Source: an uncultured Gammaproteobacteria bacterium
Lineage (GTDB): Bacteria; Patescibacteriota; Microgenomatia; Daviesbacterales; UBA10151
Direction of reading: 5' to 3'
Assembly (NCBI GenBank): GCA_964500725.1
Contig: CAZCNP010000002.1
Location: forward strand, 197,347-261,346
DNA: 64,000 nt
In this document: positions 1 through 64,000 of the stretch, one piece after another
Position numbering within the stretch: the first letter of the stretch is position 1
Layout: every line of letters begins with the position of its first letter
Made by a program: the position numbers and the translations under genes
The notes under the pieces: generated by a model
The model's input: only the letters and a program-made list of their open reading frames with translations
What the model was told of the DNA's origin: nothing
Database searches by the model: none

Positions 1-1045
1 ATTCAGGATAAATAGGAATAGAAAAAATATCTTTACAGATACTTTCTGCTATAGGAAAATCTCCTTTGCGGTATTTCAGATAAGAATAAGCTGGTTGTAA
101 ATGCAGAGGGGTGGGATAATATATTGCAGAGTTAATGCCTTTTTCCATTAATAGGTTAATTATTAAATTGCGTTTTGAGTGACGCAATGTGTAGACGTAA
201 TATACGTGACTGCTATTTGGAAATTTAAAGGGGCGGATGTAAATATCAGAAAGCTTCTCCGAATAATATTTGGCAATTTGCTGTTTTTTCTGATTCCAGC
301 CATCAAGATATCGTAATTTTACCCGAAGTATTGCTGCTTGTAAGTTATCTAACCGGCCGTTATAGCCCACTATCTTGTGATTGTATTTTGAAACCCTGCC
401 GTGATCCCTTAATAAAGAAATATTTTTTGCAATTTTCGAGTTGTTAGTAACTACAGCGCCTCCATCTCCAAAACATCCGAGGTTCTTTGATGGGTAAAAA
501 CTAAAACAGGCAGCATCGCCCCAGGAGCCTACTTTTTTATTCTTATAAGCAGCTCCGTGTGCTTGTGCAGCATCCTCGATGATTTTTAATTTATACTTTC
601 TGGCTATTTCCCAGATTTCATTCATGTTGGTAATCTGTCCGTAAAGGTGAACTACTATAATTGCTTTTGTTTTTTTTGTGATTTTCTTGATAATTTGATT
701 TGAATCCAGATTGTAGGTTTTGGGATCGATGTCTCCAAATACGGGGATTGCACCCATATTTACAATTGCCGCCGCCGTTGCAGTAAAGGTAAGGGTAGGG
801 CAAATTACTTCGTCTCCGTTTTTAATCCCGATAGCTTTCAGTGCAAGTTCCAGGGCTGTACTACCGGAAGAAACGCCAAAGCAATATTTTGCGTCACAAT
901 AATCTGCAAATTCTTTTTCAAATAAATGCAGCTCCTTACCTAAAATGAAGTCGCTTTCCTCGATAACCCCTTTAATAGAATTATCAATTTCTTTTTTGAG
1001 TTTTTGATACTGCAATGGTAAATTCATTAAAGGAATTTGCAGCAT
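1..1045 (-). CDS. DegT/DnrJ/EryC1/StrS-family PLP-dependent sugar aminotransferase. The C-terminus runs off the window start, so the ORF is partial and absent from the ORF track.
   Basis: My own translation of the minus strand: ATG at 1045..1043 (MLQIPLMN...). Further in, the translation reads ...[41 protein letters not shown]... and, near position 1, ...[29 protein letters not shown] and YPSKNLG are hallmark motifs of the DegT aminotransferase family. Confidence 0.8.
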
Positions 1046-1075
1046 AAGGCTTATATATTATGAATAAGAAGTTAT

Positions 1076-2344
1076 TTAGTCAATAATGAGCTTAGCTACT
1101 TTTTCTCCCAGATCAACTGCATAGTTTGTTCCTCTGTCCCAGGGATATACCATATCTAAATTGGCAAGATAGATATTTTTGAGAGGTGTTTTAAATCCTG
1201 GAACCAGCGCTGAGTGTTTTAATCCAACTACGGGTTGAGCAAAGGGATTGATAAATTTGTGGATACTAATCAGATTATTTCTGAAATTGGGATTTATTTT
1301 TAGTAAATAATTACTAAATAAGTTTAAAAGCTGATTTTTGGTCATTTTTAAATAAGGATGATGCTCGGGTAAATAATTTCCGATATAAATTATATGCTGA
1401 TTATTATAATGGATTGGATCCATAAAATTTGTATGCTCTACAAGAACTAGGAAAGGAAAATTTTTTTCGGTAATGTTTAACCAGTAAGTATTCTTTAAAA
1501 AAGGCTTTTTCAATATTAGTATCAAATTTAATGCGTGTAGGTGTTTGATTGTGTTTATTTTTTTAACATACGATTGCGGAAGATTAGGTGTAATACCGGT
1601 AAAGATAGGCGAAGGAGAAGTACAGATGATTTTATCAAACTTAAATAAGCCTTGAGCTGTTTTAATTATACAATTTTTATCTAAAGAGCGAATCGATTTA
1701 ACTTCATGTTTAAGTAGGATTTTTCCTCCTAAGTTTTCTATCTCCTTGCTAATTTCTTCCGTGAAACTGTTGAATCCTTTCTCTGGATAAGCTAAATATG
1801 CTGTTCTTGTCTTAATCCTTGCCCAGAACCAGGAAAGAGAAATTGTATTTTTGTAAATGCCAAACTTTCCGGAGAATAGAGGTTCCCAGATTGATGCTGA
1901 TGCTTTGTTTCCCATCTGTTGCCTTATCCATTCTAATGCCAGTTTATCTTCTAACTTCTTATAATTTTTCAATAACTTTAGATAAGCTAGCGCAAAGCCA
2001 ACTCTGATGCGGGAAAATAATGGGACGTATGGAAAAAATAAAAGCGATAAGGCGCTATCTAACGGTAGGATCCGTTTATTTACTAGTATATTAGTATGAG
2101 GTTTTTTAATAATAACCTTATGTTTAAGTTCTTTTGCTAAGGCTAGTATATTGTCATCATTGGTAAACCAATGGTGATAGGTTTTTTCTAATGTCCAACT
2201 CCATTTTGGACCTCTCAAACCACTTGCCATGCCTCCCACAGCAGCTTCTTTTTCAAAAATATATACGCTATGACCCTTCTGTGCTAAACGAAGTCCTGCT
2301 GTTAGGCCAGTAAATCCTGCGCCTATAATAGCAATTTTCATCAA
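1076..2344 (-). CDS. FAD/NAD(P)-binding oxidoreductase (amine-oxidase / protoporphyrinogen-oxidase-like fold)
   Basis: N-terminal Rossmann dinucleotide-binding motif MKIAIIGAGFTGLTAGLRL..VYIFEKEAAVGGMASG; length 422 aa. The substrate cannot be determined from sequence alone. Confidence 0.55.
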   Translation of the reverse strand: MMKIAIIGAGFTGLTAGLRLAQKGHSVYIFEKEAAVGGMASGLRGPKWSWTLEKTYHHWFTNDDNILALAKELKHKVIIKKPHTNILVNKRILPLDSALSLLFFPYVPLFSRIRVGFALAYLKLLKNYKKLEDKLALEWIRQQMGNKASASIWEPLFSGKFGIYKNTISLSWFWARIKTRTAYLAYPEKGFNSFTEEISKEIENLGGKILLKHEVKSIRSLDKNCIIKTAQGLFKFDKIICTSPSPIFTGITPNLPQSYVKKINTIKHLHALNLILILKKPFLKNTYWLNITEKNFPFLVLVEHTNFMDPIHYNNQHIIYIGNYLPEHHPYLKMTKNQLLNLFSNYLLKINPNFRNNLISIHKFINPFAQPVVGLKHSALVPGFKTPLKNIYLANLDMVYPWDRGTNYAVDLGEKVAKLIID

Positions 2345-2469
2345 GTCATTTTAACAGATAACAAAACATGTTTTCACTATTGATTTTGGTCCGGTTTAAT
2401 CTAGAATATATACAAAATGAAAGATAAGGGTAAAAAGAATAGGCATGTTGAAGATAAAAGACTCAGCTT

Positions 2470-3897
2470 ATGAAAAACGCAAGAACGCCGCTTTGCTCGA
2501 TTATTATTCTAAACTATAATGGTGAGTTAATTATTAAGGAAGCGCTAGCTTCTTTGATGAGAATGAATTTTCCGAAAGATTTGTATGAAGTGATTGTTGT
2601 TGATAATGATTCTAAAGACAACAGTAAAGAGCTTATAGATAAATTCAAACAGAGACATTCAAATATAAAAACTATTTATTTATCGGAAAATTTGGGATTT
2701 TCCGGTGGTAACAATATAGGAATTAAGGCATCTTTGGGAAAATATGTATGTTTGTTAAATAACGACTGTATTGTTGAAAAGAATTGGTTAAGAGAGATAA
2801 TAAAGACTGCAGAGAAAGATCCAAAAATATTTGCTGTCAATTCAAAAATCTTGGTTTATCAAAGGTTTATGAACCTGAGATTAGCTTTAAATAATGCTTT
2901 TTCTCTTTTATTTATAATACTTACAAAATCCTACCTTCTTAATTTTTCCTCTGCAGATAAACCGTTTTTCTTAAATTTTTATAAGAAAAACGGTTTTTGT
3001 CAAGTTGATATTCCGTATGATCCGATAAACGACCGAGAAATAGAATTTAGTGTTTCGTTAAATATAAATAGAAATATAAGACTTAAGAAGGAAATGCTAA
3101 AAAATATTCTTAGTTTTCAAGAAAGTTGTGTAAGTATTATAGGAATTAAGAGAATTAAAGGAGAAATAGAATTTAATCTAAAAATTAACCTTTCAGGAGG
3201 ATTAAATAAACTTAATTCTTTAGACCAAATTCAGAATGCAGGAATTATGGTATTTCAAGATGGTTATGGAAGAGATATAGGGGCAATTGTTACTGGGGGA
3301 CGACAGCTCTATGAATATGATAAGGGGCAATATAACAAAGAAAAAGAAATTTATGCTGCTTGTGGCGCAGCTGTTTTATATAATAACAAGATTATAAAAG
3401 AGATAGGGTATTTAGATGAGTCTTTTTTTATGTATTATGAAGATGTAGAAATTTGCGAAAGAGCTAGAATGAGAGGTTATAAATCAGTTTATTGTCCCAA
3501 AGCAATTGTCAGGCACCTGCATGCTTTATCAAGTAAAGAAGGATCTCCTTTTTTCTTTTATCATGTTGAAAAAGGTAGGCTTCTTCATATATTCTATATT
3601 TTTCCTTTCAAAATATTTATACAAGAGTACTTCAAAATCGTACTAGCCTCCATGATGAGTTGTTTTGCAATAGTTTTAAAGATAAGAGAATTAATGCAAA
3701 GGTTTAAAAGGGATAAGATATATAATGATCGCCCTAAGTTTATAAGACGAATTCAGTTAGTTAAAGTCCTTTTATATTTCATCTGGAATTCCCCCCGCTT
3801 AATTCTTAATAGAATGAGAAAAAGAAAAATGATAAATAGAAATAAAAGAGATGTGAACTATTTAAACCTTTTGGAAGGGAGATGGTATTTCAAATGA
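2470..3897 (+). CDS. Family 2 glycosyltransferase (GT-A fold) with a roughly 110-aa low-complexity insertion and a C-terminal amphipathic or membrane tail
   Basis: N-terminal SIIILNYNG...VIVVDNDSKDNS...NLGFSGGNNIG and downstream DQIQNAGIMVFQD...YYEDVEICERARMRGYKSVYCPKAIVRHL are typical of GT2 rhamnosyl/glucosyl transferases. Confidence 0.75.
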   Translation: MKNARTPLCSIIILNYNGELIIKEALASLMRMNFPKDLYEVIVVDNDSKDNSKELIDKFKQRHSNIKTIYLSENLGFSGGNNIGIKASLGKYVCLLNNDCIVEKNWLREIIKTAEKDPKIFAVNSKILVYQRFMNLRLALNNAFSLLFIILTKSYLLNFSSADKPFFLNFYKKNGFCQVDIPYDPINDREIEFSVSLNINRNIRLKKEMLKNILSFQESCVSIIGIKRIKGEIEFNLKINLSGGLNKLNSLDQIQNAGIMVFQDGYGRDIGAIVTGGRQLYEYDKGQYNKEKEIYAACGAAVLYNNKIIKEIGYLDESFFMYYEDVEICERARMRGYKSVYCPKAIVRHLHALSSKEGSPFFFYHVEKGRLLHIFYIFPFKIFIQEYFKIVLASMMSCFAIVLKIRELMQRFKRDKIYNDRPKFIRRIQLVKVLLYFIWNSPRLILNRMRKRKMINRNKRDVNYLNLLEGRWYFK

Positions 3898-5468
3898 AGG
3901 CAGTTATTTATGATAAATGGTTGTCTTCTCTAGGGGGTGGCGAAGTGGTTGCTTGTAATATGGCCCAAGCATTAAGAAGAAAAGGGTATAAAGTTTTATT
4001 TGTCGCAGGTAAAAAAGTTTCCAAGTCGAATATTTTTGAAAAGTTGAAAGTTAACGTTTCCGGAATTGAATTTATAGAAATATGGAATGATGAGATTAAA
4101 TTAAAAAAAATAGTAGAAGGCTCTGATTTATTTATAAATACTACCTTTATGGATTATTCAAGAGGTTATGCTAAAAAGAATATTTATTACACTCATTTTC
4201 CCAATAAGTCTTACAATAATTTCAGAGGAATGATTTTTTCAAATTTAGTCTTACCTTTTGTAAAGAAATTTATAAAATCCTTCGAAGCAATTGATTCAGT
4301 AAACGCCCCGACTACGCTAAATAATAGTCCGATTTATTCTTTATCAGAATCTAATAAATATGCCATTTCTCAACTTACGCCAAGTAAAAAAGAGAAAATA
4401 GAATTTCTATTATTTATAGAATACTTTGACAAACAAGCTCTAGAAAATATTGTTATAGAATTAGAAAATGGACGTATTTTAAATAAAGCTGTGAGAATCG
4501 ATCATAATGGAAATACGATTCATTATGCTCTAGAAATATTGCCTAAATCGAATACAGTATACTTAATTATAAATATAGATTTTGATAATCTCAAAAACTA
4601 TAATTTGGAAAAAGGCTCTATCTATTTGCTATACCCAAAAATATATTTAAAACAGTTTTCTTCAGTATTCCTGGGAAACATGGTAGAGAGAATAAGAATT
4701 AAATTAAGAGCGGGAATATTTGTAGATTTAAAGGGAAGATTGAACACATATCAAAGGATAGTTACACATTCAGGATATGTTAAAAAATGGATTAGGAAAT
4801 ACTGGAATAAAGAACCTTTAGTATTATATCCTCCAGTGGACTTACTTTTTAAAAAATATAATCTTAAGATGCGCAAGAAGAAGAATTGGATTTGTTCCGT
4901 AGGAAGATTTTTTACATTAGGACATGGAAAAAAGCAAGAAGTCTTAGTAGAGGCATTTAAAAGATTTTATGATAAAACTAAGGATAAATGGGAGCTTCAT
5001 TTAGTTGGAGGACTGGGTGATGAATCTTCTAGTATTGCTTTTTTTAGATACCTAAGAGAGGTCTCTAAGGGTTATCCTATTTATTTCCATATTGATGCTT
5101 CGGCACATGAAGTAGAGGAGGTTTATTTAAAGTCTAAAATTTATTGGCATGCAACTGGTTTTGGAGAAAATCCTAATACTGAGCCTGTTAAATTCGAACA
5201 TTTTGGAATTGCGCCCATAGAGGCAATGAGTGCTGGTTGTATTCCAGTTCTGTACAATGGTGGGGGATTAAGGGAGATTATACAGATAACTGGTTTAAAT
5301 AGTGATAATCTTTTTATGTCGATTAATCATCTAGTAGAAAATACTATAAAATTTGCAAATGGTCAAAAAACGATTAACTGGGATAAATTGTTTAAGACTT
5401 TAGATAATAATTTTTCTTTAGATACCTTTAGACATAAATTTTTAACGATTGTAAAAGAATTAAAATAA
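3882..5468 (+). CDS. Family 4 (GT-B fold) glycosyltransferase
   Basis: The C-terminal motif EHFGIAPIEAMSAGCIPVLYNGGGLREII matches the GT4 E-x7-E nucleotide-sugar binding region. The start overlaps the upstream stop. Confidence 0.7.
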   Translation: MVFQMKAVIYDKWLSSLGGGEVVACNMAQALRRKGYKVLFVAGKKVSKSNIFEKLKVNVSGIEFIEIWNDEIKLKKIVEGSDLFINTTFMDYSRGYAKKNIYYTHFPNKSYNNFRGMIFSNLVLPFVKKFIKSFEAIDSVNAPTTLNNSPIYSLSESNKYAISQLTPSKKEKIEFLLFIEYFDKQALENIVIELENGRILNKAVRIDHNGNTIHYALEILPKSNTVYLIINIDFDNLKNYNLEKGSIYLLYPKIYLKQFSSVFLGNMVERIRIKLRAGIFVDLKGRLNTYQRIVTHSGYVKKWIRKYWNKEPLVLYPPVDLLFKKYNLKMRKKKNWICSVGRFFTLGHGKKQEVLVEAFKRFYDKTKDKWELHLVGGLGDESSSIAFFRYLREVSKGYPIYFHIDASAHEVEEVYLKSKIYWHATGFGENPNTEPVKFEHFGIAPIEAMSAGCIPVLYNGGGLREIIQITGLNSDNLFMSINHLVENTIKFANGQKTINWDKLFKTLDNNFSLDTFRHKFLTIVKELK

Positions 5469-5474
5469 GCAAGT

Positions 5475-7187
5475 CTAACTCTTTTTTATATAGTACAAAT
5501 CCTTATTAATTTTTTCTACTCCGCTTTCTGTAGCTATTGAATTTACAAAGTTATTGATGAAGGGTTGAAGTTCCTTGATAAAATAATATTTATTAAATTT
5601 TACCATATCAATTTTTCTTCCCTGCATTTCTTCAATAAAAGCCTTAACATTATTTTCCTTTATATATTTAGAGAGTATTGCTGAAAGAGTAAAATTCTCC
5701 GGTAAATCATAACCGCTGTAACCGTTAACCAGTAGGCATTCATGGTATGCAGAAGCCAGCACTAAGGTTGTTATATAGCTTAATCCTATGCGTATATTAG
5801 GAGCGGCATCGAAGTGAGTAAGGGGGAGTTCTATTAAAACTTTCTTTTCCTTTGAACAAATATTCCTTAGTAGTTGATAGTCAGGAGTGATGTAGGCGTT
5901 ATTAGTTGTTTTTAGGTTAAAAGGAATGTATTCTAAAGCAAAAATTATAAATACTAATAGAAAAGCCATTTTGTGATAGGACTTCTTTGTCAAGTTATTA
6001 AGAGATATGAGAGAGAAATAGGTAAGACCAAAAAAGAACAGAAAACTCCAGCGTATTATTACTCTGATTGCCTCAAATAACGGTATATATTTGAGCAGCA
6101 AGCCATATGGTAGCGGAATATTTGCATAATTACCGTTGAAGTTTAATCTTGGGCCTAAAGAAAATATTAATCCAGCAATTAATAAAATAAGGAAATAAGT
6201 TTTTTGCCTGTCCAGTTCAAGATTAATTAAAAGTGATTTTTTAGTCTTCTGCAGTTTAAATAATGCCAAAATTACCAAAGCAGAAATTAAGAAACCAGGA
6301 AACAGATTGCCTCCGGAATTATTAAATTTATTCCATGAGTTTATTAAAGAAGATCTATGGATGATTGAATTAACTGATCTGGTAAATAGATAATCGCTTA
6401 AATTTGCTGAATTAGTAATATATTCCTGCATGTCACGTTTTGCATGGTAAGTATTTCTCATATCTAGATACCCTTTAATAAATACGCCACTTGTTAGGAA
6501 AAAAACAAAGAAGATAATAAAGAATTTATATAGTATTGATTTTAGCTGTTTGAGTTCGACCGCTTTTAACAAATAAAAAATAAAAATAGAAAAAATTAAG
6601 AAAACTGCTGAATACACGTTAGCGAGGAATTGAATTGTTATACCCAAACCAATGAGTATAAGTATTCTTAGCTGAATTTCTTTTCCGGCTTCCTGTTTAA
6701 AAAGGAGATAGAGTGTTAGAAAAAAAGGCCAGTAGGAAAGATCCGGGAGGTGACCTAACTCAAGAAAGAAAAAGGGGGAAAAAATAAAAAATATACTTCC
6801 GCAGAAAGCAATCAAACTTTTTTTAAAAATTTGTTTCCAAAAAAGATATGCGGATGTGAAATTTAAAACAAAATTCAACAAAAATATGATATTGAAACTT
6901 AGAATTAATTTCTTGGTAAGGAAAAAAGGTAAAAGGCCTAAAATAGCTTGTGGTAAAGTAGTATCGGCAAATAATAAGGTATACTTATGGGGATAATATA
7001 TATTTGTATCAAAGAAATTATCAAAATTAAGATTAAGTATCTTGGTCATATTTTGATTTATCAGCCACACGGATGCCGGGTAGTCTGACCAATCTACTAA
7101 ATTAGTGGTAATATTTAAGAATAAGTCTCTGAAAACGATACCGAATAAGAGAAGAAAAAAGGCGAGAAAGATGAGGTATTTTTTCAC
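5475..7187 (-). CDS. Large polytopic membrane protein, putative GT-C-type glycosyltransferase (YfhO-like or DUF-type; family uncertain). Paralog of 7257..8990.
   Basis: Hydrophobic throughout. Shares conserved blocks with the divergent neighbour: LSDYLFTRSVNS vs LSDYIFPVRNHTS, and GPRLNFNGNYANIPLPYGLL vs GPRLNVNGSYLYIPLPYDLA. An Asp-rich first loop (FDNFFDTNIYYPH) is present. Confidence 0.45.
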   Translation of the reverse strand: MKKYLIFLAFFLLLFGIVFRDLFLNITTNLVDWSDYPASVWLINQNMTKILNLNFDNFFDTNIYYPHKYTLLFADTTLPQAILGLLPFFLTKKLILSFNIIFLLNFVLNFTSAYLFWKQIFKKSLIAFCGSIFFIFSPFFFLELGHLPDLSYWPFFLTLYLLFKQEAGKEIQLRILILIGLGITIQFLANVYSAVFLIFSIFIFYLLKAVELKQLKSILYKFFIIFFVFFLTSGVFIKGYLDMRNTYHAKRDMQEYITNSANLSDYLFTRSVNSIIHRSSLINSWNKFNNSGGNLFPGFLISALVILALFKLQKTKKSLLINLELDRQKTYFLILLIAGLIFSLGPRLNFNGNYANIPLPYGLLLKYIPLFEAIRVIIRWSFLFFFGLTYFSLISLNNLTKKSYHKMAFLLVFIIFALEYIPFNLKTTNNAYITPDYQLLRNICSKEKKVLIELPLTHFDAAPNIRIGLSYITTLVLASAYHECLLVNGYSGYDLPENFTLSAILSKYIKENNVKAFIEEMQGRKIDMVKFNKYYFIKELQPFINNFVNSIATESGVEKINKDLYYIKKS

Positions 7188-7256
7188 TCATTGAATTATA
7201 TGAAGGATATTTCAAGATTGCAAACTTTTACATTAAAAAGCAGAGCAAAATAAATT

Positions 7257-8990
7257 ATGTCGAAAATCAAAAGTATATTTTTAGCAATACCTATACTGCT
7301 GATAATTTTTTATTGGAAAAATACCTTACTTAATATGTCTGATCATCTATATGATTGGAATGATACTTTGTATTTCATTTGGCTGATTCAAAACCATATT
7401 CATAATTTGACAAACTTAAATATCGATCATCTTTTTGATGCGACTGCAATGTATCCATTTAGATACGCATTGTCTTTCGGAGAGCAGTTTTTCTTTCCTT
7501 CGCTAATAGCCCTGGTTGTAAGTCAGTTTAATCAAAACCCGATTTTTCAGTTAAATTTTTTGCTTGTTGTTAATCACATCTTAAATTTTATCTGTTTTTA
7601 TTTACTAGTTAGTTTATTTGTGAAGACTTTTTGGTCAAAAGTGATCTCAGCCTTTTATTTTTCATTTAGCCCTTATTTTTTTGCCCAGTTAGTGCATTTT
7701 CAAATGGTCTTTTTTTGGCCATTACTCCTCTCATTATTTTTCCTTTTTAAGGATAGAGACTTAGAAGATCACAGATTAAAGAATTTATTATTTTCCGGCA
7801 TTTTTCTTGGCATTCAATTTATGAGTAGTATATACCTTGGAACAATGGGGCTCCTGGCAATCATGTTATTTTTTGCAGTGCGGGTATTTTTTGAAAGAAA
7901 ATTTATTTCTTTGTTAAAACAAGCTCTGATTTTGTTAGTTGTATTCCTGCTTACAGCTGGAATTTCTATTTACGGATACATGCTGGCAAAAAACGAGTAC
8001 GGCGGAAAAAGAGAGCTGGGAGAATTCATAACTTATTCGGCTCATCTTAGTGATTATATTTTCCCGGTTAGGAATCACACGTCCTTTCTTTACCAAAGCC
8101 CATTAGTTGTCCGTTGGAATAGCTTTGATCATCATAACTTAGGGGAGAAAGCTGCTTTCATTGGTTTTCTCCCTCTGATTATAATTTTTTTCTATTTAAT
8201 AAAATATGATTGCGACAAAAAAACGTTAGCTTTTTTTATAAGATTAAACAAAGTTACTCTATTTTTGGTGTTACTAGGTTTATTAAGTTTTATTGCTTCG
8301 CTTGGTCCGCGTTTAAATGTTAACGGGTCATATCTTTATATTCCGCTACCCTATGATTTGGCTATAAAAGGTGTTTCCTTAATTGAATTTTTACGCGCCT
8401 TAGCAAGATGGTTTTCACTGGTTATGCTTGCAATGGCGATATTACTTGCTCTTGGGTTAGATAGCTTTTTTGATAACTTAACTAAAAAAATATCTTCAAA
8501 AAAGGTATTTGTCATCGGGTTTTTGATTTTTGGCTTATTTATATTAGAGTTTTACCCTAAGCCTTTGGAGGTTTCTAAGAAGGAGTGGTGGAACCAGGCA
8601 TATAGCTATATGAAAAATGAGCTATGCATTAAAGATAGCCCTGCAGTTTTAGAATATCCATTTGTTTATAGAAATATAGATGGGGGGTTGATTAAAGATC
8701 TGAATTACAAGATGGTTATACTCTTAGCTTCGACTCAACATAGCTGCAGAATCTTAAGCGGATTTTCCGGTTATGAGCCTTCTAGGTATATACAAATAAA
8801 ACAGCAGCTTGATAACGATGGTATCGACCAAAACGATTTAGCGCTTTTACGGAAGCTTGATTTTAAGTACATTAAACTAAATAAGTTTGCAATTTCAGAA
8901 GAAGAAAGAATCTCACTTGCAAAAGACTTAAGAGGTTTTGGTCTAAAGAATGTTTATAAAGATGGGGATGTTGATATCTATGCTTTATGA
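7257..8990 (+). CDS. Large polytopic membrane protein, putative GT-C-type glycosyltransferase. Paralog of 5475..7187.
   Basis: See 5475..7187. N-terminal loop motif NIDHLFDATAMYPF. Confidence 0.45.
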   Translation: MSKIKSIFLAIPILLIIFYWKNTLLNMSDHLYDWNDTLYFIWLIQNHIHNLTNLNIDHLFDATAMYPFRYALSFGEQFFFPSLIALVVSQFNQNPIFQLNFLLVVNHILNFICFYLLVSLFVKTFWSKVISAFYFSFSPYFFAQLVHFQMVFFWPLLLSLFFLFKDRDLEDHRLKNLLFSGIFLGIQFMSSIYLGTMGLLAIMLFFAVRVFFERKFISLLKQALILLVVFLLTAGISIYGYMLAKNEYGGKRELGEFITYSAHLSDYIFPVRNHTSFLYQSPLVVRWNSFDHHNLGEKAAFIGFLPLIIIFFYLIKYDCDKKTLAFFIRLNKVTLFLVLLGLLSFIASLGPRLNVNGSYLYIPLPYDLAIKGVSLIEFLRALARWFSLVMLAMAILLALGLDSFFDNLTKKISSKKVFVIGFLIFGLFILEFYPKPLEVSKKEWWNQAYSYMKNELCIKDSPAVLEYPFVYRNIDGGLIKDLNYKMVILLASTQHSCRILSGFSGYEPSRYIQIKQQLDNDGIDQNDLALLRKLDFKYIKLNKFAISEEERISLAKDLRGFGLKNVYKDGDVDIYAL

Positions 8991-8996
8991 AATCCG

Positions 8997-9728
8997 TTAA
9001 GAACTTAAGAGATTAAATTTTACTATCTCCCATACTGCTTTAATACCATCTCTCCAACCTATTTTTTTACCCTCTGAGTAAGTTCTACCGGAGTAAGAAA
9101 TTCCAACTTCGAAAAGCTTTAATTCTGGCATTTTTGATATTCTTGCTGTTATTTCTGGTTCGAAACCGAATCTTTCGCTTTGTAAATCATTGGCAATTTG
9201 TCTAATTAAGTCCCCCTTAAAAGCTTTATAGCCTGATTCCATATCTGTTAAATTTAGATTGGTTAACATATTGGAAAAAGTAGTTAAGAGTATATTAATT
9301 TGATAATGCCAAAAATAAAGGACTCGATGAGGTCTATTTGAAATAAATCTTGATCCATAGACCACATTAGCTTCGTATCTGATAAATGGTTCTAGAAGAA
9401 GATGATAATCATTTGGATCGTATTCTAAGTCAGCGTCTTGAATAAGCACAATATCTCCGGTAGAAATTTTTAGTCCTTCCTTTATTGCTGCGCCCTTTCC
9501 CTTATTCTTTATTTTAGATATAATTTTAATATCAATTTTTGGATATTTAGTGCTTAAAATCTTAACTGTTTTTTTAATAACGGTTTTGGTGCCATCTTCT
9601 GATGCATCGTCGATAATTATTATTTCCTTATTAAGATTTAGAGAATCAGCTGCGCAAACTTGCAGAAGTGTTTTTCCGATAAATTTTTCTTCGTTATAAA
9701 CAGGGATAATTATTGATAACCCTTTCAT
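8997..9728 (-). CDS. GT2 polyprenyl-phosphate sugar synthase (Dpm1/GtrB/ArnC-like)
   Basis: LSIIIPVYNEEKFIGKTL...IIIIDDASEDGT...GAAIKEGL...IVLIQDADLEYDP. This is the DXD-containing signature of dolichol/undecaprenyl-phosphate hexosyltransferases. The protein is short (243 aa) and soluble-type. Confidence 0.75.
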   Translation of the reverse strand: MKGLSIIIPVYNEEKFIGKTLLQVCAADSLNLNKEIIIIDDASEDGTKTVIKKTVKILSTKYPKIDIKIISKIKNKGKGAAIKEGLKISTGDIVLIQDADLEYDPNDYHLLLEPFIRYEANVVYGSRFISNRPHRVLYFWHYQINILLTTFSNMLTNLNLTDMESGYKAFKGDLIRQIANDLQSERFGFEPEITARISKMPELKLFEVGISYSGRTYSEGKKIGWRDGIKAVWEIVKFNLLSS

Positions 9729-9780
9729 AATTGTATTTTATACTGTTACATATAAGTAATTAAACTGGTAATATTAGCTA

Positions 9781-11451
9781 ATGACAAAGTTAATAAGCTA
9801 CTTTGTACGATCTAAATATATAATAGGACTTTTATTAATTTTCTCAGTCTTTTTACTGCTTTTATTTAAAGATCCTTTTTCCCAAAGAACTTTAATACCC
9901 AATTTTGAACCATATCCTGATACTTTTTATTATATAAATCCTGCTTTGAACTTAATAAAAGGAATGGGTTTTAATATTAATAGGGAGGGAAAAGTTTATT
10001 ACGCCAACGTACCTCCTTTATATGCATTTAGTTTAATACCAGTATTCCTGTTGAGAGCTGATCCCAGAATGGCATATTATTCCAATGTACTGTTGGCAAT
10101 TACCTCCTTTTTCTTCTTTTGGGCAATTTTAAAAAAGATTTCGCCGAATAGAGTAATTACATATTTCCTAATAATTATATATAGCACAAACTATTTTATT
10201 TATTGGGTTCCTTCTTTAATTATGGCGGAAAATTTGATTCTAACCTTATATCTAGCAGCAATTTTTTTTCTTATATCAGAAGTAACGATTAGGAATTCAT
10301 TGATAATTGCATTTCTGGCAATGGGCATTTATGCCACTAAATTTGCAAGTATTCCTGTTTTAATATCAATAATTCTTCTATTTTTTATCAAGGTTTTATT
10401 TGGTAGGTTTGAATTAAACCAAAAGATTAGATATGGATTGATTTTTTTAGTAACGATACTTATTTGTTTTATTGTATTGGAAATATTTTTAGAGATTAAT
10501 AATCATGTTAGTCTTATCTCAAGGGTTTTATATAATCTTTCATTAATACAAACTAGTCTAACTGAAGTTTCTGGAGTAGTTGAAAAGCCAAGTTCAGCAG
10601 CTTGGTTTGGGGTACAATATATAAAACAGAATCTTCCGCTCTATATAAACTCTTTACTTGGTAATCCAAACCGATTTTTGTGGGATAATACCCCGCTAGT
10701 GCCAAAATTAATAGCTCTGGGTGGCATTACTGGAATTTTAGGAGGTTTTCTAAATAAAAAATTCAGATTTATATCTCTTGTATTGTTATTGTTTATGGTA
10801 TCAACAATAATTTTCCAATCTATGTTTTATTCTTTTGATGCCCGGTATATCTACATTGCCATACCGTCATTGATAATGGGATTTGGATTCTTGCTGATTA
10901 TTTTTTCTCAAGGTATAACACTAAAAAGGTCATTAATAGTAAATACTTTCATCCTTATTTTACTTACTGTTTACCTAGTGAGCAGTTCTAGTAGGATTAA
11001 AGATCAAATTAGTCTAAATTTAAGACATGCGGAAACGCCCTGGCATTATATTGCCGTTCTAGAGGCTAATAAATACTTTATAGCAGATAAAATTAAAAGT
11101 AGTAAGAAACCCATATTAATTTCTGCGCAGCCACCATTTTTAGTGGATTATTTTACTAACGGTAATTATACATTGTTACCTTTATCATCTGAACAGGAAT
11201 TTAGGGGACAGGAAACCCGTGAAATAGTTTGGGGCCCTAATGATTATTCGGACCTACCAAGGCTTTATACAAAATATTTAAAAGAAGGATTTGATGTGTA
11301 TGTATCTAGAGCAGGGTTAGGCAATGAGGGGTACACAAATAGAGATTTTAATACCATAGTTGAAAAATTTGAGACAAAGCTTGTCCAGCCTGGTTGTTAT
11401 GATCAGTGTAATATATATAGTGTGAAATTAAAAGAGAAAAATGGTAATTAG
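9781..11451 (+). CDS. Polytopic membrane protein, putative GT-C glycosyltransferase with a C-terminal soluble domain
   Basis: About 11 predicted hydrophobic helices followed by a roughly 150-aa hydrophilic C-terminus. Lies in a run of GT-C genes; family assignment not verified. Confidence 0.4.
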   Translation: MTKLISYFVRSKYIIGLLLIFSVFLLLLFKDPFSQRTLIPNFEPYPDTFYYINPALNLIKGMGFNINREGKVYYANVPPLYAFSLIPVFLLRADPRMAYYSNVLLAITSFFFFWAILKKISPNRVITYFLIIIYSTNYFIYWVPSLIMAENLILTLYLAAIFFLISEVTIRNSLIIAFLAMGIYATKFASIPVLISIILLFFIKVLFGRFELNQKIRYGLIFLVTILICFIVLEIFLEINNHVSLISRVLYNLSLIQTSLTEVSGVVEKPSSAAWFGVQYIKQNLPLYINSLLGNPNRFLWDNTPLVPKLIALGGITGILGGFLNKKFRFISLVLLLFMVSTIIFQSMFYSFDARYIYIAIPSLIMGFGFLLIIFSQGITLKRSLIVNTFILILLTVYLVSSSSRIKDQISLNLRHAETPWHYIAVLEANKYFIADKIKSSKKPILISAQPPFLVDYFTNGNYTLLPLSSEQEFRGQETREIVWGPNDYSDLPRLYTKYLKEGFDVYVSRAGLGNEGYTNRDFNTIVEKFETKLVQPGCYDQCNIYSVKLKEKNGN

Positions 11452-12565
11452 TGCTCCAAAAAGATTCAATTTGCTGATTATCTTTAGTTTGTGGCGGTGT
11501 TTAATATTTGTTCCTTTAATAGTTTCAGCATCAATAATTTCTTATAATGATGATTACCCTATTGCTTATATATTTAAGTATATTAATTCAGATTTATCTT
11601 TTAATTCTATTTTCTTGAATCCTTGGGCAAATTTTGACGGAATTCATTATTTAAACATTGCCCAATTTGGTTACACCAATCAAGCCAGGTTCTTTCCACT
11701 ATTTCCTTTATTATTAAAGCCTTTTGCTAGTTCAGAAGTTGTCAGCCTAATATTTGTAAGCGCTATATTTGTTCTTTGTCTTTACTTTCTTAAAAAACTT
11801 ATTGCATTAGATTTTTCCGAAGAGATAGCAAGAAGAAGCTTAATATACCTGTTGCTTTTTCCTACCTCTTTTTTCTTTGTCAGCATTTATTCTGAGGGTT
11901 TGTTTTTACTTTTGGCTATCCTGTCATTTTATTTTGCCAGAAAGAAGAAATGGTTTTTTTCAGTTATCTGCGCAATGCTGCTGATGACCACCAGGTTTGT
12001 GGGGGTTGCCATATTGCCGGCTTTGCTGTATGAATTTTTAACTAGCAATAAAGTTAGCTTGCAAAAATTAGCCCTTTTTTTAGTTGCTCCTTTAGGGCTT
12101 TTTGCATATTCATTATTTAATTTCTATAAATGGAATAATTTTTTATATTTTATACAGGCACAAGGGGAGTTAGGAAACAACAGGTCTGTGAACTCTATTG
12201 TGCTTTTTCCTCAAACTATTTTCCGGTATTTTAAAATTCTTTCTACCGTACCAATAAACTCTTATGATTGGATGATTGCATTATTAGAATTGGGTTCTTT
12301 TATATTTGCAGGGTCGTTACTATATTTTGCTTGGAAGAAGAAAATCAGAACAAGCTATTTAATATTTGCTGGTGTTAATTTTGCCATAATTACTGCAACA
12401 GGGACTTTTTCAGGGTTACCAAGATATATACTTACACTATTTCCTATTTTTATGGTTTTAGCTTTGGTAACAAATAAAATACTTAAGGTTACTTATGTTT
12501 TAATTTCCCCTATTCTGCTTTTTTTATTACTCATGCTTTTTTCAAGAGGATACTTTGTAGCATAA
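11441..12565 (+). CDS. PIG-V/Gpi18-like (Mannosyl_trans2, GT76-like) GT-C membrane mannosyltransferase. Paralog of 61678..62736.
   Basis: The motif FDGIHYLNIAQFGYTNQARFFPLFP...YSEGLFLLLAILSFYFARKKK resembles the WDxxHYLxIAxxGY...AFFP signature of the PIG-V family. The paralog at 61678 reads WDGGHFLGIADGYDKYFQYAFFPLYP...YSEALFLFLAIATFYFARKRR. Confidence 0.5.
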   Translation: MVISAPKRFNLLIIFSLWRCLIFVPLIVSASIISYNDDYPIAYIFKYINSDLSFNSIFLNPWANFDGIHYLNIAQFGYTNQARFFPLFPLLLKPFASSEVVSLIFVSAIFVLCLYFLKKLIALDFSEEIARRSLIYLLLFPTSFFFVSIYSEGLFLLLAILSFYFARKKKWFFSVICAMLLMTTRFVGVAILPALLYEFLTSNKVSLQKLALFLVAPLGLFAYSLFNFYKWNNFLYFIQAQGELGNNRSVNSIVLFPQTIFRYFKILSTVPINSYDWMIALLELGSFIFAGSLLYFAWKKKIRTSYLIFAGVNFAIITATGTFSGLPRYILTLFPIFMVLALVTNKILKVTYVLISPILLFLLLMLFSRGYFVA

Positions 12566-12572
12566 TTGAATT

Positions 12573-13958
12573 ATGATTTGGACAATAATTATTCTAGCAA
12601 TTATCTTAAGGTCAATAAATTTAAATCAAAGTTTATGGTTTGATGAGGCGATTAATGTAGTTGTGGCAAGCTTTAGTGATTTTTGGTTTCTTGTAACGAA
12701 ATATTCTATTGGTGATTTTCACCCTCCTGGTTGGTTTGTAATTTTGTGGGGATGGGGTAAAGTATTGGGGTTTTCTGAAATATCTGTAAGGATACCTTCT
12801 GTGATATTAGGTACAAGTACAGTTGGATTAGTTTATTTATTTGGTAAGGATATATTTAACAGAAAAACTGCCCTTTTAGCTTCTTTATTTTTGGCAATTG
12901 CTCCACTGCATGTTTACTATTCTCAGGAAGCAAGAATGTATGCTTTTTCTGCCTTTGCTGTTACTTTATCTTTTTACTTTCTCAATCGTTTGGTCTTAAA
13001 CAAAAAGCTGGCTGGAATAGGCTTTGTTGTAAGCTTAATGTTGGTTTTGTATTCTGATTATTTAGCGTATCTTGTTATACCTGCGCAGATTATTTATTTG
13101 ATTTGGGTAAAGAAACTGTCAAAAAAAATACTGGCAGGATATTTGATGTCTATAGTAACTCTTTTGCCGTGGCTGACCATTTTTCCTACCCAGCTTCAGA
13201 CAGGGTTAAATAAATCTATCAGTTTGCCTGGCTGGGGGCAGGTTGTAGGTGGGAGTAATATCAAAGACTTATTACTAATCCCAGTAAAATTCTTTTTCGG
13301 TAGAATTACTATCCTAAATAAATATATTTATTTAGGAATATCAGCCTTTGTAGGTATTATTTTTGGAAGTGCGTGTTTTGTTGGACTTAAAAAATTAGAT
13401 CAGTCCACAAAGCTTTTTATATGTTGGATATTTATCCCTATAACTTCAGCTTTTTTAATTTCATTTTTTATTCCTGTTTTATCCTATTTTAGGTTGCTTT
13501 ATATTTTGCCAGCCTTTTATTTTCTATTAAGTAAAGGTATAGAAAATTTGCCTAAAAAGTTTGCAAACCTAGCACTGGTTATTATTTGTTTAGTTTCTCT
13601 AGTTTCACTTGCTGGATATTATTTAAATCCTCAATTTCAAAGAGAAGACTGGAGAGGGGCAATAAATTTTATTTCACAAAATATGGATAGAAATAGTGTA
13701 GTAATTTTTGAAAATAATGAGGTACCTGCACCAGCAAGATATTACAATCCTGATTTATCAAACTTTAAACCAGGGATTTCAGCAGATTTGGCAGGTGATC
13801 TAGAAAATAAAAACAAGGTATTTCTTTTTGAATATTTGTCAGATGTTTATGACCCCCAAAGACTAGTTGAGCAAAAACTAAAGGGTCTAAATTTTATTGA
13901 AACTAAAGTTTATAATTTTGCAGGGGTGGGACTTGTAAGAGAGTATCGAAAACAATGA
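12573..13958 (+). CDS. ArnT/PMT-type GT-C glycosyltransferase (GT39/GT83-like)
   Basis: LWFDEAINVV (the DE motif of the first extracytoplasmic loop), RIPSVILGTSTVGLVYLFGKDIFNRKTALLASLFLAIAPLHVYYSQEARMYA. This closely matches the ArnT / dolichyl-phosphate-mannose protein mannosyltransferase N-terminal signature. Confidence 0.8.
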   Translation: MIWTIIILAIILRSINLNQSLWFDEAINVVVASFSDFWFLVTKYSIGDFHPPGWFVILWGWGKVLGFSEISVRIPSVILGTSTVGLVYLFGKDIFNRKTALLASLFLAIAPLHVYYSQEARMYAFSAFAVTLSFYFLNRLVLNKKLAGIGFVVSLMLVLYSDYLAYLVIPAQIIYLIWVKKLSKKILAGYLMSIVTLLPWLTIFPTQLQTGLNKSISLPGWGQVVGGSNIKDLLLIPVKFFFGRITILNKYIYLGISAFVGIIFGSACFVGLKKLDQSTKLFICWIFIPITSAFLISFFIPVLSYFRLLYILPAFYFLLSKGIENLPKKFANLALVIICLVSLVSLAGYYLNPQFQREDWRGAINFISQNMDRNSVVIFENNEVPAPARYYNPDLSNFKPGISADLAGDLENKNKVFLFEYLSDVYDPQRLVEQKLKGLNFIETKVYNFAGVGLVREYRKQ

Positions 13959-15478
13959 ATTTTTTTGCAAAAAATGAACTATTAATACTAATTTTTTTAT
14001 TGGCATTAGTGCTTAGATTTTTGTATTTTCCTCAAAATACCTATTTTGGTTTTGATCAGGCAAGGGATGCCTATGCGGTAAAAGAAATATTGGCAGGTAA
14101 TTTAAAAATTGTAGGCCCCCCCACTGCCAATGGAGTTTTTCATCACGGGGTCGCTTATTATTATATTTTTGCCCCATTTTATTTAATCTCTGGTGGAGAC
14201 CCTGTTTTTGTTTCAGCATTTTTGAGATTTTTGAATGCAGCCGTGGTATTTATTGTTTATTTTATTGGATTAGCGCTGTTTGGAAGGATAGCTGCACTTG
14301 TGGCCAGTTTTCTTTTTGCTATCTCTTATGAACAAACCCAGTTCTCTCTATTTTTAAACCATCCTTCTTTGGCTGTTGTGTCAGTTTTGATATTCCACTT
14401 AGGTCTTGCATATTGGATCTTTAGAGGAAAAAATCGGGGGTTTTTTGCAGCTCTTTTTGGGCTGGGACTATCTATTCAATTTGAGTTTGTAGAAACACAA
14501 CTTGTGGCAGTTTTTATTTTATTTCTTATTTTTTTTAGAAGACATTTACCTAAGTTTACAGTTCAGAATACTAGTATCTCTCTAATGGCACTTTTGCTGC
14601 CATTATCCTCATACATAATTTCGGAAATAAAAAATAACTTTGCAACCATCAAACAAGCGCCTTCAGTACTAACAGGTTTTTCGGGTGGATTAGGTTTAAC
14701 AAATAAAATATCCCAATTTTTATTTATAATTAATCGTCACTTTACTGATAACTTCGCTGCAAATAATGTGATCTCTATATTATTTGGATTAATATTCTTA
14801 GTATTGCTTATATTTTTATTAATAAATAAAATTCAACGAAGACAATTGGTCTTTTTATCTTTGTGGTTTTTTGGAGGATTGTTAGTTTATTTTTTCATAA
14901 ACAATGATGCATATTTTTATAATACTGGCACATCGATATCACTGTTAATTTTTGCCGGATTTTTATTATCTTGGGTATTTTCTAAAACTAAGTTAGTAGC
15001 TTTAATTATCTTAACTCTAATAGTATTTTCAAATATGATTTTGATAACGAAAAATAATCCATTAGGGCCAAATCAAAAGATTAATCCTCAAATTGGTTTA
15101 ACTATAAAAGATGAACAAAAAGTAATAGATTTTATTTATCAGCAGGCGGAAGGAAAAGAGTTTGCTGTTAACGGCCTGACTATGCCATACAATGTAAATA
15201 CCACTTGGAGCTATTTGTTTGAATGGTATGGGAAAGATAAATATGGGTATGTTCCTATCTGGGGAGGGGACGGCGCAGCAGGTTTCCCAGGGGGATTACA
15301 AATAGAAACAGCCAGAAGTAAACTGCCAGCAAAGCGTTTTTTAATTATCGAACCACAAGAAGGAATTCCATCTTATATTGCCAAAGACTTTTTGTTAAAT
15401 GAAGGGAATTATACTAAAGTAATAGGTGAGAAAAAGATTGGAGCTTTGAAGGTTTTGATACAGCAGCCGAAAGAATGA
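13955..15478 (+). CDS. ArnT/PMT-like GT-C glycosyltransferase. Paralog of 15475..17022.
   Basis: FGFDQARDAY loop motif followed by a hydrophobic core. Alignable with the next ORF (GPPTANGVFHHGVAYYYIFAPFYL vs GPRSGAIPGLFHGPLWLYLNLPAFML). Confidence 0.6.
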   Translation: MNFFAKNELLILIFLLALVLRFLYFPQNTYFGFDQARDAYAVKEILAGNLKIVGPPTANGVFHHGVAYYYIFAPFYLISGGDPVFVSAFLRFLNAAVVFIVYFIGLALFGRIAALVASFLFAISYEQTQFSLFLNHPSLAVVSVLIFHLGLAYWIFRGKNRGFFAALFGLGLSIQFEFVETQLVAVFILFLIFFRRHLPKFTVQNTSISLMALLLPLSSYIISEIKNNFATIKQAPSVLTGFSGGLGLTNKISQFLFIINRHFTDNFAANNVISILFGLIFLVLLIFLLINKIQRRQLVFLSLWFFGGLLVYFFINNDAYFYNTGTSISLLIFAGFLLSWVFSKTKLVALIILTLIVFSNMILITKNNPLGPNQKINPQIGLTIKDEQKVIDFIYQQAEGKEFAVNGLTMPYNVNTTWSYLFEWYGKDKYGYVPIWGGDGAAGFPGGLQIETARSKLPAKRFLIIEPQEGIPSYIAKDFLLNEGNYTKVIGEKKIGALKVLIQQPKE

Positions 15479-17022
15479 AAAAGTATTTAATTTTATTACT
15501 AATTATTTTTAACATTTTACTGGCTTCTAGGTGGGTAATTGATGGGAATATTTTTTTTCACACTGATATTGCCAGGGATTTTTTGCTTATAGAAGACATT
15601 GTAGATAACAAGCATTTAACACTGATTGGTCCCAGGTCTGGGGCTATTCCTGGTTTATTTCATGGTCCTCTTTGGCTTTATTTAAATTTACCAGCATTTA
15701 TGCTTGGCGGAGGGAATCCTGTATATGTAGGATGGTTCTGGGTAATATTATATATAGTAAGTTTAGGGATAATTTATTATGTTGGCAAAAGAATATTTGA
15801 TAAAACGATAGGGATACTGTCTGCATTGCTTTTATCTGTAGTAACTATTCCTATGGTAAAAACTTTGTTTAATCCTTTTGGGGCGTTGATGCTTTTCCCG
15901 CTTTATTTTTATTTCCTTATTAATTATCTACAAGTAAAGAAGATGAAAATATTGGCGTTCGCAATTTTTATACTGGGGTTAATTATTCAATTTCAAATGG
16001 CCTTTGGGGTGCCTATTGGAATTTTGACATTTTTTTATTTAATATATGTTTGGTATAAAAATAAGAAACTTTTTCATATGGCTTCTTTGTTAGTATTGGT
16101 GCTTCCTTTATCTAGTCATTTATTATTTGAAATAAGAAATAATTTTCTGCAAACCAAGTCTGTTTTAAACTATATTGCTGGCACAGAAAGCCATGGCAAA
16201 TTAAATCTTAATTTTTTCCAGCTTATTGGGGTAAGGGTAAGCGAGATGGTAAAAGATGGATTAGGAGTATTAGCTCAAAATAATGTGTATATTACAGTGT
16301 TTATCTTGTTGACTTTAGGCTTTGCATTTTTTAAAGTTTTTAAAAGCAAAACTCAAAAAGGAGAAGTTTATTTTTTGGCAGCTTATTTTTATTTAGGATT
16401 TTGGCTTATGAGTTTATTCTTTAAAGGGCAAGTTTGGAACTACTACTATATCCCATTTATTCCTTTGCTAATTTTGATTCTAGTAGGTGCTAAAAATTAT
16501 ATGAATAGGTGGGTATTTTATTTGCTATTTTCTTTAATCTATTTTGTAAATATACAGCCGGCGATTAAAGATGTGTTGATATATAATCCAAATCCTTCAG
16601 AGCAGGATGTTAGTACTTGGAAATTTAATCAACTTGTTGCTCAAAAAGTTTTTGATGGTAGCGAGAAAGAATTTGGATACTTTATTTTTACACCAGATTT
16701 GTATGGATACTCCCCAAGGTATGCATTAAATTATTATCAAAAACAGAACCTGCAAAAAAAAGTATACTCCTATCAAAAGAAGCACGTTACTTATCTAGTA
16801 ATAGCGCCTCCTCCTATATATGGAAAAGACCCCAGTAGTATTTGGTATCAAAAGAATACCAATAGTACACTTTGGAAAAATAATGACGTTAGAATTAACA
16901 ATAAGCCTGTATCAGTTAGCTCATTTAATAATGGATTTTTAATCGAAAAATATAATTTGTCAGATGAAGAAATCAAAGTTGAACCTAATCAATATCTTAT
17001 CAAAGACATCTTTTTTAGATGA
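15475..17022 (+). CDS. ArnT/PMT-like GT-C glycosyltransferase. Paralog of 13955..15478.
   Basis: See 13955..15478. HTDIARDF loop motif. The start overlaps the upstream stop. Confidence 0.6.
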   Translation: MKKYLILLLIIFNILLASRWVIDGNIFFHTDIARDFLLIEDIVDNKHLTLIGPRSGAIPGLFHGPLWLYLNLPAFMLGGGNPVYVGWFWVILYIVSLGIIYYVGKRIFDKTIGILSALLLSVVTIPMVKTLFNPFGALMLFPLYFYFLINYLQVKKMKILAFAIFILGLIIQFQMAFGVPIGILTFFYLIYVWYKNKKLFHMASLLVLVLPLSSHLLFEIRNNFLQTKSVLNYIAGTESHGKLNLNFFQLIGVRVSEMVKDGLGVLAQNNVYITVFILLTLGFAFFKVFKSKTQKGEVYFLAAYFYLGFWLMSLFFKGQVWNYYYIPFIPLLILILVGAKNYMNRWVFYLLFSLIYFVNIQPAIKDVLIYNPNPSEQDVSTWKFNQLVAQKVFDGSEKEFGYFIFTPDLYGYSPRYALNYYQKQNLQKKVYSYQKKHVTYLVIAPPPIYGKDPSSIWYQKNTNSTLWKNNDVRINNKPVSVSSFNNGFLIEKYNLSDEEIKVEPNQYLIKDIFFR

Positions 17023-18878
17023 AGATTTTAATTTTCAAACTGATATTTATACTTTTAGTTTTTATTTTTTTGCTCCCCCAAAATATAAATGCGGATGAAG
17101 GAATTAATTGCGGCAATCGTTTTGTAACGCTTGTAAATCCAGTAAGAAATAGAAGTCTTTGGCATGATAAATCAGTCAAACCATTAATAAGCCAGTATGG
17201 TTTGATAAAACAAATAAATGCGCCTGCAACTTGGTTACTGCAGTATGATGTATTAACTGATTTACAGTTGCTTGCAGAAATAAAAAAATTTGATAAAGCT
17301 CATGAGCTGGGAGTTTTCTTGGAAGTATCACCTGTCTTCGCAGAGGCTTCGAGGGTAATTTATCCGGACGGGGTACCCTGGTATAGTCCTGGGGCAGTTT
17401 TCCTTTCTTCTTATACTCAATCTGAAAGAAGAAGGTTGCTTGATACAGTTTTTAGAGCGTTCAAGGATCAGTTTGGAAGTTACCCTACCTCTGTTGGTGC
17501 TTGGTGGATAGATTCGTATTCATTAAATTATTTGAAAGAAAAATACAATATTACTACTGCTTTAATTGTTGCAGATCAAAAAACAACTGACAATTATGGA
17601 GTTTGGGGACAATGGTGGGGAGTTCCTTACTACCCTTCAAAAGCAAATATTTTAACACCAGCAAGTAGCTTAGTAAGCAAACAGAATGTTGTTGTATTGC
17701 AATGGGCTCAGCGGGATCCAATATTGGCAGTAGGGGAAGGCACTAAGTTTTCCAATTACTCCCTTCAGGCTAATGACTATATCAGGCAAGGTAAAAATAC
17801 GGATTATTTTAAAAATCTTGTTAATGTTTATTTGAGTTGCCAAAATCCTATTGGTCAAGTCACAGTAGGTTTAGAAACAGGCATAGAAAGTATAGGTCAT
17901 ATTCGAGAATATCAAAATCAGTTAACAGCTCTTAAAGAAATTAGTAGTTTACAGTTTGTAACAATGCGCCAGATGAGTGAGAAACTGGCAAAAGTTTACC
18001 AAGGTTTACTACAAGGCGCGCAGATTAAGCAGAATGATTCTATTTGGGAAATGACCACTGCAGGTAGGGTTAATAAGTATTTTAACGATCAGATAAAATA
18101 CCAGTCCGAAATTTCTTTTAGCGATTATTTTATCGCTGATAGGTCGGAGTTTTTATCCAGATATTTACAAAACATAAACAAACAAAAAAATACTTTTTGG
18201 TTTCCATGGTTTCCTATTGTTGTAGTAGGGCTTTTAATTATTGCTTATCAGAGAAAAATGATAAGGGTTTGGGTAATAAGCATACTTTTTACTCTGGCAG
18301 CTTTTGGATTAATTTTAAGATCCTATTATCAGTTTGGATGGAGTATCTATTTTGGCCCGAAATTACAGTATCTGGAATTTTTTCAAATGCTGGTTATTTT
18401 AGTTTCTTTTGGATTGGTGTGGTTTATAAATAAACAAAAGATATTTAAAATATATTTGTATAATTTATGGCTACTGCCTTTGATTTTTGGTTTTGATTTT
18501 ATTATCCAAACAATTAGATTTTCCTTAATATCGGGTAAATATTATATAGGTTTTGCGTTGGATGCTTTGCGGTTTGTCGGAGTAACTATTAAACCTTTTG
18601 GTAGTATTAATCTAATTAATCAGGATTTTCCTTCTTACATCTCGGCTGCTTTTTTAAGGGTAACCTTTAACAATTTCTGGAGAGATCCTCTGCAGGCATT
18701 ACTTTTATACCCTCTTGCCCATATTATATTAGCTTTGAGTGTTGGGATATTAATAGTAAAGCTGCCTCTAAGGCTTCAGAAGATATTTTTAGCTATATTG
18801 ATAATTTTGTTTTTACTACAACTAGGTAATATTTTTAATGCTGACCCGCGCCAGGTAACTCCAATTTTGTTACAATAA
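17019..18878 (+). CDS. Hypothetical membrane protein: signal/TM anchor, an extracytoplasmic domain of about 380 aa, and a C-terminal 5-6 TM domain
   Basis: N-terminal hydrophobic segment, then a hydrophilic Trp/Tyr-rich domain (WWIDSYSLNYL...GVWGQWWGVPYYP) suggestive of carbohydrate binding or processing, then multiple hydrophobic helices. No family recognised. Confidence 0.4.
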   Translation: MKILIFKLIFILLVFIFLLPQNINADEGINCGNRFVTLVNPVRNRSLWHDKSVKPLISQYGLIKQINAPATWLLQYDVLTDLQLLAEIKKFDKAHELGVFLEVSPVFAEASRVIYPDGVPWYSPGAVFLSSYTQSERRRLLDTVFRAFKDQFGSYPTSVGAWWIDSYSLNYLKEKYNITTALIVADQKTTDNYGVWGQWWGVPYYPSKANILTPASSLVSKQNVVVLQWAQRDPILAVGEGTKFSNYSLQANDYIRQGKNTDYFKNLVNVYLSCQNPIGQVTVGLETGIESIGHIREYQNQLTALKEISSLQFVTMRQMSEKLAKVYQGLLQGAQIKQNDSIWEMTTAGRVNKYFNDQIKYQSEISFSDYFIADRSEFLSRYLQNINKQKNTFWFPWFPIVVVGLLIIAYQRKMIRVWVISILFTLAAFGLILRSYYQFGWSIYFGPKLQYLEFFQMLVILVSFGLVWFINKQKIFKIYLYNLWLLPLIFGFDFIIQTIRFSLISGKYYIGFALDALRFVGVTIKPFGSINLINQDFPSYISAAFLRVTFNNFWRDPLQALLLYPLAHIILALSVGILIVKLPLRLQKIFLAILIILFLLQLGNIFNADPRQVTPILLQ

Positions 18879-19888
18879 TGAGGATGAAAGTTGGATTAGA
18901 TATTTCACAGATGGCACATAAGGGTGGAGTGGGGATTTATACCCAAAATTTGGCAGAACAGTTGTCTATTAGTCCTGATTTGGAGATGACGTATTTTTAT
19001 TCATCCCTGCGGATTCCATATAAAGGCAAATTGAAAAATGTTAAATCGTATAGATTGCCTCCAACACTTTTTGAAATGCTTTTTAACAGAATAAGAAACG
19101 TTAATATTGAAAAATTTATTGGCCCTGTTGATATATTTCATAGTTCAGATTGGACACAACCTCCCACTAAAGCCAAAAAGGTAACTACTTATCATGATGT
19201 TGTTCCTCTAAAGTATCCGGAGTGGTCGCATCCTAAAATTGTGGCGGTACATAAAAGAAGATTAGAGTTAGTAGAAAAGGAAATTGATATAGTGATTGCT
19301 GTTTCTGAGGCTACTAAAAGGGATTTGCTGGAAGTTTCTAAAATTCCAGAGGAAAAAATAACGGTTATCTATGAGGGTCCATCAAGTGATTTTAAACCTC
19401 AGTCTGAAGAGAAAAAGAAGCAGTTTAAGGCAAAGTATAACTTACCTGACAAATATATTTTGGCCATAGGAGGAGTGGGTGAGAGAAGAAATTTAGATAG
19501 GATTAGGCAGGCTTGCAAGGATTACAACTTAGTTATAGCAGGTATCACACTCCCCTGGTTGAGTATAGAAGAGTTGGGTTTGCTTTATTCTTGTGCTGAT
19601 GTTTTGCTTTACCCTTCGTTTTATGAAGGATTTGGTTTGCCTATACTTGATGCTCAAATTTGCGGATGTCCCGTTGTGACTTCTAATGTTTCAGCTATGC
19701 CTGAAACAGCAGGTAAGGGGGCCATATTAGTAGATCCTTATTCGACAGAAGATATTATCAGGGGCATCAGGGAGGTTGGGGAAATGAGGGAAGAATTAGT
19801 AAAAAGAGGATTTGAAAATGTAAAAAGATTTTCCTGGAAAAAAACTGCAGAACAAACTTCAGAAGTGTATCGGGGGCTGATGAAATGA
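18878..19888 (+). CDS. GT4 glycosyltransferase
   Basis: EGFGLPILDAQICGCPVVTSNVSAMPETAG, the GT4 C-terminal motif. Confidence 0.75.
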   Translation: MRMKVGLDISQMAHKGGVGIYTQNLAEQLSISPDLEMTYFYSSLRIPYKGKLKNVKSYRLPPTLFEMLFNRIRNVNIEKFIGPVDIFHSSDWTQPPTKAKKVTTYHDVVPLKYPEWSHPKIVAVHKRRLELVEKEIDIVIAVSEATKRDLLEVSKIPEEKITVIYEGPSSDFKPQSEEKKKQFKAKYNLPDKYILAIGGVGERRNLDRIRQACKDYNLVIAGITLPWLSIEELGLLYSCADVLLYPSFYEGFGLPILDAQICGCPVVTSNVSAMPETAGKGAILVDPYSTEDIIRGIREVGEMREELVKRGFENVKRFSWKKTAEQTSEVYRGLMK

Positions 19889-20976
19889 AAATTTGGATTG
19901 ATGGGTATGAGGCAAATGTTATACAAAGGCTTGGATCTTCCCAGGTAGCATTTGAGCTTTTAAAAGGTTTAGAAAAAGAAGATTTTAAAAATGACTACAC
20001 AATTTTGCTTCCAAATCCTCCAGTTGTTGATTTACCAAAAGAGAGAACAGGATGGAAGTATAAAATATTAAAACCAAAAAAGCTTTGGACCAGGATTGCC
20101 TTACCTCTTGTTCTATTTAGCGCAAAACAAAAACCAGATATATTTTTTTCTCCTACTCATTATCTTCCCAGGTTTGTGCCAAAAGGCGTCAAAAAAGTTG
20201 TTACCATATTTGATCTATCTTTTCTGCATTTTCCAGAAATGTTTACTAAAAAGGATCTTTGGCAGCTTAAAAATTGGACTAACTTCTCTGCCCAGAATGC
20301 TGATCATATTTTGACTATTTCCAAATTTTCAAAAGACGATATCTTAAAGCAATATAAAATTTCCAAAGATAAAGTTACAGTTGCATATCCAGGTTATGAC
20401 AGAGAAAGTTTCAAGCCCCAAGGGGAAAAACAGGATAACTATATTATATATATAGGGACTATCCAACCAAGAAAGAATCTAATAAAACTAATGGAGGCTG
20501 TTTCGAGAATAGAAAATCTTAATTTAATGATTGTTGGTAAAAGTACGGGTGAAGGCAGGCAAGGGTGGATGTATGATGATATTTTGAAGACTCCTAAACA
20601 ATTGGGAATAGAAGATAGAATAAAATTTTTAGGGTTTATACCAACTGAAGAATTAATAACACTTTTATCAGGGGCAACAGCTTATATACAGCCTTCTTTG
20701 TGGGAAGGGTTTGGTATTCCTGTTGTAGAAGCTATGGCTACAGGAGTGCCAGTTATTGTTTCTAAGGTATCATCATTGCCAGAAGTGGCAGGACAAGCAG
20801 GGTTGTTGGTTGATCCTTATTCTGTTGATCAGATAGAGCAGGCAATAAGAACTATTGTTTCTGATAAAAAATTACAGCAAAAGTTTTCTAAAGCTGGGCT
20901 TGTTCAGTCTAAAAAGTTTTCTTGGGATAAAATGGCAAAGCAGGTTATAAAAATATTTGAGAATCTAAAAACTTAA
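19885..20976 (+). CDS. GT4 glycosyltransferase
   Basis: [30 protein letters not shown]. Confidence 0.75.
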
Positions 20977-21019
20977 AGATGTTTGCTTATGCTGGTCTTT
21001 ACCCATATAATTACTGTAT

Positions 21020-21622
21020 ATGACCCTGCTTAAAGATAGGATGGGGAGAGCTTTATCATTTGCCGAAGCATTTAGGAAAATAATAAACAGATTCTTTAAT
21101 TGGGTGCTGGATATTGAACTTTTAATAGTTGCTTTAGCAGGGTTTATACCCTCTCATTTATTCAGGCTTTTAATATATATTTTAGCGGGAATGAAAATTG
21201 GCAGAGGTTCTAGGATCCATATGGGAGCCCGTTTCTTCTATCCAGCAAATATAAGTATAGGCAAAGGGACGATTATTGGAGATCATGCCTTTTTGGATGG
21301 ACGAGGCAGGCTTATTATTGGTGATCATGTAGATATAGCTTCTGCTGTGATGATCTACAATAGTGAGCATAATATAAATGCTGAAGACTTTCATGCAGTT
21401 TCAGCGCCTGTTGAAATTGGAGATTACGTATTTATCGGGCCAAGGGTGATAATTTTACCTGGAGTAAAGATTGGAAAAGGAGCTGTAGTGGCAGCAGGAG
21501 CAGTGGTAACTAAAGATGTGGCTGAGTTTACAATAGTTGGTGGAGTACCAGCAGAGGTAATAGGGGAGAGGAAGGTCAGGGATTTACATTACAGATTAGG
21601 TAGAGCGAGATTGTTTCAATAA
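21020..21622 (+). CDS. Left-handed beta-helix (hexapeptide-repeat) sugar O-acetyltransferase (WcaF/WbbJ-like)
   Basis: Hexapeptide repeats IGKGTIIGDHAFLDGRGRLIIGDHVDIASAV...IGDYVFIGPRVIILPGVKIGKGAVVAAGAVV...VGGVPAEVIGER. Confidence 0.75.
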   Translation: MTLLKDRMGRALSFAEAFRKIINRFFNWVLDIELLIVALAGFIPSHLFRLLIYILAGMKIGRGSRIHMGARFFYPANISIGKGTIIGDHAFLDGRGRLIIGDHVDIASAVMIYNSEHNINAEDFHAVSAPVEIGDYVFIGPRVIILPGVKIGKGAVVAAGAVVTKDVAEFTIVGGVPAEVIGERKVRDLHYRLGRARLFQ

Positions 21623-21743
21623 AATTAACCTAATTTCTAATTGACCTAATTGATCTAAAGAATTTCTAATGACCAAATGTCTAATTTAGAAATTTAGTCA
21701 TTTTGTCATTGATTAGAAATTAGTACTTAGAAATTAGAAATTT
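21623..21743. promoter_or_regulatory. Repeat-rich intergenic region: 9-mer AATTTCTAA / TTAGAAATT occurs about 6 times as an imperfect extended palindrome. Candidate operator/promoter for the downstream operon.
   Basis: Directly read: taatttctaattgacc...aatttctaatgacc...ttagaaatttagtcattttgtcattgattagaaattagtacttagaaattagaaattt. Confidence 0.4.
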
Positions 21744-22289
21744 ATGAAAAGATTATTTATCACTTTTTCAGTATTACTTTTTGTATACATGCTTTGGCCG
21801 GGGGTAGGTAATATCTCTAAATTCAGGCCACTGCCGAATAGTGCTAAATCTACCTTGGAGGGTGATACTATTCAAATTCCAAATGTATCTGCATATTTTT
21901 CTGAAAACTTTAGAAATTTTGTAATCCCTTTTTATTTTAAGGACTACCAAAGAGTCTCTTATTTACCTTTTCCTCCACTACGTTTAAATCATGCCCCTGA
22001 ATATTCCTGGACAGTGATTAAAAAGCCAACAGATACAACATATTTAGAGGAATTTGTATATCCTTTAAGGGATTCTTTGTATGTTAATGGGTTTGAAGTT
22101 AATAGACCTGATGGTAGTGTTGTTTTCTGGGGTGGACCTAAGCTTGACCAAGATGACAAGTATTGGTCAACAAAGGCTACCTTAAGACTTTATACATCAA
22201 ATGTTTTTACTAGATTATTGGTTTGGGGTGGAATAATTCTTGCCATTTCATCACTATATAAGTTAGGAAGGAGTATTGTTACCGAATGA
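21744..22289 (+). CDS. Small membrane protein (N- and C-terminal hydrophobic segments), function unknown
   Basis: ORF with hydrophobic termini; translationally coupled to the downstream Wzy_C gene. Confidence 0.4.
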   Translation: MKRLFITFSVLLFVYMLWPGVGNISKFRPLPNSAKSTLEGDTIQIPNVSAYFSENFRNFVIPFYFKDYQRVSYLPFPPLRLNHAPEYSWTVIKKPTDTTYLEEFVYPLRDSLYVNGFEVNRPDGSVVFWGGPKLDQDDKYWSTKATLRLYTSNVFTRLLVWGGIILAISSLYKLGRSIVTE

Positions 22290-23701
22290 CCATTTTGAAT
22301 AAAGGATTATTTTTATTAATGCTGTTTCTTTTTGCATTTATTCCTTTATACCCTAAATTTCCTCTTTTTAGATTTGAGAGTACCTTTGCAGCAATTAGGT
22401 TAGAAGATTTCTTAATAGCGTTAGCTTTGGTGCTTTGGGTTGTTTATAATTTCAAAAACAGAAAATGGGATTTTTTCACAAAAGATAATATTGGTAAAGC
22501 ATTCTTACTTTTTTTTGCAATAGGTGGTTTATCATTATTTGCGGCAAACTTTCTAACCCACACAGTTGTTCCCCATTTAGGATTGCTGCATTTTGTCAGA
22601 AGGATAGAATTCATGATGCTTTTACCAATTTGTGCCACAGTTTTTACTACCAGAAAAAGAATAATTGCAGCGTTAATAGTTCTAGTAGTCACACTCTTTG
22701 CGGTTAATGTTTATGGAGCAGGACAGTTATATCTAGATTGGCCAGTAATATCTACCACCAACTCTGAGTTTGCTAAGGGTTTGATTTTAAAACTGACCCC
22801 AGGGGCGCGGGTAAATTCTACATTTGCCGGACATTATGATTTGGCAGTATTTTTGGCAGGTGCGTTAGCCTTTTTGTCAGTATTTTTCTTTTCAACAAAA
22901 ATACTGGGAAAAATATTAATACTGGCTCTTGGAGCTTTTTCTTTATTTTTGCTTATTTTAACTGCTGCCAGAGTGTCATTTGTGGCTGCCTTTATCGGAC
23001 TAATCGCTGCTTTAATTTTTTCCAGGAAAAAGAAATATTTAATTTTGATATTTATTGTATTAGTGCTGGCAGCTATTTATCCTTCCCAGATGAGAGATAG
23101 GTTTGTTTCAACAGTTACTATTAATCTATTTAATATGGGACAAAGGTATGAAGGCAGGAATCTAAACCAACAACTTGAAAATAAGCTAAATATCCCAACA
23201 CTTTTTTACAGGATGGCCAGCAGGTCTGCCTCTCAGTCAGCATTTGCCAGTCCCTCTGCAGGGATTCCTACGGATATTGCTCCAGGAGAACCGATTAATG
23301 AGACAGACCTGGCAGTTTATAGGTCCTTTCAAATCAGGCTTAATATGGAATGGCCAAGGGCTATCAATGCCTTTTTGAAAAATCCCTTGACTGGTTTGGG
23401 TTATTCATCATTGGGGTTGGCAACTGATAATGAGTATCTGCGTTCTTTAGGCGAAGTAGGACTTTTAGGAACGGTTGCTTTTGGGCTTATTATATTATCT
23501 GTCTGGAAGAAAATATTAAAAGGAATCAGAAATGAAGATAAACTAATCAGATTGTTTTCTGCGGGTACACTTTCTTTGATTATTGTATTTTTAGCAAATG
23601 GATTATTTATTGATGTGTTTGAAGCATCAAAAATAGCATCACTTTTTTGGATGATTTTAGGACTTAATTTAGCTGCCTTGAAGGCAGCAGAAAGAAAATG
23701 A
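22286..23701 (+). CDS. O-antigen ligase / Wzy_C-family polytopic membrane protein (ligase or polymerase)
   Basis: Conserved Arg in a TM-loop segment (LLILTAARVSFVAAF) and a C-terminal periplasmic-loop motif GLGYSSLGLATDNEYLRSLGEVGLLG, typical of the WaaL/Wzy_C family. Confidence 0.65.
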   Translation: MTILNKGLFLLMLFLFAFIPLYPKFPLFRFESTFAAIRLEDFLIALALVLWVVYNFKNRKWDFFTKDNIGKAFLLFFAIGGLSLFAANFLTHTVVPHLGLLHFVRRIEFMMLLPICATVFTTRKRIIAALIVLVVTLFAVNVYGAGQLYLDWPVISTTNSEFAKGLILKLTPGARVNSTFAGHYDLAVFLAGALAFLSVFFFSTKILGKILILALGAFSLFLLILTAARVSFVAAFIGLIAALIFSRKKKYLILIFIVLVLAAIYPSQMRDRFVSTVTINLFNMGQRYEGRNLNQQLENKLNIPTLFYRMASRSASQSAFASPSAGIPTDIAPGEPINETDLAVYRSFQIRLNMEWPRAINAFLKNPLTGLGYSSLGLATDNEYLRSLGEVGLLGTVAFGLIILSVWKKILKGIRNEDKLIRLFSAGTLSLIIVFLANGLFIDVFEASKIASLFWMILGLNLAALKAAERK

Positions 23702-25164
23702 AACTAACTAAGATATTTGCCAGTCAATATTTTTGGTTGCTAATTATAATTGTATTAGGGTTGCTGGTTAGGCTATATAAAATTGATGCTCCAATTGCTG
23801 ATTGGCATTCATGGAGACAGGCAGATACAGCAGCGGTTACAAGAAACTTTATAAAGATGGGCTTTAACCCATTGTTCCCCAAATATGATGATATGACAGG
23901 AGTATCAGAAAAGCCTGTTGTTAACCCTGCAAGATTTAGATTTGTGGAGTTTCCTGTTTATAATATCTTTGTTTATCCACTTTATTTATTATTTGGTATT
24001 GATGATAAATTGCATAGGTTAGTTTCAGCTCTGTTTTCTTTAGGCAGCACAGCTTTTTTGTTTTTTATAGTTAAAAAATATACTGGTGTGGCAACAGGGC
24101 TTCTTGCTGCCTTTTTATTTGCACTTTTGCCTTTTAATGTTTTTTTCTCCAGGACCACTTTACCAGAACCTACTTTTATTTTCTTTTCTTTAGGGATGAT
24201 TTATTTTATGGGCAATTGGATAGAAAGCAACAAAAACAGCCAGGCTATATTAGGCCTTTTTTTTACAGCAATAGCATTTTTAATTAAGCCCTGGGCCATT
24301 TTTTTCTTTTTACCGCTTCTGTATTTACTTTTCCGACATCAAGGAAGGAAGTTTTGGATTAAGTTTTTACTTTTGACTGCTGTCGCTTTAGCGCCACTTG
24401 CTTTATGGAGGCTTTGGATTCTGCAGCAATCTCAAGGGATACCCGCCTCCAGCTGGCTGTTAAATAGTGATGGTATCCGATTTAAACCGGCCTTTTGGTG
24501 GTGGATTATTTCTGAAAGATTGGGCAGAGAAATTCTAGGAGCAACAGGAATGGTGCTATTTTTCCTAGGAATTTTTATTAAGCCCAAAAATGGCAATTAT
24601 TTTTTTCACTTTTGGGCTTTGTCATCATTTATTTTTATAGCAATTTTTGCAACAGGTAATGTCAGACATAATTACTATCAAATACAGGCAATCCCGATAG
24701 TAAGCATATTCTTGGCTTTGGGGTTCACCCAGCTTTTTAGAAGGAGCAATCTTTTTATAGCAAGATTTTGGACTATGATTTTAGCAATGTTTTTGTTTGT
24801 TTTATCGTTTTATTTTAGTTTTAAAGTAGTTAAGGAATTTTACAATGTGAATAATCCGGATATGGTTGAGGCAGGCAAAACAGCTGATAGGATTTTGCCA
24901 AAAGATGCCATAGTCTTAGCCCCTTACAATGGGGATACCGCATTTTTATATCAGACAAACCGTCCGGGTTTTCCAGTAACAGCTCTGCCTATTCCAGAGT
25001 TGGTTGCAGATTTTGGAGTAACTGCTTATGTATCAACAACAAAAGATGCAAAAACTAATTGGGTGCTGAGGCATTTCCAGGTCCTGAAAGATACAGAGAA
25101 ATTTGTTATAGCTGACCTTACTACTATTAAATCTCCTTTAAGTTCTGATGATCCAGAGCCATAA
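23698..25164 (+). CDS. GT-C-type membrane glycosyltransferase (ArnT/PMT-like or DUF2723-like)
   Basis: N-terminal WHSWRQADTAAVTRNF loop followed by about 11 hydrophobic helices and a C-terminal soluble region. Confidence 0.5.
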   Translation: MKLTKIFASQYFWLLIIIVLGLLVRLYKIDAPIADWHSWRQADTAAVTRNFIKMGFNPLFPKYDDMTGVSEKPVVNPARFRFVEFPVYNIFVYPLYLLFGIDDKLHRLVSALFSLGSTAFLFFIVKKYTGVATGLLAAFLFALLPFNVFFSRTTLPEPTFIFFSLGMIYFMGNWIESNKNSQAILGLFFTAIAFLIKPWAIFFFLPLLYLLFRHQGRKFWIKFLLLTAVALAPLALWRLWILQQSQGIPASSWLLNSDGIRFKPAFWWWIISERLGREILGATGMVLFFLGIFIKPKNGNYFFHFWALSSFIFIAIFATGNVRHNYYQIQAIPIVSIFLALGFTQLFRRSNLFIARFWTMILAMFLFVLSFYFSFKVVKEFYNVNNPDMVEAGKTADRILPKDAIVLAPYNGDTAFLYQTNRPGFPVTALPIPELVADFGVTAYVSTTKDAKTNWVLRHFQVLKDTEKFVIADLTTIKSPLSSDDPEP

Positions 25165-25172
25165 AAACTAAT

Positions 25173-26363
25173 ATGAGAGTCCTAATGCTTACTCCTTACC
25201 TGCCTTACCCACTTCTAACTGGCGGACAAACGCGTTCGTATGATTTGATAAAAAGACTCTCTGCCTTAGGACACGAAATTACCCTTTTTAGTTTGATAAA
25301 GAGTGATAATGAAAGAAAATATGTTGGCCAGCTGCAAAAGTTTTGTAAAGAAGTTCAGGTATTTGGAAGGTCTGAAAAGCCTTGGACAATAGGTAACATT
25401 TTAAAAACTGGCTTTAGTTTCTATCCATTTTTGGTTATCAGGAATTGGGCTGGGGGAGAAAAAAAGGGGATTGAAAATAAGATTGCCAAAGAACAGTTTG
25501 ACTTAATTCATGCTGAGACTTTTTATGTTATGCCTCATATTCCTAAAACTTCAGTGCCAATACTGCTAGTTGAGCAAACTATTGAATATTTAGTTTATAG
25601 ACACTTTGCGGATGAGTTTAAATTACCTCCTTTGCGCCCGCTTTTATATATAGATGTTGCCAAAATGAAATATTGGGAACTTAAATATTGGAGGATGGCC
25701 AAAAGGGTGGCTGCTATGTCTTCAGAAGATAAAGACACAATGACTGAAGAGTTAGGTAACCTTAATGTTGATATTGTGCCTAACGGGGTAGATAGTGAAT
25801 TTTTTGGGCAGTCAATAACACCGCGGTCAAAAATACCAACAGTGCTTTATTTAGGAAACTTTACTTGGCTGCAAAATAGGGAAGCAGTTGATGTATTAGT
25901 TAGAAAAGTCTGGCCTGTTATTAAAACAAAACTTTCTAATGCAAGGCTTTGGATTATTGGTAAAGATGCCCAAAAATATTTTCCAAATTTAGCATCTGAT
26001 GATATCCGGGTTGAAGAGGTTAGTGATGTTAGAGAAGTTTACCAGCAAGCCTCAATATTGGTTGCACCAATTTATGGAGGTGGAGGTACTAGGTATAAAA
26101 ATTTTGAAGCTTTTGCATCTGGTCTTCCAGTTGTGACAACATCAATAGGCATCAGGGGAACTGATGCCAAAGATGGCATTGAGGTTATCGTCAGAGATAA
26201 ACCAGAAGATATAGCAGAAGCTGCTGTTGCTTTAACTAAAGATAATAAGCTTTATGAAAAAATTGCTGAAAATGCCAAAAAGATGGTTAAGGAAAAATAT
26301 GACTGGGATCCTATTGCTAAAAAGTTAAGTCAAATCTATCAGGATTTAGGCAAGAGGAGGTAA
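25173..26363 (+). CDS. GT4 glycosyltransferase
   Basis: GT-B C-terminal half with PIYGGGGTRYKNFEAFASGLPVVTTSIGIRG. Confidence 0.65.
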   Translation: MRVLMLTPYLPYPLLTGGQTRSYDLIKRLSALGHEITLFSLIKSDNERKYVGQLQKFCKEVQVFGRSEKPWTIGNILKTGFSFYPFLVIRNWAGGEKKGIENKIAKEQFDLIHAETFYVMPHIPKTSVPILLVEQTIEYLVYRHFADEFKLPPLRPLLYIDVAKMKYWELKYWRMAKRVAAMSSEDKDTMTEELGNLNVDIVPNGVDSEFFGQSITPRSKIPTVLYLGNFTWLQNREAVDVLVRKVWPVIKTKLSNARLWIIGKDAQKYFPNLASDDIRVEEVSDVREVYQQASILVAPIYGGGGTRYKNFEAFASGLPVVTTSIGIRGTDAKDGIEVIVRDKPEDIAEAAVALTKDNKLYEKIAENAKKMVKEKYDWDPIAKKLSQIYQDLGKRR

Positions 26364-26364
26364 T

Positions 26365-27459
26365 ATGTCAAAAATCATTATAGATGGAAGAATGATAAAT
26401 GAGTCAGGGATTGGGCGTTATATCAGGAATCTGATCAGTAATTTACAGACTCTGGATCATGAAAATGAATACTTTATTTTGCATTTGGAAAATGATTTTC
26501 AGACATTAAAATACTCAAATAACTTCCATAAAATTGCTGCAGATTTTAGGTGGTACGGATCAGAGGAGCAGATTAAGTTGCCTAAGCTGCTTTATTCACT
26601 AAGTCCTGATTTAGTGCATTTTCCTCATTTTAATATTCCAATTTTTTTTAAAGGAAAATTTATTGTTACTATTCATGATCTAATCCACCAGCATTTTAGT
26701 ATGCAAAGGGCTACTACGCATGGATCTATTGTCTATAAATTAAAGCAGTTTGGTTATAAAAAAGTTTTTAATAAGGCAATAAAGGATTCAGAAAAAATTT
26801 TGGTCCCTTCAGTATTTGTAAAAAAGCAATTAAAAGATGAATGGGGTATCGAGGAGAAAAAAGTTTTAGTTACTCCGGAAGCTGTGGATGATGAGATTAT
26901 TAGTTCGAGTAAAAAGACAAAAGTAAACAGTATAAAACAACCCTTTATTTTTTATGTTGGAAATGCTCACCCTCATAAAAATATAGAAGGATTAATTAGA
27001 GTATTTGGCAATCTTAAGGAAAAGCATCCAACATTATCGTTGGTATTGTCAGGAAATGATCATTATTTTTGGCAAAGAATCAGGAGTAAGCACCAAGAAA
27101 AAGATATTATCTATACAGGTCAAATTTCTGATGAGGAACTAGTAGCTTTATATAAGAGTGCTGCTTGTTTTGTAATGCCCTCATTTGAGGAGGGATTTGG
27201 TATACCAATACTTGAAGCTATGGTTTGTTCCTGCCCCGTGGTTTCCTCGAATGCCGGAAGCCTGCCAGAAGTAGGAGGGGAAGCTTCCCTATATTTTGAC
27301 CCGAAAGATTCCAAAGATATGTTTGAAAAAATAGATCTGGTTTTAACATCTGATAAGTTAAAGAAAGATCTAATCCAAAAAGGAATAAAAAGAGTAGAAG
27401 ATTTCAGTTGGGAAAAACTTGCCAAGCAGACACTGGAGGTATATAAAGAGTGCGTGTAG
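26365..27459 (+). CDS. GT4 glycosyltransferase
   Basis: EGFGIPILEAMVCSCPVVSSNAGSLPEVGG. Confidence 0.75.
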   Translation: MSKIIIDGRMINESGIGRYIRNLISNLQTLDHENEYFILHLENDFQTLKYSNNFHKIAADFRWYGSEEQIKLPKLLYSLSPDLVHFPHFNIPIFFKGKFIVTIHDLIHQHFSMQRATTHGSIVYKLKQFGYKKVFNKAIKDSEKILVPSVFVKKQLKDEWGIEEKKVLVTPEAVDDEIISSSKKTKVNSIKQPFIFYVGNAHPHKNIEGLIRVFGNLKEKHPTLSLVLSGNDHYFWQRIRSKHQEKDIIYTGQISDEELVALYKSAACFVMPSFEEGFGIPILEAMVCSCPVVSSNAGSLPEVGGEASLYFDPKDSKDMFEKIDLVLTSDKLKKDLIQKGIKRVEDFSWEKLAKQTLEVYKECV

Positions 27460-28517
27460 CTATAGTTCATGATGATTTGGTTCAATGGGGTGGGGCTGAA
27501 AGAGTATTGCTGGGACTTTTGCAAGCCTACCCTGATGCTACCTTATACACCTCTCTTTTTGATGACAGTAATAAAATACTGAAAGAAAAGTTTGGTTCTA
27601 AAAAAATCTTCACTTCGTTTTTGCAAAAAATTCCTGGCTGGAAATATTTTTATAAAGCCCTACTACCTTTTTACGGATTGGCTTTTGAACAGTTTGATTT
27701 TTCCAATTTTGATTTAGTAATTTCTCATACAACCCGTTTTGCTAAAAGTATTATTACTAAACCTGAAACTATCCATATATGTTACTCTCATACCCCACCC
27801 AGATTTTTGTGGCATTTTTCGGGAGAAAAAAATTATGGACTTTTTGACTTACTTTTGTCTAAGCTGAGAATTTATGATGCAATTACTGCCCGAAGGGTAG
27901 ATTATTTTTTGGCTGGTTCTGAAAATGCAAAGAATAGAATAAAAAAAGTTTATAAGGTGCCCTCAAAAGTTGTTTATCCATTTATTGATTTAGAAAGGTT
28001 TAAAAATACCCAGAGTTTTGATGGAGGATATTTTTTAGTAGTAAGCAGATTAAATAAATATAAAAGAGTTGATTTAGCAGTTAAGGCTTGTATGAAATTA
28101 GGTTTATCTCTTAGGGTTATTGGAAGCGGACCTGAGCAAGAAAAGTTACCAAAAACAAAAGAAATAGAGTATCTAGGTAATTTAGATGACAGTTTGACAA
28201 CTGCAGTATTGGCAGGATGCAAAGCTTTAATTATTTGCGGGGAAGAAGATTTTGGACTAACCAGCTTAGAAGCTCAAGCTTTAGGTAAGCCAGTTATAGC
28301 ATTTGCCAAGGGTGGTATTTTAGAAACAGTAATCCTTAATAAAACTGGAATATTATTTGAGGAACAAACAGAGGATAGTTTAGTTGTTGCTTTGCAAAAG
28401 CTTGAATCAATAAAGATTAAACCTGATGATTGTTACCAAAATGCAGAAAAATTCAGCAGAGAAAAATTTTTAAAAAACTTTAAGCAAGAAGTTGCTTCTT
28501 TGTTGTACACTAGATAG
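27450..28517 (+). CDS. GT4 glycosyltransferase
   Basis: FGLTSLEAQALGKPVIAFAKGGILETV; GT-B fold. Confidence 0.65.
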   Translation: MRVAIVHDDLVQWGGAERVLLGLLQAYPDATLYTSLFDDSNKILKEKFGSKKIFTSFLQKIPGWKYFYKALLPFYGLAFEQFDFSNFDLVISHTTRFAKSIITKPETIHICYSHTPPRFLWHFSGEKNYGLFDLLLSKLRIYDAITARRVDYFLAGSENAKNRIKKVYKVPSKVVYPFIDLERFKNTQSFDGGYFLVVSRLNKYKRVDLAVKACMKLGLSLRVIGSGPEQEKLPKTKEIEYLGNLDDSLTTAVLAGCKALIICGEEDFGLTSLEAQALGKPVIAFAKGGILETVILNKTGILFEEQTEDSLVVALQKLESIKIKPDDCYQNAEKFSREKFLKNFKQEVASLLYTR

Positions 28518-29151
28518 ACACATGTTTTACGATTGTTTAAAAAGATTAACAGATTTTGTAGGGTCTTTGGTAGGTTTGATTGTGCTTTCCCCTCTTTTAT
28601 TGCTAGTGGCTTTGGCTATCAAGATAGATTCCTTTGGTCCTATTATGGCTGATACTCCAATGAGAGCTGGCAAGAATGGAAAACTTTTTAAAATATACAA
28701 GTTCCGCTCCATGGTTCAAAATGCACATGAGATTTTAGAAAATAACCCTAAGCTTTTAGAAGAATATAAAAAAAATAGCTACAAAATATTTAATGATCCA
28801 AGAGTAACAAATGTGGGAAAGATAATTAGGAAATACTCAATTGATGAATTCCCTCAGTTCCTTAATATCTTAAAAGGAGAAATGAGTTTAGTAGGGCCTA
28901 GGGCATATTACCCTTACGAACTTGAGGAGCAACAGGAAAAATACCCTCAGTCAAAAAAATATGTTAAAGTGATTTTATCAGGCAAACCAGGACTGACTGG
29001 TGTCTGGCAGGTTACAGGGAGATCTGAGATTAATTTTGATGAGAGGGTAAAAATGGATGCAGGTTATGTTGCCAGAAGATCCATTTTTTATGATGTTTGG
29101 ATAATGCTAAAAACCATCCCAGCAGTTATTTCTGGCAGGGGTGCAGTATAA
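28492..29151 (+). CDS. Small monotopic polyprenyl-phosphate phosphoglycosyltransferase (PglC/WbaP C-terminal domain family, 'bacterial sugar transferase')
   Basis: LKRLTDFVGSLVGLIVLSPLLLLVALAIKIDSFGPIMADTPMRAGKNGKLFKIYKFRSM...DEFPQFLNILKGEMSLVGPRA, the canonical PglC signature. The likely true start is the ATG at 28522. Confidence 0.85.
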   Translation: MLLCCTLDRHMFYDCLKRLTDFVGSLVGLIVLSPLLLLVALAIKIDSFGPIMADTPMRAGKNGKLFKIYKFRSMVQNAHEILENNPKLLEEYKKNSYKIFNDPRVTNVGKIIRKYSIDEFPQFLNILKGEMSLVGPRAYYPYELEEQQEKYPQSKKYVKVILSGKPGLTGVWQVTGRSEINFDERVKMDAGYVARRSIFYDVWIMLKTIPAVISGRGAV

Positions 29152-31045
29152 AATTATGGCGCTTACAAACTTAGGTAAAAGACTAAATTCTCTAGATAAA
29201 AAATACTTAAATCCAAATTCAAATAACAAAGGCAAAAAGAGATTGTTAGTAATTCTTGCGATCGTTGCTCTTGATTTGATTATTCCAGGAGTATTTATTT
29301 TTCTGGGTTTAAAAGGGGTATCAACTAATTCAAAAAGTGTTACTGCTGCGTATAAAAATCAAAATTTCGGCCAGCTGCAACAGGGGATAAAATCAACAAA
29401 AGGAAGTTTGCAGAGCATAGATTCTTCCTTAAATTTTTGGTTTTGGATGAGGGTAATTCCATTTTTAGGAGGATACTATTCTGATATTAAAGGTTTGACT
29501 GGCGCAGGGGTGGAGGAGTTAAAAGCCATAGATATAATTTTTACCAATCTGGAAAAATCTCAGGAAGAGTTAAGGTTTGATGGCAATCCAAAAAGCGGGC
29601 CTGACAGAACAACCCAGGCGATAAATATTTTAAATAAGTCTCTACCTATTTTAGAAAAAGTAGAACCTAATTTAGTAAAGGCTGCAAGTTATGTTGAAAA
29701 TATTGATACTGCCAAATATCCAGAAAAGTTTAAAGGCAAAACAGTAAAGAAAAACTTAGAGGTAGCTAAAAATTTTATATTAGGAGCTGCGGTTGCTGCA
29801 AAAGATGGTAAAGATGCTTTGGCTCTGGCTCCTCAAGCGTTAGGTATACCTTCTGCCAAAAATTACCTGCTGCTTTTCCAGAATGATAAAGAGATACGTC
29901 CAACAGGCGGGTTTTTAACAGCTTATGCAACTCTGACTATCAAAAATGGTCAGGTTGATGCAACTGTCTCTGATGATATTTACAGATTAGATGAAAAGCT
30001 TTTGAAGGTTTGTTTGACCAAAATTTGTCCACTTTCACCTCCTGCTCCAATAGTTAAATACTTACCAGAGGTGACTGGTAAACCAAGGTCGGCTTGGAGC
30101 ATGAGAGATTCTAACTTATCTCCTGATGTGGCAACTTCTGCAAAAGAGTTTGAAAGAATGTACCAGATGCTGGGTGAGGGTTTGCCTTTTGATGGAATTA
30201 TTTTTATAGATTCCCAAGTAGTTGAGGAACTTATTGAGGTGACAGGACCAATAGATGTGTATGGAACTGTTTATTCAGCAGAAGTAGATAAAAGATGCAA
30301 TTGCCCAGGTGTAATTTATGAGCTGGAGTCTTATGCAGAAATTGCAGCCAAAGGAGAAAAAGACAGAAAAGCAATTTTGGGGGTATTGATGCAGCAGATT
30401 TTAGCAAGATCAATTGGGGCAGATATCGAAAAACTGCCACAGCTAGTTGAGACTTTGGCAAGGCTGGCAAATGATAAGCATGTAATGTTTTATATGCATG
30501 ATTCAGCTTTGCAGACTGCTTTAACTAAATTAAATTGGGTAGGAGAGATTAAAAACTTTGATGGTGATTATTTGCATATTAATGATTCAAACTTTGCTGG
30601 AGGAAAATCTAATTTATATGTTGTTCAAACTGTTACCCAGGAAATAACTACCCAGAGAGATGGAACTGTTAAGAAAAAGATTAATATTGAATATAAAAAT
30701 GATCAAGGTTTTGGGATTTGGTTAAATGGTATCAACAGAGATTATGTTAGATTCCTTGTGCCAAAGGGGAGTAAGCTAATATCTTCTAAAGGATCTGAGG
30801 TTCCTGTAACTACCAAAGAGGAGCTGGGTAAAACTGTCTTCGAGGCCTTTATCCAAGTCAGGCCTCAAAATAGCAGGAAATTTGAGATTGAATATACTGT
30901 GCCTTACAATCCTCAAGGAGAGTATAAATTGATGGTTCAAAAACAGCCAGGAGCAAAAGACTTTAGGTATAAAGTCAAAATTAATGGTTCTCAAAAAGCA
31001 GACTTTAAGTTAACCCAAGATAAAGAGATTAGTCTTAGTCTCTAA
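29141..31045 (+). CDS. Membrane-anchored extracytoplasmic protein of unknown function (possibly DUF4012-like)
   Basis: N-terminal TM (LLVILAIVALDLIIPGVFIFLGL) and a large hydrophilic domain with an RPTGGF motif. The family assignment is from memory only. Confidence 0.35.
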   Translation: MQYKIMALTNLGKRLNSLDKKYLNPNSNNKGKKRLLVILAIVALDLIIPGVFIFLGLKGVSTNSKSVTAAYKNQNFGQLQQGIKSTKGSLQSIDSSLNFWFWMRVIPFLGGYYSDIKGLTGAGVEELKAIDIIFTNLEKSQEELRFDGNPKSGPDRTTQAINILNKSLPILEKVEPNLVKAASYVENIDTAKYPEKFKGKTVKKNLEVAKNFILGAAVAAKDGKDALALAPQALGIPSAKNYLLLFQNDKEIRPTGGFLTAYATLTIKNGQVDATVSDDIYRLDEKLLKVCLTKICPLSPPAPIVKYLPEVTGKPRSAWSMRDSNLSPDVATSAKEFERMYQMLGEGLPFDGIIFIDSQVVEELIEVTGPIDVYGTVYSAEVDKRCNCPGVIYELESYAEIAAKGEKDRKAILGVLMQQILARSIGADIEKLPQLVETLARLANDKHVMFYMHDSALQTALTKLNWVGEIKNFDGDYLHINDSNFAGGKSNLYVVQTVTQEITTQRDGTVKKKINIEYKNDQGFGIWLNGINRDYVRFLVPKGSKLISSKGSEVPVTTKEELGKTVFEAFIQVRPQNSRKFEIEYTVPYNPQGEYKLMVQKQPGAKDFRYKVKINGSQKADFKLTQDKEISLSL

Positions 31046-31058
31046 TTGTATAAAGTAT

Positions 31059-32594
31059 ATGCCATCTGTAAATTCTTTGAAGAACCTTCTATTTTCTAGC
31101 AATAAATTTCATTTTCTTGTTGTTTTTTGTATTACAATATTTTTTATTTACCAAGGTAGTTATTTTAGATGGCTGGGATACGAAAGAATTCCTAAGCCAA
31201 TGTTAGATGAATTTGATTATGTTTGGCTTGGACAAAGTGTGAAGGAAACAGGCCTACCTATTGCTTGGACAACATATGATTATCTATATAGAGGTTCGAA
31301 ACTGAACTCTATGCTGGGTGGACTTCAAGGTTTTAGGATGGAGCTTCAAAATCAAGAAGTCAGTATGAGTAAGATACGAGAAATCGGTAGACCTATGTAT
31401 GCAATTAAAGAAATTGATTGGGGAGATGGAGTCAAACATTTATTCTTCGTTGCTCCTTTCTTTGAACATTCACCAGTGGGAGGTTTGATATTTAGTTCAA
31501 TGATAAATAATAAAGTTAAAGATCATTCAGAAGTTAAACCTGAGGATTTTAGAAAGCCTGCTTTAGGTATTGCTATCTTAAATAGCATTTTACTTTTTAT
31601 CTTAATTTATATGGTTTCTAGGCAATATTGGATATCATTGCTTAGTATAGTTATTTATTCTACGGTTCCAACTTACATTTTAGCTAGTAGAACTGCCTTT
31701 CTTGAAAACGCGGTTACGCCGTTCATTCTTGCGCATTTAATTTTATTATCATTAGTATCAAATATGATAAATACCAGTGCTTCTAAAAGGAGTTATTGGT
31801 TAATCTTTCTATGTGGAATAATTGGTGGTTTAGCAGTTCTTGCTAAGGAATCCGCAGCAGGTTTTTTAGTAGGTAGTTTAATTTTACTTTTAATCCAAAA
31901 GGTGTCCAAGAAGTTAGTTTTTACCTTTTTAATTGGGATAGCTACTCCATTGTTGGTATATATTTCTTGGGGGTTATGGATAAATTATAGGGTTTTTATA
32001 GAAATTTTCTTTGCCAACATTGATCGTCCCTTTTTTGGATCGCTAAAGATTGCTTCGATGCTTTCTGCATTGCGGTTTACAGATTTTCCGATTGATGGAT
32101 GGTGGACGTGGGGGTTTATTTCTTTGATTATAGTAGGATTAAATTTTGATAAAAAGTATTTACCAGTAATGATTCCATTTTTGGGTCACTTTTTTCTTAT
32201 TATTTTTTTAAGTAGCTTAAATTACCCTTGGTATTATATTTCTATGATTCCATTTTTTGCTTTTTTTTCAGCCCTAGCCTTATGGCAGATTTATAAAAAC
32301 CCTAACCTTGTAACATCTTTGGTGTTCTTCTTGGTTCCATTATCAAGTAGTTTCTATTGGGGATATGATGTTTTCCGTTCTAGCAGTGTTGGTCAGTATA
32401 GAATTTTATTCGGTGTTTTTATATTCCTTGTTTTTTTAAGGATTAAATATGGTAGTTATAAATATATTCGCTTTTTATGGACAGTCTTTTTTGTGGTGTT
32501 GATTTATCAGATTTCAAAATGGAATCTTCAATCCATGAGTTTCATTATTGATCATTGGGGAAAGCTTCCTCTTCCTAGTCTGTCTAACTTTTAG
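31059..32594 (+). CDS. ArnT/PMT-like GT-C membrane glycosyltransferase
   Basis: MLDEFDYVWLG acidic loop motif after the first TM, then a polytopic hydrophobic core. Confidence 0.55.
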   Translation: MPSVNSLKNLLFSSNKFHFLVVFCITIFFIYQGSYFRWLGYERIPKPMLDEFDYVWLGQSVKETGLPIAWTTYDYLYRGSKLNSMLGGLQGFRMELQNQEVSMSKIREIGRPMYAIKEIDWGDGVKHLFFVAPFFEHSPVGGLIFSSMINNKVKDHSEVKPEDFRKPALGIAILNSILLFILIYMVSRQYWISLLSIVIYSTVPTYILASRTAFLENAVTPFILAHLILLSLVSNMINTSASKRSYWLIFLCGIIGGLAVLAKESAAGFLVGSLILLLIQKVSKKLVFTFLIGIATPLLVYISWGLWINYRVFIEIFFANIDRPFFGSLKIASMLSALRFTDFPIDGWWTWGFISLIIVGLNFDKKYLPVMIPFLGHFFLIIFLSSLNYPWYYISMIPFFAFFSALALWQIYKNPNLVTSLVFFLVPLSSSFYWGYDVFRSSSVGQYRILFGVFIFLVFLRIKYGSYKYIRFLWTVFFVVLIYQISKWNLQSMSFIIDHWGKLPLPSLSNF

Positions 32595-32628
32595 CCCAGA
32601 ATTTATATAACTATGATAAACTCCCATT

Positions 32629-33276
32629 ATGCAAGGGATTAAGGTTGAGGGGATAATTTTAAAAAGAAGGAATTTAGGGGAAACAGACAGGATTCTAACA
32701 GTTTTTTCCTACCAAAAAGGGAAAATCACAGTTTTAGCAAAAGGGGTGAGGAAAATTACCTCCAGAAGAGCTGGGAATGTTGAACTTTTAAACAGAGGTT
32801 TATTATATTTGCACCAGGGTAAAAACTTCTATATTTTAACTGAGGCTCAATCAATAGCTACATACCAAAAGTTAAAAGAAAACTTGGGTTTATCAACTTA
32901 TGCATTACATATTATAGAACTGGTAGATAAATTAACAGCTGAGAACCAGGAAAATAGAATTTTGTATGAGAATTTAGTATTTGTGCTGCAGAAGTTATCT
33001 TCAAATCCAAGACAGATTTTTATTAGGGCATTTGAAGCTAGGATTTTATCTTTGCTGGGGTTTGTCAATTTTGGGGAGGGATTACATTTAGAAGGAGTAA
33101 GCGAGAGGACCAAAGAGCTTTTAGGAAACTTGGAAAGTTTGTCATGGGATCAGATAGAAAAGCTCCAGATAGAGGAAAAAGAGGCTCTGGAACTTGAAAG
33201 GGTGTTAAGATATCATATAGAAAGAGTGATTGAGGGTCAGCTTAAGAGTAGGCAGTTGTTAAAGAAATATGGATAA
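32629..33276 (+). CDS. recO: DNA repair protein RecO
   Basis: The N-terminal OB-fold signature GIILKRRNLGETDRILTVFSYQKGKITVLAKGVRKITSRRAG matches RecO. Confidence 0.75.
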   Translation: MQGIKVEGIILKRRNLGETDRILTVFSYQKGKITVLAKGVRKITSRRAGNVELLNRGLLYLHQGKNFYILTEAQSIATYQKLKENLGLSTYALHIIELVDKLTAENQENRILYENLVFVLQKLSSNPRQIFIRAFEARILSLLGFVNFGEGLHLEGVSERTKELLGNLESLSWDQIEKLQIEEKEALELERVLRYHIERVIEGQLKSRQLLKKYG

Positions 33277-34612
33277 TAATTTAATAGACGTGGACTATAA
33301 TTCTGATCGGATTATGGAAAAAATAGTAGCTTTATGCAAAAGAAGAGGATTTGTGTTTCCTGGATCTGAGATCTATGGAGGACTTTCAAATTCTTGGGAC
33401 TATGGTCCTTTGGGAGTAGAGCTTAAAAATAATATTAAAAAAGCCTGGTGGAAAAGGTTTGTGCAAAAAAGAGAAGATATAGTAGGAATTGATGCAGCTT
33501 TGATAATGAACCCTAAAGTTTGGGAAGCATCAGGACATATTGCCAATTTTCAGGATCCTTTGGTGGAATGTAAAAACTGCCACAGCCGTTTTAGGGCAGA
33601 CCATATTAAAGATAACAAATGTCCAAATTGTGGAGCAGAAAATTCCTTTACAACAGAGAGGATGTTTAATTTAATGTTTAAAACATTTATTGGTCCAGCT
33701 GAGCAATCTTCTAATACAGCTTATTTTAGACCAGAAACAGCTCAGGCTATGTTTGTGGATTTTAGAAATGTGCTAGATACCAGCAGAATAAGGCTTCCTT
33801 TTGGAATTGCCCAAATTGGTAAAGCTTTCAGAAATGAAATTACCCCAGGCAATTTTATTTTTAGAACCAGGGAGTTTGAGCAGATGGAAATAGAATACTT
33901 TATTCCTGTTCCTAAAACTGATGCGGACTGGCAGCAAGTTTTTGAGCATTGGAGAAAAGAAATTTTAGCTTGGATCAAAGATGATTTAGGGGTAGATACC
34001 TCTAAAGTTTCTGAACATGAAATAGAAGAGGGTGAAAGGGCCCATTATTCTAAAAGAACAATTGATTTTGAATATGAATTTCCTTTTGGTGTTTCTGAAC
34101 TTTATGGACTGGCATATAGGACTGATTTTGATTTAAAAAATCATGAAAAGTTCTCTGGGCAAAATTTAAAGTATAGAGATCCAGAGTCTGGTGAGGAGTT
34201 TATACCACATGTAATAGAGCCTACATGGGGAGTAGACAGGTCGGTATTGGTTACTTTAATAGATGCTTACTGCGAAAATGAGGGCAGAGTAGTTTTAAAG
34301 CTTAAACCAAAGCTTGCTCCATATAAAGCAGCTGTTTTTCCACTGCTGGCTAATAAACCTGAGCTGGTTGAGAAAGCAAGAAAGATTTATCTTGACCTAA
34401 AGGAAGATTTCATGATAGCCTGGGATGACAGGGGTAATATTGGCAAAAGGTATGCCGCCCAAGATGAGATTGGTACCCCATTTTGTATAACAGTTGATTT
34501 TCAGAGCTTGGAAGATGAGGCTGTAACAGTCAGAGATAGAGACAGCGCTAAGCAGGAAAGAGTAAAGATAGTTGAGTTAAAAGATTACCTGCAAAAAAAG
34601 ATACATGGATAA
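33269..34612 (+). CDS. glyQS: Glycine--tRNA ligase (alpha2 homodimeric type)
   Basis: RGFVFPGSEIYGGLSNSWDYGPLG...class II motifs; about 447 aa, typical of GlyQS. Confidence 0.85.
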   Translation: MDNNLIDVDYNSDRIMEKIVALCKRRGFVFPGSEIYGGLSNSWDYGPLGVELKNNIKKAWWKRFVQKREDIVGIDAALIMNPKVWEASGHIANFQDPLVECKNCHSRFRADHIKDNKCPNCGAENSFTTERMFNLMFKTFIGPAEQSSNTAYFRPETAQAMFVDFRNVLDTSRIRLPFGIAQIGKAFRNEITPGNFIFRTREFEQMEIEYFIPVPKTDADWQQVFEHWRKEILAWIKDDLGVDTSKVSEHEIEEGERAHYSKRTIDFEYEFPFGVSELYGLAYRTDFDLKNHEKFSGQNLKYRDPESGEEFIPHVIEPTWGVDRSVLVTLIDAYCENEGRVVLKLKPKLAPYKAAVFPLLANKPELVEKARKIYLDLKEDFMIAWDDRGNIGKRYAAQDEIGTPFCITVDFQSLEDEAVTVRDRDSAKQERVKIVELKDYLQKKIHG

Positions 34613-35528
34613 GATAAAAGGTTTTATTTTCCGAAGGAAAACAGTCCAACGGTTTATTACTGCTCATAAAACTTTAAGTTTGGTTGTGATAGTTGGGTTA
34701 GTGGTGATTTTAGGTTACTTAGGGGTACAAAAACTCACTGCCAAACCAGAAGGCCCAGCAGAAGAGATAGATTTGGCTTTTGATGCAGAAGGTCCATATG
34801 CTCAGTTATTCCCCAGAAGAGATGGCAATGCTTTAGTATTAAACCTCAAAAGGACTAGTTCCTATGGCAGTATTTCCTATGAGCTGGCTTATACCAGCAC
34901 TCCTGATGAGACAGTAGTTGAGGGCAGAAAAATTCTAGATGAAGGAGAGGGAGGAAGTGATGTTGGATCAATAGATAGAGGAGTAGTGGGAACTATTGAT
35001 ACTAAAGAAAAGAAGGGTGAGTATGAGCAGGAGATTTTATTTGGCAGCTGCAGCAAGAATGTTTGCAAGTATGATAAAGGTGTTGAAAATGGGACTTTAA
35101 CTTTAAAGATCCAAAAGGGAAATAAAATTTACAGGATGGTTACCCAGTGGCATTTGCAAAAACCAGATGTGGCTTTAGGAAGTTTAACATCCGGAGATGG
35201 GCATCTACTCTATAAGGTAGATGGGGATAGACAAACTTTAGCTAATATTGGTTTTACTATTATTAATGATTTAACAGGATTGCCAAAATTGCCTTCAGGA
35301 AAGGAAGTTACAGGAAAGGTTTATTCTTTAAATGTTCCAATTGCTAAGGAGTTGTCTAAAGGTGAGGTTAGTTTAGAGTTGGCAGAAAATCCAAAAGCTG
35401 GATCAAAACTTTATAGGTTTAATGGAAATAAAGGTGAGTGGCAGGAGTTGGATACAAAGATTGAGGGAAGTAAGTTATCTGCTAAAGCAGAAGGTGCTGG
35501 GATATTTACTGTTTTAACTTCTAAGTAG
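34605..35528 (+). CDS. Hypothetical membrane-anchored exported protein
   Basis: N-terminal TM (LSLVVIVGLVVILGYLGV) and a hydrophilic Gly/Lys-rich domain; no family recognised. Confidence 0.4.
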   Translation: MDKIKGFIFRRKTVQRFITAHKTLSLVVIVGLVVILGYLGVQKLTAKPEGPAEEIDLAFDAEGPYAQLFPRRDGNALVLNLKRTSSYGSISYELAYTSTPDETVVEGRKILDEGEGGSDVGSIDRGVVGTIDTKEKKGEYEQEILFGSCSKNVCKYDKGVENGTLTLKIQKGNKIYRMVTQWHLQKPDVALGSLTSGDGHLLYKVDGDRQTLANIGFTIINDLTGLPKLPSGKEVTGKVYSLNVPIAKELSKGEVSLELAENPKAGSKLYRFNGNKGEWQELDTKIEGSKLSAKAEGAGIFTVLTSK

Positions 35529-35552
35529 TTTCCTTAATGGTGGCTCGTTGGT

Positions 35553-35627
35553 GTACAAAAAACCGCTCGCACGGTAGAAACTTGCTCACTTGGTGATAAT
35601 TTTTTGTTTACACTCAACTTCGCCACT
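35553..35627 (+). repeat. Copy A of a repeated intergenic element: GTACAAAAAA(C/T)CGCTCGCAC ... TTGCTC(A/G)CTTGGTG ... ATTTTTTGTTTAC + ACTTCGCCACT. Upstream of mraZ.
   Basis: Direct comparison with copies at 40324..40493 and 50297..50427; terminal inverted 11-13 nt GTACAAAAAAY / ATTTTTTGTTTAC. Confidence 0.6.
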
Positions 35628-35714
35628 CGATTTTGTAATCCAGTATTTTCCCACTTGACAAATATATTCAAAATGGTTGAAAATGAGAATAGATGGTGAA
35701 TCTGCCCAAAGTAT

Positions 35715-36128
35715 ATGTTTCTGGGCAGCTTCAAAACATTTTTCAGCGGGAAGAATAGGTTAATTTTACCAAAGAGATTTAGACGTGAATTAGGTAGTGA
35801 AGAGAGATTTTACATACTTTTGGGGGAAAATGGGGAAATTTGGGGATTTGATTCAAAGAATTGGTCTAGTTTGGCAGAAAGCATCTTAAAATTCCCTCTT
35901 TCCAGTGAGGAAGGAAGGGTAAAAAGATTAAAGCTTTTCCCCAAGGCAGAGGAATGTTTCCTGGATGTCCAGGGAAGATTTATCTTGCCACAGGAGTTTA
36001 TTGAGAAATTGGATTTTAAGAATGAGGTATTAATAGTTGGGGCAGGGGATCATTTTGAGATTTGGAATATAAATCTTTGGGAAGAGCATCTAAAGAAGGT
36101 TGAGAAAGAGTATGCAAGGCTATCATAA
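35715..36128 (+). CDS. mraZ: Transcriptional regulator MraZ
   Basis: MFLGSFKTFFSGKNRLILPKRFRREL... duplicated MraZ fold; first gene of the dcw cluster. Confidence 0.8.
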   Translation: MFLGSFKTFFSGKNRLILPKRFRRELGSEERFYILLGENGEIWGFDSKNWSSLAESILKFPLSSEEGRVKRLKLFPKAEECFLDVQGRFILPQEFIEKLDFKNEVLIVGAGDHFEIWNINLWEEHLKKVEKEYARLS

Positions 36129-37002
36129 AAGTGTTCTTTTAAAGGAGGCTTTGGAAGCGCTCAATATCCGAGATGCTTATTGGTATTTAGATTGTACCTT
36201 AGGCGACGGAGGGCATTCGATAGAGATTATCAAGCGGGGCGGCAGAGTAGTTGCATTTGATGTAGACCCGCAAGCCTTAGGCAGAGCGCAAAAAAGGTTT
36301 GAAGAGCAGGGAATTGACCAAAGTAAGTTTAGGTTAGTTCAGGGAAATTTTAGAGACATTGAAAATTTAATAAAGCAGGCGGACACTGCAGATCAAGAAT
36401 TTAAAGGTGTAATTTTTGATCTTGGGGTTTCCAGTTTGCAACTTGAAACCCCTGAGAGGGGTTTTTCTTTTGGCAAAAATGGCCCATTGGATATGAGAAT
36501 GGATCCAAGTTTGAGTATTCAAGCTTTGGATCTTGTTAATAATTTATCTAGAAAGGAGTTAAATGAATTATTTTTTAGCTTGGGTGAAGAGAAATATTCT
36601 TGGCGCTTGGCTGATGTTATGGTCAGCTCCCGTCAGGTAAAGCCTTTTACCAGCACAGTAGAGCTGGCTGATGTAATTACTAAAACACTAGGAGGTGTTC
36701 GAGGAAAAATCCATCCAGCCACCAAGGTATTTCAGGCTTTAAGGATGATGGTAAATGATGAGTTGGGTGCTTTGCAGGAAGGGTTAGATCAAGTAAGAGA
36801 GGTTATAAAAAGAGATGGCAGGATTGTGGTTATTAGCTTTCATTCACTGGAGGACAGGATCGTTAAAAATACTTTTAAAAAGTGGAAACTTGAGGGATTG
36901 GGTGAAATATTAACTGAAAAACCTGTGCTGCCAACTGAGGAGGAAATAAGGGAAAATCCTAGATCAAGGTCAGCAAAAATGAGGGTATTTAAGAAAGGAT
37001 GA
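36100..37002 (+). CDS. rsmH: 16S rRNA (cytosine1402-N4)-methyltransferase RsmH (MraW)
   Basis: HKSVLLKEALEAL...YLDCTLGDGGHS...FDVDPQAL...GVIFDLGVSS, the RsmH signature. Confidence 0.85.
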   Translation: MRKSMQGYHKSVLLKEALEALNIRDAYWYLDCTLGDGGHSIEIIKRGGRVVAFDVDPQALGRAQKRFEEQGIDQSKFRLVQGNFRDIENLIKQADTADQEFKGVIFDLGVSSLQLETPERGFSFGKNGPLDMRMDPSLSIQALDLVNNLSRKELNELFFSLGEEKYSWRLADVMVSSRQVKPFTSTVELADVITKTLGGVRGKIHPATKVFQALRMMVNDELGALQEGLDQVREVIKRDGRIVVISFHSLEDRIVKNTFKKWKLEGLGEILTEKPVLPTEEEIRENPRSRSAKMRVFKKG

Positions 37003-37072
37003 CTATTATATCAGCAGGTCCGCACTCCTAAGTCGTGCAGGCTCCTCTGATGTAATTGTCAAGCTAATCGCT

Positions 37073-37369
37073 ATGACAATTATAAAAAAGTTTGATACAC
37101 AACAACCGCAAAAAGGATTTGGGAAAAAATATATTGGGCTGATTGCAGCTATTCTTTTTGTGCTGATGTTAATGCAGATATGGGTTAATAATTCTGTGGT
37201 GGAGTATGGTGAAAAGCTGCAAAAGTTATCTTCTTTATCCAAAACTTTAAGCATGGAAAACCAGATTTTGGAAAATGAGATAGCAAAGGAGCAGTCTTTG
37301 GCTAATGTGGCCTCCAAAAGCGCTGAGCTTGGTTTTTTCCAGCCAGAGAGTATACAATATATTCGCTAA
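37073..37369 (+). CDS. ftsL: Cell division protein FtsL-like (single TM plus coiled coil)
   Basis: 98 aa, TM YIGLIAAILFVLMLMQIWV then a heptad-like region; position between rsmH and ftsI. Confidence 0.6.
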   Translation: MTIIKKFDTQQPQKGFGKKYIGLIAAILFVLMLMQIWVNNSVVEYGEKLQKLSSLSKTLSMENQILENEIAKEQSLANVASKSAELGFFQPESIQYIR

Positions 37370-37371
37370 CA

Positions 37372-39069
37372 ATGCGACTTGTTTGTATCAAAATATTTTT
37401 CCTAGTTTTTTTTGCAGCTATTTTAATGAGGTTGTTTTATTGGCAGGTTGTTAAGGCTGATTATTTACAATCCCAAGCAGAAGGCCAATATTTTACCAGA
37501 ACAAAAATAGATGCTACCCGAGGAAATATCTATTTTTCAGATGGATCAATTTTAGTTTCTTCCAACCCAGTTTTTTCTTTATATGGTTTGCCTAAAGCTA
37601 TTAAGGCAGATAAAAAAGTGGATATAGGTTATACCCTAGCTAGGATCCTTTATCCTGAGGTTCAGGACCGTGATGATTTTGCCAGAGATTTAATAAACAA
37701 ATTATCACAAGACCTTTACTGGGTTCAGCTGGCTAAAAATGTTTCTATAGAACAGAAAAAGCAAATTGAGGATTTAAATTTGTATGGAGTTGGTTTTGAT
37801 CAAAGTAGAAGTAGGTTTTATCCTGAAGGGTCATCATCAGCTCATTTACTGGGGTTTTTAGGTTCAGATGCTAATGGGGCAGGCAAAGGTTATTTTGGAT
37901 TGGAAGGATATTATGACGGTGAATTAAGAGGTATATCTGGGGTTTTAAGGCATGAAAAAGATGCTATGGGACTACCTATTTTAATAGGTGATTTTTTAAC
38001 CAACAAGGCGAGAAATGGAAAAGATTTAAGTTTGTATATTGATCGTTCGATTCAGTTTATAGCGGAAAAAAGTTTGAAGCTTGGAATGGAAAAGTATGGG
38101 GCCAAAAAGGGATTGGTGTTGGTGATGGATCCTAAAACTGGAGGGATTTTGGCACTCTCAGCATTTCCCAGTTATGACCCTGCAAAATTTTATGATTTTC
38201 CAAAAGAGTTTTATAAAAACATAGCTGTTGCAGACCAATATGAGCCAGGATCAACCTTTAAGGTGCTGGTAATGGCAGCTGCTTTAAATGAGGGTGTTGT
38301 CAAATCAGATACCAAATGTGATATTTGTTCAGGACCTGTTGTGTCCTCTGGGTTTACCATCAGAACTTGGAATAATAAGTATTACCCTGATGCGACCATG
38401 AAGGATGCAATAGTGCATTCTGATAATACGGGGATGGTTTATGCAGGCAGGAAGTTAGGTTTGGATAAATTTTATTCATATTTGGAGGATTTTGGATTTG
38501 GGCAGCCAACAAATATTGATTTGCAGGATGAGTCTTCACCAGAAATCCGATCTAAAGATAGCTGGAGGGAGATAGATTTGGCAACAGCATCTTTTGGACA
38601 GGGAATTGCGGTGACCCCAATTCAGATGATTACAGCAATTTCTGCAATAGCCAATGGGGGAAATTTGATGCAGCCTCAAATAGTCAAAGAAATAAAAGAT
38701 GATCAAAAAACTTATCAAATCAAACCCAGGATTATAAGCCAGGTGATAAAAGAGGCAACAGCATTACAAATAAAAGAGATGATGGTAGCAGCAGTGGATG
38801 AGGGGGAAGCCAAGTTTGCAAAACCTAAGGGGTTTAGGATTGCTGGTAAAACTGGAACTGCACAGATTCCTGTTGCAGGGCATTATGATCCTAATAAAAC
38901 TATAGCCTCATTTGTGGGGTTTGCTCCAGCTGATGATCCTAAGTTTGTGATGTTAGTAAGGTATGATGAGCCGTCATCATCTATCTTTGGAGCTGAAACA
39001 GCAGCGCCTACATTTTTTGAAATAGCAAAACAACTTTTACTTTATTACAAAATTGTTCCAACAGAGTAA
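37372..39069 (+). CDS. ftsI: Penicillin-binding protein (FtsI/PBP2-type class B transpeptidase)
   Basis: SxxK (GSTFKVL), SxN (HSDNTG), KTG (AGKTGTAQ) motifs; N-terminal TM. Confidence 0.85.
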   Translation: MRLVCIKIFFLVFFAAILMRLFYWQVVKADYLQSQAEGQYFTRTKIDATRGNIYFSDGSILVSSNPVFSLYGLPKAIKADKKVDIGYTLARILYPEVQDRDDFARDLINKLSQDLYWVQLAKNVSIEQKKQIEDLNLYGVGFDQSRSRFYPEGSSSAHLLGFLGSDANGAGKGYFGLEGYYDGELRGISGVLRHEKDAMGLPILIGDFLTNKARNGKDLSLYIDRSIQFIAEKSLKLGMEKYGAKKGLVLVMDPKTGGILALSAFPSYDPAKFYDFPKEFYKNIAVADQYEPGSTFKVLVMAAALNEGVVKSDTKCDICSGPVVSSGFTIRTWNNKYYPDATMKDAIVHSDNTGMVYAGRKLGLDKFYSYLEDFGFGQPTNIDLQDESSPEIRSKDSWREIDLATASFGQGIAVTPIQMITAISAIANGGNLMQPQIVKEIKDDQKTYQIKPRIISQVIKEATALQIKEMMVAAVDEGEAKFAKPKGFRIAGKTGTAQIPVAGHYDPNKTIASFVGFAPADDPKFVMLVRYDEPSSSIFGAETAAPTFFEIAKQLLLYYKIVPTE

Positions 39070-39130
39070 TTGTTAGATTAATATTATTTGTAAATTGGGG
39101 TATGTTAGTTATAATAAACCTCACTAAGTT

Positions 39131-40318
39131 ATGAAAAAATTAATTAAAAATATTCTTTCTCAGGAATTTATTAACAACTTTTATCATCTTCCAAAGGCTG
39201 TTTTGGCAAATATTATCTATGGCTCCCCTACCAGGGGAATGAAGGTTGTGGGGGTAACAGGAACTGATGGAAAAACTACCACAACTAATATGATTTATGA
39301 GGTTTTAAAAGCTGCTGGTAAAAAGGTTTCTATGGTTTCTACAGTTAATGCTGTTGTTGGAGGAAAAGCTTTTGATACAGGGTTTCATGTGACCTCTCCT
39401 GATCCATTTGCTGTGCAAAAGTTTGCCAAACTTGCTAAAGAGAGCAATGCTGAGTATTTGGTGCTGGAGGCAACTTCTCATGCTTTGGACCAGTATAGAT
39501 TTTGGGGAATAAAATTTGATATGGGGGTAATTACTAATATTACTCATGAGCATTTGGATTATCATAAAACTTTTGACAATTACCAAAAGATCAAACTTAC
39601 TCTTATTAAAGAAACAGAGTTTGCTATTGTAAATCAAAACATCAAAGGAATTAAAAGAAAAACTATCACATTTGGTTTAGAAAAAGGAGATTTTAACCAA
39701 AAAGAAATTAAATTAAAGCTTAAAGTTTTGGGTGATTACAATATTGAAAATGCTTTGGCAGCTTTAGCTGTAGCTTTTGCTTTAGGGATTAATAAAACAG
39801 TGGCCCAAAGGGCTCTGGAAAATTTTGGAGGAGTAAAAGGAAGGATGGAGGAGGTTAAAAATACTAAAGGGATAAAAATTATAGTAGATTTTGCTCATAC
39901 CCCAAATGCTTTAGAAAATGTTTTAAAAACTTTAAGCAAAGAAACAGCAGGGAGGTTAATTGCTGTGTTTGGGTCTGCGGGAAAAAGGGATGTGGAAAAA
40001 AGAGAGCTTATGGGGGCAATTGCTGGGAAGTTGGCTGATTTAATAGTAGTTACAGCAGAGGATCCAAGGGGGGAGCTAGAAATTATTAATAAACAAATTA
40101 TTAAAGGGGTGGAAAAGAGTGGGAAAAATTTGGGAAGAAGTTTGTTTGTAGAAGCAGACAGAGGTAAGGCAATTAATTTTGCAGTAAATGAATTGGCAAG
40201 AAAAGGGGATACTGTAGGAATTTTTGGTAAAGGACATGAGGGGTCTATGAATTTAGATGGAAAGAAGGAGATTCCATGGTCGGATGTAGATGTTGTTAAG
40301 CAAATATTAGACAACTAG
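39131..40318 (+). CDS. murE: Mur ligase, probably MurE (UDP-MurNAc-tripeptide synthetase), lacking the usual N-terminal domain
   Basis: P-loop VVGVTGTDGKTTTTNMI, the central Mur ligase domain and a C-terminal domain; only 395 aa; position after ftsI. Confidence 0.6.
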   Translation: MKKLIKNILSQEFINNFYHLPKAVLANIIYGSPTRGMKVVGVTGTDGKTTTTNMIYEVLKAAGKKVSMVSTVNAVVGGKAFDTGFHVTSPDPFAVQKFAKLAKESNAEYLVLEATSHALDQYRFWGIKFDMGVITNITHEHLDYHKTFDNYQKIKLTLIKETEFAIVNQNIKGIKRKTITFGLEKGDFNQKEIKLKLKVLGDYNIENALAALAVAFALGINKTVAQRALENFGGVKGRMEEVKNTKGIKIIVDFAHTPNALENVLKTLSKETAGRLIAVFGSAGKRDVEKRELMGAIAGKLADLIVVTAEDPRGELEIINKQIIKGVEKSGKNLGRSLFVEADRGKAINFAVNELARKGDTVGIFGKGHEGSMNLDGKKEIPWSDVDVVKQILDN

Positions 40319-40323
40319 CCACA

Positions 40324-40493
40324 GTACAAAAAATCGCTCGCACTATAAGCAGAGCTTTCCTTTTTGGCTTCGCCAAAAACGTAGAGATTTGCTCGCTTGG
40401 TGGCAATTTTGTCATATAGAATAAACTCGATTCATTGAGTTTGCTGATACAAAATTGTCAACATTTTTTGTTTACTTGTGGCTTCGTTGTCCG
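40324..40493 (+). repeat. Copy B (longest) of the repeated intergenic element, upstream of the murB fragment. Contains an internal perfect hairpin TTTTTGGC-TTC-GCCAAAAA.
   Basis: Shares GTACAAAAAATCGCTCGCAC, TTGCTCGCTTGGTG, CTCGATTCATTGAGTT, ACATTTTTTGTTTAC with copy C. Confidence 0.6.
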
Positions 40494-40515
40494 TTATCGT
40501 GTAACTTGATTAAAT

Positions 40516-41100
40516 ATGGACTCGAAATACAAGTTGATAATTGATTCTTTTGGTAAAGATAGGTTTAAATTTAATGAGCCTTTGAAAGATTATACTGCCT
40601 TGCAGGTAGGTGGGCCTGCAAAACTTTTTTTTATTGCTTTTACTGACAGGGAACTTATTAAAATAGTAGGGATGTGCAGAGATTTAAATCTTCCATTCTT
40701 TCTTTTCGGCACAGGCAGCAAAATAATGATTTCTGATGCAGGATTTAACGGATTGGTCATAAAAAACAGGACCAAAAATATCCAAACAATTTCTGTTAAA
40801 GGCAAAGTTACAAAGTATGGTATAGGTGTAGCTGAAGCCTTAATAGAGGTGGAATCAGGGGTCAGTATAAAAAAATGGATAGAGTATTTAGATTCTCAGG
40901 GTTTAGAATCAGCTGAGTTTAAAAGTATTCCAGGAAGTATTGGAGGAAGTTTGCTGATCAGCAGGTTTTTGCAAAACCGCATCAAAAATATTAAAGTATT
41001 AGACTTAAAATCAGAAGTGGAGGAAATTGATATTGAGACTTTAAGTCCAAAAAAGCATATAATAATATCAGCTGTTTTTAGGATTAAAGCCAAAGGATAA
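40516..41100 (+). CDS. murB: UDP-N-acetylenolpyruvoylglucosamine reductase MurB, FAD-binding N-terminal part only (C-terminal catalytic subdomain absent)
   Basis: YTALQVGGPAKLFFIAFTDRELIKIV...LPFFLFGTGSKIMISDAGFNGLVI...IPGSIGGSL match the MurB FAD-binding domain and hinge. The ORF stops at 194 aa and murA starts 6 nt later. Confidence 0.6.
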   Translation: MDSKYKLIIDSFGKDRFKFNEPLKDYTALQVGGPAKLFFIAFTDRELIKIVGMCRDLNLPFFLFGTGSKIMISDAGFNGLVIKNRTKNIQTISVKGKVTKYGIGVAEALIEVESGVSIKKWIEYLDSQGLESAEFKSIPGSIGGSLLISRFLQNRIKNIKVLDLKSEVEEIDIETLSPKKHIIISAVFRIKAKG

Positions 41101-41105
41101 GAAAG

Positions 41106-42368
41106 ATGAAATACATTATTAATGGTGGTCATGCACTTAAGGGACGGATTCATATATCGGGAAATAAAAACTCGGTTTTCCCTTGTATTGCTGCAGCGTT
41201 ACTCACTGACGAAGAAGTAGTGTTGGAGAATATTTCAGATTTAAAAGATACGCAAGTTTTAATACAAATCTTAAAAAGATTAGGGGTTGAGGCAAAGCAG
41301 TCAGATTCAAAAGTTGTAATTGCCGCATCAGAAATAAAACGTTTTAGTTTGCCTGAGGATTTAATGTTAAAGCTTAGAGGATCAATAGTTTTAGTGGGAG
41401 CGCTCTTGGGCAGATTGGGAAGGGTAAATTTTTACCATCCTGGGGGAGACATTATTGGTAAAAGAAGCATTGAAACTCATATTGAAGGCTTTAAGGCACT
41501 AGGGGCAGAGATTAAAAGAAACGACTTAAAATATGCTTTAGATTTACCCCAAAAGACACAGGGTGAGGTAATTGATATTTTCCTTTCGGAAGCCTCAGTT
41601 ACTGCTACAGAAAATCTAATTTTGGCATCAGTTTTAAGTAAAAACATTGTGACTTTAAGAAATTGCGCTAAAGAACCGCATATTCTGGATTTAACTCAAA
41701 TGTTAATTCAGATGGGAGCAAAGATTGAAGGAGCAGGTACTGACACTTTAAAAATTACTGGAGTTGAAAAGTTGAGAGGCACTAAGTTTTCAATTGGAGC
41801 AGATTATATAGAGGCTGGTACCTATATTGTGGCTGCTGCTATTACAGGAGGGGAAATAAAAATAGAGGGATTAGGTAATGCTTTTTTGGAACCAGCCTTT
41901 GTGCCACTTCGAGAATTTGGAGTAAATATTCAAAACATTGATGGTGCTATTTTAGTACAACCCTCGAAATTAAAATCTATTTCCAAGCTGGTAACTAATA
42001 TTTGGCCAGGGTTTCCTACAGATTTGATGAGTGTAGCAATAGTGCTGGCTACTCAAGCCCGCGGGATGACTTTGTGCCATGATTGGATGTATGAGGGCAG
42101 GATGTTTTTTATAGATAAACTTATAAATATGGGAGCAAAAATTACTTTGGCAGATCCGCACAGGGTATTGGTTTATGGTCCAAGCAGGTTAAGAGGAAGG
42201 GATTTAGAGAGTCCAGATATTAGAGCAGGGATGGCTTTGGTGGTAGCAGCTTTGGCAGCCAAGGGTCAAAGTACTATTTGTCAGGCAGAGCTTATTGAAA
42301 GAGGGTATGAGGATGTAGTAGAAAAGTTAAGAAGTTTAGGTGTAGAAATCAAAAGAGTTGAAAAGTAA
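41106..42368 (+). CDS. murA: UDP-N-acetylglucosamine 1-carboxyvinyltransferase MurA (Asp at the catalytic Cys115 position)
   Basis: ISGNKNSVFPCIAAALLTDEEVVLENISDLKDTQ...; the active-site loop reads HPGGDIIGKRS where E. coli has PGGCAIGARP. Confidence 0.85.
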   Translation: MKYIINGGHALKGRIHISGNKNSVFPCIAAALLTDEEVVLENISDLKDTQVLIQILKRLGVEAKQSDSKVVIAASEIKRFSLPEDLMLKLRGSIVLVGALLGRLGRVNFYHPGGDIIGKRSIETHIEGFKALGAEIKRNDLKYALDLPQKTQGEVIDIFLSEASVTATENLILASVLSKNIVTLRNCAKEPHILDLTQMLIQMGAKIEGAGTDTLKITGVEKLRGTKFSIGADYIEAGTYIVAAAITGGEIKIEGLGNAFLEPAFVPLREFGVNIQNIDGAILVQPSKLKSISKLVTNIWPGFPTDLMSVAIVLATQARGMTLCHDWMYEGRMFFIDKLINMGAKITLADPHRVLVYGPSRLRGRDLESPDIRAGMALVVAALAAKGQSTICQAELIERGYEDVVEKLRSLGVEIKRVEK

Positions 42369-42371
42369 ATT

Positions 42372-43571
42372 ATGGATATTGCAAAACATCCAATTTGGAA
42401 CCAGGTAACTCCTTATAAAACAAAAATCCCTAAGTTTAAAAAACCCCTTCATCTTTTAAAAATATATCTTGCCAAACAGTATGCCAAGTTTTTCCCTGCT
42501 GAAAACTTTATTGGTGTTACTGGGTCTGTGGGAAAAACTACTTGCGTAATAGCATGCACAGCAGTGTTGTCCCAAAAATATAAAACCTTGGTCACTAAAT
42601 CTAATCTAGACCCTATTTTAAATATCCCCTCTACCCTGCTTAAATTAAATCCATCTATCAAAAAAGTAGTTTTGGAAATGGGGATTGAATATAAGGGAGA
42701 AATGGATTTTTATCTTTCCTTGGTTAGGCCAAAAGTTGCTGTTGTTACCAGAATTGCTTATGCGCATAATGAATATCTTGGTGATATAAATGAAATTCTA
42801 CAAGAAAAAGGAAAGCTTGTGGAAAGCTTGGATGAAGATGGGATGGCTATTTTAAACTATGATGATCCAAATTCAAAGAAGTTAGCCCCTCTTTGTAAGG
42901 GAACTGTAGTTTATTATGGTACTGATCCCAAAAATTGCACAGTTTGGGCAGGTAACTCCAAAATAGAAAATTTTGCAACTACTTTTGAGCTAAACCTGGG
43001 AGTGGAAAGAGTTAAAGTAAACTATAAACTATTAGGATTTCATCAAATTTATCCAGCGTTGGCAGCAGCAGCTTTAGGAGTGATATCTGGTGTTCCTTTA
43101 ACAAAAATCAAATTTGGTCTGGAATCAATTGAACCATCAGAGCATCGCTTACAAGTAGTGCAGGGGCCAAATGGTTCACTAATTTTGGATGATACTTATA
43201 ATTCTTCACCAAGCGCTGTGGAAGGGGCAATTGATACACTATTGGCAATGCCTGCCAGAAGAAGAGTGGTAGTTTTGGGAGAGATGAGGGAGCTTGGATC
43301 ATTTTCTGAAAATTTACATAGGCAGATGGCCAGAAGGATTTATAAAGAAAAAATTGATTTAGTATTTTTAGGCCAAGGGGATGCAGTTTTTATTACTGAT
43401 GAGTTAAAAAATTTAGGTTTTTGGGAAGAAAGGGTAGAATCTAATTTACAAAACTCCCAGCTTGTTTCAAAACTTTTAAAAACTTTAGGTAAAGGTGATG
43501 TTTGTTTGATTAAAGGGTCAAGAGCAGTTAGACTGGATGAGGTAGTCAAAAGAATAGCAAAGAAGAGTTAG
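42372..43571 (+). CDS. murF: Mur ligase, probably MurF (D-Ala-D-Ala adding enzyme), N-terminally minimal
   Basis: FIGVTGSVGKTTCV...PKVAVVTRIAYAHNEYLGDINEILQEKGKLVESLDEDGMAILNYDDP...DDTYNSSPSAVEGA is a MurF-like pattern; position before mraY. Confidence 0.6.
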   Translation: MDIAKHPIWNQVTPYKTKIPKFKKPLHLLKIYLAKQYAKFFPAENFIGVTGSVGKTTCVIACTAVLSQKYKTLVTKSNLDPILNIPSTLLKLNPSIKKVVLEMGIEYKGEMDFYLSLVRPKVAVVTRIAYAHNEYLGDINEILQEKGKLVESLDEDGMAILNYDDPNSKKLAPLCKGTVVYYGTDPKNCTVWAGNSKIENFATTFELNLGVERVKVNYKLLGFHQIYPALAAAALGVISGVPLTKIKFGLESIEPSEHRLQVVQGPNGSLILDDTYNSSPSAVEGAIDTLLAMPARRRVVVLGEMRELGSFSENLHRQMARRIYKEKIDLVFLGQGDAVFITDELKNLGFWEERVESNLQNSQLVSKLLKTLGKGDVCLIKGSRAVRLDEVVKRIAKKS

Positions 43572-43639
43572 TTGGTTAGTTCGTTCATAGTTAGTTCGAA
43601 TACTAACTAACGAATCACCAACTAACGAACTAACTAATT
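43572..43639. repeat. Imperfect long inverted repeat built from TTAGTTCG / CGAACTAA units (possible terminator/attenuator between murF and mraY)
   Basis: ttggttagttcgttcatagttagttcgaatactaactaacgaatcaccaactaacgaactaactaa read directly. Confidence 0.4.
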
Positions 43640-44647
43640 ATGACACAGCTTTTAGGATTAGTATTACTTTCATTTATTGTGACATCTATTTTTATGGTGC
43701 CTTTTATTGATTTTTTATTTTATTTAAAAAGGCGTTTTGAGAAAAATAAACAAAATAAGCAAAAGTCTGAAACCCCAATACATGATCGGTTAATGAAGGG
43801 AGATATAGATACTCCATCTGGGGGAGGAATACTTCTTGTTTTAATTTTGGTAGTTTTGAGTGTTCTCTATACTATTTTTACCCCAAGCCCTGATAAAGTT
43901 AGTTTGGTAATTTTACTTTTTACAATTGTTTCTTTTGGTTCCCTTGGACTTACTGATGATATAAAACTTATTTTAACCAGAAGGCAGGGGAAGTTTTTAG
44001 GGCTTGGAAGAAAACAAATGCTTTTGGCTCAAGTCACTTTTGCCCTGCTTATTTCTACCATGCTTTATTTTTGGGGAGGGTTAAACAATATTTATATTTC
44101 TGGACTGGGGAATCTTATTATTGATCTTTGGTATATTCCCCTTGCTGCTTTTGTAATTGTTGCCTTTGCCAATGCTTACAATATTTCTGATGGGTTAGAC
44201 GGGCTATCTGCAGGGCTTTTACTTATATGTTTGTTTGCCTTTTTGGCGCTAACTGCTAGAAATTTGGATTTAACACTGGCTTCATTTGTCGGAATTTGGA
44301 TTGGGATATTATTTTCATATTTATATTTTAATGTCTGGCCTGCCAGGATTTTTTTAGGTGATGCAGGAGCTTTTGCTTTTGGGGCAACTCTGGCAGTAGT
44401 CGGGTTACTTACTGGTAAGATTTTAGCTTTAGCAATAATTGGAGGGATGTTTATTGTGATTGTGGCATCATCTTTGCTTCAGATACTTTCTAAGAAATTC
44501 TTAAACAAAAAAGTTTTGCCTGTTGCTCCTATTCATATGTACTTTAAATATATTGGTTGGGAAGAACCCAAAATAGTCAGCAGGTTTTGGTTGGCTGGGG
44601 GAGTATTTGCAATTTTAGGTTTGTGGATAGCTTTAATTTCACGCTAG
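43640..44647 (+). CDS. mraY: Phospho-N-acetylmuramoyl-pentapeptide transferase MraY
   Basis: NAYNISDGLDGL and IFLGDAGAFAFG motifs; polytopic. Confidence 0.9.
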   Translation: MTQLLGLVLLSFIVTSIFMVPFIDFLFYLKRRFEKNKQNKQKSETPIHDRLMKGDIDTPSGGGILLVLILVVLSVLYTIFTPSPDKVSLVILLFTIVSFGSLGLTDDIKLILTRRQGKFLGLGRKQMLLAQVTFALLISTMLYFWGGLNNIYISGLGNLIIDLWYIPLAAFVIVAFANAYNISDGLDGLSAGLLLICLFAFLALTARNLDLTLASFVGIWIGILFSYLYFNVWPARIFLGDAGAFAFGATLAVVGLLTGKILALAIIGGMFIVIVASSLLQILSKKFLNKKVLPVAPIHMYFKYIGWEEPKIVSRFWLAGGVFAILGLWIALISR

Positions 44648-44651
44648 AGAT

Positions 44652-45752
44652 ATGGGTTTTAAAAAGGTAAATCTTTTTTCTCAAACACAAAAACCAGATT
44701 TGTCGTTACTTTTAGTTACTGCTCTTTTGGTAATTTTTGGATTGCTGATTGTTTATGACAGTTCAGCAATTTCTGCTTTTAGAGATTTTGATGACAGCTA
44801 CTATTATATAAAGCAGCAAATTATTTGGACTGTTTTAGGAACAATTTCTTTGTTATTTTTTTCCAAATTTAACTATAATAAATTCCGCTTTCTGGCTGTT
44901 CCTATGCTTTTGGGGTCTTTAGGGCTATTGCTGGCAGTTTTTATTCCCGGGCTTGGGGTGGCAGGAGGAGGAGCTCACCGTTGGTTAAGATTGGGGGGGA
45001 TTACAATCCAGCCTGCTGAAATTATTAAATTAACATCAGTTATATATTTGTCTGTGCTATTTGAGAAAAGGGTTAAACTCATCCCCTTCTTAGTTTTGGT
45101 GGCAGGGGTTTCGGGAGTAACAGCTGTTTTGCAGAAGGATTTAGGGACTACAATTGTTTTTGCAACTACATCTGCTTTTATATATTTTGCAGCAGGAGGA
45201 ACTCTTTGGCATTTTGTTGCAGCTGTTCCTGCAATTGTGGCAGCTTTGGCATTTTTAATATTTACCTCAAGCTATAGAAGCAAAAGAATTATGGCTTTTT
45301 TGGATCCATTTGCTGATCCCCAAGGCTATACTTATCATATTTTTCAAGTATTGCTGGCTTTGGGATCAGGAGGATTATTTGGATTGGGGTTAGGCCAGTC
45401 CAGGCAAAAATTTCAATATATCCCAGAGGTTTCTACAGACTCTATATTTGGGATTGTAGGGGAGGAGCTGGGATTTTTGGGAGGCAGCTTGTTAATAGGA
45501 CTATTTATTTTTCTAATATTAAGAGGGTTGAGGATTGCCAAGAATTGTCCAGATAATTTTGGGAAAATATTAGCTGTGGGAATTACATCCTGGTTAGGAA
45601 TTCAGATTATTGTTAATTTGTCTGCCATGACATCACTTTTACCTTTAACAGGGGTACCTCTTCCTTTTATCTCTTATGGAGGATCAGCTTTAGTTGCCAA
45701 CTTAGCTGCAGTAGGTATCTTGCTTAATATTTCCAAATCTAGTCAGGCTTAA
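44652..45752 (+). CDS. ftsW: SEDS-family peptidoglycan glycosyltransferase FtsW
   Basis: SEDS signature with a C-terminal LPLTGVPLPFISYGGS; dcw position between mraY and murG. Confidence 0.8.
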   Translation: MGFKKVNLFSQTQKPDLSLLLVTALLVIFGLLIVYDSSAISAFRDFDDSYYYIKQQIIWTVLGTISLLFFSKFNYNKFRFLAVPMLLGSLGLLLAVFIPGLGVAGGGAHRWLRLGGITIQPAEIIKLTSVIYLSVLFEKRVKLIPFLVLVAGVSGVTAVLQKDLGTTIVFATTSAFIYFAAGGTLWHFVAAVPAIVAALAFLIFTSSYRSKRIMAFLDPFADPQGYTYHIFQVLLALGSGGLFGLGLGQSRQKFQYIPEVSTDSIFGIVGEELGFLGGSLLIGLFIFLILRGLRIAKNCPDNFGKILAVGITSWLGIQIIVNLSAMTSLLPLTGVPLPFISYGGSALVANLAAVGILLNISKSSQA

Positions 45753-45796
45753 TTGTTAAGATTGGATAATAGTACCATATCTAGTATCATTAACAT

Positions 45797-46888
45797 ATGA
45801 AAGTTTTGGTGACTGGAGCTCATTTTACTCCTGCTTTGGCAACAATTGAGGAGTTAAAGAAAATTGATGGGGTAGAGGTAGTATATATAGGAAGAAAGAC
45901 TACTTTAGAGGGGGATAGCAGTCCATCTATTGAATCCCAAGTTTTACCTTCAAAGGGGATTAAGTTTATCCCAATAATTGCTGGAAGACTGCAAAGAAGT
46001 TTTACCCTCTATACTCTCCCCTCTTTGCTAAAAATTCCAATTGGGGTAATACAGTCTATTTTTATTCTTTTGAAAGAAAAGCCAGATGTGGTTTTGTCTT
46101 TTGGAGGGTATGTGGCAGTGCCAGTTGTTTTTATTGCCTGGCTTTTTTCTATTCCTATTATCATTCATGAGCAAACTCTAGTTTCTGGCCTTGCCAATAA
46201 AATCAGCTCTTTTTTTGCAGATAAAATTGCTGTGTCTTTTAAAGAAGGGGAATTTAAAGGAGAAAAGGTAGTTTTAACAGGAAATCCTATCAGGGGTGAG
46301 ATTGCCCAAATTAGTTCTGATCGAAGACAAGAGGGGAAGCTGCCCACTATTTTAGTGATGGGTGGAAATCAAGGATCGCATATTATTAATCTGGCAATAG
46401 AAGGAATTTTAAAAAAGCTGCTAAAAATGTTTGAAGTTTATCATCAGGCTGGTGATTCCAAATATAAAGATTTTGAAAGGTTAGCAGAGTTTAAAAATTC
46501 GGAAAAATTTGGTGAAAGATATATAGTTAAAAAATGGATAGGGCAAGATTACCAGCAAGTTTTACAAAAAGCAGATTTAGTAATTTCCAGGGCAGGAATA
46601 AATACTTTAACAGAACTGGCATATATAGGAAAACCTGCTTTAGTTATTCCTATCCCCTATCTATATCAAAATGAACAGTTAAAAAATGCTAAATTTTTTG
46701 AAAAAAAAGGATTAGTTCAAGTTTTGCCTCAATCAGAGTTAAACCCTGAAGCACTTTATCAAAAAATTAAAAAAATGCTTCATAATTTAGCAGCCTTAAA
46801 GCAGGCAGCCAAAGAAGCAAAGGGAATAGTAATCCCTGATGCTGTCAAAAGACTGGCTTTGGAAACAGTACTGCTTGGTAGATCTTAA
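45797..46888 (+). CDS. murG: UDP-GlcNAc:undecaprenyl-PP-MurNAc-pentapeptide GlcNAc transferase MurG
   Basis: MKVLVTGAHFTPALA...FGGYVAVP...LVMGGNQGSHIIN, GT28 motifs. Confidence 0.85.
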   Translation: MKVLVTGAHFTPALATIEELKKIDGVEVVYIGRKTTLEGDSSPSIESQVLPSKGIKFIPIIAGRLQRSFTLYTLPSLLKIPIGVIQSIFILLKEKPDVVLSFGGYVAVPVVFIAWLFSIPIIIHEQTLVSGLANKISSFFADKIAVSFKEGEFKGEKVVLTGNPIRGEIAQISSDRRQEGKLPTILVMGGNQGSHIINLAIEGILKKLLKMFEVYHQAGDSKYKDFERLAEFKNSEKFGERYIVKKWIGQDYQQVLQKADLVISRAGINTLTELAYIGKPALVIPIPYLYQNEQLKNAKFFEKKGLVQVLPQSELNPEALYQKIKKMLHNLAALKQAAKEAKGIVIPDAVKRLALETVLLGRS

Positions 46889-46903
46889 AGGCGCGCAAAA
46901 ACG

Positions 46904-47746
46904 ATGTGGAAAAGAAGAAGAGTAAAGAAGAGTAAAAATAACCTTAAGATAAAAATTTCTGCTGTTGCTGCTATTTTGTTAGTCTTTTTAGTAGTATTTC
47001 TTTTGTTCAAAAGCGGTCTGTTTACTGTTTCACAAGTAGAAGTTGAAGCTGAAAAGATTGAATGTGTCGGCAGTGACCAGTTAAAGAAGGCCTTCTTAAC
47101 ATCTAAGCAGAATTTTTTTACCTTTGATAAGGAGAAAATAACTGCCAATTTAGCCAAAAAATATATTTGTATAAAAAATTTTACTTTATCAAAAAAGTTA
47201 CCAAATAAATTAATGGTAAAAGTTCAAGGCAGAGATGCAGCAGCAACTTTAACTTCCTTAAAAAGCCAGCCAGCCTCTGCCTCTTCTTTTGTAGAAAATA
47301 TTGCAACCCCTAGCGCAGCAGATTTGTCAGAGCAGTTTTTAGTAGATAATGAAGGAATTATTTTTGCCAAAGCGGAGAATAATTTAAATATCCCAAAAGT
47401 ATATTTATATGGTTTTAATTTATCTTTGGGGCAGCAGTTTGGAAAGGATTTAATTTTAAAGATTTTGCAAGTCTTGGCTAAGGTTAAAACATTTGGGGTT
47501 ACAGTACAGGATAGCTGGGTTAGTGAGGATATTTTTCTGCTTTCTGATAACAATCTTTCCCTCAAAATTATCTTTAGATTAAATGAGGAAATTGATATCC
47601 AACTTGCATCTTTACAATTGATCCTCACAGAAGCTAAAATAAACCGTAGGACTATTCCGACAGGAGTCGGAATTAATTCTAAGGAGTTGGAGTTTATCGA
47701 TTTAAGATTTGATAAACCCATTGTTAAATTTGCCCCTAAAAAATAG
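46904..47746 (+). CDS. ftsQ: Cell division protein FtsQ/DivIB (POTRA)
   Basis: Basic N-terminus, single TM, FTVSQVEVEAEK POTRA start; position before ftsA. Confidence 0.65.
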   Translation: MWKRRRVKKSKNNLKIKISAVAAILLVFLVVFLLFKSGLFTVSQVEVEAEKIECVGSDQLKKAFLTSKQNFFTFDKEKITANLAKKYICIKNFTLSKKLPNKLMVKVQGRDAAATLTSLKSQPASASSFVENIATPSAADLSEQFLVDNEGIIFAKAENNLNIPKVYLYGFNLSLGQQFGKDLILKILQVLAKVKTFGVTVQDSWVSEDIFLLSDNNLSLKIIFRLNEEIDIQLASLQLILTEAKINRRTIPTGVGINSKELEFIDLRFDKPIVKFAPKK

Positions 47747-47749
47747 TTT

Positions 47750-49048
47750 ATGGCTAAAGATAGAGTAATTTGCGGAATAGATGTTGGTTCATCAAAAATA
47801 GCCACTTTGATTGCTTCAATTGATGAGCAGGGAAAAATAAACTTAATTGGTGTTTCCTCAACTCCTTCCAAAGGAGTAAAAAAAAGCCAGGTTGTTGATA
47901 TAGAAGAAGCAGTTACAGCTATTACTGAATCTGTTGAAGCAGCAGAAAGAATGGCTGGGTATTCAATTTCCTCCTCATATGTTGCTTTAGGCGGTCCCCA
48001 GATAGAAAGTGTTAACCAGCATGCAGTTGTGGCTGTTTCCGAACCTGAAGGAGAGATAAAAGAATCTGATATCAGAAGGGTTAATGATGCAGCTAGAGCC
48101 TTACCGCTTCCTTCTTCAAGAGAAATCCTGCATGTAATCCCTAGAACTTTTACTGTTGATGGGCAGGAGGGTATTAAAGATCCAATTGGCATGACTGGGG
48201 TAAGACTAGAAACCCAGACTCATATTATTACTGGGGCAACTACTTCTATGAGAAATCTGGTTAAATGTGTGTCTCAAGTTGGTATTGATGTAACTGAGTT
48301 GGTATTTTGTGGTATTTCTGCTGCTATGTCAGTCCTAACTGATACTGAAAAAGAATTAGGAGTAGTTTTAGTAGATATAGGTGGAGAAACTACAGATGTG
48401 GTAATTTTTGTGGATGGATCTGTGGCTTATTCTTCTGTGATTCCAATTGGGGCAAGACATATTACATCTGATATGGCAGTGGGACTAAGAGTTTCACTTG
48501 AGTCGGCAGAGAAAATAAAATTATCATTGGGTAAGTTAGAAAAAAGGCCAGCTTTGGCAGATAGGTTGGAAGAAAGCAGAACAGCTTTAAATAATAAGAA
48601 AAAGGAAGAGGAAGCAATTGATATTAAATCATTAGGTTTGGTGGAGGATATCCAAAAGATTTCCAGAAAAGCTGTAGTTGATGGGATTATCAAGCCAAGG
48701 TTGCAGGAGATTTTTAAGTTTGTTGGAAAAGAGCTTAAAAAGAGTGGATTTGGGACCCAAATACCTTCAGGATTAGTAATTTGTGGAGGAGGAGCACAGA
48801 CAGTTGGAGTATTAGATCAAGCAAAATATGTTTTAGGTTTTCCAGCCAGAGTGGGTCAAATTGAAGGTCTGGCAGGACTGATTGAGGAGATAGATTCACC
48901 TGCATTTGCTGCAGCTGCAGGGTTGATATTATATGGTTCAACACAAACAAGCACAGGACAATTACACCTACCAGTTTTATCTGGAAGTTTGCCAATTAAA
49001 GGGATGATACAAAAAGGGATAGATTTAGTTAAGTCTTTTCTGCCTTAA
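47750..49048 (+). CDS. ftsA: Cell division protein FtsA
   Basis: Actin-fold ICGIDVGSSKIATLIA...VDIGGETTDVVIF. Confidence 0.9.
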   Translation: MAKDRVICGIDVGSSKIATLIASIDEQGKINLIGVSSTPSKGVKKSQVVDIEEAVTAITESVEAAERMAGYSISSSYVALGGPQIESVNQHAVVAVSEPEGEIKESDIRRVNDAARALPLPSSREILHVIPRTFTVDGQEGIKDPIGMTGVRLETQTHIITGATTSMRNLVKCVSQVGIDVTELVFCGISAAMSVLTDTEKELGVVLVDIGGETTDVVIFVDGSVAYSSVIPIGARHITSDMAVGLRVSLESAEKIKLSLGKLEKRPALADRLEESRTALNNKKKEEEAIDIKSLGLVEDIQKISRKAVVDGIIKPRLQEIFKFVGKELKKSGFGTQIPSGLVICGGGAQTVGVLDQAKYVLGFPARVGQIEGLAGLIEEIDSPAFAAAAGLILYGSTQTSTGQLHLPVLSGSLPIKGMIQKGIDLVKSFLP

Positions 49049-49110
49049 AAATTTTAAGGACTTGATATTTGGAGTGTTGATCTGCTATATTCTGCCCGAA
49101 GAGTCTATTT

Positions 49111-50274
49111 ATGTTAATTAAACCTGATGTTCAAAGATTTGCCAAGATAAAAGTAGTAGGTTTGGGTGGTGGTGGATCTAACTCTTTAAACTCCATGATT
49201 TCTCTTCAGCAAATCCAAGGTGTTGAGTTTGTGGCAGTAAATACAGATGCTCAAGCACTAATGAACAATCAGTCTCCTACTAAGGTTCAAATTGGAGAGA
49301 CTTTAACAAAAGGTTTGGGATCTGGAGGAGATCCAGAAGTGGGAAAGCAGGCAGCTGAGGAGTCTACTCAAAAGATTGAAGATGTTTTGCAGGATGCTGA
49401 TATGGTTTTTTTGACAGCTGGTATGGGGGGAGGGACAGGCACAGGATCTATTCCAGTAGTAGCCCAGGTTGCTAAAACCATTGGAGCTTTAACTGTGGCT
49501 GTGGTAACAAAGCCTTTTTCTTTTGAAGGAACTAGAAGGATGGTAGTTGCTGAGGAAGGTTTGGAAAAATTAAGAGATAAGGTTGATGCTTTAATTGTTA
49601 TTCCTAACCAAAGGCTTTTAGAAAATGTAGAGAAAAATATGACTTTACAGGAAGCATTTAAACTGGCTGATTCAGTTTTGGGACAAGGAGTCCAGGGTAT
49701 TTCTGACCTTATTACTATGCCTGGACTTATTAATGTTGATTTTGCTGATGTGAAAACTATTATGAGCAATGCAGGATCTGCTCTTATGGGTATTGGGGTA
49801 GCTGGTGGAGAAAATAGAGCAGCTGCTGCAGCTAGAATGGCTATTGCTTCCCCACTTTTGGAGGTATCAATTGAGGGGGCTAAAGGAGTTCTGTTTAATA
49901 TTGTTGGGGGATCTGATCTTTCTATGACTGAGGTTAACGAGGCAGCCCAGATTATTGCTCAAGCTGCAGATCCTGATGCTAATATTATCTTTGGAGCAAC
50001 CATCAAGGAGGATCAATTAGACCAGGTTAAAATTTCAGTAATAGCTACAGGTTTTGATGAAACCAGAAGAAGACTGCGGGAATATATAGGAAATGGGATT
50101 GGATCTGCATCATTACAATCACAGCCTGGGGCCTGGGCAAGGCAGTCTACTCCAGCAGATGATGTCCAATCTCAGCAAACTGTTTCAGATTCTCAAGATG
50201 AAGCAGAAGAGCAAAAAGCAGAAGATGAGGATGAAGATTTAGAAATTCCTGCATTTTTAAGATCAAGCCGCTAA
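49111..50274 (+). CDS. ftsZ: Cell division GTPase FtsZ
   Basis: Tubulin signature [17 protein letters not shown]; acidic C-terminal tail. Confidence 0.95.
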
Positions 50275-50296
50275 AGTTCTAATGTGGCTTGTTCAT

Positions 50297-50427
50297 GTAC
50301 AAAAAATCGCTCGCACTCTAGAAAGTTGCTCGCTTGATGTTTGTTTTGTATTAAATCTAGCTCGATTCATTGAGTTGGTACTATACAAAATTGCACAACA
50401 TTTTTTGTTTACATTGAACTTCGCCAC
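50297..50427 (+). repeat. Copy C of the repeated intergenic element, upstream of ileS
   Basis: GTACAAAAAATCGCTCGCAC...GTTGCTCGCTTGATG...CTCGATTCATTGAGTT...ACATTTTTTGTTTAC ATTGAACTTCGCCACT. Confidence 0.6.
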
Positions 50428-50476
50428 TGATTAAAGTACCTGGTCAGTTTAAGGTTAATCTGCTAAAATTGAGCTC

Positions 50477-53383
50477 ATGGCTAAATTTAAACCAGTATCA
50501 TCTCAAGTTGATTTTCCGAGCTTAGAAAGAGAGTTGCTAGACTATTGGTACAAAGAGGGGATCGTAGAAAAATATTTAAATAAAAATAATTCCTCTGAGA
50601 AGCAATATTCCTTTTTAGATGGTCCTATTACTGCTAATAATCCTATGGGTGTTCATCATGCTTGGGGTAGGACTTACAAAGACTTGTGGCAGAGATTTTT
50701 TAACATGAAGGGATATAAACAAAGATTCCAAAATGGTTTTGATGAGCAGGGGTTATGGGTAGAGGTTGAGGTAGAAAAAGAATTAGAACTTCACAGCAAA
50801 AAAGATATAGAAAATTTAGTGCCAGGGGATAAATTTAAAAGTTTGGAAAAGTTTATCAATCTTTGTAAAGATAGAGTTAAAAAATATTCTGATATCCAAA
50901 CAGACCAGTCCAAAAGACTTGGATATTTTATGGACTGGGATAATTCCTATCATACTTCCTCTGATGAAAATAATTTTGCTATCTGGAATTTTATAAAAGT
51001 AGTAAATGAAAAGGGTTGGCTTTATAAAGGTTATGATAGTGTGCCGTGGTGTCCCAGATGTGGAACTGCTATTTCACAACATGAGATTTTGACTGAAGAT
51101 TATAAAGAAGTTGTTCATGAATCAGTTTATTTTAAACTTTCTATAAAAGGTAAAGAAAATGAATATTTGGTAGTTTGGACTACCACTCCTTGGACTATTC
51201 CTGCAAATGTAGCAGTAGCTGTTGACCCAAAACAAGATTATACCCAACTTCAGTTGGAAAATGGGGATTTGATTTGGGTTATGGAGAAAAGAGTAGGGGC
51301 TTTAGGAAAATTAGGTCTGGGAAATGTAAAAAAAATCTCTAAAGCAAAGGGGAAAGATTTAGTAGGTTTGGAATATACTGCTCCTTTTGATCATTTACCC
51401 AGAGTAAATATTGCCTTGGGAGAATATATACATAGGGTGGTAGAAAATGATGAGTTAATTTTACCCATAAGTGGTGAGGAAGGAACAGGTCTTGTCCATA
51501 TAGCAACTGGTGCTGGAACTGAAGATTTTAAATTGGGAGCAAAATTAGGCCTTCCTGTTATAGAACTAATTGATGAGGAGGCAAGTTATTTAGGAGAGAT
51601 GGAAGATTTTTCAGGACAAAATGCTAAAAAACATCCAGAGGCAGTTATAGATTTTCTTAAGGGTAAAGAAAGAGGAAGATTTTTACTTACTACTGAAAGA
51701 ATAAAACACCGCTACCCGATGTGCTGGAGATGTAAGACAGAACTTGTTTGGAGGGTGGTGGATGAGTGGTATATAGCAATGGATAGGGATGACAGTTCTG
51801 GAAAAACTTACAGAGAGCAGATGGTAGAAGTTGCCAAAAAAATTAATTGGATTCCTAAGTGGGGTTTGGATAGGGAGCTGGATTGGCTTAAGAATATGCA
51901 TGATTGGCTGATTAGTAAGAAGAGATATTGGGGCTTGTCTTTGCCAATATGGGTTTGTAAAAGTTGTAATAATTTTGAAGTTATTGGCAGTAAAGAAGAA
52001 CTGAAAGAAAAAGCAGTAGAGGGTTGGGAGGAGTTTGAAGGGCATTCTCCACACAGGCCTTGGGTTGATGCTATTAAAATTAAATGTTCAAAATGCACAG
52101 AGGTTTCTTCAAGAATTCCTGATGTTGGCAACCCTTGGCTTGATGCTGGAATTGTGCCTTACTCTACTATGCCAAAAGAATGGTTTCCTGCTGATTTTGT
52201 AACTGAAAGTTTTCCTGGACAGTTTAAAAATTGGTTTTATTCATTGATTGCTATGAGTACTGCTCTAAGTGGGGAGAACCCATTCAAAAGCATTTTAGGA
52301 TTTGCATCTTTGCTGGATGAAAAAGGTGAACCTATGCATAAATCTAAAGGCAATGCCATAGAGTTTAATGAAGCAGCAGACAAAATTGGAGCTGATATTA
52401 TGAGGTGGCTTTATGTTACCCAAAATCCAGAGGCTAATTTACTATTTGGTTATACTCCTGCAGCTGAGGTAAAAAGAAGATTTTATTTGATACTATGGAA
52501 CAGTTATAAATTCTTCGTTGACTATGCTATTTTTTCCAATTGGCAGGTTAAAGAAATTAGAGATTTAAAAAATTTAGGAGTTTTAGATAAGTGGATACTG
52601 GCAAGATTGAATGAGGTAGTCTTGACAGTTGATGATAAATTAGAAAAATATGATGCTGTATCTGCATCAAGAGCACTTGAGGATTTTGTAGTAAATGATT
52701 TTTCCACTTGGTATATCAGAAGGTCTAGGGATAGAGTAGGGCCAGAGGCTGTTTCTGAGGAGCGAGATACTGCTTTATCGATAATGTATGAAGTGCTGGT
52801 TAAAACTTCTAAGCTTTTGGCTCCATTTATACCATTTGTTTCAGAGGAAATATTTAAAAATTTAACAGGAGAGCAGTCTGTACATCTCCAAGATTATCCT
52901 GAGGGAAATAAAAATTTACTAGATAAGGATTTAGTAAAAGATATGATGTATTTAAGAAAAATTGCAGAAGTTGGACATGCCAAAAGAAAAGAAGCAGGTA
53001 TTAAGTTAAGGCAGCCTCTATCTTCTGTGTTATATAAATTGCCAAATAGATTATCGGAAGAGTTGGAAAAAGTATTAGCTGATGAATTAAATGTAAAGAA
53101 AGTAGAATATAAAAAATCTACCAAGTCTGACCCTGAAGTAGAACTTGATATTAAAATTACTCCAGAACTAGCAGCAGAAGGGGAGGCTAGAGATTTAATC
53201 AGGCAAATACAGCAAGCCAGAAAAGAGCAGAATTTAACTTTGGAAAATAAAACCAAAATTATTGCTCCTTCTTGGCCAGCAGCTTTTGAAAAGCAAATAC
53301 TTGCTAGTACTGCATCGGTTTCAATTATCAAAGGCCCAGAGTTTCAGGTAATAAATTTAGATGAAAATACTAAAGATTCTTAA
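50477..53383 (+). CDS. ileS: Isoleucine--tRNA ligase
   Basis: WTTTPWTIPANVAV (the IleRS hallmark), KMSKS-type loop MHKSKGNAIEF, Zn-finger Cys pairs CPRCG / CKSC / CSKC. The region where HIGH is expected reads PMGVHHAWG. Confidence 0.85.
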   Translation: MAKFKPVSSQVDFPSLERELLDYWYKEGIVEKYLNKNNSSEKQYSFLDGPITANNPMGVHHAWGRTYKDLWQRFFNMKGYKQRFQNGFDEQGLWVEVEVEKELELHSKKDIENLVPGDKFKSLEKFINLCKDRVKKYSDIQTDQSKRLGYFMDWDNSYHTSSDENNFAIWNFIKVVNEKGWLYKGYDSVPWCPRCGTAISQHEILTEDYKEVVHESVYFKLSIKGKENEYLVVWTTTPWTIPANVAVAVDPKQDYTQLQLENGDLIWVMEKRVGALGKLGLGNVKKISKAKGKDLVGLEYTAPFDHLPRVNIALGEYIHRVVENDELILPISGEEGTGLVHIATGAGTEDFKLGAKLGLPVIELIDEEASYLGEMEDFSGQNAKKHPEAVIDFLKGKERGRFLLTTERIKHRYPMCWRCKTELVWRVVDEWYIAMDRDDSSGKTYREQMVEVAKKINWIPKWGLDRELDWLKNMHDWLISKKRYWGLSLPIWVCKSCNNFEVIGSKEELKEKAVEGWEEFEGHSPHRPWVDAIKIKCSKCTEVSSRIPDVGNPWLDAGIVPYSTMPKEWFPADFVTESFPGQFKNWFYSLIAMSTALSGENPFKSILGFASLLDEKGEPMHKSKGNAIEFNEAADKIGADIMRWLYVTQNPEANLLFGYTPAAEVKRRFYLILWNSYKFFVDYAIFSNWQVKEIRDLKNLGVLDKWILARLNEVVLTVDDKLEKYDAVSASRALEDFVVNDFSTWYIRRSRDRVGPEAVSEERDTALSIMYEVLVKTSKLLAPFIPFVSEEIFKNLTGEQSVHLQDYPEGNKNLLDKDLVKDMMYLRKIAEVGHAKRKEAGIKLRQPLSSVLYKLPNRLSEELEKVLADELNVKKVEYKKSTKSDPEVELDIKITPELAAEGEARDLIRQIQQARKEQNLTLENKTKIIAPSWPAAFEKQILASTASVSIIKGPEFQVINLDENTKDS

Positions 53384-54425
53384 CCTGCCAATTAGTTTAG
53401 TATCACTGCTTTTAGTATCTATTGGCATTTTGGTAATTTATTCTTCTTCAAAGGAGCTTGCTTTGCAGCAAAGCATTTTTACTATTGTTGGATTTCTGTC
53501 TTTTTTCCTAGTTTCCCAGCTTGATTTTTCAGCGCTTAAGAATTTTGTCAAACCATTATATATTTTTATTTTAATACTTCTGGTAACAGTACTTATTTTA
53601 GGATTTGAGACAAGGGGTAGTTTGAGGTGGATTCCTCTTGGGATATTTAATATCCAGCCTTCTGAGTTTGCCAAGCCAATTTTAGTTTTAACTTTGGCTA
53701 ATTTTTGGTCCAAAAGATCTACTTCTTGGTTAAATATTGGAAAAAGTTTGCTTTGGACTGCACCTTTATTTTTGCTGATTTTTAAACAACCAGATTTAGG
53801 GTCATCTTTGACTTTAATTGCTATTTGGCTAGGAACGTTATTTGCTGCTCAAACTTCTCTCAAGAAAATATTAATCTTAGGTTTGGCTATAGCACTTGTT
53901 ATTCCAACTAGCTGGTTATTTTTACATGATTATCAAAGGGAAAGAGTTCTTGGGTTTCTTTCTCCTAATTCTGATCCTTTAGGTAGAGGTTACAATGTCA
54001 TTCAATCAACCATTGCTGTTGGATCTGGAGAGCTGTTTGGTAGAGGATTAGGCAGGGGGACTCAGTCAAGATTACAGTTCTTACCAGAATATAGAACTGA
54101 TTTTATCTTTGCTTCAATAGCAGAGGAATTAGGATTTGTGGGATCAGTTTTAATCTTAATACTATATTTATTTTTGTTCATTTATTCTTTATGGGTAGCC
54201 CAAAAAAACACTAGAGTCTTCAATTCGCTATTAATATCAGGGGTGGTTGCTATGCTGTTGTTTCAGGTTTTTGTTAACATTGGTATGAATATTGGATTGC
54301 TGCCTATAACTGGTATTACACTGCCGCTTATTTCATATGGGGGTAGTTCAATGATTGCTACATTTATACTTCTAGGGATGATTGCATCAACTGTTAAAGG
54401 TTTACGAGGAAGTGAATTGACATAA
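53361..54425 (+). CDS. Second SEDS-family protein (RodA/FtsW-type peptidoglycan glycosyltransferase)
   Basis: SEDS hallmarks: QPSEFAKPILVL, FIFASIAEELGFVGS, LPITGITLPLISYGGSS. Confidence 0.75.
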   Translation: MKILKILNLPISLVSLLLVSIGILVIYSSSKELALQQSIFTIVGFLSFFLVSQLDFSALKNFVKPLYIFILILLVTVLILGFETRGSLRWIPLGIFNIQPSEFAKPILVLTLANFWSKRSTSWLNIGKSLLWTAPLFLLIFKQPDLGSSLTLIAIWLGTLFAAQTSLKKILILGLAIALVIPTSWLFLHDYQRERVLGFLSPNSDPLGRGYNVIQSTIAVGSGELFGRGLGRGTQSRLQFLPEYRTDFIFASIAEELGFVGSVLILILYLFLFIYSLWVAQKNTRVFNSLLISGVVAMLLFQVFVNIGMNIGLLPITGITLPLISYGGSSMIATFILLGMIASTVKGLRGSELT

Positions 54426-54452
54426 CATCTTCAACAAGATAGAATTACTCCC

Positions 54453-54758
54453 ATGTTAACTTATGCAATTTGTGAAATCTCAGGAAAACAATATAAAGTA
54501 GTTCCTGGCAAAATATTTGAGGTTGCACTCCAAGAAGAGGATAAAAAAGATATAGAGGCAAATGTTTTGCTTCTTTCTGAGGGGGATAAATTAGAGATAG
54601 GAAACCCATACCTTAAACAAAAACTAAGTTTAAAAAAGGTTGAGAATACTAAAGGGGAAAAGATCAGAGTTTCAAAATTCCATGCTAAAGCAAATTTCAG
54701 AAGAACTACAGGTTACAGGTCAAAAATAACCAAAGTTGTTTTGTCAGGCTTGACTTAA
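54453..54758 (+). CDS. rplU: 50S ribosomal protein L21
   Basis: MLTYAICEISGKQYKV...; 101 aa. Confidence 0.85.
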   Translation: MLTYAICEISGKQYKVVPGKIFEVALQEEDKKDIEANVLLLSEGDKLEIGNPYLKQKLSLKKVENTKGEKIRVSKFHAKANFRRTTGYRSKITKVVLSGLT

Positions 54759-54785
54759 ATTTTCACAGAAGATATACTCTCCTTT

Positions 54786-55031
54786 ATGGCACATAAAACA
54801 GGTGGTGGAAGCACAAGAAAAAATAAAGATTCAGTTTCCAAGAGATTGGGAGTTAAGATATATGGTGGGCAAAAAGCTGAAGTAGGAAATATTTTAGTTC
54901 GTCAAAAAGGTAATAAATTTCATTCAGGAGCAGGGACTAAACAAGGAAATGATTATACTATTTTTGCAGTTACAGCTGGCAAAGTGGAATTTAAAAAGAA
55001 ACTGGGAAAAAAGATTATTTCTGTTGTTTAA
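54786..55031 (+). CDS. rpmA: 50S ribosomal protein L27
   Basis: MAHKTGGGSTRKNKDSVSKRLGVK...GNILVRQKG..FHSGAG, the canonical bL27 N-terminus. Confidence 0.9.
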   Translation: MAHKTGGGSTRKNKDSVSKRLGVKIYGGQKAEVGNILVRQKGNKFHSGAGTKQGNDYTIFAVTAGKVEFKKKLGKKIISVV

Positions 55032-55037
55032 CTTATT

Positions 55038-55892
55038 ATGGATGAGCAGATTTATGAGCTGGAGATAGATTTCCTGCAACCTAACCCCTTACAACCTAGA
55101 GGATTAATTGCTCCTGAATCTTTAGCAGAACTGGCAAACTCTATAAAAGCACATGGTATTTTAGAACCAATAGTAGTTGCTAAAACTCCTGCAGGATACC
55201 AAATTATTGCAGGAGAAAGAAGATGGAGAGCTTCTAAATCCATTGGCCTTCCCAAAGTCCCAGTCATTATCAGAGAAACTAGTCCTCAAGGAATGCTTGA
55301 GATGGCAATTGTAGAAAATGTTCAAAGAATAGATTTAAATCCTTTAGAGAGAGCCCAAGCATACAGAAGATTAATGGATGAGTTTGGTTTAACAAATCAA
55401 GAAATTGCTGAAAGAGTTTCCAAAAGTCCTTCATACATTTCAAATACCATAAGACTTTTAATTTTGCCTGATGCTTTAAAGGATGCATTGATGTCTGGGG
55501 CAACTTCAGAGGGTCATGCCAGAGCTTTGGCAGCGCTTGAGGATCCTCATCTTATTATTTCAGCTTATAAAGAGGTGCTCAAGAGGAATTTATCAGTGAG
55601 GGGAGCAGAGGAGTTGGTTCGCCGCTTAAGGACAGAAAAAGGTATTGGTCCTAAGAAAATGGCTGATGTGGACGGGATGAGGATAATGTCTGAAGATGTT
55701 GATAAAATTCAGGAAAATATTAGCAATGTTCTGGCAAGAAGAGCAGATAAGTTTCATGTTAAGTGTCAATTGACTGGTAAAAGAGCAAGACTGGAACTAT
55801 TGATAGATGGTGAGCCAGGAAAAACCACTCCGGTATTAGAAGACCTGCATCAGGCAATTGTTGGGTATTTTAATTTACTTATTGGTAAGTAA
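55038..55892 (+). CDS. parB: Chromosome partitioning protein ParB/Spo0J
   Basis: LEPIVVAK...YQIIAGERRWRAS is the ParB box; HTH region GLTNQEIAERVSKSPSYISNTIRLL. Confidence 0.85.
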   Translation: MDEQIYELEIDFLQPNPLQPRGLIAPESLAELANSIKAHGILEPIVVAKTPAGYQIIAGERRWRASKSIGLPKVPVIIRETSPQGMLEMAIVENVQRIDLNPLERAQAYRRLMDEFGLTNQEIAERVSKSPSYISNTIRLLILPDALKDALMSGATSEGHARALAALEDPHLIISAYKEVLKRNLSVRGAEELVRRLRTEKGIGPKKMADVDGMRIMSEDVDKIQENISNVLARRADKFHVKCQLTGKRARLELLIDGEPGKTTPVLEDLHQAIVGYFNLLIGK

Positions 55893-56465
55893 GCCAATGT
55901 CTTTAGGTGGCCAGTAACGGAATAGTGCTCTGCCAATTAATTCTTCTTTTGTGATAGGACCCCATTCTCTGGAGTCAGAGGAGTGATTTCTATTGTCTCC
56001 AATTACATAATATTGGTTATCTCCCACTGTGATAGGGGTGTTCTCTGTGATAAATGCTCCAGCTTTTGTGGAAGCGCCAACTGGTAAATAATTTTCTTTG
56101 GTGGGTTGATTATTTATATAAATAGCTCCATTTCTAATTTCTAAGGTATTACCAGGAACAGCAATAATTCTTTTAATAAAATCCTGGGATTCATCTCTGG
56201 GGTTTCTCAAAACTACAATTTCTCCGGGTTTTGGTTCTCTTAATCTATAGCTGACTTTTTCTGTAATTAGGTAATCACCATTATGAAAGGTGGGTACCAT
56301 TGAATTGCCTGATACTTTATGAAATTGAGCAACAAATAAATAGATGGCTGCAAAAATAGCTCCAAACACTACCAGTGTTTCAAAAAACTCTACTAAATAA
56401 CCACCTAAATTTCCAAAAAAACCCTTAGGAGGAGTATTACCATAGTCTAAAGTATTAAGGTCCAT
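55875..56465 (-). CDS. lepB: Signal peptidase I (S26)
   Basis: SGNSMVPTFHNGDYLITEK (catalytic Ser box), ...GDNRNHSSDSREWG (boxes D/E). Convergent with parB; the 3' ends overlap by 18 nt. Confidence 0.85.
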   Translation of the reverse strand: MDLNTLDYGNTPPKGFFGNLGGYLVEFFETLVVFGAIFAAIYLFVAQFHKVSGNSMVPTFHNGDYLITEKVSYRLREPKPGEIVVLRNPRDESQDFIKRIIAVPGNTLEIRNGAIYINNQPTKENYLPVGASTKAGAFITENTPITVGDNQYYVIGDNRNHSSDSREWGPITKEELIGRALFRYWPPKDIGLLTNK

Positions 56466-56492
56466 ATTTTGCTATTATCTCAAACCGTATGG

Positions 56493-56521
56493 TTGGCAAG
56501 CAAGAGGGAGGGTGTTAAAAT
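56493..56521 (+). promoter_or_regulatory. Sigma70-like promoter for the tRNA locus: TTGGCA - 17 nt - TAAAAT, about 14 nt upstream of the tRNA 5' end
   Basis: ggTTGGCAagcaagagggagggtgtTAAAATtatacag read directly; spacing counted. Confidence 0.55.
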
Positions 56522-56534
56522 TATACAGTTTACT

Positions 56535-56722
56535 GGACGGATAGCTCAGTGGGTCCTGCACGAAGTGCGGACGGGAGTCTAAATGACTCCCAGGAAGAGC
56601 GCTGCATTACGGTCGTATAGCTCAGTTGGTTAGAGCGCTTCGTTCACATCGAAGAGGTCTCTGGTTCGAGTCCAGATACGACCACATTGCAGATGCCGTG
56701 GGTTCAAATCCCTCTCCGTCCA
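56535..56722 (+). tRNA. tRNA-like gene interrupted twice: a 41-nt insertion in the D-loop (56555..56595) and a 74-nt insertion in the anticodon loop that is itself a complete tRNA-Val. Mature anticodon ambiguous (ACG/ACC/AAC/CAC depending on the junction).
   Basis: Hand fold: acceptor GGACGGA/TCCGTCC (7 bp), D-stem GCTC/GAGC, anticodon stem CTGCA/TGCAG (perfect) flanking TTAC[insert]CAT, variable ATGCC, T-arm GTGGG-TTCAAAT-CCCTC (one U.U), discriminator A. Only the insertions break the cloverleaf. Confidence 0.5.
56611..56684 (+). tRNA. tRNA-Val (anticodon CAC)
   Basis: Perfect cloverleaf by hand: GGTCGTA/TACGACC acceptor, GCTC-AGTTGGTTA-GAGC D-arm, CTTCG-TTCACAT-CGAAG anticodon arm, AGGTC variable, TCTGG-TTCGAGT-CCAGA T-arm, discriminator A; CCA not encoded. 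Confidence 0.85.
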
Positions 56723-56745
56723 CAATTTTCTGATACAATTTACTA

Positions 56746-57978
56746 GTGAGGAATATTTTAAAACAAACATCTTGGTTGATCATTGCACAGGGGATAACCA
56801 GGGTAATCAGTTTTTTTTATGTGATGTTTTTGGCTAGGATTTTGGGGGTGTCTGAGTTTGGGTTATACACTGTTGCGCTGGCATATTTCTCCATAATTTC
56901 TGCTATTGCTGATTTTGGTTTTAATAGATATTTAATCAGGGAAGCTGCAACTGATAGGTCAAAAGTTGCTGTTTTACTTTGGAATATTATCCTTTTAAGG
57001 CTAACTTTAACTGCTGTTTTATTTGCTGTTTTTGCAGTAAATTTATACCTTTTAGATACTGATAAGGCAAGAGTTTCTTTAATACTGCTTGCTGCTTTGG
57101 CTATTTTACCCCAAGCGATTGCTTTTACTTTCGATGCTATATTTGTAGGTTTACAAAAGCTGCAATTTTCTGCTATTTCTCTCTTTGTTGCTAGTTTAAC
57201 AACTGCAGGAACGGGATTTGTTCTAGTAAGCCAGGGGTTTGGCAGTATAGGAGCTGTTAATGCTTTAATAATTGGGCAAGTAGTTTATGCAGTTTTTTTA
57301 TTTATATTTTTAATTAAGAATGAAAAATTAGTTTTAACTGATGTAAAGTTTGAATTAATTAAAGATGCAATCAAAGGATCATTACCTTATGGTATCTTAG
57401 GGGTCCTGGGACTTTTATATTTTAGGATAGATGCAATATTGCTTTCCTACATTAAAGGCAGTTTTGAAACAGGAATTTATGGAGCTGCTTATAAGTTTTT
57501 AGAAAGTTTAATATTTATTCCTTCAGCTTTTTCGTTAGCGTTGTTCCCTATTTTAGCAAGAAGTCATGAATCTTCTCCAGGCAATCTAAAAAGATTATAT
57601 TTCAAATCCTTAAAGATTATGTTGCTGGTTTCTTTAGTGATTGCTGCAGGTTACGTATTTATACTGCCTGAAATTATTCAGATGTTTCTTCCAAATTATC
57701 TTCCCTCAATTGGGGCAATTAAAATTTTATCACTTTCAATTCCTTTTATGTTTATTCATGTCCCTGCTGTTTCGATCCTTTTATCTACTGATAAATACTT
57801 AAAGCCTATTATTCTTTTTTCTATTCTGACATTATCTTTTAATATAATAACTAATTTAATATTTATTCCGAGTTATGGATATATTGCTGCTGCTTGGATA
57901 ACTACCTTTTCAGAAATGCTCTCTTTTGCAGTGTTTTTTTGGTTAGTTAAAATAAAGGTTTTGGATACTAAGAGTTAA
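56746..57978 (+). CDS. wzx: Wzx-type oligosaccharide flippase (MOP superfamily, polysaccharide biosynthesis protein)
   Basis: The N-terminal region WLIIAQGITRVISFFYVMFLARILGVSEFGLYTVALAYFSIISAIADFGFNRYLIREAA is typical of Wzx/RfbX; 12 TM-like segments. Confidence 0.7.
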   Translation: MRNILKQTSWLIIAQGITRVISFFYVMFLARILGVSEFGLYTVALAYFSIISAIADFGFNRYLIREAATDRSKVAVLLWNIILLRLTLTAVLFAVFAVNLYLLDTDKARVSLILLAALAILPQAIAFTFDAIFVGLQKLQFSAISLFVASLTTAGTGFVLVSQGFGSIGAVNALIIGQVVYAVFLFIFLIKNEKLVLTDVKFELIKDAIKGSLPYGILGVLGLLYFRIDAILLSYIKGSFETGIYGAAYKFLESLIFIPSAFSLALFPILARSHESSPGNLKRLYFKSLKIMLLVSLVIAAGYVFILPEIIQMFLPNYLPSIGAIKILSLSIPFMFIHVPAVSILLSTDKYLKPIILFSILTLSFNIITNLIFIPSYGYIAAAWITTFSEMLSFAVFFWLVKIKVLDTKS

Positions 57979-58885
57979 TTGCTAGTGTTATCCAGGAATG
58001 GGTATTGTGTAGCAGGGAAGTGTTAATCTGATAGTTTGCAAATTTTAATTTACCTATCTTGTCTCCTTTTTTTAATTCCGGTTTTGCATGTTCTGGTAAA
58101 AGTGTTTCGGAAAGATTTATTTTTTCAGAAATAATAATTCCAACATTCCTCTTAGACAGCCTTTTTTTCCATAGCTTTTTTGATTTTCCAAAAGGAATTA
58201 ATGCATTTTCAAAAATAATGTATTTTTTGAAATTCCTCTTCATTAAGCTGCTGATTTCTTCATAAGAAAACCCGTGATCGTGAAGCATTTCGTTATTTGG
58301 AGTGGCAATTATTATTAGACCTTGCGGTTTAGTAATTCTTTTTAACTGCTTTATTGCTTCGTTTTCCATATTATATTCTTTGATGTGTTCTAAAACTTCA
58401 CTGGTAATTGATATATCGAACATACCGTCATTAAAATCTTTCATATTTGTTATTGACTGAACTGAAAAATTGGCATATTTGCCGAAATGATTTTTGGCAA
58501 ATTGAATTGTAGAGGAAGATGCATCTGCACCACATACTAATTTTGCTTGTGACTCTTTAAGAATCTGGCAGCCATAACCACTACCGCAACCAATGTCTGC
58601 TACAGATTTATTTTTAACAAATTGAGAGGCAAATAAATAAAACTTGCAATGGTTTTTAAAATTCTTTAGATCAGAAGAAGCGGCAGTTTTCTTTATTCCC
58701 CATCGGTTATAAATAATGCCGTTGGGATAAACTCGGACGTAATCTTCAAAATAATATTTTTTTGTCAGCTTGGCATATAGATGACCTGTCAGGCTGAGCA
58801 TTTGATGAATGCGGTCTTTTAAAGACATAACCATTAGTTTAGCAAAAATGCTACAATAATCGTAGGTTGAAGTTATATGTCTCAA
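57968..58885 (-). CDS. Class I SAM-dependent methyltransferase
   Basis: Motif I VADIGCGSGYGCQIL and motif II/III downstream. The annotated start overlaps the divergent neighbour, so the true start may be an internal Met (about 58831 or 58825). Confidence 0.65.
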   Translation of the reverse strand: MRHITSTYDYCSIFAKLMVMSLKDRIHQMLSLTGHLYAKLTKKYYFEDYVRVYPNGIIYNRWGIKKTAASSDLKNFKNHCKFYLFASQFVKNKSVADIGCGSGYGCQILKESQAKLVCGADASSSTIQFAKNHFGKYANFSVQSITNMKDFNDGMFDISITSEVLEHIKEYNMENEAIKQLKRITKPQGLIIIATPNNEMLHDHGFSYEEISSLMKRNFKKYIIFENALIPFGKSKKLWKKRLSKRNVGIIISEKINLSETLLPEHAKPELKKGDKIGKLKFANYQINTSLLHNTHSWITLAINS

Positions 58886-59563
58886 ATCTACGGAAAGATT
58901 GTTAACAAGGACGGTTTATCTTTTACTCATTTTAAACTAATTGAGTTGGTGGGGAGAGAAAAAGAAGTTCTGGAATTAGGAGCATCCACAGGGTATTTAA
59001 CTGAGAAGATGGGAATGAATAATTGCCAGGTAGATATTGTAGAGATAGACGAGGAAGACGTAAAAAAAGCTAAGAGATTTGCAAGAAGAGCGTATACAGG
59101 AACGCTGGACAATATTGAGACAATAAAAAAAATTGCCGGCCAATTTGACGTCATTGTTGCATCTAATATATTGGAACATTTAGTAAACCCAAACCTGACC
59201 TTGGAGATGATGAAAAATAAATTAAAAAAGGATGGTGAGATTCTGATTGCATTACCAAATATAGCATGTTGGGCTATAAGAAAAGACCTGTTTTTTAAAG
59301 GAAAATTTGATTATCATGATACCGGTATATTGGACAAAACTCATTTAAGATTTTTTACTTATAATACTGGGCAAAACTTAGTTTCACAAAGCGGCTTTAG
59401 GATAAAAAGTATTATTCCGACGGAAACTTCATATCCCCTTAAATTTAGGATTCTAAAGGTTGGTTTTTTGGGGACCCTTATCGATCGGTTCATTAGTAAT
59501 TTTTTAATAAAGTTGTATCCAAACCTTTTTGTTTCGCATTTGATAATAGTAGCGGCTCATTAG
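58877..59563 (+). CDS. Class I SAM-dependent methyltransferase
   Basis: VLELGASTGYLTEKM (motif I), FDVIVASNILEHL (motif II), EILIALPN. Confidence 0.65.
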   Translation: MSQIYGKIVNKDGLSFTHFKLIELVGREKEVLELGASTGYLTEKMGMNNCQVDIVEIDEEDVKKAKRFARRAYTGTLDNIETIKKIAGQFDVIVASNILEHLVNPNLTLEMMKNKLKKDGEILIALPNIACWAIRKDLFFKGKFDYHDTGILDKTHLRFFTYNTGQNLVSQSGFRIKSIIPTETSYPLKFRILKVGFLGTLIDRFISNFLIKLYPNLFVSHLIIVAAH

Positions 59564-59567
59564 GGAT

Positions 59568-60548
59568 ATGGATAAGACCGCAGTTTCAGTTATTATTCCA
59601 AATTGGAATGGGCAAGATTTATTAAAGGAGTGTTTGCAATCATTAACAAAACAAACCTTTAAGGGTTTTGAAATTATTTTGGTTGATAATGGTTCAACTG
59701 ATTTATCAGTTAAATTTGTTAGTAATAGTTTTCCACGAGTTAAGATAATTGCCTTAAATAAAAATTATGGATTTGCTAGGGCAATAAATGAGGGAGTACA
59801 AGTTTCAAAAGAAAAATATGTAATTTTTTTAAACAATGATACTTTGGTAGAAAAAGACTTTGTAAAAGAATTAATAAGTTGCGCTAATAAGCATCCGGAG
59901 GCAATTTCTGTAAATTCAAAACTTTTAAATTTTAATAAAAGAAAAACTATAGATGGGGTAGGAATACAAATCAATGAAGTGGGCCAGGCAAAATCTATTG
60001 GTTGGCAACAAACAGACTATGGACAGTTTGAAAGACCTGAATATATTTTTGGTGCAACAGGAGGAGCATCGCTTTTTAAAAGAAAAGATTTTATAAAACT
60101 TGGAGGGTTTGATGAGAATTATTTTATGTACTCTGAGGAAGTTGATCTTGCCTTTAGAGCGCAGTTTCTAGGATACAAATCAATATATTGTCCTAATGCA
60201 GTTGTTTACCACAAACACAAGGCAACAGCTAAAAAGTTTCCTCAAAAAATTGAATACTGGCAATTTAGGAATATGACACAGACTATTATTAAAGATTTTC
60301 CTGCTGCTATTTTATTAAAGAAATTTAGGTGGTTAAAAATAATTTTAGTTCATATAAATACTATTTTTTATCAATTAAAAAATGGATATTGGTGGGCGCC
60401 ATTTTTAGCTGATCTTTGGGTACTTTTTCATCTACCACAGCTTTTAAGCCAAAGAAGAAAAATTCAATCATCTAAAAAGGTAGATGATGAATATATAGAA
60501 AGTTTTCTGCAAGAAAAAAAGATTACTTTTTGGAAGTTACTGAAATAA
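59568..60548 (+). CDS. GT2 glycosyltransferase
   Basis: VSVIIPNWNGQDLLKECLQSL...IILVDNGSTD...NYGFARAINEG...FLNNDT, the GT2 DXD architecture. Confidence 0.75.
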   Translation: MDKTAVSVIIPNWNGQDLLKECLQSLTKQTFKGFEIILVDNGSTDLSVKFVSNSFPRVKIIALNKNYGFARAINEGVQVSKEKYVIFLNNDTLVEKDFVKELISCANKHPEAISVNSKLLNFNKRKTIDGVGIQINEVGQAKSIGWQQTDYGQFERPEYIFGATGGASLFKRKDFIKLGGFDENYFMYSEEVDLAFRAQFLGYKSIYCPNAVVYHKHKATAKKFPQKIEYWQFRNMTQTIIKDFPAAILLKKFRWLKIILVHINTIFYQLKNGYWWAPFLADLWVLFHLPQLLSQRRKIQSSKKVDDEYIESFLQEKKITFWKLLK

Positions 60549-61674
60549 GTAGCAGCCAAGAGAGTATTGTGGGATAAAATAAACTATTGGCAAAAATAGA
60601 ATGGACAAGTAAGCCTGCAACTGCAGCTTTTATTATTAAACTCTGATGTCCTGCAGTTTTTATCAAATTCCATAGGAAGAATAAATAAGCAGCCATCCCA
60701 GCTATTCCCGTAGTTGATAAAACAAAGAGTAGAGAAGAATCATTGCTAGATGAACCGTGGCTATTTAAAAATTGATTATCTCCCAAATTGTACTCTTTTA
60801 TACCATAACGGTAAGCATTAAATCCAACTCCTAGAATTGGGGACTTTGCAAGCATTGTAACACCTTGTTGCCAGGTGTTAAATCTAAAAGATGCTGATTG
60901 TGTTCTATTGATATTTCTCGGTTCGGCAATACTTTGAGAGTAGGCTTGAAACCCTAGCATGAGCCCTAAGAAAAGTAGCATTACTAAGAAGAAAATAATT
61001 TTGGATTTTCTAAACAAAGAAAAAGCTATTCCACTTATTAAAAACATGAAATAGCTAGATCTGGAAAAGGTAGTAAGTAGTGCTATGTAAACAGTTATAA
61101 AAAAAATAGTATTCCATTTTCTATCTTGAAAAAATACTTGAGCAAGTAATAGAAGAGTTAAACATAAAAAGGCTCCAGCAAAATTGGGATCCAGAAAAGT
61201 TGAAACAGTTCTAAAATAGTGAGGATCCCATCCGATGCGAGTGAGAAAATCCAGATTAGGAAAGAAGATAAGCTGTAGTATTCCTAATGCTGCAAAGGCA
61301 ACACCAGATATTATAAAAACTTTAGTTATTTTTTCCCTAAATTCCATATAAATATTAGAAGAAAATATCCATGCAAAAAGTACATATATAAATAGTCTAA
61401 TAGAGTAAGAGAAGCTGCTGAAATATTCGCTTGTTGTTAAATGAAGGGGAGTAAAGATTAATGAGATTATTCCTGTGATGATAAAAATTAGTCCTGAAAT
61501 GATAAGTAATGGTGGTTTCCTGAGTTGAAATTTACTTTTGATGAGTCCTCCCAGAGAGAGTAAAACTATAGTAATATCTAAAAAGGAAATTCCACCTGTC
61601 CCAAAGGGAAACTTAATTAATTGACCAGCTGTAATTGCCAGTGCTAGAATCAGGCTTAGAAAAACATTCATCAT
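60523..61674 (-). CDS. O-antigen ligase / Wzy_C-family membrane protein
   Basis: Polytopic; conserved LTTFSRSSYFMFLISG (Arg) and GVGFNAYRYGIKEY...HGSSSNDS loop, typical of Wzy_C. Confidence 0.6.
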   Translation of the reverse strand: MMNVFLSLILALAITAGQLIKFPFGTGGISFLDITIVLLSLGGLIKSKFQLRKPPLLIISGLIFIITGIISLIFTPLHLTTSEYFSSFSYSIRLFIYVLFAWIFSSNIYMEFREKITKVFIISGVAFAALGILQLIFFPNLDFLTRIGWDPHYFRTVSTFLDPNFAGAFLCLTLLLLAQVFFQDRKWNTIFFITVYIALLTTFSRSSYFMFLISGIAFSLFRKSKIIFFLVMLLFLGLMLGFQAYSQSIAEPRNINRTQSASFRFNTWQQGVTMLAKSPILGVGFNAYRYGIKEYNLGDNQFLNSHGSSSNDSSLLFVLSTTGIAGMAAYLFFLWNLIKTAGHQSLIIKAAVAGLLVHSIFANSLFYPTILSWLLLISVTSKK

Positions 61675-61677
61675 CTT

Positions 61678-62736
61678 ATGAAATTATATTCTAATATCAC
61701 TTACTTTTTTTGTATATGGGCTTTGGCAATACTGGCAATTTTTTATTTTGGATTTTCAACTTTACCCCATACTAATTTATTTCCTAATGATTTCCTAAAA
61801 AGCCTAGCCAATTGGGATGGAGGGCATTTTTTGGGAATTGCTGATGGTTATGATAAATATTTCCAATATGCTTTTTTTCCCTTGTACCCTGTACTTATTA
61901 ATTTAGTTAGCAAATTAACTGGAAGTTTATTAACAGCTGGAATTTTAATTAGTACTATATCTACCTTGCTTGCTGCTAATTTTTTATATAAATTAGTGGT
62001 TTTAGAATTTGGTAAGCAGCATGCTCAAAAAGCAGTATTGGCAATGCTATTTTTTCCAATGTCTTTTTATTTGCTGACTGTTTATTCCGAAGCCCTATTT
62101 TTGTTTTTGGCAATAGCTACTTTTTATTTTGCAAGAAAAAGAAGATTACTGCTTGCAAGTATCACAGCAGCTTTGGCATCTGCTACCAGACTTGCTGGTT
62201 TGGGAGTAGTGTTAGGACTTTTTATTAATGTTTATTTGTCTGGAGGTTTAAACAGAAAGAATTGGTATATTTTACTTGCCCCATTAGGTTTCATTTTATA
62301 TAGTCTTTATTTATACCAAAATACTGGGGATTTATTTTATTTTGTCAGGGCTGAAAAGTATTGGCACAGACAGTTAGTATTTCCAGGATCAGCAATTTTT
62401 AGCAGTTTTGGGCAGTTGCTTACTCCAGGATTTATTGCTCAAAATTTTAGGGCTTTTTGGGATTTTGCTTTTACCATTTTTGGGGTGGGGTTGGTTTGGA
62501 GAGTAGCTAGAAAATTAAGTATTGATTATGCAGTTTTTAGTATTATTTCTTTGATGTTACCTCTTTTTTCCCCAACTTTGCTGGCAGTTCCAAGATATCT
62601 GCTTACCATATTTCCTATCTTTATAGTTATGTCACAAGTGAAAAATCAGTATGTAATATTTGCTTATTCAGTTTTGTCTTTACTGCTTTTGGCAGGGTTT
62701 GCTATTTTATTTATAACTGGTAATTGGGTCACTTAA
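61678..62736 (+). CDS. PIG-V/Gpi18-like (GT76-like) GT-C membrane glycosyltransferase. Paralog of 11441..12565.
   Basis: WDGGHFLGIADGYDKYFQYAFFPLYP...YSEALFLFLAIATFYFARKRR; see 11441..12565. Confidence 0.5.
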   Translation: MKLYSNITYFFCIWALAILAIFYFGFSTLPHTNLFPNDFLKSLANWDGGHFLGIADGYDKYFQYAFFPLYPVLINLVSKLTGSLLTAGILISTISTLLAANFLYKLVVLEFGKQHAQKAVLAMLFFPMSFYLLTVYSEALFLFLAIATFYFARKRRLLLASITAALASATRLAGLGVVLGLFINVYLSGGLNRKNWYILLAPLGFILYSLYLYQNTGDLFYFVRAEKYWHRQLVFPGSAIFSSFGQLLTPGFIAQNFRAFWDFAFTIFGVGLVWRVARKLSIDYAVFSIISLMLPLFSPTLLAVPRYLLTIFPIFIVMSQVKNQYVIFAYSVLSLLLLAGFAILFITGNWVT

Positions 62737-63503
62737 GGCTTAAAGGTAATTCTTCTTTGTAGTTCTGTAGAGTTGCCTGATGAGTCAACAGATTTTATAT
62801 CGAAAACATTATCACCATCATTTAATGGTTGCTCAGAGCTAAAGTTGCCATCTGATCCTACAATTACTTGAGAGCCATTTATATAAACTTTTGCTCCAAT
62901 TTCAGTATTCCCTGAAATTTTTACTTTTTTATCTCCACCTTCTATGGTTTTATTGGCAGAGCCAAGAACTTGTTCATTATCTTCTGGTTCAGATATAGTT
63001 AAAGCAGGTTTTTCATTATCATAGGTTATTTTTAAAGTTTTTGAAGGCAGACTTTCTTTATCATTTTCATCTACAGTTTTTCCATAGATATTATTAGTTC
63101 CCAGTGATAGGGATATATTCTCAAAAGCAAAACTGCCATCTTCATCAATTTCTACTAAATCTTTTTCAGCATCATCAAGGTAAAGTTTTACTTTAGAACC
63201 AGGGGTACCATAACCTCTAATATCTATCTGGGCTGTGCTGGTTGCTTCATAAGGAATACTTAAAACTGGAGGAGCAAGGGCAGCTGTTTGGGAGACAGGG
63301 GCAGCTGTTTTTTGAGTTGGGCTAACAACATTTTTTACAGTTCCCACACCACCAATAAAAAAAGGCAGGACCCAATTTAGGGTAGAGTAGGTCAAAGCTA
63401 TAACAATAATTATAGTAATAATAAAGTTTCGTTTGCTTTTTCTGGCTAGTCTGTGGGCTGTTCTTCTGGAGGTATAGCGATGCTGAGGGTGTCTATAACT
63501 CAT
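62733..63503 (-). CDS. Hypothetical membrane-anchored protein with an extracytoplasmic, beta-rich (Ig-like?) domain
   Basis: Basic N-terminus, one TM (IITIIIVIALTYSTLNWVLPFFIGG), then a Ser/Thr/Asp/Gly-rich domain. Confidence 0.4.
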   Translation of the reverse strand: MSYRHPQHRYTSRRTAHRLARKSKRNFIITIIIVIALTYSTLNWVLPFFIGGVGTVKNVVSPTQKTAAPVSQTAALAPPVLSIPYEATSTAQIDIRGYGTPGSKVKLYLDDAEKDLVEIDEDGSFAFENISLSLGTNNIYGKTVDENDKESLPSKTLKITYDNEKPALTISEPEDNEQVLGSANKTIEGGDKKVKISGNTEIGAKVYINGSQVIVGSDGNFSSEQPLNDGDNVFDIKSVDSSGNSTELQRRITFKP

Positions 63504-63628
63504 ACCCCCTTAGTATATACCAAAATCTGGTAAAATAGTCGAAGTAAGTGACCTTACTTCGACGGGATAACAACATATAAATCCGCGTTCAGCGGATATC
63601 TTTAAATTATGGTTATCCCAGGAAGTTT

Positions 63629-63703
63629 GCGGTGGTAGTTCAGTGGTAGAATGTCTCCTTCCCAAGGAGAAGGTCGGGGGTTCGAGTCCCCTCCACCGCT
63701 CCA
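63629..63703 (+). tRNA. tRNA-Gly (anticodon CCC), CCA encoded
   Basis: GCGGTGG-TA-GTTC-AGTGGTAGAAT-G-TCTCC-TTCCCAA-GGAGA-AGGTC-GGGGG-TTCGAGT-CCCCT-CCACCGC-T-CCA folded by hand. Confidence 0.85.
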
Positions 63704-63814
63704 TAGGAATTTTATCGAACTAACAATTTTTAGCTTCAGAAAGTTAATAAAATTCACCAAAATATAATCCTATAACCTAATACCCATACGGGAATCGAAC
63801 TAGCTACAAAGTTT

Positions 63815-63979
63815 CTATTTTTCTTCTTGCTCTGGCTCTTCAAAACCACCCATCCACTTTGGCCCATAACATTCTTGCATTACTGCACAAGCCAATAAAT
63901 AAACAACTTCCTGTATCTCTTTTAGTTCTTCTTCCGATGCTTTAGGATAATATTGCTTGATTATTTCCAAAGGTAACAT
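63815..63979 (-). CDS. Small ORF (54 aa) with a strong Shine-Dalgarno (AAAGGAGGTG, 7 nt upstream); hypothetical
   Basis: My translation: MLPLEIIKQYYPKASEEELKEIQEVVYLLACAVMQECYGPKWMGGFEEPEQEEK. Below the ORF-track length cut-off; acidic C-terminus. Confidence 0.35.
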   Translation of the reverse strand: MLPLEIIKQYYPKASEEELKEIQEVVYLLACAVMQECYGPKWMGGFEEPEQEEK

Positions 63980-64000
63980 AGCAAATATTCACCTCCTTTA

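Follow-up and report, generated by a model that had tools for sequence, protein, structure and literature searches.

What glycan would a bacterium with a small genome assemble from a 32-kb gene string encoding nine membrane GT-C glycosyltransferases together with enzymes for attaching sugars to lipid carriers? The string opens a 64-kb window (the whole stretch of DNA analysed) from a patescibacterium near Daviesbacteria, which has a genome of ~1.1 Mb and a Gram-positive-like envelope. The nine GT-C genes occupy 13.7 of 32.6 kb (42% of DNA), a density far above chance. The ORF coordinates of the original prediction were all confirmed. From 11441 to 32594 the genes lie on one strand and abut or overlap (overlaps of 1-26 nt or gaps of <15 nt), an arrangement compatible with the translational coupling proposed earlier and a sign of one unit; 5475 and 8997 lie on the opposite strand within the locus. 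Genes and proteins, named below by first coordinate, are as follows.

1..1045, minus: DegT/DnrJ/EryC1-type sugar aminotransferase (six-frame translation; 3' end left of the window)
1076..2344, minus: FAD-dependent oxidoreductase, amine-oxidase fold (Pfam Amino_oxidase, 101 bits)
2470..3897, plus: GT2 glycosyltransferase, 475 aa (Glycos_transf_2, 102 bits)
3882..5468, plus: GT4 (GT-B) glycosyltransferase, 528 aa (Glycos_transf_1, 65.9 bits)
5475..7187, minus: putative GT-C, DUF6311-type, paralogue of 7257 (precomputed PF19830)
7257..8990, plus: putative GT-C, paralogue of 5475 (PMT_2, E 0.001, 19.7 bits, under cut-off)
8997..9728, minus: soluble GT2, 243 aa, candidate polyprenyl-phosphate sugar synthase of Dpm1/AglJ/GtrB/ArnC type (Glycos_transf_2, 115 bits)
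9781..11451, plus: GT-C, Patescibacteria family (structure-model matches to GT-C folds)
11441..12565, plus: PIG-V-like (PF04188-type) GT-C (orthologue Pfam matches)
12573..13958, plus: PMT_2 (ArnT/PMT-like) GT-C (PMT_2, 59.2 bits)
13955..15478, plus: putative GT-C, PMT_2-related (PMT_2, 21 bits, under cut-off)
15475..17022, plus: PMT_2 GT-C (PMT_2, 30 bits)
17019..18878, plus: signal anchor, ~370-aa NodB/CE4-like deacetylase/hydrolase domain and C-terminal multi-helix membrane domain (AlphaFold2/Foldseek)
18878-19888, plus: GT4 (Glycos_transf_1, 64.8 bits; 27/55 related loci)
19885-20976, plus: GT4 (Glycos_transf_1, 131.8 bits; 24/55 related loci)
21020..21622, plus: hexapeptide-repeat acetyltransferase, WcaF-like (Hexapep, 60.5 bits)
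21744..22289, plus: conserved protein, 181 aa, both ends with a hydrophobic segment (position kept in relatives)
22286..23701, plus: Wzy_C-family polytopic protein (Wzy_C, 37.9 bits; cut-off 31.7)
23698..25164, plus: PMT_2 GT-C (PMT_2, 54.7 bits)
25173-26363, plus: GT4 (best GT4-type Pfam match, 81.4 bits)
26365-27459, plus: GT4 (best GT4-type Pfam match, 127.4 bits)
27450-28517, plus: GT4 (best GT4-type Pfam match, 81.3 bits)
28492..29151, plus: small monotopic phosphoglycosyltransferase (Bac_transf, 199.9 bits)
29141..31045, plus: DUF4012 protein with one TM segment and a large ectodomain (DUF4012, 85.3 bits)
31059..32594, plus: PMT-like GT-C, first loop 136 aa (PMT_2, 25 bits)

The GT-C proteins

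The original prediction assigned nine polytopic ORFs to the GT-C class, and all nine matched GT-C families or folds rather than transporters, the contrary identity it had set as a test. The evidence comprises Pfam PMT_2 matches, hhalign links, Pfam matches of homologues or orthologues and the structure model of 9781. The PMT_2 gathering cut-off (26.1 bits) is passed by 12573, 23698 and 15475, and 31059, 13955 and 7257 fall just under it. Profile-profile comparison or homologues link 5475, 7257, 13955 and 31059 to the three that pass. Assignment of 5475, 7257 and 13955 to GT-C is thus putative, being drawn from sub-threshold matches and profile-profile links. Protein 5475 gave no match in our own Pfam and NCBIfam scans; it aligns with 7257 (BLASTP 1e-66; hhalign 100% between the families), and hhalign links its family at 96% with that of 12573 (PMT_2) and at 91% with that of 9781. 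The corresponding values for 13955 are 98.4% with the 12573 family, 99.7% with that of 15475 and 96.5% with 9781. Protein 23698 reaches 93.8% to the 12573 family, and the gene at the same position in one relative (L064) also carries PMT_2. Homologues of 31059 match PMT_2 (32/46) and PMT PF02366 (16/46), and the protein is linked to the 9781 family at 95%. Homologues of 12573 occur in 37 of 55 related loci.

The 9781 family has no Pfam or NCBIfam model, and 9781 is the one protein among the nine with structural support: its model matches exclusively GT-C folds, including the non-catalytic PIGU and GAB1. PF04188 is matched by 17 of 31 orthologues of 11441 (49-74% identical; best E 2.2e-9); the protein of the window has no PF04188 match of its own. 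Residues D66, E152 and R167 are invariant in this family. The YSE..FARK motif predicted for it is present, but the second motif reads FDGIHYL, with F instead of W as its first residue.

All acidic motifs quoted in the original prediction were found, and every one lies in the loop that follows TM1: WFDEAINVV in 12573 (D24 and E25 invariant in 37/37 sequences), FGFDQARDAY in 13955, HTDIARDF in 15475, WHSWRQADTA in 23698 and MLDEFDYVWLG in 31059 (D50 in 44/46 sequences, E51 in 46/46). D32 and D35 are likewise invariant in 5475 (27/27), and D36 is kept in 10/10 sequences of 7257. These acidic residues are invariant or almost so in all eight GT-C families with alignments. They are predicted to face outward because of the GT-C fold; a crude positive-inside count gave no independent confirmation of this orientation. 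An A8 tract at ~16754-16761 in 15475 is A7 in some assemblies, and the A7 allele (L001, L003) shortens the protein to 440 aa.

Donor synthase, priming enzyme and cytoplasmic enzymes

The Dpm1-like and PglC-like assignments were both borne out. The top PDB match of 8997 is the Pyrococcus Dol-P-Man synthase 5mlz (E 1.6e-15, residues 4-223) and its top NCBIfam match is AglJ (90.9 bits, under its cut-off); PgfS (58 bits) and ArnC (49.7 bits) are matched too, as are structures of GtrB. Only polyprenyl-phosphate glycosyltransferases (5mlz, AglJ, PpgS, Dol-P hexose transferase) align over its whole catalytic domain, whereas alignment with ordinary GT2 enzymes is confined to the first ~100-140 residues. 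A homologue of 8997 directly adjoins a 9781 homologue in 18/55 loci. Protein 28492 gave full-length PDB matches to WbaP (2.6e-46) and PglC (1.7e-26); it has the architecture of PglC with a WbaP-like catalytic domain.

Seven GT4 genes had been claimed and six were counted; the two GT2 genes proposed beside the Dpm1-like synthase proved to be two in total, the synthase included. The DegT, hexapeptide acetyltransferase and Wzy_C assignments stood, the first through PF01041 on a sibling contig (L063, 368 aa) and the others through Pfam. The oxidoreductase matches NCBIfam PRK07233 (381.6 bits, cut-off 252). Genes 2470 and 3882, with homologues in 24/55 and 37/55 related loci, respectively, form a conserved core pair; the GT4 genes 18878-19888 and 19885-20976 form another conserved pair. 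The acetyltransferase matches the NCBIfam WcaF family below its cut-off (101.8 bits). Protein 21744, whose gene is flanked by the hexapeptide and Wzy_C genes in relatives too, matched no family in Pfam and NCBIfam scans. By sequence, 22286 is a candidate polymerase, ligase or O-oligosaccharyltransferase. A glycosyltransferase identity was rejected for 17019, whose AlphaFold2 model (pLDDT 87.3) has a CE4/NodB-like fold in Foldseek, with 3lm3 (DUF3863) as best match (E 1.7e-11) and deacetylases of polysaccharide and peptidoglycan next. DUF3863 is matched by 8/41 homologues of 17019, one of which is fused to a PMT_2 domain. DUF4012, found in 29141, is a family for which enrichment in CPR as well as Gram-positive bacteria and a place in a capsule/EPS gene cluster have been reported (PMC6744442).

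Conservation and neighbouring genes

The analysis established gene-order conservation as well as the family or fold of every enzyme. In Daviesbacteria relatives the locus is collinear and tightly packed (proteins 50-74% identical), and a reduced core occurs in 55 Patescibacteria loci, with 1-7 GT-C genes each within <=21 kb. Thus, the locus is a lineage trait and no single-genome oddity. The original prediction called it an unexpected and undescribed system: no published description of such a locus was found in the open-access literature, but it is shared among Patescibacteria and not peculiar to this genome. Three genes outside the locus also bear on glycan assembly.

56746..57978, plus: Wzx-type flippase (Polysacc_synt, 103.1 bits)
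60523-61674, minus: second Wzy_C gene, adjoining the 61678 GT-C gene
61678..62736, plus: tenth GT-C of the window, PIG-V-like (PF04188, 40.5 bits; cut-off 22.4)

The flippase gene, the sole candidate in the window, lies 24 kb from the locus in a seemingly separate small cluster. Protein 61678 scores 186 bits against the 11441-family HMM, and its gene has one GT2 and two methyltransferase genes as further neighbours. A TagF-like gene lies immediately left of the window.

A proposed two-stage envelope glycan pathway and its alternatives

A multi-step extracytoplasmic glycan pathway is still the best reading of the locus, because the polytopic proteins match GT-C families, the Dpm1-like and PglC-like enzymes are confirmed and the acidic motifs lie in loop 1. 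The locus probably encodes a two-stage, lipid-linked assembly of a cell-envelope glycan. At the cytoplasmic face, 28492 would prime undecaprenyl phosphate, and six GT4 enzymes and one GT2 would extend the lipid-linked oligosaccharide from nucleotide-sugar donors, some sugars being tailored by the DegT aminotransferase, the oxidoreductase and the acetyltransferase. The unit would be flipped, perhaps by 56746, and polymerised or transferred by 22286. In the second stage, 8997 would make a polyprenyl-monophosphate sugar that, once flipped to the outer face, may serve as donor for the nine GT-Cs. Each of these is a separately conserved orthologue group and therefore probably adds a residue at a different position or to a different acceptor. 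The membrane-anchored 17019 may modify the product extracellularly. We infer which way the pathway runs, that the GT-Cs share one donor and what the acceptor is; a wall- or lipid-linked polysaccharide is slightly more likely than a protein, as hinted by the many GT4 genes, the WcaF-like acetyltransferase, DUF4012, the deacetylase-like fold of 17019 (a polysaccharide-acting kind) and the TagF-like neighbour. Counting against the two-stage reading are the single Dpm1-like synthase for nine GT-Cs, the 24-kb distance to the sole Wzx-type gene, the absence of a GtrA-like small flippase from the 64-kb window and of an LCP-type ligase from the scanned ORFs, and several best named matches to protein-glycosylation enzymes (AglJ, Agl23, PgfS, PMT).

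Those matches also bear on a possible but doubtful alternative, protein O-glycosylation of, for example, an S-layer protein or pilin, in which 22286 would act as a PglL/WsaB-type O-oligosaccharyltransferase moving an Und-PP glycan to protein and the PMT-like GT-Cs would add or extend sugars on protein Ser/Thr. O-oligosaccharyltransferases also belong to the Wzy_C family, an S-layer has reportedly been seen on ultra-small CPR cells by cryo-EM, the true PMT family is matched by homologues of 31059, with their near-invariant loop-1 Asp-Glu, and the best named matches of 8997 act in S-layer N-glycosylation (AglJ) and adhesin glycosylation (PgfS). However, the AglJ, PgfS and Agl23 matches (the last weak, of 12573 and 23698) are far under family cut-offs, the locus holds no S-layer or pilin gene, and DUF4012, the WcaF-like and CE4-like enzymes and the TagF-like neighbour are of polysaccharide-locus types. 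The locus is unlikely to be instead a glycosylation island of independent donor/GT-C pairs serving different envelope targets (a teichoic-acid-like polymer, lipid, proteins). Relatives do differ in their gene subsets, and in some the 8997-like GT2 genes number two or three; 5475 and 8997 are encoded on the other strand, a TagF-like gene lies at the left, and the 56.7-62.7 kb cluster has its own Wzy_C and PIG-V-like GT-C. Yet the whole string is collinear and tightly packed in Daviesbacteria, and the window has one Dpm1-like synthase. It is quite improbable that some GT-C-like proteins are inactive, as pseudoenzymes, scaffolds or flippase-associated proteins comparable to PIGU/GAB1 or Agl23: the PIGU and GAB1 matches of 9781, the Agl23 matches and the truncated 15475 would fit, but the loop-1 acidic residues, a catalytic hallmark, are conserved in the eight aligned families.

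The two-stage pathway resembles several known systems in part. Mycobacterial and corynebacterial arabinogalactan and LM/LAM assembly (Ppm1 and DPA donors; PimE, MptA-C, EmbA-C, AftA-D), named in the original prediction, likewise has many extracytoplasmic GT-Cs acting on one glycan, several encoded in clusters, with polyprenyl-monophosphate sugars from a GT2 synthase. However, Pfam, NCBIfam and PDB sequence searches were empty for those families, indicating no sequence-level orthology; the locus lacks arabinose-donor genes, its host is not an actinobacterium and has a ~1.1-Mb genome, and the GT-C enzymes here are coupled to a PGT/GT4/Wzy_C line. As in three-component systems (GtrA/GtrB/GtrX; ArnC/ArnT; CsbB/YfhO; GacI/GacL; S. 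mutans PgfS/PgfM1/PgfM2), a GtrB/ArnC/PgfS-like GT2 adjoins a GT-C, with conserved adjacency, but those systems have one or two GT-Cs, GtrB and ArnC have C-terminal TM helices that 8997 lacks, and a GtrA-like flippase is absent here. Wzy-dependent O-antigen/capsule and Gram-positive S-layer glycan (slg) loci share the PGT (WbaP-like catalytic domain), multiple GT4/GT2 enzymes, amino-sugar tailoring, an acetyltransferase and Wzy_C; GT-C genes are rare in such loci, whereas here they make up 42% of DNA, and the Wzx gene lies outside the locus. Archaeal Agl and eukaryotic ER Dol-P-sugar pathways (AglJ, ALG3/9/12, PMT, PIG-V) also combine a Dol-P-hexose-synthase-like GT2 with several GT-Cs in sequence, of both ArnT/PMT-like and ALG/PIG-V-like types, but the context here is bacterial, the carrier is presumably undecaprenyl and no STT3/AglB-type oligosaccharyltransferase was identified. 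Versions of the locus recur across the phylum; therefore, its product is probably a major, hitherto uncharacterised cell-surface glycan of these poorly understood bacteria.

GT-C glycosyltransferases of the locus

The ORF map of the glycan-assembly locus (1-32594; genes are named by their start coordinates) reproduces the gene coordinates of the original prediction. All genes between 11441 and 32594 share one strand, with overlaps of 1-26 nucleotides or short gaps between them; 5475 and 8997 are encoded on the other strand. The locus has a G+C content of 30-35%, compared with 35-40% for the housekeeping genes on its right. GT2 glycosyltransferases number two in total, 8997 included, and six GT4 enzymes were counted where seven had been predicted. 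Profile scans recover the expected hexapeptide acetyltransferase (21020), which is WcaF-like, and Wzy_C protein (22286), and also confirm a DUF4012 protein (29141). A 134-aa antisense ORF (27120-27524, minus strand) inside the GT4 genes 26365 and 27450 is probably spurious.

Nine polytopic ORFs had been proposed as GT-C enzymes. They are predicted to comprise eight ArnT/PMT-like proteins and one PIG-V-like protein (11441); matches to Pfam, hhalign comparisons and homologue profiles agree with the residues of the first loop. A crude hydropathy scan detects 5-10 hydrophobic segments in each of them. Matches to the ArnT/PMT-like Pfam family PMT_2 (GT39/GT83-type) are as follows.

Matches of GT-C ORFs to Pfam PMT_2 (PF13231; gathering threshold 26.1 bits)
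12573: 59.2 bits, above the cut-off
23698: 54.7 bits, above the cut-off
15475: 30 bits, above the cut-off
31059: 25 bits, slightly under the cut-off
13955: 21 bits, under the cut-off
7257: 19.7 bits, under the cut-off

The direct Pfam scan gave no PMT_2 match for 5475, 9781 and 11441; 5475, which is indexed publicly under PF19830 (DUF6311), is a paralogue of 7257 (30% identical). When family alignments built from related loci were compared pairwise by hhalign, the 13955 family was linked to 12573 at 98.4% and to 15475 at 99.7%, the 5475 family to 12573 at 96%, 23698 to 12573 at 93.8%, the 9781 family to 13955 at 96.5% and the 31059 family to 9781 at 95%. An exhaustive search returned 211 representative homologues of 31059, and among 46 aligned homologues PMT_2 is matched by 32 and the true PMT family by 16. 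PF04188, the PIG-V-like mannosyltransferase family (GT76-type), is matched by 17 of the 31 orthologues of 11441 (identities 49-74%, best E 2.2e-9) but not by the 11441 protein itself.

In each of eight family alignments, Asp/Glu residues in the loop after TM1 vary little or not at all (for 23698, one sequence was inspected), and the acidic motifs quoted in the original prediction were all found, every one in this first loop. Because of the profile links and these (near-)invariant residues, all nine ORFs are taken to be GT-C-type. Their loop orientation, assessed by crude hydropathy and a positive-inside count, shows no clear direction; the short N-terminal tails of eight of the nine proteins contain Lys/Arg, consistent with a cytoplasmic N-terminus. 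As members of this superfamily, the nine enzymes would use polyprenyl-phosphate-linked sugar donors.

Searches of PDB sequences with profiles of the 9781, 11441 and 31059 families returned nothing meaningful, and only fold comparison worked; the 12573 sequence alone likewise retrieved nothing meaningful from PDB sequences. NCBIfam, Pfam and PDB searches gave no sequence-level match to orthologues of Emb, Aft, Mpt or PimE or to genes of DPA synthesis, and the likeness of the locus proteins to the mycobacterial AG/LAM pathway is at the fold level only.

The 9781 family is a GT-C family that has neither a Pfam nor an NCBIfam model. All 47 sequences compared retain two cysteines of its C-terminal soluble domain, C539 and C543, a pattern compatible with a disulfide or a metal site in a domain located outside the cytoplasm. 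In 15475, an A8 tract (16754-16761) is read as A7 in assemblies from SRR12113430 and SRR12113422. The A7 allele frameshifts the gene and shortens the protein from 515 to 440 aa; the difference is due either to phase variation or to an assembly error.

Candidate donor synthase, initiating enzyme and CE4-like membrane protein

The gene at 8997 encodes a soluble GT2 protein of 243 aa, and its identification as a Dpm1-like enzyme passes both profile and PDB searches, with the GT-A domain aligned over its full length. The protein matches the Pyrococcus Dol-P-Man synthase (5mlz) over residues 4-223 (E 1.6e-15) and the AglJ model over residues 5-238 (90.9 bits). Its whole catalytic domain is aligned only by polyprenyl-phosphate glycosyltransferases (the Dol-P-Man synthase, AglJ, PpgS and Dol-P hexose transferase models), and it contains a DAD motif, within IQDADLEYDP, which we take to resemble the DXD motif of the Dpm1/GtrB/ArnC-type family. 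The protein scores far under every named equivalog cut-off (AglJ, 90.9 versus 325; PgfS, 58.1 versus 500; ArnC, 49.7 versus 529; PpgS, 38.9 versus 370). Thus, 8997 is family-like, without being orthologous to any characterised enzyme. Species-representative genomes scanned with the 9781 family yielded 55 loci, in 18 of which a homologue of 8997 directly adjoins the 9781 homologue. The GT2 at 59568 was rejected as a second Dpm1-like synthase because its N-terminal part alone matches known GT2 enzymes. A Gtr-type three-component system includes a GtrA-like flippase gene; no small 4-TM flippase of this type is encoded in the window, where not one ORF of 60-220 aa has at least three hydrophobic segments.

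The PglC-like assignment of 28492 also holds. This protein of 219 aa scores 199.9 bits against Bac_transf and has the architecture of a small monotopic phosphoglycosyltransferase (PGT), with a single hydrophobic segment at residues 25-43; it aligns at full length in the PDB with PglC (1.7e-26) and with the WbaP catalytic domain (2.6e-46).

The protein encoded at 17019 was unannotated beforehand. Its structural model (pLDDT 87.3) consists of a signal anchor, a NodB/CE4-like domain and a C-terminal membrane domain. The top Foldseek match is 3lm3 (E 1.7e-11), followed by HP0310, PdaC, PgdA and others (peptidoglycan/polysaccharide deacetylases), and the domain is accordingly predicted, at the fold level, to be a CE4/NodB-like deacetylase/hydrolase. 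The family profile retrieved nothing meaningful from PDB sequences. The hhalign and Foldseek results rule out 17019 both as a seventh GT4 and as a GT-C enzyme. One homologue, P0309, is 1064 aa long and includes a PMT_2 domain; either the two neighbouring types of gene have fused in it, or two genes were merged during gene calling.

Conservation and genomic surroundings

Named homologues of the locus proteins are found in Candidatus Daviesbacteria and other Microgenomates, and the 55 loci belong to Daviesbacteria, Woesebacteria, Roizmanbacteria, Paceibacterota and Falkowbacteria. The largest contigs of these relatives are about 1.1-1.2 Mb. The synteny comparison called for in the original prediction shows that Daviesbacteria-like loci are collinear with the window; in one relative, collinearity takes in the Wzy_C gene and also the PMT_2 gene that follows it. 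Relatives keep the orthologues in collinear order, at 50-74% identity, which rules out a hypervariable or horizontally acquired island. A reduced core is widespread and contains a GT2, a GT4, a GT-C of the 5475/7257 type, an 8997-like GT2 and 9781, together with 12573, the hexapeptide gene, Wzy_C and a GT4 pair. The loci of relatives contain 1-7 GT-C genes each, within 21 kb or less.

The Daviesbacteria relative L064 has an additional unannotated ORF of 494 aa (11823-13307) downstream of its 17019 homologue. In this relative, the GT4 pair is separated from the hexapeptide gene by an insert (15485-17842) with a Trp-repressor-like gene, an ORF of 310 aa and an Asp/Glu racemase. Patescibacteria-type loci (L009-L058) also occur in many TPA MAGs titled 'uncultured Gammaproteobacteria' or 'uncultured Pseudomonadales', titles that look like placeholder or wrong taxonomy.

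To the right of the locus are RecO and GlyRS, followed by a full division and cell-wall cluster, and a second small glycan cluster lies at 56746-62736. The left flank was read from the sibling contig L063, which is identical over the checked stretch (window position 1 corresponds to L063:4782).

Features at the left edge of the locus and around it
L063:3-4742, left flank: Gfo/Idh/MocA oxidoreductase, 301-aa GT2, 642-aa 12-TM protein and TagF-like gene
1-1045, minus strand: DegT aminotransferase, the ORF extending past the left window end
35715-50274: MraZ, PBP, Mur ligases, MraY, FtsW, MurG and FtsZ, a complete cluster
53361-54425: RodA-type gene
56746-57978: Wzx-type flippase, second glycan cluster
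Within the second glycan cluster: two SAM methyltransferases
59568-60548: GT2, second glycan cluster
60523-61674, minus strand: second Wzy_C, second glycan cluster
61678-62736: tenth GT-C, PIG-V-like (PF04188 40.5 bits, cut-off 22.4), paralogue of 11441, second glycan cluster

The Mur/Fts cluster is complete, and the organism therefore makes peptidoglycan. The TagF-like CDP-glycerol glycerophosphotransferase on L063 scores 158.6 bits and hints at a teichoic-acid-type polymer. The 642-aa 12-TM protein on the same contig was discarded as an eleventh GT-C, as it matches no Pfam family and none of the GT-C family HMMs. The second glycan cluster is adjoined by a gene (62733-63503, minus strand) for a possible surface protein of 256 aa, which has Glucodextran_B and Ig-like domains.

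A proposed envelope-glycan pathway

The locus is best read as a lipid-linked envelope-glycan pathway with two stages. The first would be a cytoplasmic Und-PP line that comprises the PGT, GT4 and GT2 enzymes, the tailoring of sugars and the Wzy_C protein. In the second stage, outside the membrane, one polyprenyl-phosphate sugar synthase would supply the nine GT-Cs, and the CE4-like enzyme (17019) would modify the product. The analysis shows the enzyme assignments and the synteny; we infer the step order, the sharing of one donor and the nature of the acceptor.

A polysaccharide or lipoglycan could serve as the acceptor; the GT4 load, the DUF4012 protein, the CE4-like enzyme, the WcaF-like acetyltransferase and the TagF-like gene on the left flank argue for this. 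The acceptor could also be a surface protein, a reading favoured by the similarities to PMT, AglJ, Agl23 and PgfS and by the Wzy_C family itself, to which O-oligosaccharyltransferases also belong.

Each part of the locus falls within a known superfamily. In full-text literature searches, neither GT-C enzymes nor this locus were found described for CPR bacteria, and DUF6311 led to no description of the locus. The architecture matches no published description in the literature searched, consistent with the original view that this is not a described system: it combines nine to ten GT-Cs, one donor synthase and one model-less GT-C family in a genome of ~1 Mb and is conserved across the phylum. DUF4012 is enriched in CPR (PMC6744442), and in a cultured Saccharibacterium predicted EPS-synthesis genes are essential or cause a growth deficit upon inactivation (PMC10633639).

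The locus occupies about 3% of the ~1 Mb genome, and GT-C enzymes make up 42% of it. Its collinearity is kept across a class-level lineage, which argues for a central role of the glycan product in the biology of the cells. CPR/Patescibacteria represent a large share of bacterial diversity, have genomes of ~1 Mb and are mostly uncultured; those in culture live attached to other microbes, and to our knowledge their envelope chemistry is essentially unknown. The locus provides handles on it: a candidate lipid-sugar synthase and nine GT-C families, eight with mapped (near-)invariant acidic residues and one absent from Pfam and NCBIfam.

A wider proposal, which we put forward tentatively and regard as somewhat improbable, is that Patescibacteria (at least Microgenomates and some Paceibacterota) share a conserved GT-C-driven extracytoplasmic assembly line for a major envelope glycopolymer. 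Such a line would be functionally analogous to, and independent of, mycobacterial LM/LAM/arabinogalactan or glycosylated teichoic acids. It would employ a new CE4-like enzyme anchored in the membrane, as well as GT-C families lacking a characterised member (the 9781 type and the 5475/7257 DUF6311 type). If this is true, the polymer could be one of the main factors shaping the CPR cell surface and the attachment to host cells.

Follow-up and report, generated by a model that had tools for sequence, protein, structure and literature searches.

The analysed DNA, a stretch of 64,000 nucleotides called here the window, has a low GC content (34%) and contains three copies of one short element, all on the + strand: copy A (35539-35627), copy B (40310-40491), and copy C (50284-50427). 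According to the Pfam analysis of flanking ORFs, copy A is preceded by an uncharacterised 307-aa ORF (34605-35528). The copy lies 10 nt past the TAG of this ORF (35526-35528) and upstream of the mraZ promoter. Copy B separates the genes of a Mur ligase (5′) and a short MurB (3′), and the TAG of the Mur ligase ORF (40316-40318) is placed inside the internal loop of the element's outer helix. Copy C is located between the genes of FtsZ (5′) and IleRS (3′), 9 nt past the TAA of ftsZ (50272-50274) and upstream of the ileS promoter.

The presence of three same-orientation copies, claimed in the original prediction, was confirmed. An exact 20-mer, GTACAAAAAAYCGCTCGCAC, begins at 35553, 40324, and 50297 (+ strand) and occurs nowhere else in the 64 kb, its expected count in 100 dinucleotide-preserving shuffles of the window is 0, and copies A, B, and C can be aligned end to end. 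The predicted locations were right, but the extents were slightly too small (the copies measure ~90-190 nt), as an outer covarying helix had been missed. The remark that the copies sit in the few long intergenic gaps is circular, since the element itself makes the gap long. A fourth copy in the 64 kb was found neither by nhmmer with profiles of the left and right halves nor by the covariance model. Inspection by eye of both strands of the element for small ORFs revealed only MLRILC* and the copy-C-specific MYKKSLAL*, and when a trans target was sought in the window as the complement of the GCUCGC motif, the elements alone were found.

In a scan of 185,579 species-representative genomes, the 20-mer was found at 11 loci; nine of these, each from a Daviesbacteria-type MAG, carry the complete element. 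The loci L002 and L010 (such designations are our handles for retrieved loci and their genomes) are chance matches, with a GC content of 48-56% and the remainder of the element missing. A gapped-pattern scan of metagenomes gave 17 loci, and one of them (L012) was discarded as the covariance model did not recover it. This model, built from 11 copies, recognised in the retrieved loci 36 copies, 34 of them distinct (model R1), so further copies do exist in relatives, in Daviesbacteria only. The MurA encoded in the window is 80% identical to proteins named Candidatus Daviesbacteria, and the dcw cluster of the window is syntenic with Daviesbacteria MAG contigs. A phage origin was rejected: a 17-mer scan of viral contigs yielded three chance matches, none supported by the covariance model. 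Rfam 15 with gathering thresholds, applied to the whole window, returned two tRNAs only and no family on the element, and in the E-value mode the best score for copies B and C was 20 bits against a cut-off of 55 (E ≥ 0.38). This agrees with the earlier statement that the copies contain no known riboswitch. In the literature on repeats of Daviesbacteria, the Candidate Phyla Radiation, or Patescibacteria, no description of the element was found, and the family is apparently undescribed so far. Judged from these searches, the element is a Candidatus Daviesbacteria-specific family of small structured interspersed elements, with a density estimated, for the retrieved DNA only, at ~1 copy per 20-30 kb. 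It is also worth mentioning that three of the nine MAGs are labelled "uncultured Gammaproteobacteria"; among them is L006, a near-copy of a Daviesbacteria locus.

Fold and compensatory changes

RNAalifold and single-sequence folds present the element as one strand folded into a long irregular hairpin with a junction; the full-length form has ~155 nt, deletion forms 60-105 nt, and insertion forms up to ~210 nt. The outermost helix, P1a, consists of 5-6 bp of variable sequence (on the + strand, GGTGGC 35539-35544 / GCCACT 35622-35627 in copy A, GACAAC 40310-40315 / GTTGTC 40486-40491 in copy B, and GTGGC 50284-50288 / GCCAC 50423-50427 in copy C). Between it and P1b, which is also 5-6 bp long and variable, lies a conserved internal loop of 2x3 nt (UC / UUC), whose closing pairs, C-G and G-C, are invariant. 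The following helix, P2, GUA-CAAAAAAU / AUUUUUUG-UU-UAC, is an A6/U6 helix with a two-U bulge and is almost invariant; P1b and P2 together occupy 35547-35563 / 35599-35618 in copy A, 40318-40334 / 40463-40482 in copy B, and 50291-50307 / 50400-50419 in copy C. The terminal inverted repeat described earlier, GTACAAAAAA...ATTTTTTGTTTAC, is present and corresponds to this helix. In the small junction hairpin PJ, the direct repeats CGCUCGCA and UGCUCGC are opposed and the loop is variable (GCA 35569-35571 / TGC 35583-35585 in copy A, 40340-40342 / 40390-40392 in copy B, 50313-50315 / 50327-50329 in copy C). P3, UGAG-U-AUUUUGUG / CACAAAAU-C-CUCA, is an optional arm with a variable cap, whose loop is often AUCAUUNAG (40401-40413 / 40448-40460 in copy B, 50338-50350 / 50384-50397 in copy C). 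The three related 9-mers of the original prediction also found their place, CGCTCGCAC and TTGCTCGCTTG forming PJ and ACTTCGCCAC being the 3′ strand of the outer helix, and in copies B and C the internal hairpin AACTCGATTCATTGAGTT forms the P3 tip. An extension of PJ by two outer pairs was considered and rejected, as these pairs are broken in five copies (CTCACTTG/CTCTCTTG); in one divergent copy, L031, the two C/U mismatches have become Watson-Crick pairs.

Copy A is a short form without P3 (89.5 bits with covariance model R1; minimum free energy -26.4 kcal/mol, z = -3.2), and copies B (144 bits; -61.6 kcal/mol, z = -6.35) and C (141.6 bits; -42.3 kcal/mol, z = -4.1) are long forms. Other short forms lacking P3 are L007, L013, L015, L021, L025, and L026, and their deletion junctions differ. 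A mini-copy of 60 nt retains the outer hairpin alone, with a compensated P1b (TCACT/AGTGA), and the fold of the 52-nt mini-copy has z = -0.8. In copy B, the PJ loop carries an insertion of 36-37 nt, delimited from alignment gaps (40344-40380, + strand), which is restricted to this copy among those of the window and contains the previously reported perfect hairpin TTTTTGGC-TTC-GCCAAAAA (40361-40379). A homologous PJ-loop insertion (TATAAGCAAGCTT...) is found in the copy after ftsZ in L040.

The fold is kept by compensatory substitutions and is under selection. RNAalifold on a plain MAFFT alignment gave 37 pairs, 15 of them compensatory. The covariation analysis was run first on 30 copies and then on the 34 distinct copies; in the latter, standard pairs fill 93.8% of pair cells, and changes on both sides were observed at 28 of the 37 pairs (124 cells). 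None of 500 shuffles matched the observed values of pairing and covariation, and in a control with the 3′ partner slid by 1-3 columns the pairing fell to 32-48%. The alignment used for covariation was fitted to the model and so favours the structure, but the plain MAFFT alignment yields the same helices. Single-sequence folds of full and short forms agree with the consensus architecture (z from -3.0 to -6.4). At least 12 versions of P1b and outer P2 occur (TCACA, TTGGT, TTCAT, CCACA, TCGCA, TCTGG+GCC, TATGG+GCC, TCAGT, and others), each with a matching 3′ arm. Such a number of matched arm versions is hard to reconcile with two co-evolving transposase-binding ends and points to base pairing. 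The mismatches in stems, G-U versus A-C, number 28 versus 23, a difference that is not significant (an earlier count gave 20 versus 14), and without a G-U excess the folded strand could be RNA or single-stranded DNA. The earlier suggestion of a structured RNA is supported in part, by the selection on the fold.

Position after stop codons and relation to promoters

In all 29 copies that have a recognisable upstream ORF, this ORF is on the strand of the element, and in 26 of the 29 its stop codon lies from -10 to +12 nt relative to the model start. The stop codon often abuts the first pair or sits within the element, and in the L030 copy the TAA of the upstream gene is inside P2. The downstream gene is mostly on the same strand, starting 0-80 nt past the model end; the start codons are often 9-16 nt past the helix, many of them without a clear Shine-Dalgarno sequence. 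At L016/L020 and L028 the downstream gene is convergent, at L011 the copy is followed by a tRNA with its own TTGGAA-N17-TATAAT promoter, and no copy in the family lies between divergent genes. The flanking genes are unrelated housekeeping genes (pth, jag, atpC, dcd/thyA, rpsC|rplP, purB|purE, rpsB|tsf, recO|glyS, comEA|comEC, recF, trxB, tpiA, and others), and those downstream (thyA, rplP, purE, tsf, recF, comEC, a tRNA, and others) share no theme. The position directly after a stop codon, in the same orientation, makes the element a 3′ untranslated end (copies A and C) or a same-strand spacer (copy B). Some copies are inside operons (rpsC|rplP, murE|murB, rpsB|tsf), so these cannot be strong terminators. 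Every copy also follows the local majority gene orientation and lies on the G-rich strand, so that replication, and not transcription, could be what sets the orientation of the element.

The mraZ promoter is located outside the element, at 35655-35699 (+ strand; promoter scan, conserved in relatives). It comprises a -35 sequence TTGACA (35655-35660) and three repeats with 10-nt spacing, AAAATGGTTG / AAAATGAGAA / TAGATGGTGA (35670-35699), and both promoter and repeats are kept in L030-L034, L040, and L013, with the element present or absent. MraZ boxes are present in other bacteria and, by analogy with them, the repeat set at 35670-35699 is likely the MraZ operator. For ileS, the promoter scan indicated an extended -10 sequence, TGCTAAAAT, also outside the element (50461-50469, + strand) and 7 nt before the ATG (50477); the motif TGnTAnAAT is placed 7 nt before the ileS ATG also in L031 and L034, both without the element. 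As these promoters lie downstream of copies A and C, the two copies are 3′ untranslated ends and not leaders of mraZ or ileS, and in annotation the gaps bearing the element should not be read as such leaders.

The original prediction, in which the element was considered a shared promoter-leader of essential operons, is very improbable in the light of these data, and so is a MraZ-controlled module for mraZ, murB-murA-murF, and ileS. It is true that + strand genes follow all three window copies and that TTTAC(A/T) at the right end, taken earlier for a -35 sequence, can be matched with a weak -10 in some copies (TTTACA-18-TAAAGT in copy C). However, neither the hexamer nor its spacing is conserved, no conserved -10 follows it on the flanks inspected by eye, and the real promoters of mraZ and ileS are further downstream and conserved without the element. 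A promoter within the element or at its right end was accordingly rejected. The constant neighbour of the element in the family is the stop codon before it; the downstream genes are unrelated or even convergent. The TTGGTG strings, once interpreted as MraZ boxes, are stem strands of the element and occur also in copies B and C, and the conserved 10-nt repeats are outside the element and present without it; the element itself was thus dismissed as a MraZ operator.

Turnover and constraint

The dcw cluster was compared in ten relatives, found via MurA homologues and placed on a MurA+MurB tree. Across the 11 genomes, the three dcw sites are filled, empty, or contain a remnant. At murE|murB, a copy is present in the window, in its sister L038, and in L030 and L040, which carry a divergent subtype; L033 has a remnant, L031 has a 13-nt tandem duplication instead, and L029, L034, L039, and L032 have no copy, their two genes overlapping by 8 nt. 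Upstream of the mraZ promoter, the window, L013, and L040 have a copy, L031 has a 5′ remnant, and the other genomes have an empty site. After ftsZ, a copy is present only in the window and L040; L030 and L039 have ordinary hairpin-plus-U-run terminators there, and further relatives have other inserts or a Y1 transposase gene. All three dcw sites are filled in L040 (72% MurA/MurB identity), and in closer relatives none is. Similarity tends to be higher among the copies of one genome than between orthologous copies, and the same PJ-loop insertion variant occupies different sites in the window and L040. Patchy sites, same-genome likeness, and the shared insertion variant together indicate that these repeats are mobile or recombine, with a MITE-like turnover among genomes through gain, internal deletion, and loss. 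The MITE-like repeat considered in the original prediction is supported in part, by dispersal, patchiness at orthologous sites, and remnants; a matching transposase or insertion sequence (IS) was not found in the retrieved DNA, and one orthologous copy is 95% identical.

This copy, located after jag, is identical between L003 and L024 at 137 of 144 nt (95%), whereas the four-fold sites of the genes flanking the jag site are only 46-50% identical between the same two genomes. In the three-way alignment of L003, L006, and L024, no other block within 700 nt is as conserved as the element. Conservation is weaker in other orthologous pairs, and the interiors have diverged between window copy B and L038 and between L040 and L030. 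Several shared sites (rpsB|tsf, MFS|recF, comEA|comEC, jag, and the dcw sites) are retained at 70-80% protein identity. Judged from such alignments, sequence constraint on orthologous copies is real but uneven.

The second explanation to be weighed is that of a purely selfish MITE with no host function, whose hairpin is needed at the DNA level (as terminal inverted repeats, or in single-stranded form at the replication fork) and whose position after stop codons simply shows where a compact genome tolerates insertions. Terminal inverted repeats are present (GCAGC-TCG-TCACA-GTA-CAAAAAAT / ATTTTTTG-TT-TAC-T-TGTGA-CTTC-GCTGC), imperfect and ~24-28 nt long, and TA(A) is enriched on both flanks (head UA(A), tail YUU-AAA, position-specific; on the left flank this is confounded by the stop codon). 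The explanation is further favoured by patchy orthologous sites, remnants and ORFs running into the element, by long and short forms side by side, by the PJ-loop insertion variant at different sites of different genomes, and by the likeness of same-genome copies. Stems without a G-U excess, the orientation following the G-rich strand, and the Y1 transposase genes at the same intergenic spots in relatives agree with it as well. However, the termini are the most variable part of the element, with the covarying combinations described above, which is unexpected for ends bound by a transposase. The orthologous copy of L003/L006/L024 is 95% identical where neutral sites are saturated, and ~385 kb of retrieved Daviesbacteria DNA, a small sample, contain no autonomous IS with matching ends and neither orphan nor widely spaced ends. 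A link to the Y1 transposases was rejected: the 15-nt hairpins beside their genes differ from the element. The selfish explanation is considered rather unlikely.

At the other extreme, the element could be a new functional structured RNA serving as modular punctuation of gene ends, multi-copy through duplication and selection and not through transposition; it might bind a dedicated protein, signal RNase processing, terminate transcription conditionally, or be a self-cleaving ribozyme. The core (CAAAAAAUCGCUCGCAC, UUGCUCGCUUG, CAUUUUUUG, ACUUCGC) is invariant across genomes with saturated silent sites and has strong covariation on its flanks, the internal loop and the bulge are conserved, and Rfam contains no match. 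The retention of copies at shared sites despite only 70-80% protein identity is in line with this explanation. Evidence against it comes from close relatives that have no element at the same sites and no obvious replacement, from a dispensable P3 arm and common deletion derivatives, and from the decayed interiors in L030 and L040. Neither a functional theme among the flanking genes nor a partner protein or RNA was identified. A functional RNA that owes nothing to transposition is therefore regarded as improbable.

Proposed role and comparison with known systems

In the reading that we prefer, to which a probability of about 0.6 is assigned, the element is a dispersed, structure-selected repeat that would share the transcript of the upstream gene and work in cis as a 3′-end or intercistronic hairpin, with MITE-like spread. 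A strict sense orientation, a location next to the stop codon, and a fold under selection are consistent with such a co-transcribed, cis-acting element, which would be part of the upstream gene's mRNA. It is proposed that the closed helix (~22 bp, with the conserved internal loop and bulge) forms a stable 3′ hairpin, and this hairpin might protect the upstream message, act as a weak terminator attenuating read-through, or serve as a processing site for a double-strand RNase. The helix may also hold the insert as a compact loop-out, so that the stop codon and the next start codon would be brought within a few nucleotides at the helix foot. This would explain the selection on P1 pairing without selection on P1 sequence. 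The A6/U6 helix may place a U-run after internal hairpins on both strands, a terminator-like layout that could explain the fixed P2 sequence beside covarying outer helices.

A simple terminator scan flagged such a U-run site on the minus strand of copy A, and the scan of the + strand found no terminator in the window copies. The tails after the outer helix in the window copies (CUCGAUUUUG, CCGUUAUCG, UGAUUAAAG) contain no canonical U-tract, and at least four T in the first 6 nt after the outer helix are present in only 9 of 34 copies. A canonical Rho-independent terminator was therefore rejected, a U-tract after the outer helix not being a feature of the family; the U6 inside the element, downstream of P3, might be an alternative. 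As to its origin, the preferred reading assumes a MITE-like spread of the family, with gene-end sites containing TA(A) as the probable targets, and at some sites the copy may later have come under host-level constraint. A bolder version, unlikely on the sequence evidence at hand, is that the three-way junction, A6/U6 helix, and GCUCGC-repeat hairpin would define a new structured-RNA class, a portable punctuation mark placed after stop codons in mRNA, read by a factor or self-cleaving, and spreading.

Bacteria of the Candidate Phyla Radiation have very small genomes and cannot be cultured on their own, and to our knowledge almost nothing is known about how their transcripts are ended, processed, and balanced. 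Daviesbacteria, uncultivated groundwater bacteria, carry the element after the stop codons of many unrelated genes. It is a phylum-specific, structure-selected module that marks where unrelated housekeeping genes end, among them those at the boundaries of the dcw cluster, and the covariance model together with the invariant 20-mer gives a searchable handle on mRNA 3′-end biology in this group. The family may also offer a clean case of a mobile repeat becoming constrained in place.

By its general properties the element seems closest in kind to small structured interspersed repeats such as BOX, SPRITE, Correia, ERIC, bcr1, and REP. It shares with them inverted termini, size classes, patchy distribution, and co-transcription (the last predicted for the element), and differs from them in the strict sense orientation, the abutment to stop codons, the covarying termini, and the invariant internal core. 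The pneumococcal BOX and SPRITE repeats are short, structured, and non-coding, with many intergenic copies; BOX is modular, with outer modules that pair and an interior of varying length (Croucher et al., 2011, PMC3049150). SPRITE is found near the 3′ ends of CDSs, where it is terminator-like and possibly co-opted as a terminator, about half of the insertions of pneumococcal repeats are common to strains, the repeats are co-transcribed with neighbouring genes, and they occur in all intergenic contexts with a strand bias of only ~61-63% (Croucher et al., 2011, PMC3049150). The element has no sequence relationship to BOX or SPRITE and belongs to a different host phylum. In contrast to their weak strand bias, it is sense to the upstream gene and abuts the stop codon; it also shows covariation in its outer stems and, in one ortholog, a conservation far above that of silent sites.

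Members of the Correia/NEMIS (Neisseria), ERIC/IRU (enterobacteria), and bcr1 (Bacillus cereus group) families measure 100-160 nt and have a TA-type target; their inverted termini are long and pair into an mRNA hairpin, and both full-length copies and copies with internal deletions exist. They insert in either orientation, are co-transcribed, and can affect mRNA stability, processing (by RNase III in the case of Correia), and termination. The A6/U6 helix and the GCUCGC-repeat hairpin would set the element apart, as neither is known to be a feature of these families. REP/BIME sequences are extragenic palindromes at gene 3′ ends that stabilise the upstream mRNA, and REPs, GC-rich hairpins of 20-40 nt, also flank the RAYT gene. 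The element resembles the REP/REPIN-RAYT system in its location at gene 3′ ends, its conserved hairpin structure, and the Y1 transposase genes in the same genomes, but it is 90-190 nt long with an AT-rich core helix. Membership in this system was rejected, as the flanks of Y1_Tnp genes in L004, L029, and L034 are unrelated to the element: 15-nt hairpins are present in L004 and L034 (ACACCCTTAGGGTGT, CAACCCCAGGGGTTG), and the L029 flanks gave no match.

The intercistronic RNase III sites of phage T7 are irregular hairpins of ~20 bp with an internal loop, located between genes; once they are cut, the upstream message keeps a protective hairpin at its 3′ end. The element differs from them in its extra conserved junction and arms, its chromosomal location, and its turnover between genomes, and its cleavage is only hypothetical. 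The attC site of integrons is a strand-specific imperfect hairpin placed right after an ORF, with conserved bulged bases, a variable terminal structure, and covarying arms. The element was not assigned to this class: it lacks the R″/R′ consensus (RYYYAAC / GTTRRRY), having variable ends of the GCAGC/GCTGC type, and its context is the syntenic dcw cluster and housekeeping genes, not cassettes; its internal sequence, unlike that of attC, is strongly conserved. Finally, PATE elements derived from IS200/IS605 have two similar subterminal hairpins in direct orientation, and this relationship was also rejected, as the element forms a single nested fold in which PJ and P3 are unrelated in sequence.

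The mraZ and ileS promoter regions

The mraZ promoter (window 35655-35699, + strand) consists of TTGACA followed by three repeats at 10-nt spacing, in the order AAAATGGTTG, AAAATGAGAA and TAGATGGTGA, and this arrangement is kept in seven relatives. By analogy with MraZ boxes of other bacteria, the three-repeat set is likely the true MraZ operator. At the ileS start, an extended -10 motif (TGnTAnAAT; window 50461-50477, and 19094-19131 and 16430-16454 in the relatives' clusters L031 and L034) is conserved only 7 nt upstream of the ATG, a spacing which suggests that ileS mRNA may be leaderless in these bacteria. Throughout the window (1-64000), GC skew of the + strand is positive (0.09-0.26). 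This strand also carries about 86% of the coding sequence.

Element sites in the dcw clusters

In Daviesbacteria, permissive intergenic spots of the dcw (cell-division) cluster are shared by the element, the folded repeat found after stop codons, and by RAYT/IS200-like Y1_Tnp genes (PF01797). These genes lie on the (-) strand in L034 (15677-16351), L041 (19283-19954 and 7447-8097) and L029 (6952-7635), and on the (+) strand in the comparison locus L004 (1820-2506); in two cases the position is exactly the ftsZ-ileS gap. Short REP-like hairpins (ACACCCTTAGGGTGT; CAACCCCAGGGGTTG) flank the genes of L034 and L004 and show no relationship to the element. A lone hairpin, CCACACCTGGTGTGG, lies downstream of ftsZ in L029.

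At the murE/murB junction of L031 (about 9405-9435), a 13-nt tandem duplication (TGGATAATAAATA twice) occupies the exact element site of other genomes; the duplication may represent either a footprint or the state before insertion, one that uncouples the overlapping genes. MurB (window 40516-41100; orthologues in L029-L041) has just 192-198 aa in all of these genomes, with FAD_binding_4 as its only domain, and in most of them its gene shares an 8-nt overlap with the Mur ligase gene before it.

A nested insertion and genome labels

One element copy, in the comparison locus L028 (2136-2258), holds a nested insertion roughly 120 nt long, and the 19-nt direct repeat (AGCTCGCAAGCTATGCTTA) included at both its ends suggests a second small repeat family. 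The element is also present in MAG records titled "uncultured Gammaproteobacteria" (L006, L009 and L011, from CAZAZW01 and CAZKCV01). Its presence there, together with the near collinearity of L006 with Daviesbacteria JACPDA01 (L003), points to mislabelled or chimeric bins.

Follow-up and report, generated by a model that had tools for sequence, protein, structure and literature searches.

The 64-kb stretch of DNA analyzed here (the window) carries, on the forward strand, a 188-nt unit in which a complete tRNA-Val(CAC) gene lies inside the anticodon loop of a second, interrupted tRNA gene. The outer gene begins with nt 1-20 (56535-56554), which comprise the 5' strands of the acceptor stem and D-stem and the 5' side of the D loop, with an extra G at 56553. 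A 41-nt D-loop insert follows (the family-1 element, 56555-56595) that folds into hairpin 1 (CTGCAC-GAA-GTGCGG, 56556-56570, then AC) and hairpin 2 (GGGAGTC-TAAAT-GACTCCC, 56573-56591, then AGGA); it is unique in the window and absent from all intact orthologues. The outer gene resumes with nt 21-33 (56596-56608: A21, the 3' strand of the D-stem, G26, the 5' strand of the anticodon stem CTGCA, U32 and U33), is interrupted between U33 and C34 by a tRNA-Val(CAC) of a lineage that we call type B (56611-56684), and ends with nt 34-73 (56683-56722: CACAU, the 3' strand of the anticodon stem, the variable loop, the T arm, the 3' strand of the acceptor stem and the discriminator A). The last two nucleotides of the inner tRNA (CA, 56683-56684) are also C34-A35 of the outer gene. 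Re-reading the window bore out the sequence and coordinates of the nested tRNA given in an initial sequence-only reading of this DNA, and folding likewise upheld the two hairpins described there.

The nested double cloverleaf is the MFE structure of the full 188 nt (-77.6 kcal/mol, z = -4.65), equaled by 0 of 200 shuffles. ARAGORN and Rfam make a single call in the unit, the inner tRNA-Val(CAC) (56611-56684/5; RF00005, 71.4 bits), and ARAGORN calls the outer cloverleaf once the D-loop insert and a 74-nt segment are deleted in silico. A consensus scan places the sigma-70-like promoter of the resident tRNA-Val, TTGGCA-N17-TAAAAT, on the forward strand at 56493-56521 (matching the consensus at 10 of 12 positions and bearing a TG extension), the site already picked out from the sequence; comparable -35/-10-like sequences occur upstream of the tRNA in relatives, at equal distance to lepB and to the tRNA start. 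This promoter presumably now drives the entire 188-nt unit.

The junction between the inner tRNA and the outer 3' half is present in seven independent Logan contigs (L007-L013). No independent Logan contig spans 56581-56629: contigs of six runs end at 56580-56582, and those from the opposite side begin at 56630-56669. Genes flanking the unit turned up in groundwater samples, for example in the series SRR12113383-433. For the junction that leads from the outer 5' part into the inner tRNA, the evidence is the window's assembly together with analogous junctions in L048, L056/L058, L059 and L063. An assembly chimera, in which shared tRNA k-mers led to a false join of the inner tRNA to the outer 5' part, would be compatible with the uncovered interval, but the seven contigs across the right-hand junction already prove that a tRNA lies inside the anticodon loop region. 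In addition, another genome (L048) has an identical left-hand junction (hairpin 2-AGGAAGAGCGC..TTAC), and two separate metagenomes (L056, L058) yielded the same assembly of a nested unit. We consider such a misjoining extremely unlikely.

Ancestry of the outer and inner tRNAs

A single tRNA-Val(CAC) is found upstream of lepB in 33 of 41 related loci, most starting ~65-110 nt from lepB, and in seven related genomes the gene at this locus is uninterrupted and of a 'type A' sequence. The outer tRNA of the window starts 70 nt from lepB, comparable to its relatives, and the promoter and both flanks of the unit align with theirs; the flank directly 3' of the outer tRNA is homologous to the one that follows the lone tRNA of L034 and L042. 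In L038, a related Daviesbacteria genome, an uninterrupted tRNA-Val(CAC) occupies the equivalent place upstream of lepB, and the window unit minus 1 + 41 + 74 nt is identical to it at 72 of 72 positions, each of the three outer segments matching apart from the extra G. This 72/72 match to an intact gene in the equivalent position identifies the outer tRNA as the resident gene and shows its halves to be orthologous to the uninterrupted tRNA-Val(CAC). The D-loop insertion had been reported as 41 nt; those 41 nt are present, but with the G at 56553 the difference from the intact orthologue is +42.

Only one excision restores the ancestral gene, TT/74 nt/CACAT, in which the insert spans 56609-56682 (AC plus nt 1-72 of the inner tRNA) and the resulting loop reads TTCACAT, with anticodon CAC. 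Running ARAGORN on in silico excisions confirmed that the outer anticodon varies with the cut point as the sequence-only reading had listed. The ACG (Arg) loop that it listed for a cut at the canonical 37/38 position is contradicted by the orthologue, the ancestral anticodon being CAC. Identities of tRNA-Arg(ACG) or tRNA-Gly(ACC) for the outer gene were rejected as at odds with L038, and neither these nor an AAC reading has comparative support.

The outer halves in the window are free of decay, with every stem intact and all 72 positions identical to a working gene. The U.U pair noted earlier in the T-stem is indeed there, but it is no mark of decay, as the intact L038 gene has the identical pair. 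It had also been argued that a pseudogene would be expected to show decay. This fails on two counts: the tRNA-Val type is nearly invariant, and homologous arrangements elsewhere are decayed, with L027 affected in the T loop and missing the 5' half, and L048 missing part of the anticodon stem and the 3' half. In L056/58 the outer gene has a degenerate T arm, and no excision yields a callable tRNA. Because this type of tRNA-Val hardly varies even between genomes that share only ~60% identity in LepB, the lack of decay tells little about age; selection on the window's outer halves may be continuing. Intact copies in relatives together with a decayed locus had been named as the signature of a disrupted pseudogene; such intact copies exist, but the window copy is not visibly decayed. 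An insertional disruption, one of three readings offered at the outset, is supported by the 72/72 orthologue and by the same promoter spacing and flanks.

Type B is the only tRNA at the lepB locus in L034, L033, L021 and L046, and the tRNAs of these four differ from the inner tRNA by 3-11 nt. The closer L027 tRNA differs by one compensated base pair; there, the type B tRNA is followed by the same CCA/CA junction as in the window and then by a decayed outer 3' half, the outer 5' half being absent. These comparisons, which are of sequence, show the inner tRNA to be of foreign type. It has no flanking repeats, and its junction ambiguity is only 2 nt. Its anticodon, CAC, is the resident's, so the interrupted gene is not the sole CAC gene, and the inner tRNA is taken to be the working gene. 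An origin of the inner tRNA as a chimera of a cassette 5' end and a resident 3' part was rejected: the outer 5' acceptor strand mismatches the inner 3' strand in the window, L040, L065, L071, L076 and L077. A chimeric origin is possible in L028 and L082. Since the tRNA-Val type at the lepB locus changes without regard to host lineage, the tRNA sequences found at it are unfit as vertical markers, and stumps and nested tRNA copies mislead gene finders in the annotation of CPR genomes.

Hairpin elements and GIY-YIG genes at other tRNA loci

The family-1 element is present in 11 further loci, L048 and ten metagenome loci (nine of them distinct; L055-L064), always in the D loop and at the same position; the search matched tRNA D loops only. 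Its host genes comprise six classes (Ile-GAT, Lys-TTT, Thr-GGT, Val-TAC, CAU and Val-CAC tRNAs), and in 10 or more of the 11 a complete second tRNA follows 6-105 nt downstream. Fully nested units besides the window's are four in number (L056/L058, L059 and L063). The matches found by this search show the hairpin element to be recurrent. Over the 12 copies, AC-hairpin 2-AGGA is invariant and hairpin 1 variable, although the search pattern fixed hairpin 2, so that its conservation is partly by construction. Hairpin 1 takes nine different sequences across L048 and L055-L064, all of which pair; MAFFT gave no structure-consistent alignment, and each copy was therefore folded against shuffles. In L056, L059 and L063, an extra helix of 9-13 bp, different in sequence in each, flanks the inner tRNA. 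Covariation in hairpin 1 and these flanking helices point to some selection on structure, which the relic model proposed below leaves unexplained. No target duplication was seen at the 12 copies, and all 12 loci, the window included, lack a nuclease gene.

The sequence-only reading had cited no comparable case in Bacteria. That holds apparently for the literature, in which we found no account of nested bacterial tRNA genes, D-loop hairpin inserts or GIY-YIG/tRNA-Val cassettes in CPR, but not for public metagenomes and MAGs, which hold four more nested units and ~20 related arrangements. A metagenome scan with the outer 5' 20-mer GGACGGATAGCTCAGTGGGT gave 0 matches, as did a scan of viral contigs for family-1 and family-2 hairpins.

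Taken alone, the window could be read as a one-off accident, a stray tRNA-Val copy and an unrelated 41-nt sequence having given rise to a recent pseudogene of the ordinary kind, without the involvement of any mobile system. Neither a nuclease gene, a second hairpin copy nor another tRNA remnant was found within the window, and the absence of flanking repeats, with a 2-nt ambiguity, would suit this view. The element's fixed position in 11 other loci of six anticodon classes, most with a second tRNA downstream, speaks against it, as do junctions held in common with other genomes, TT/AC with L048 and CCA/CA with L027. Two independent insertions in a 73-nt target, both fitting a recurrent pattern, would be unexpected by chance, and we judge a one-off event improbable. 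Two other routes were tried and rejected: an IS200/IS605-type insertion 3' of TTAC, the IS608 target, for which transposase and TnpB are lacking and the hairpins do not resemble each other, and an integron attC-like site, for which no supporting feature was found.

At lepB-linked and other tRNA-Val loci in Microgenomates, we found cassettes with the order tRNA stump, D-arm hairpin, GIY-YIG ORF (84-92 aa) and complete tRNA (L028, L040, L065-75, L076, L077-82 and L085-86), which shows that analogous stumps bearing a hairpin are associated with GIY-YIG genes. The GIY-YIG stop codon, TAG, falls on nt 8-10 of the replacement tRNA in nine of nine cases. In L085/86, a family-3 hairpin also occupies the site of the window's inner tRNA, between U33 and C34. 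The outer 3' half is missing in almost all nuclease-bearing loci, and tRNA-Val remnants are piled up in L075, L076 and L085. The GIY-YIG gene itself is sporadic, most related loci being without it. Nucleases 69-74% identical occur in hosts whose LepB proteins are 35-45% identical; the converse is seen between L040 and L028, with LepB 67% and nucleases 43% identical. L020 and L028, 97-98% identical in their flanks, differ by a clean 296-nt block of hairpin and ORF, which is bordered precisely by a copy of tRNA nt 1-12 on either side. These alignments show nuclease and host similarity to be discordant, and near-identical genomes to differ cleanly in the presence or absence of the block.

The GIY-YIG proteins consist of the catalytic domain only, and their nearest solved relatives are uncharacterised UPF0213 proteins; they are putative endonucleases or homing enzymes. 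Two further occurrences fall outside the cassette arrangement: a free-standing GIY-YIG gene in the L059 contig, after another tRNA-Met and outside the nested unit, and a Niabella homologue (P0103) with no tRNA context. Viral contigs gave no match to the GIY-YIG protein as a single-sequence query and 13 distant relatives (42-57% identity) to the profile, none of the seven loci scanned having a tRNA within 1.5 kb. As the viral-contig searches gave no tRNA-linked GIY-YIG gene, there is no evidence for a phage vector.

The 64-kb window contains no relative of the L028 GIY-YIG ORF, and no ORF lies between the outer halves of its unit. The link between the window and the GIY-YIG cassettes is one of shared architecture, not of shared sequence, and the window copy, being without a nuclease gene, would be a degenerate or non-autonomous form. 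A simple account in which the hairpin destroys the nuclease target is incomplete, because the inner tRNAs retain the D-arm DNA that is interrupted in the outer copies.

Fate of the outer tRNA

If both inserts were removed as introns and the exons ligated, the outer gene would yield a second tRNA-Val(CAC). The four intact outer stems, identical to those of a working orthologue, and the nested fold as MFE structure would be in keeping with this, as would the normal loop that exact excision (TT/.../CACAT) would give and the placing of the D-loop insert at position 20/21, a site in tRNAs that is structurally tolerant of extra nucleotides. Read directly, however, the sequence has no 3-4-3 bulge-helix-bulge (BHB) at either junction: the candidate central helices, GGGT versus GGAA in the D loop and CGGT versus ACAT in the anticodon loop, are unpaired, and the MFE fold has a 4x4 internal loop, not a BHB. 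RNase P and RNase Z cut 2 nt away from where excision would need to occur, a spliced tRNA would repeat the inner tRNA's anticodon, and hairpin-bearing copies at other loci are truncated or decayed. At the gathering threshold, Rfam returned only tRNA and rRNA from the window and 26 related loci, with no group I/II intron and no ribozyme, and at E<=10 only tRNA from 56450-56800; the inserts, at 41 and 74 nt, are too short for group I/II introns. With no BHB at either junction and no intron family in Rfam, the earlier proposal of two BHB introns is not borne out, and splicing of the outer tRNA is highly unlikely. A self-cleaving ribozyme in the insert was rejected as well, there being no conserved core and no Rfam match.

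The outer halves might instead act in two pieces, staying paired after RNase P and RNase Z have freed the inner tRNA, as a tRNA-like RNA that serves as a scaffold on which the inner tRNA is processed, as a decoy or as a substrate for non-ribosomal aminoacyl transfer. They are able to pair by 7 + 5 bp plus the T arm; the extra helices of L056, L059 and L063 would keep such halves together, and hairpin 1 covaries. On the other hand, the outer 3' half is wholly absent in 7 of the 11 other family-1 loci, as in almost all the nuclease-bearing ones, the outer T arm of L056/58 is degenerate, and the ends TTAC-OH and pCAU form no usable anticodon loop. We think a functional two-piece RNA improbable. 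Nor does the related suggestion of a functional split tRNA stand, since RNase P/Z cuts leave TTAC + CAT (ACC), with no Val loop, and it is the inner tRNA that supplies CAC. Features of split or permuted tRNA genes are likewise lacking: the halves are collinear and have one promoter, with an intact tRNA of the same anticodon between them.

A proposed replacement-tRNA cassette and its relation to known systems

We favor, as the likely explanation, that the 188-nt unit is a resident tRNA-Val(CAC) invaded twice, an ORF-less relic of a recurrent mobile replacement-tRNA cassette; the mechanism that follows is one that we infer. A 42-nt two-hairpin element would have entered the D loop of the resident tRNA-Val(CAC) of this Candidatus Daviesbacteria, and a complete tRNA-Val(CAC) of another lineage would have been placed between its U33 and C34. 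The resident promoter would transcribe the whole unit, from which RNase P and a 3' nuclease would free the decoding inner tRNA; the outer halves would then serve solely as leader (76 nt) and trailer (38 nt), neither spliced nor rejoined into a tRNA. More widely, we picture a recurrent turnover in Microgenomates/CPR, in which a small cassette, made up of a D-arm hairpin and a complete tRNA and in some cases also a stand-alone GIY-YIG gene of 84-92 aa, would enter inside or beside a resident tRNA of the same specificity and take over its function. Loci with outer halves deleted (L027, L048, L020) and, finally, clean replacement (L034) would represent later stages. The spread would be nuclease-driven and homing-like, and the ORF-less family-1 element may share its means of movement with the nuclease-bearing families.

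Were this cassette model true, it would give selfish nucleases a third route, the colonization of an essential RNA gene by way of a spare copy, with no intron or intein, and it would explain the piles of tRNA-Val remnants in L075, L076 and L085. Because the ORF ends inside the tRNA, the nuclease mRNA should be cut before its stop codon by RNase P, which would amount to a built-in brake on nuclease expression. A stronger and more tentative version, possible but doubtful on our assessment, is a selfish 'disable-and-replace' cassette: a small element driven by the GIY-YIG nuclease would break an essential tRNA at its D and anticodon loops, leave structured inserts there, either hairpins or an entire tRNA, and supply its own tRNA, making the cell dependent on the invader. 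If so, this would be intron-free homing into an essential RNA gene, driving serial tRNA replacement across CPR, with the window as a snapshot. Covarying stems and a constant placement within tRNA loops make the hairpin elements a defined experimental target, and the stand-alone 84-92 aa GIY-YIG proteins provide a handle on a very common but uncharacterised, UPF0213-like family.

Archaea have multi-intron, split and permuted tRNA genes, and introns have undergone 'transposition' between tRNA genes in Thermoproteales. The archaeal inserts are short, structured and related in sequence, and occur in many tRNA genes at non-canonical positions that include the D loop; they rely on a BHB and a splicing endonuclease, and an interrupted gene has no second copy. 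The loci described here differ in being bacterial and without a BHB, and of the 11 other family-1 loci at least 10 have an intact copy downstream. Integrative elements that insert into tRNA genes and bring a substitute for the missing sequence preserve function and leave the displaced fragment at one end. Similar to these, the L020/L028 block lies between two copies of tRNA nt 1-12. Unlike these, which span kilobases, carry integrase genes and in most cases substitute the 3' end, the units here are 0.1-0.4 kb with no integrase, supply the 5' part or the whole tRNA, and in the window hold a tRNA that is nested rather than fused.

Within the same bacterial group, tRNA genes of Patescibacteria carry group I introns in the anticodon loop, and standard tools miss such genes (PMC13011429). 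The likeness lies in the host group and the anticodon-loop insertions; those introns, however, are self-splicing and the interrupted tRNA is functional, whereas the window insert is itself a tRNA, in which Rfam detects no ribozyme family, and the gene it interrupts is redundant. T4 SegB is a free-standing GIY-YIG homing endonuclease in a phage tRNA cluster; it recognizes a site that includes a T-arm motif conserved in tRNA genes, and it drives nearby tRNA genes into genomes lacking them, displacing recipient markers (PMC2330249). SegB has ~220 aa with a DNA-binding part, compared with CPR proteins of 84-92 aa that have the catalytic domain only and a putative activity. It lies between intact genes, whereas the CPR cassette sits inside a disabled tRNA gene, with a D-arm hairpin and an ORF ending in the replacement tRNA; the window copy differs further in carrying no nuclease gene. 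As with SegB, a GIY-YIG gene goes together with a tRNA in the CPR cassettes, whose similarity is discordant with that of their hosts.

A tRNA gene nested within a second tRNA gene

Direct reading of positions 56535-56722 agrees with the sequence-only reading, in which a complete tRNA-Val(CAC) sits between the two halves of a second, outer tRNA. This inner tRNA (56611-56684) is the sole tRNA called at the unit by ARAGORN and Rfam (71.4 bits); the outer cloverleaf claimed around it is called by ARAGORN once the 41-nt D-loop insert and the 74-nt segment are deleted in silico, with an anticodon that varies with the position at which the 74-nt segment is cut. The minimum-energy structure of the 188 nt is a nested double cloverleaf (-77.6 kcal/mol, z = -4.65, with 0 of 200 shuffles as good), and the sigma-70-like promoter proposed upstream, TTGGCA-N17-TAAAAT, is located at 56493-56521. 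The nested arrangement in the window is confirmed. Logan contigs with lepB from six sequencing runs all stop at 56580-56582, inside the loop of hairpin 2 of the D-loop element, about 20 nt ahead of the break expected in a k=31 graph from k-mers common to other copies of this element (we assume that Logan uses 31-mers). Loop differences between strains, or reduced coverage at the hairpin, could explain these ends.

The genes around the unit are bacterial, encoding an IleS-type synthetase, FtsW, L21, L27, ParB and signal peptidase I (lepB, 55875-56465, minus strand), then a polysaccharide flippase, and the nearest LepB relatives (51-76% identical) come from MAGs of Candidatus Daviesbacteria (Microgenomates, CPR). 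Of 41 related loci (L numbers here denote such loci in public MAGs and metagenomes), 33 carry a lone uninterrupted tRNA-Val(CAC) upstream of lepB; in most of these it starts ~65-110 nt from lepB, and the start of the outer tRNA in the window agrees. No tRNA occupies this place in L024, L026, L037 and L049-L052. In L014, the closest relative (LepB 76%), the lepB-adjacent tRNA-Val(CAC) is inverted relative to every other locus and directly follows a -35-like sequence. In L019 two inserted genes, for a MazE-type antitoxin and a PIN-domain protein (Pfam), separate the tRNA-Val from the lepB-proximal promoter-like sequence, and that promoter-like sequence (GTTGTGRTGCAAGAGCTCCAA) is present in two copies, flanking the insertion on either side. 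GC skew is positive in all 4-kb bins of the window (0.05 to 0.29; G+C ~30-38%), so that, with its skew never switching, the window seems to fall within a single replichore.

Identity of the outer and inner tRNAs

The outer tRNA is the resident gene of the locus and is of type A, a tRNA-Val lineage (GGACGGATAGCTCAG.GGTAGAGCGCTGCATTCACATTGCAG...) present in seven relatives (L016, L017, L032, L038, L041, L042 and L053). With three pieces removed, namely one G at 56553, 41 nt at 56555-56595 and 74 nt at 56609-56682, the window unit equals the L038 gene at 72 of 72 nt, including the U.U pair in the T stem, and the promoter region and downstream flank align with their counterparts in the single-tRNA relatives. 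Given this match and the aligned flanks, TT/.../CACAT is the only excision with comparative support, and it restores the anticodon CAC. The alternative outer anticodons first entertained (ACG for Arg and others) gain no such support; the Arg, Gly and AAC readings were dropped, as comparison with orthologues backs CAC alone. Very probably this resident gene is disabled and the nested copy does its work.

The inner tRNA belongs to a different lineage, type B (GGTCGTA...), which is the only tRNA at the lepB locus in L034, L033, L021 and L046; in L034 it stands alone within flanks homologous to those of the window. The tRNA of L027, likewise type B, differs from the inner tRNA by one compensated base pair and is followed by CA and then by the decayed 3' half of another tRNA-Val, with a mutated T loop, a partly missing anticodon stem and no 5' half present. 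This arrangement is a more degraded form of that in the window.

Two of the readings proposed from the sequence held that the outer tRNA is made functional, either by removal of two bulge-helix-bulge (BHB) introns or as a split tRNA, and neither finds support. On direct reading of the sequence, neither junction can form a BHB; no group I/II intron or small ribozyme was detected with Rfam, even at E <= 10. Cleavage by RNase P after TTAC and by RNase Z after the discriminator A gives predicted ends TTAC and CAU, equivalent to an ACC loop in a Val body, and a restored outer gene would merely duplicate the inner tRNA. From the lack of a BHB or ribozyme, the ACC ends and this redundancy, we infer that the outer halves would serve as leader and trailer of the inner tRNA. 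The window unit is not a BHB-intron tRNA, does not host a group I/II intron and is no split or permuted tRNA; defining features tested for these classes are absent from it. The third reading, insertional disruption, was correct but understated. The unit exemplifies a recurrent process by which CPR bacteria have their tRNA genes invaded and replaced.

Related D-loop elements and GIY-YIG cassettes

The same outer 5' part carrying the same two-hairpin D-loop element (family 1) is present in L048 (Daviesbacteria-like, LepB 58% identical), where ..TTAC, 7 nt and a complete tRNA-Val(CAC) of different sequence come next and an outer 3' half is missing. Scanning metagenomes with the pattern GGGAGTC-N5-GACTCCCAGGAAGAGC yielded 10 loci, L056 and L058 being identical. 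The element invariably occupies the D loop of a tRNA gene 5' part (AGYGGGT / hairpin 1 / AC / hairpin 2 / AGGA / AGAGC), and the hosts are genes for Ile-GAT (L056/58, L063), Lys-TTT (L057, L062, L064), Thr-GGT (L061), Val-TAC (L060), a CAU tRNA (L059) and a Thr-TGT-like tRNA (L055). A complete tRNA is found 6-105 nt downstream of the element at all loci except L055, where that copy is interrupted too and the contig runs out. This tRNA is of the same class as the disabled copy wherever the latter is readable (Ile, Lys, Val-TAC, Thr-GGT and Val-CAC; L059 is not among the readable cases). Full nesting as in the window, an outer 3' half following the inner tRNA, is seen in L056/58, L059 and L063; the outer tRNA of L056/58 is uncallable under any excision. 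Across eleven loci hairpin 1 occurs in nine sequence versions, each of which pairs better than most of its own shuffles. Both the GGG that precedes the element and the AC that separates its hairpins are invariant, though neither is fixed by the search pattern.

In L056, L059 and L063 the flanks of the inner tRNA form a 9-13 bp helix that carries it (AGAAAATTT/AAATTTTCT, ATCAGAAAT/ATTTCTGAT and AAGACACAAATCT/AGATTTGTGTCTT), with pairing kept and a different sequence each time; the 3' side has another hairpin and a common TC/TAAA ahead of the outer anticodon-stem strand. The covarying hairpin 1 and these differing helices suggest structural selection, which our model does not explain. L055, L057 and L060, of three tRNA classes, share a spacer motif, TTTGCAGARAG.A.ATTARAAA...GATTAGATT, between element and downstream tRNA, which may be a cassette-borne promoter (TTGCAG ... 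TAGATT). In L060 a 56-nt tRNA leader is duplicated together with tRNA nt 1-19. The downstream tRNA of L055 is normal up to the anticodon loop TTTGTAA (Thr-TGT-like) and then diverges for at least 100 nt to the contig end; it may carry its own insert, possibly a group I intron, and Rfam reported nothing in the part of this segment on the contig. In L062 a 582-aa serine recombinase with a Resolvase N-terminal domain (529-2277, minus strand) abuts the 3' end of the complete tRNA-Lys after the family-1 stump, and a larger integrated element may start there.

Cassettes of like architecture bear a putative nuclease gene. L028 and L040 are of this kind at the same lepB locus: a tRNA-Val stump whose D arm carries a hairpin insert of other sequence (families 2 and 3) is followed by an 84- or 87-aa GIY-YIG ORF (Pfam PF01541, E ~1e-15) and then by a complete tRNA-Val. 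In all nine CPR loci concerned (L028, L040, L065, L071, L075, L076, L077, L082 and L085) the ORF extends across nt 1-7 of the replacement tRNA and terminates at TAG, tRNA nt 8-10. By cleaving at the tRNA 5' end, RNase P would thus sever the mRNA 7 nt ahead of the stop and leave a non-stop message, possibly an inherent check on how much nuclease is made.

A search with the L040 protein gave 173 relatives at E <= 1e-8; almost all measure 84-92 aa and, where the source names the organism, they come nearly always from Microgenomates; their nearest solved relatives are uncharacterised UPF0213 proteins. In the CPR contexts read at the DNA level the design is identical each time: promoter, tRNA-Val stump, family-3 D-arm hairpin, AGAGCG plus a few nt of anticodon stem, ORF and complete tRNA (Woesebacteria, L065-70; Levybacteria, L071-74; Daviesbacteria, L075 and L076; Roizmanbacteria, L081-82; also L077-80 and L085-86). 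Most lie at the ParB-lepB locus, with L076 (tRNA-Val TAC) and L085/86 elsewhere. The stump acceptor strands vary between loci and mostly do not match the inner tRNA, indicating that different resident genes were hit. Nucleases are 69-74% identical between hosts with LepB 35-45% identical, and only 43% identical between two Daviesbacteria with LepB 67% identical. The MAGs of L020 and L028, with flanks 97-98% identical, differ upstream of lepB by a clean 296-nt block (family-2 hairpins, D-arm remainder and GIY-YIG ORF) that lies exactly between two copies of GGGTRCTTAGCT (tRNA nt 1-12); L020 retains both 12-mers in tandem, resembling an excision footprint. One of the remnants downstream of the inner tRNA in L085/86 bears two family-3 hairpins, one in its D loop and the other between U33 and C34, the position of the inner tRNA in the window.

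Around the nuclease and tRNA cassette, tRNA-Val remnant 'graveyards' occur in L075 (~60-700 nt upstream of lepB, window orientation), L076 (1120-1640) and L085 (1120-1660), containing solo family-3 hairpins and a copy that lacks only nt 1-7, with its anticodon arm intact. Remnants lie downstream of the inner tRNA in L075, L076 and L085/86, and in L076 a hairpin-bearing segment is duplicated on either side of the cassette. Relatives of the GIY-YIG protein outside CPR are free-standing: a 68% identical copy in Niabella drilacis (Bacteroidota; L084, 1201-1467) adjoins a Bro-N domain gene, and viral IMG/VR copies (L087-L099) are 42-57% identical; no tRNA was found within 1.2-1.5 kb of the Niabella copy or of those at the 7 of 13 viral loci scanned.

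Proposed mechanism and known systems

In the pattern common to these loci, a resident tRNA gene would be disabled at the D arm, often also at the anticodon loop, and an intact tRNA with that specificity provided in cis, whether or not a GIY-YIG gene accompanies it. Homing endonuclease genes pass through a cycle of invasion, degeneration and loss, which the stages seen would match: copies that bear a nuclease gene, a nested copy lacking the ORF (the window unit), a stump alone (L020), a 3' remnant alone (L027) and clean replacement (L034). We consider it likely that the window unit arrived through a mobile replacement cassette of this kind, and more tentatively propose that the putative GIY-YIG nuclease drives cassette mobility. 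The nuclease-free family-1 element of the window unit may be part of this system or of a parallel one. A precedent is T4 SegB, a GIY-YIG enzyme that recognises tRNA-gene DNA and carries tRNA genes along (PMC2330249).

A recent survey of tRNA introns in Patescibacteria reports solely group I/II introns (PMC13011429), and our literature search found no description of nested bacterial tRNA genes, these hairpin inserts or a GIY-YIG/tRNA cassette; invasion and replacement of tRNA genes in CPR is apparently undescribed so far. Most similar in working to the window unit is the intron-less homing of a free-standing endonuclease cassette. Such cassettes carry a nuclease gene, whereas the window unit lacks one, and its membership is unproven for that reason. 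The likeness extends to integrative elements that target tRNA genes and supply a piece of the invaded gene themselves.
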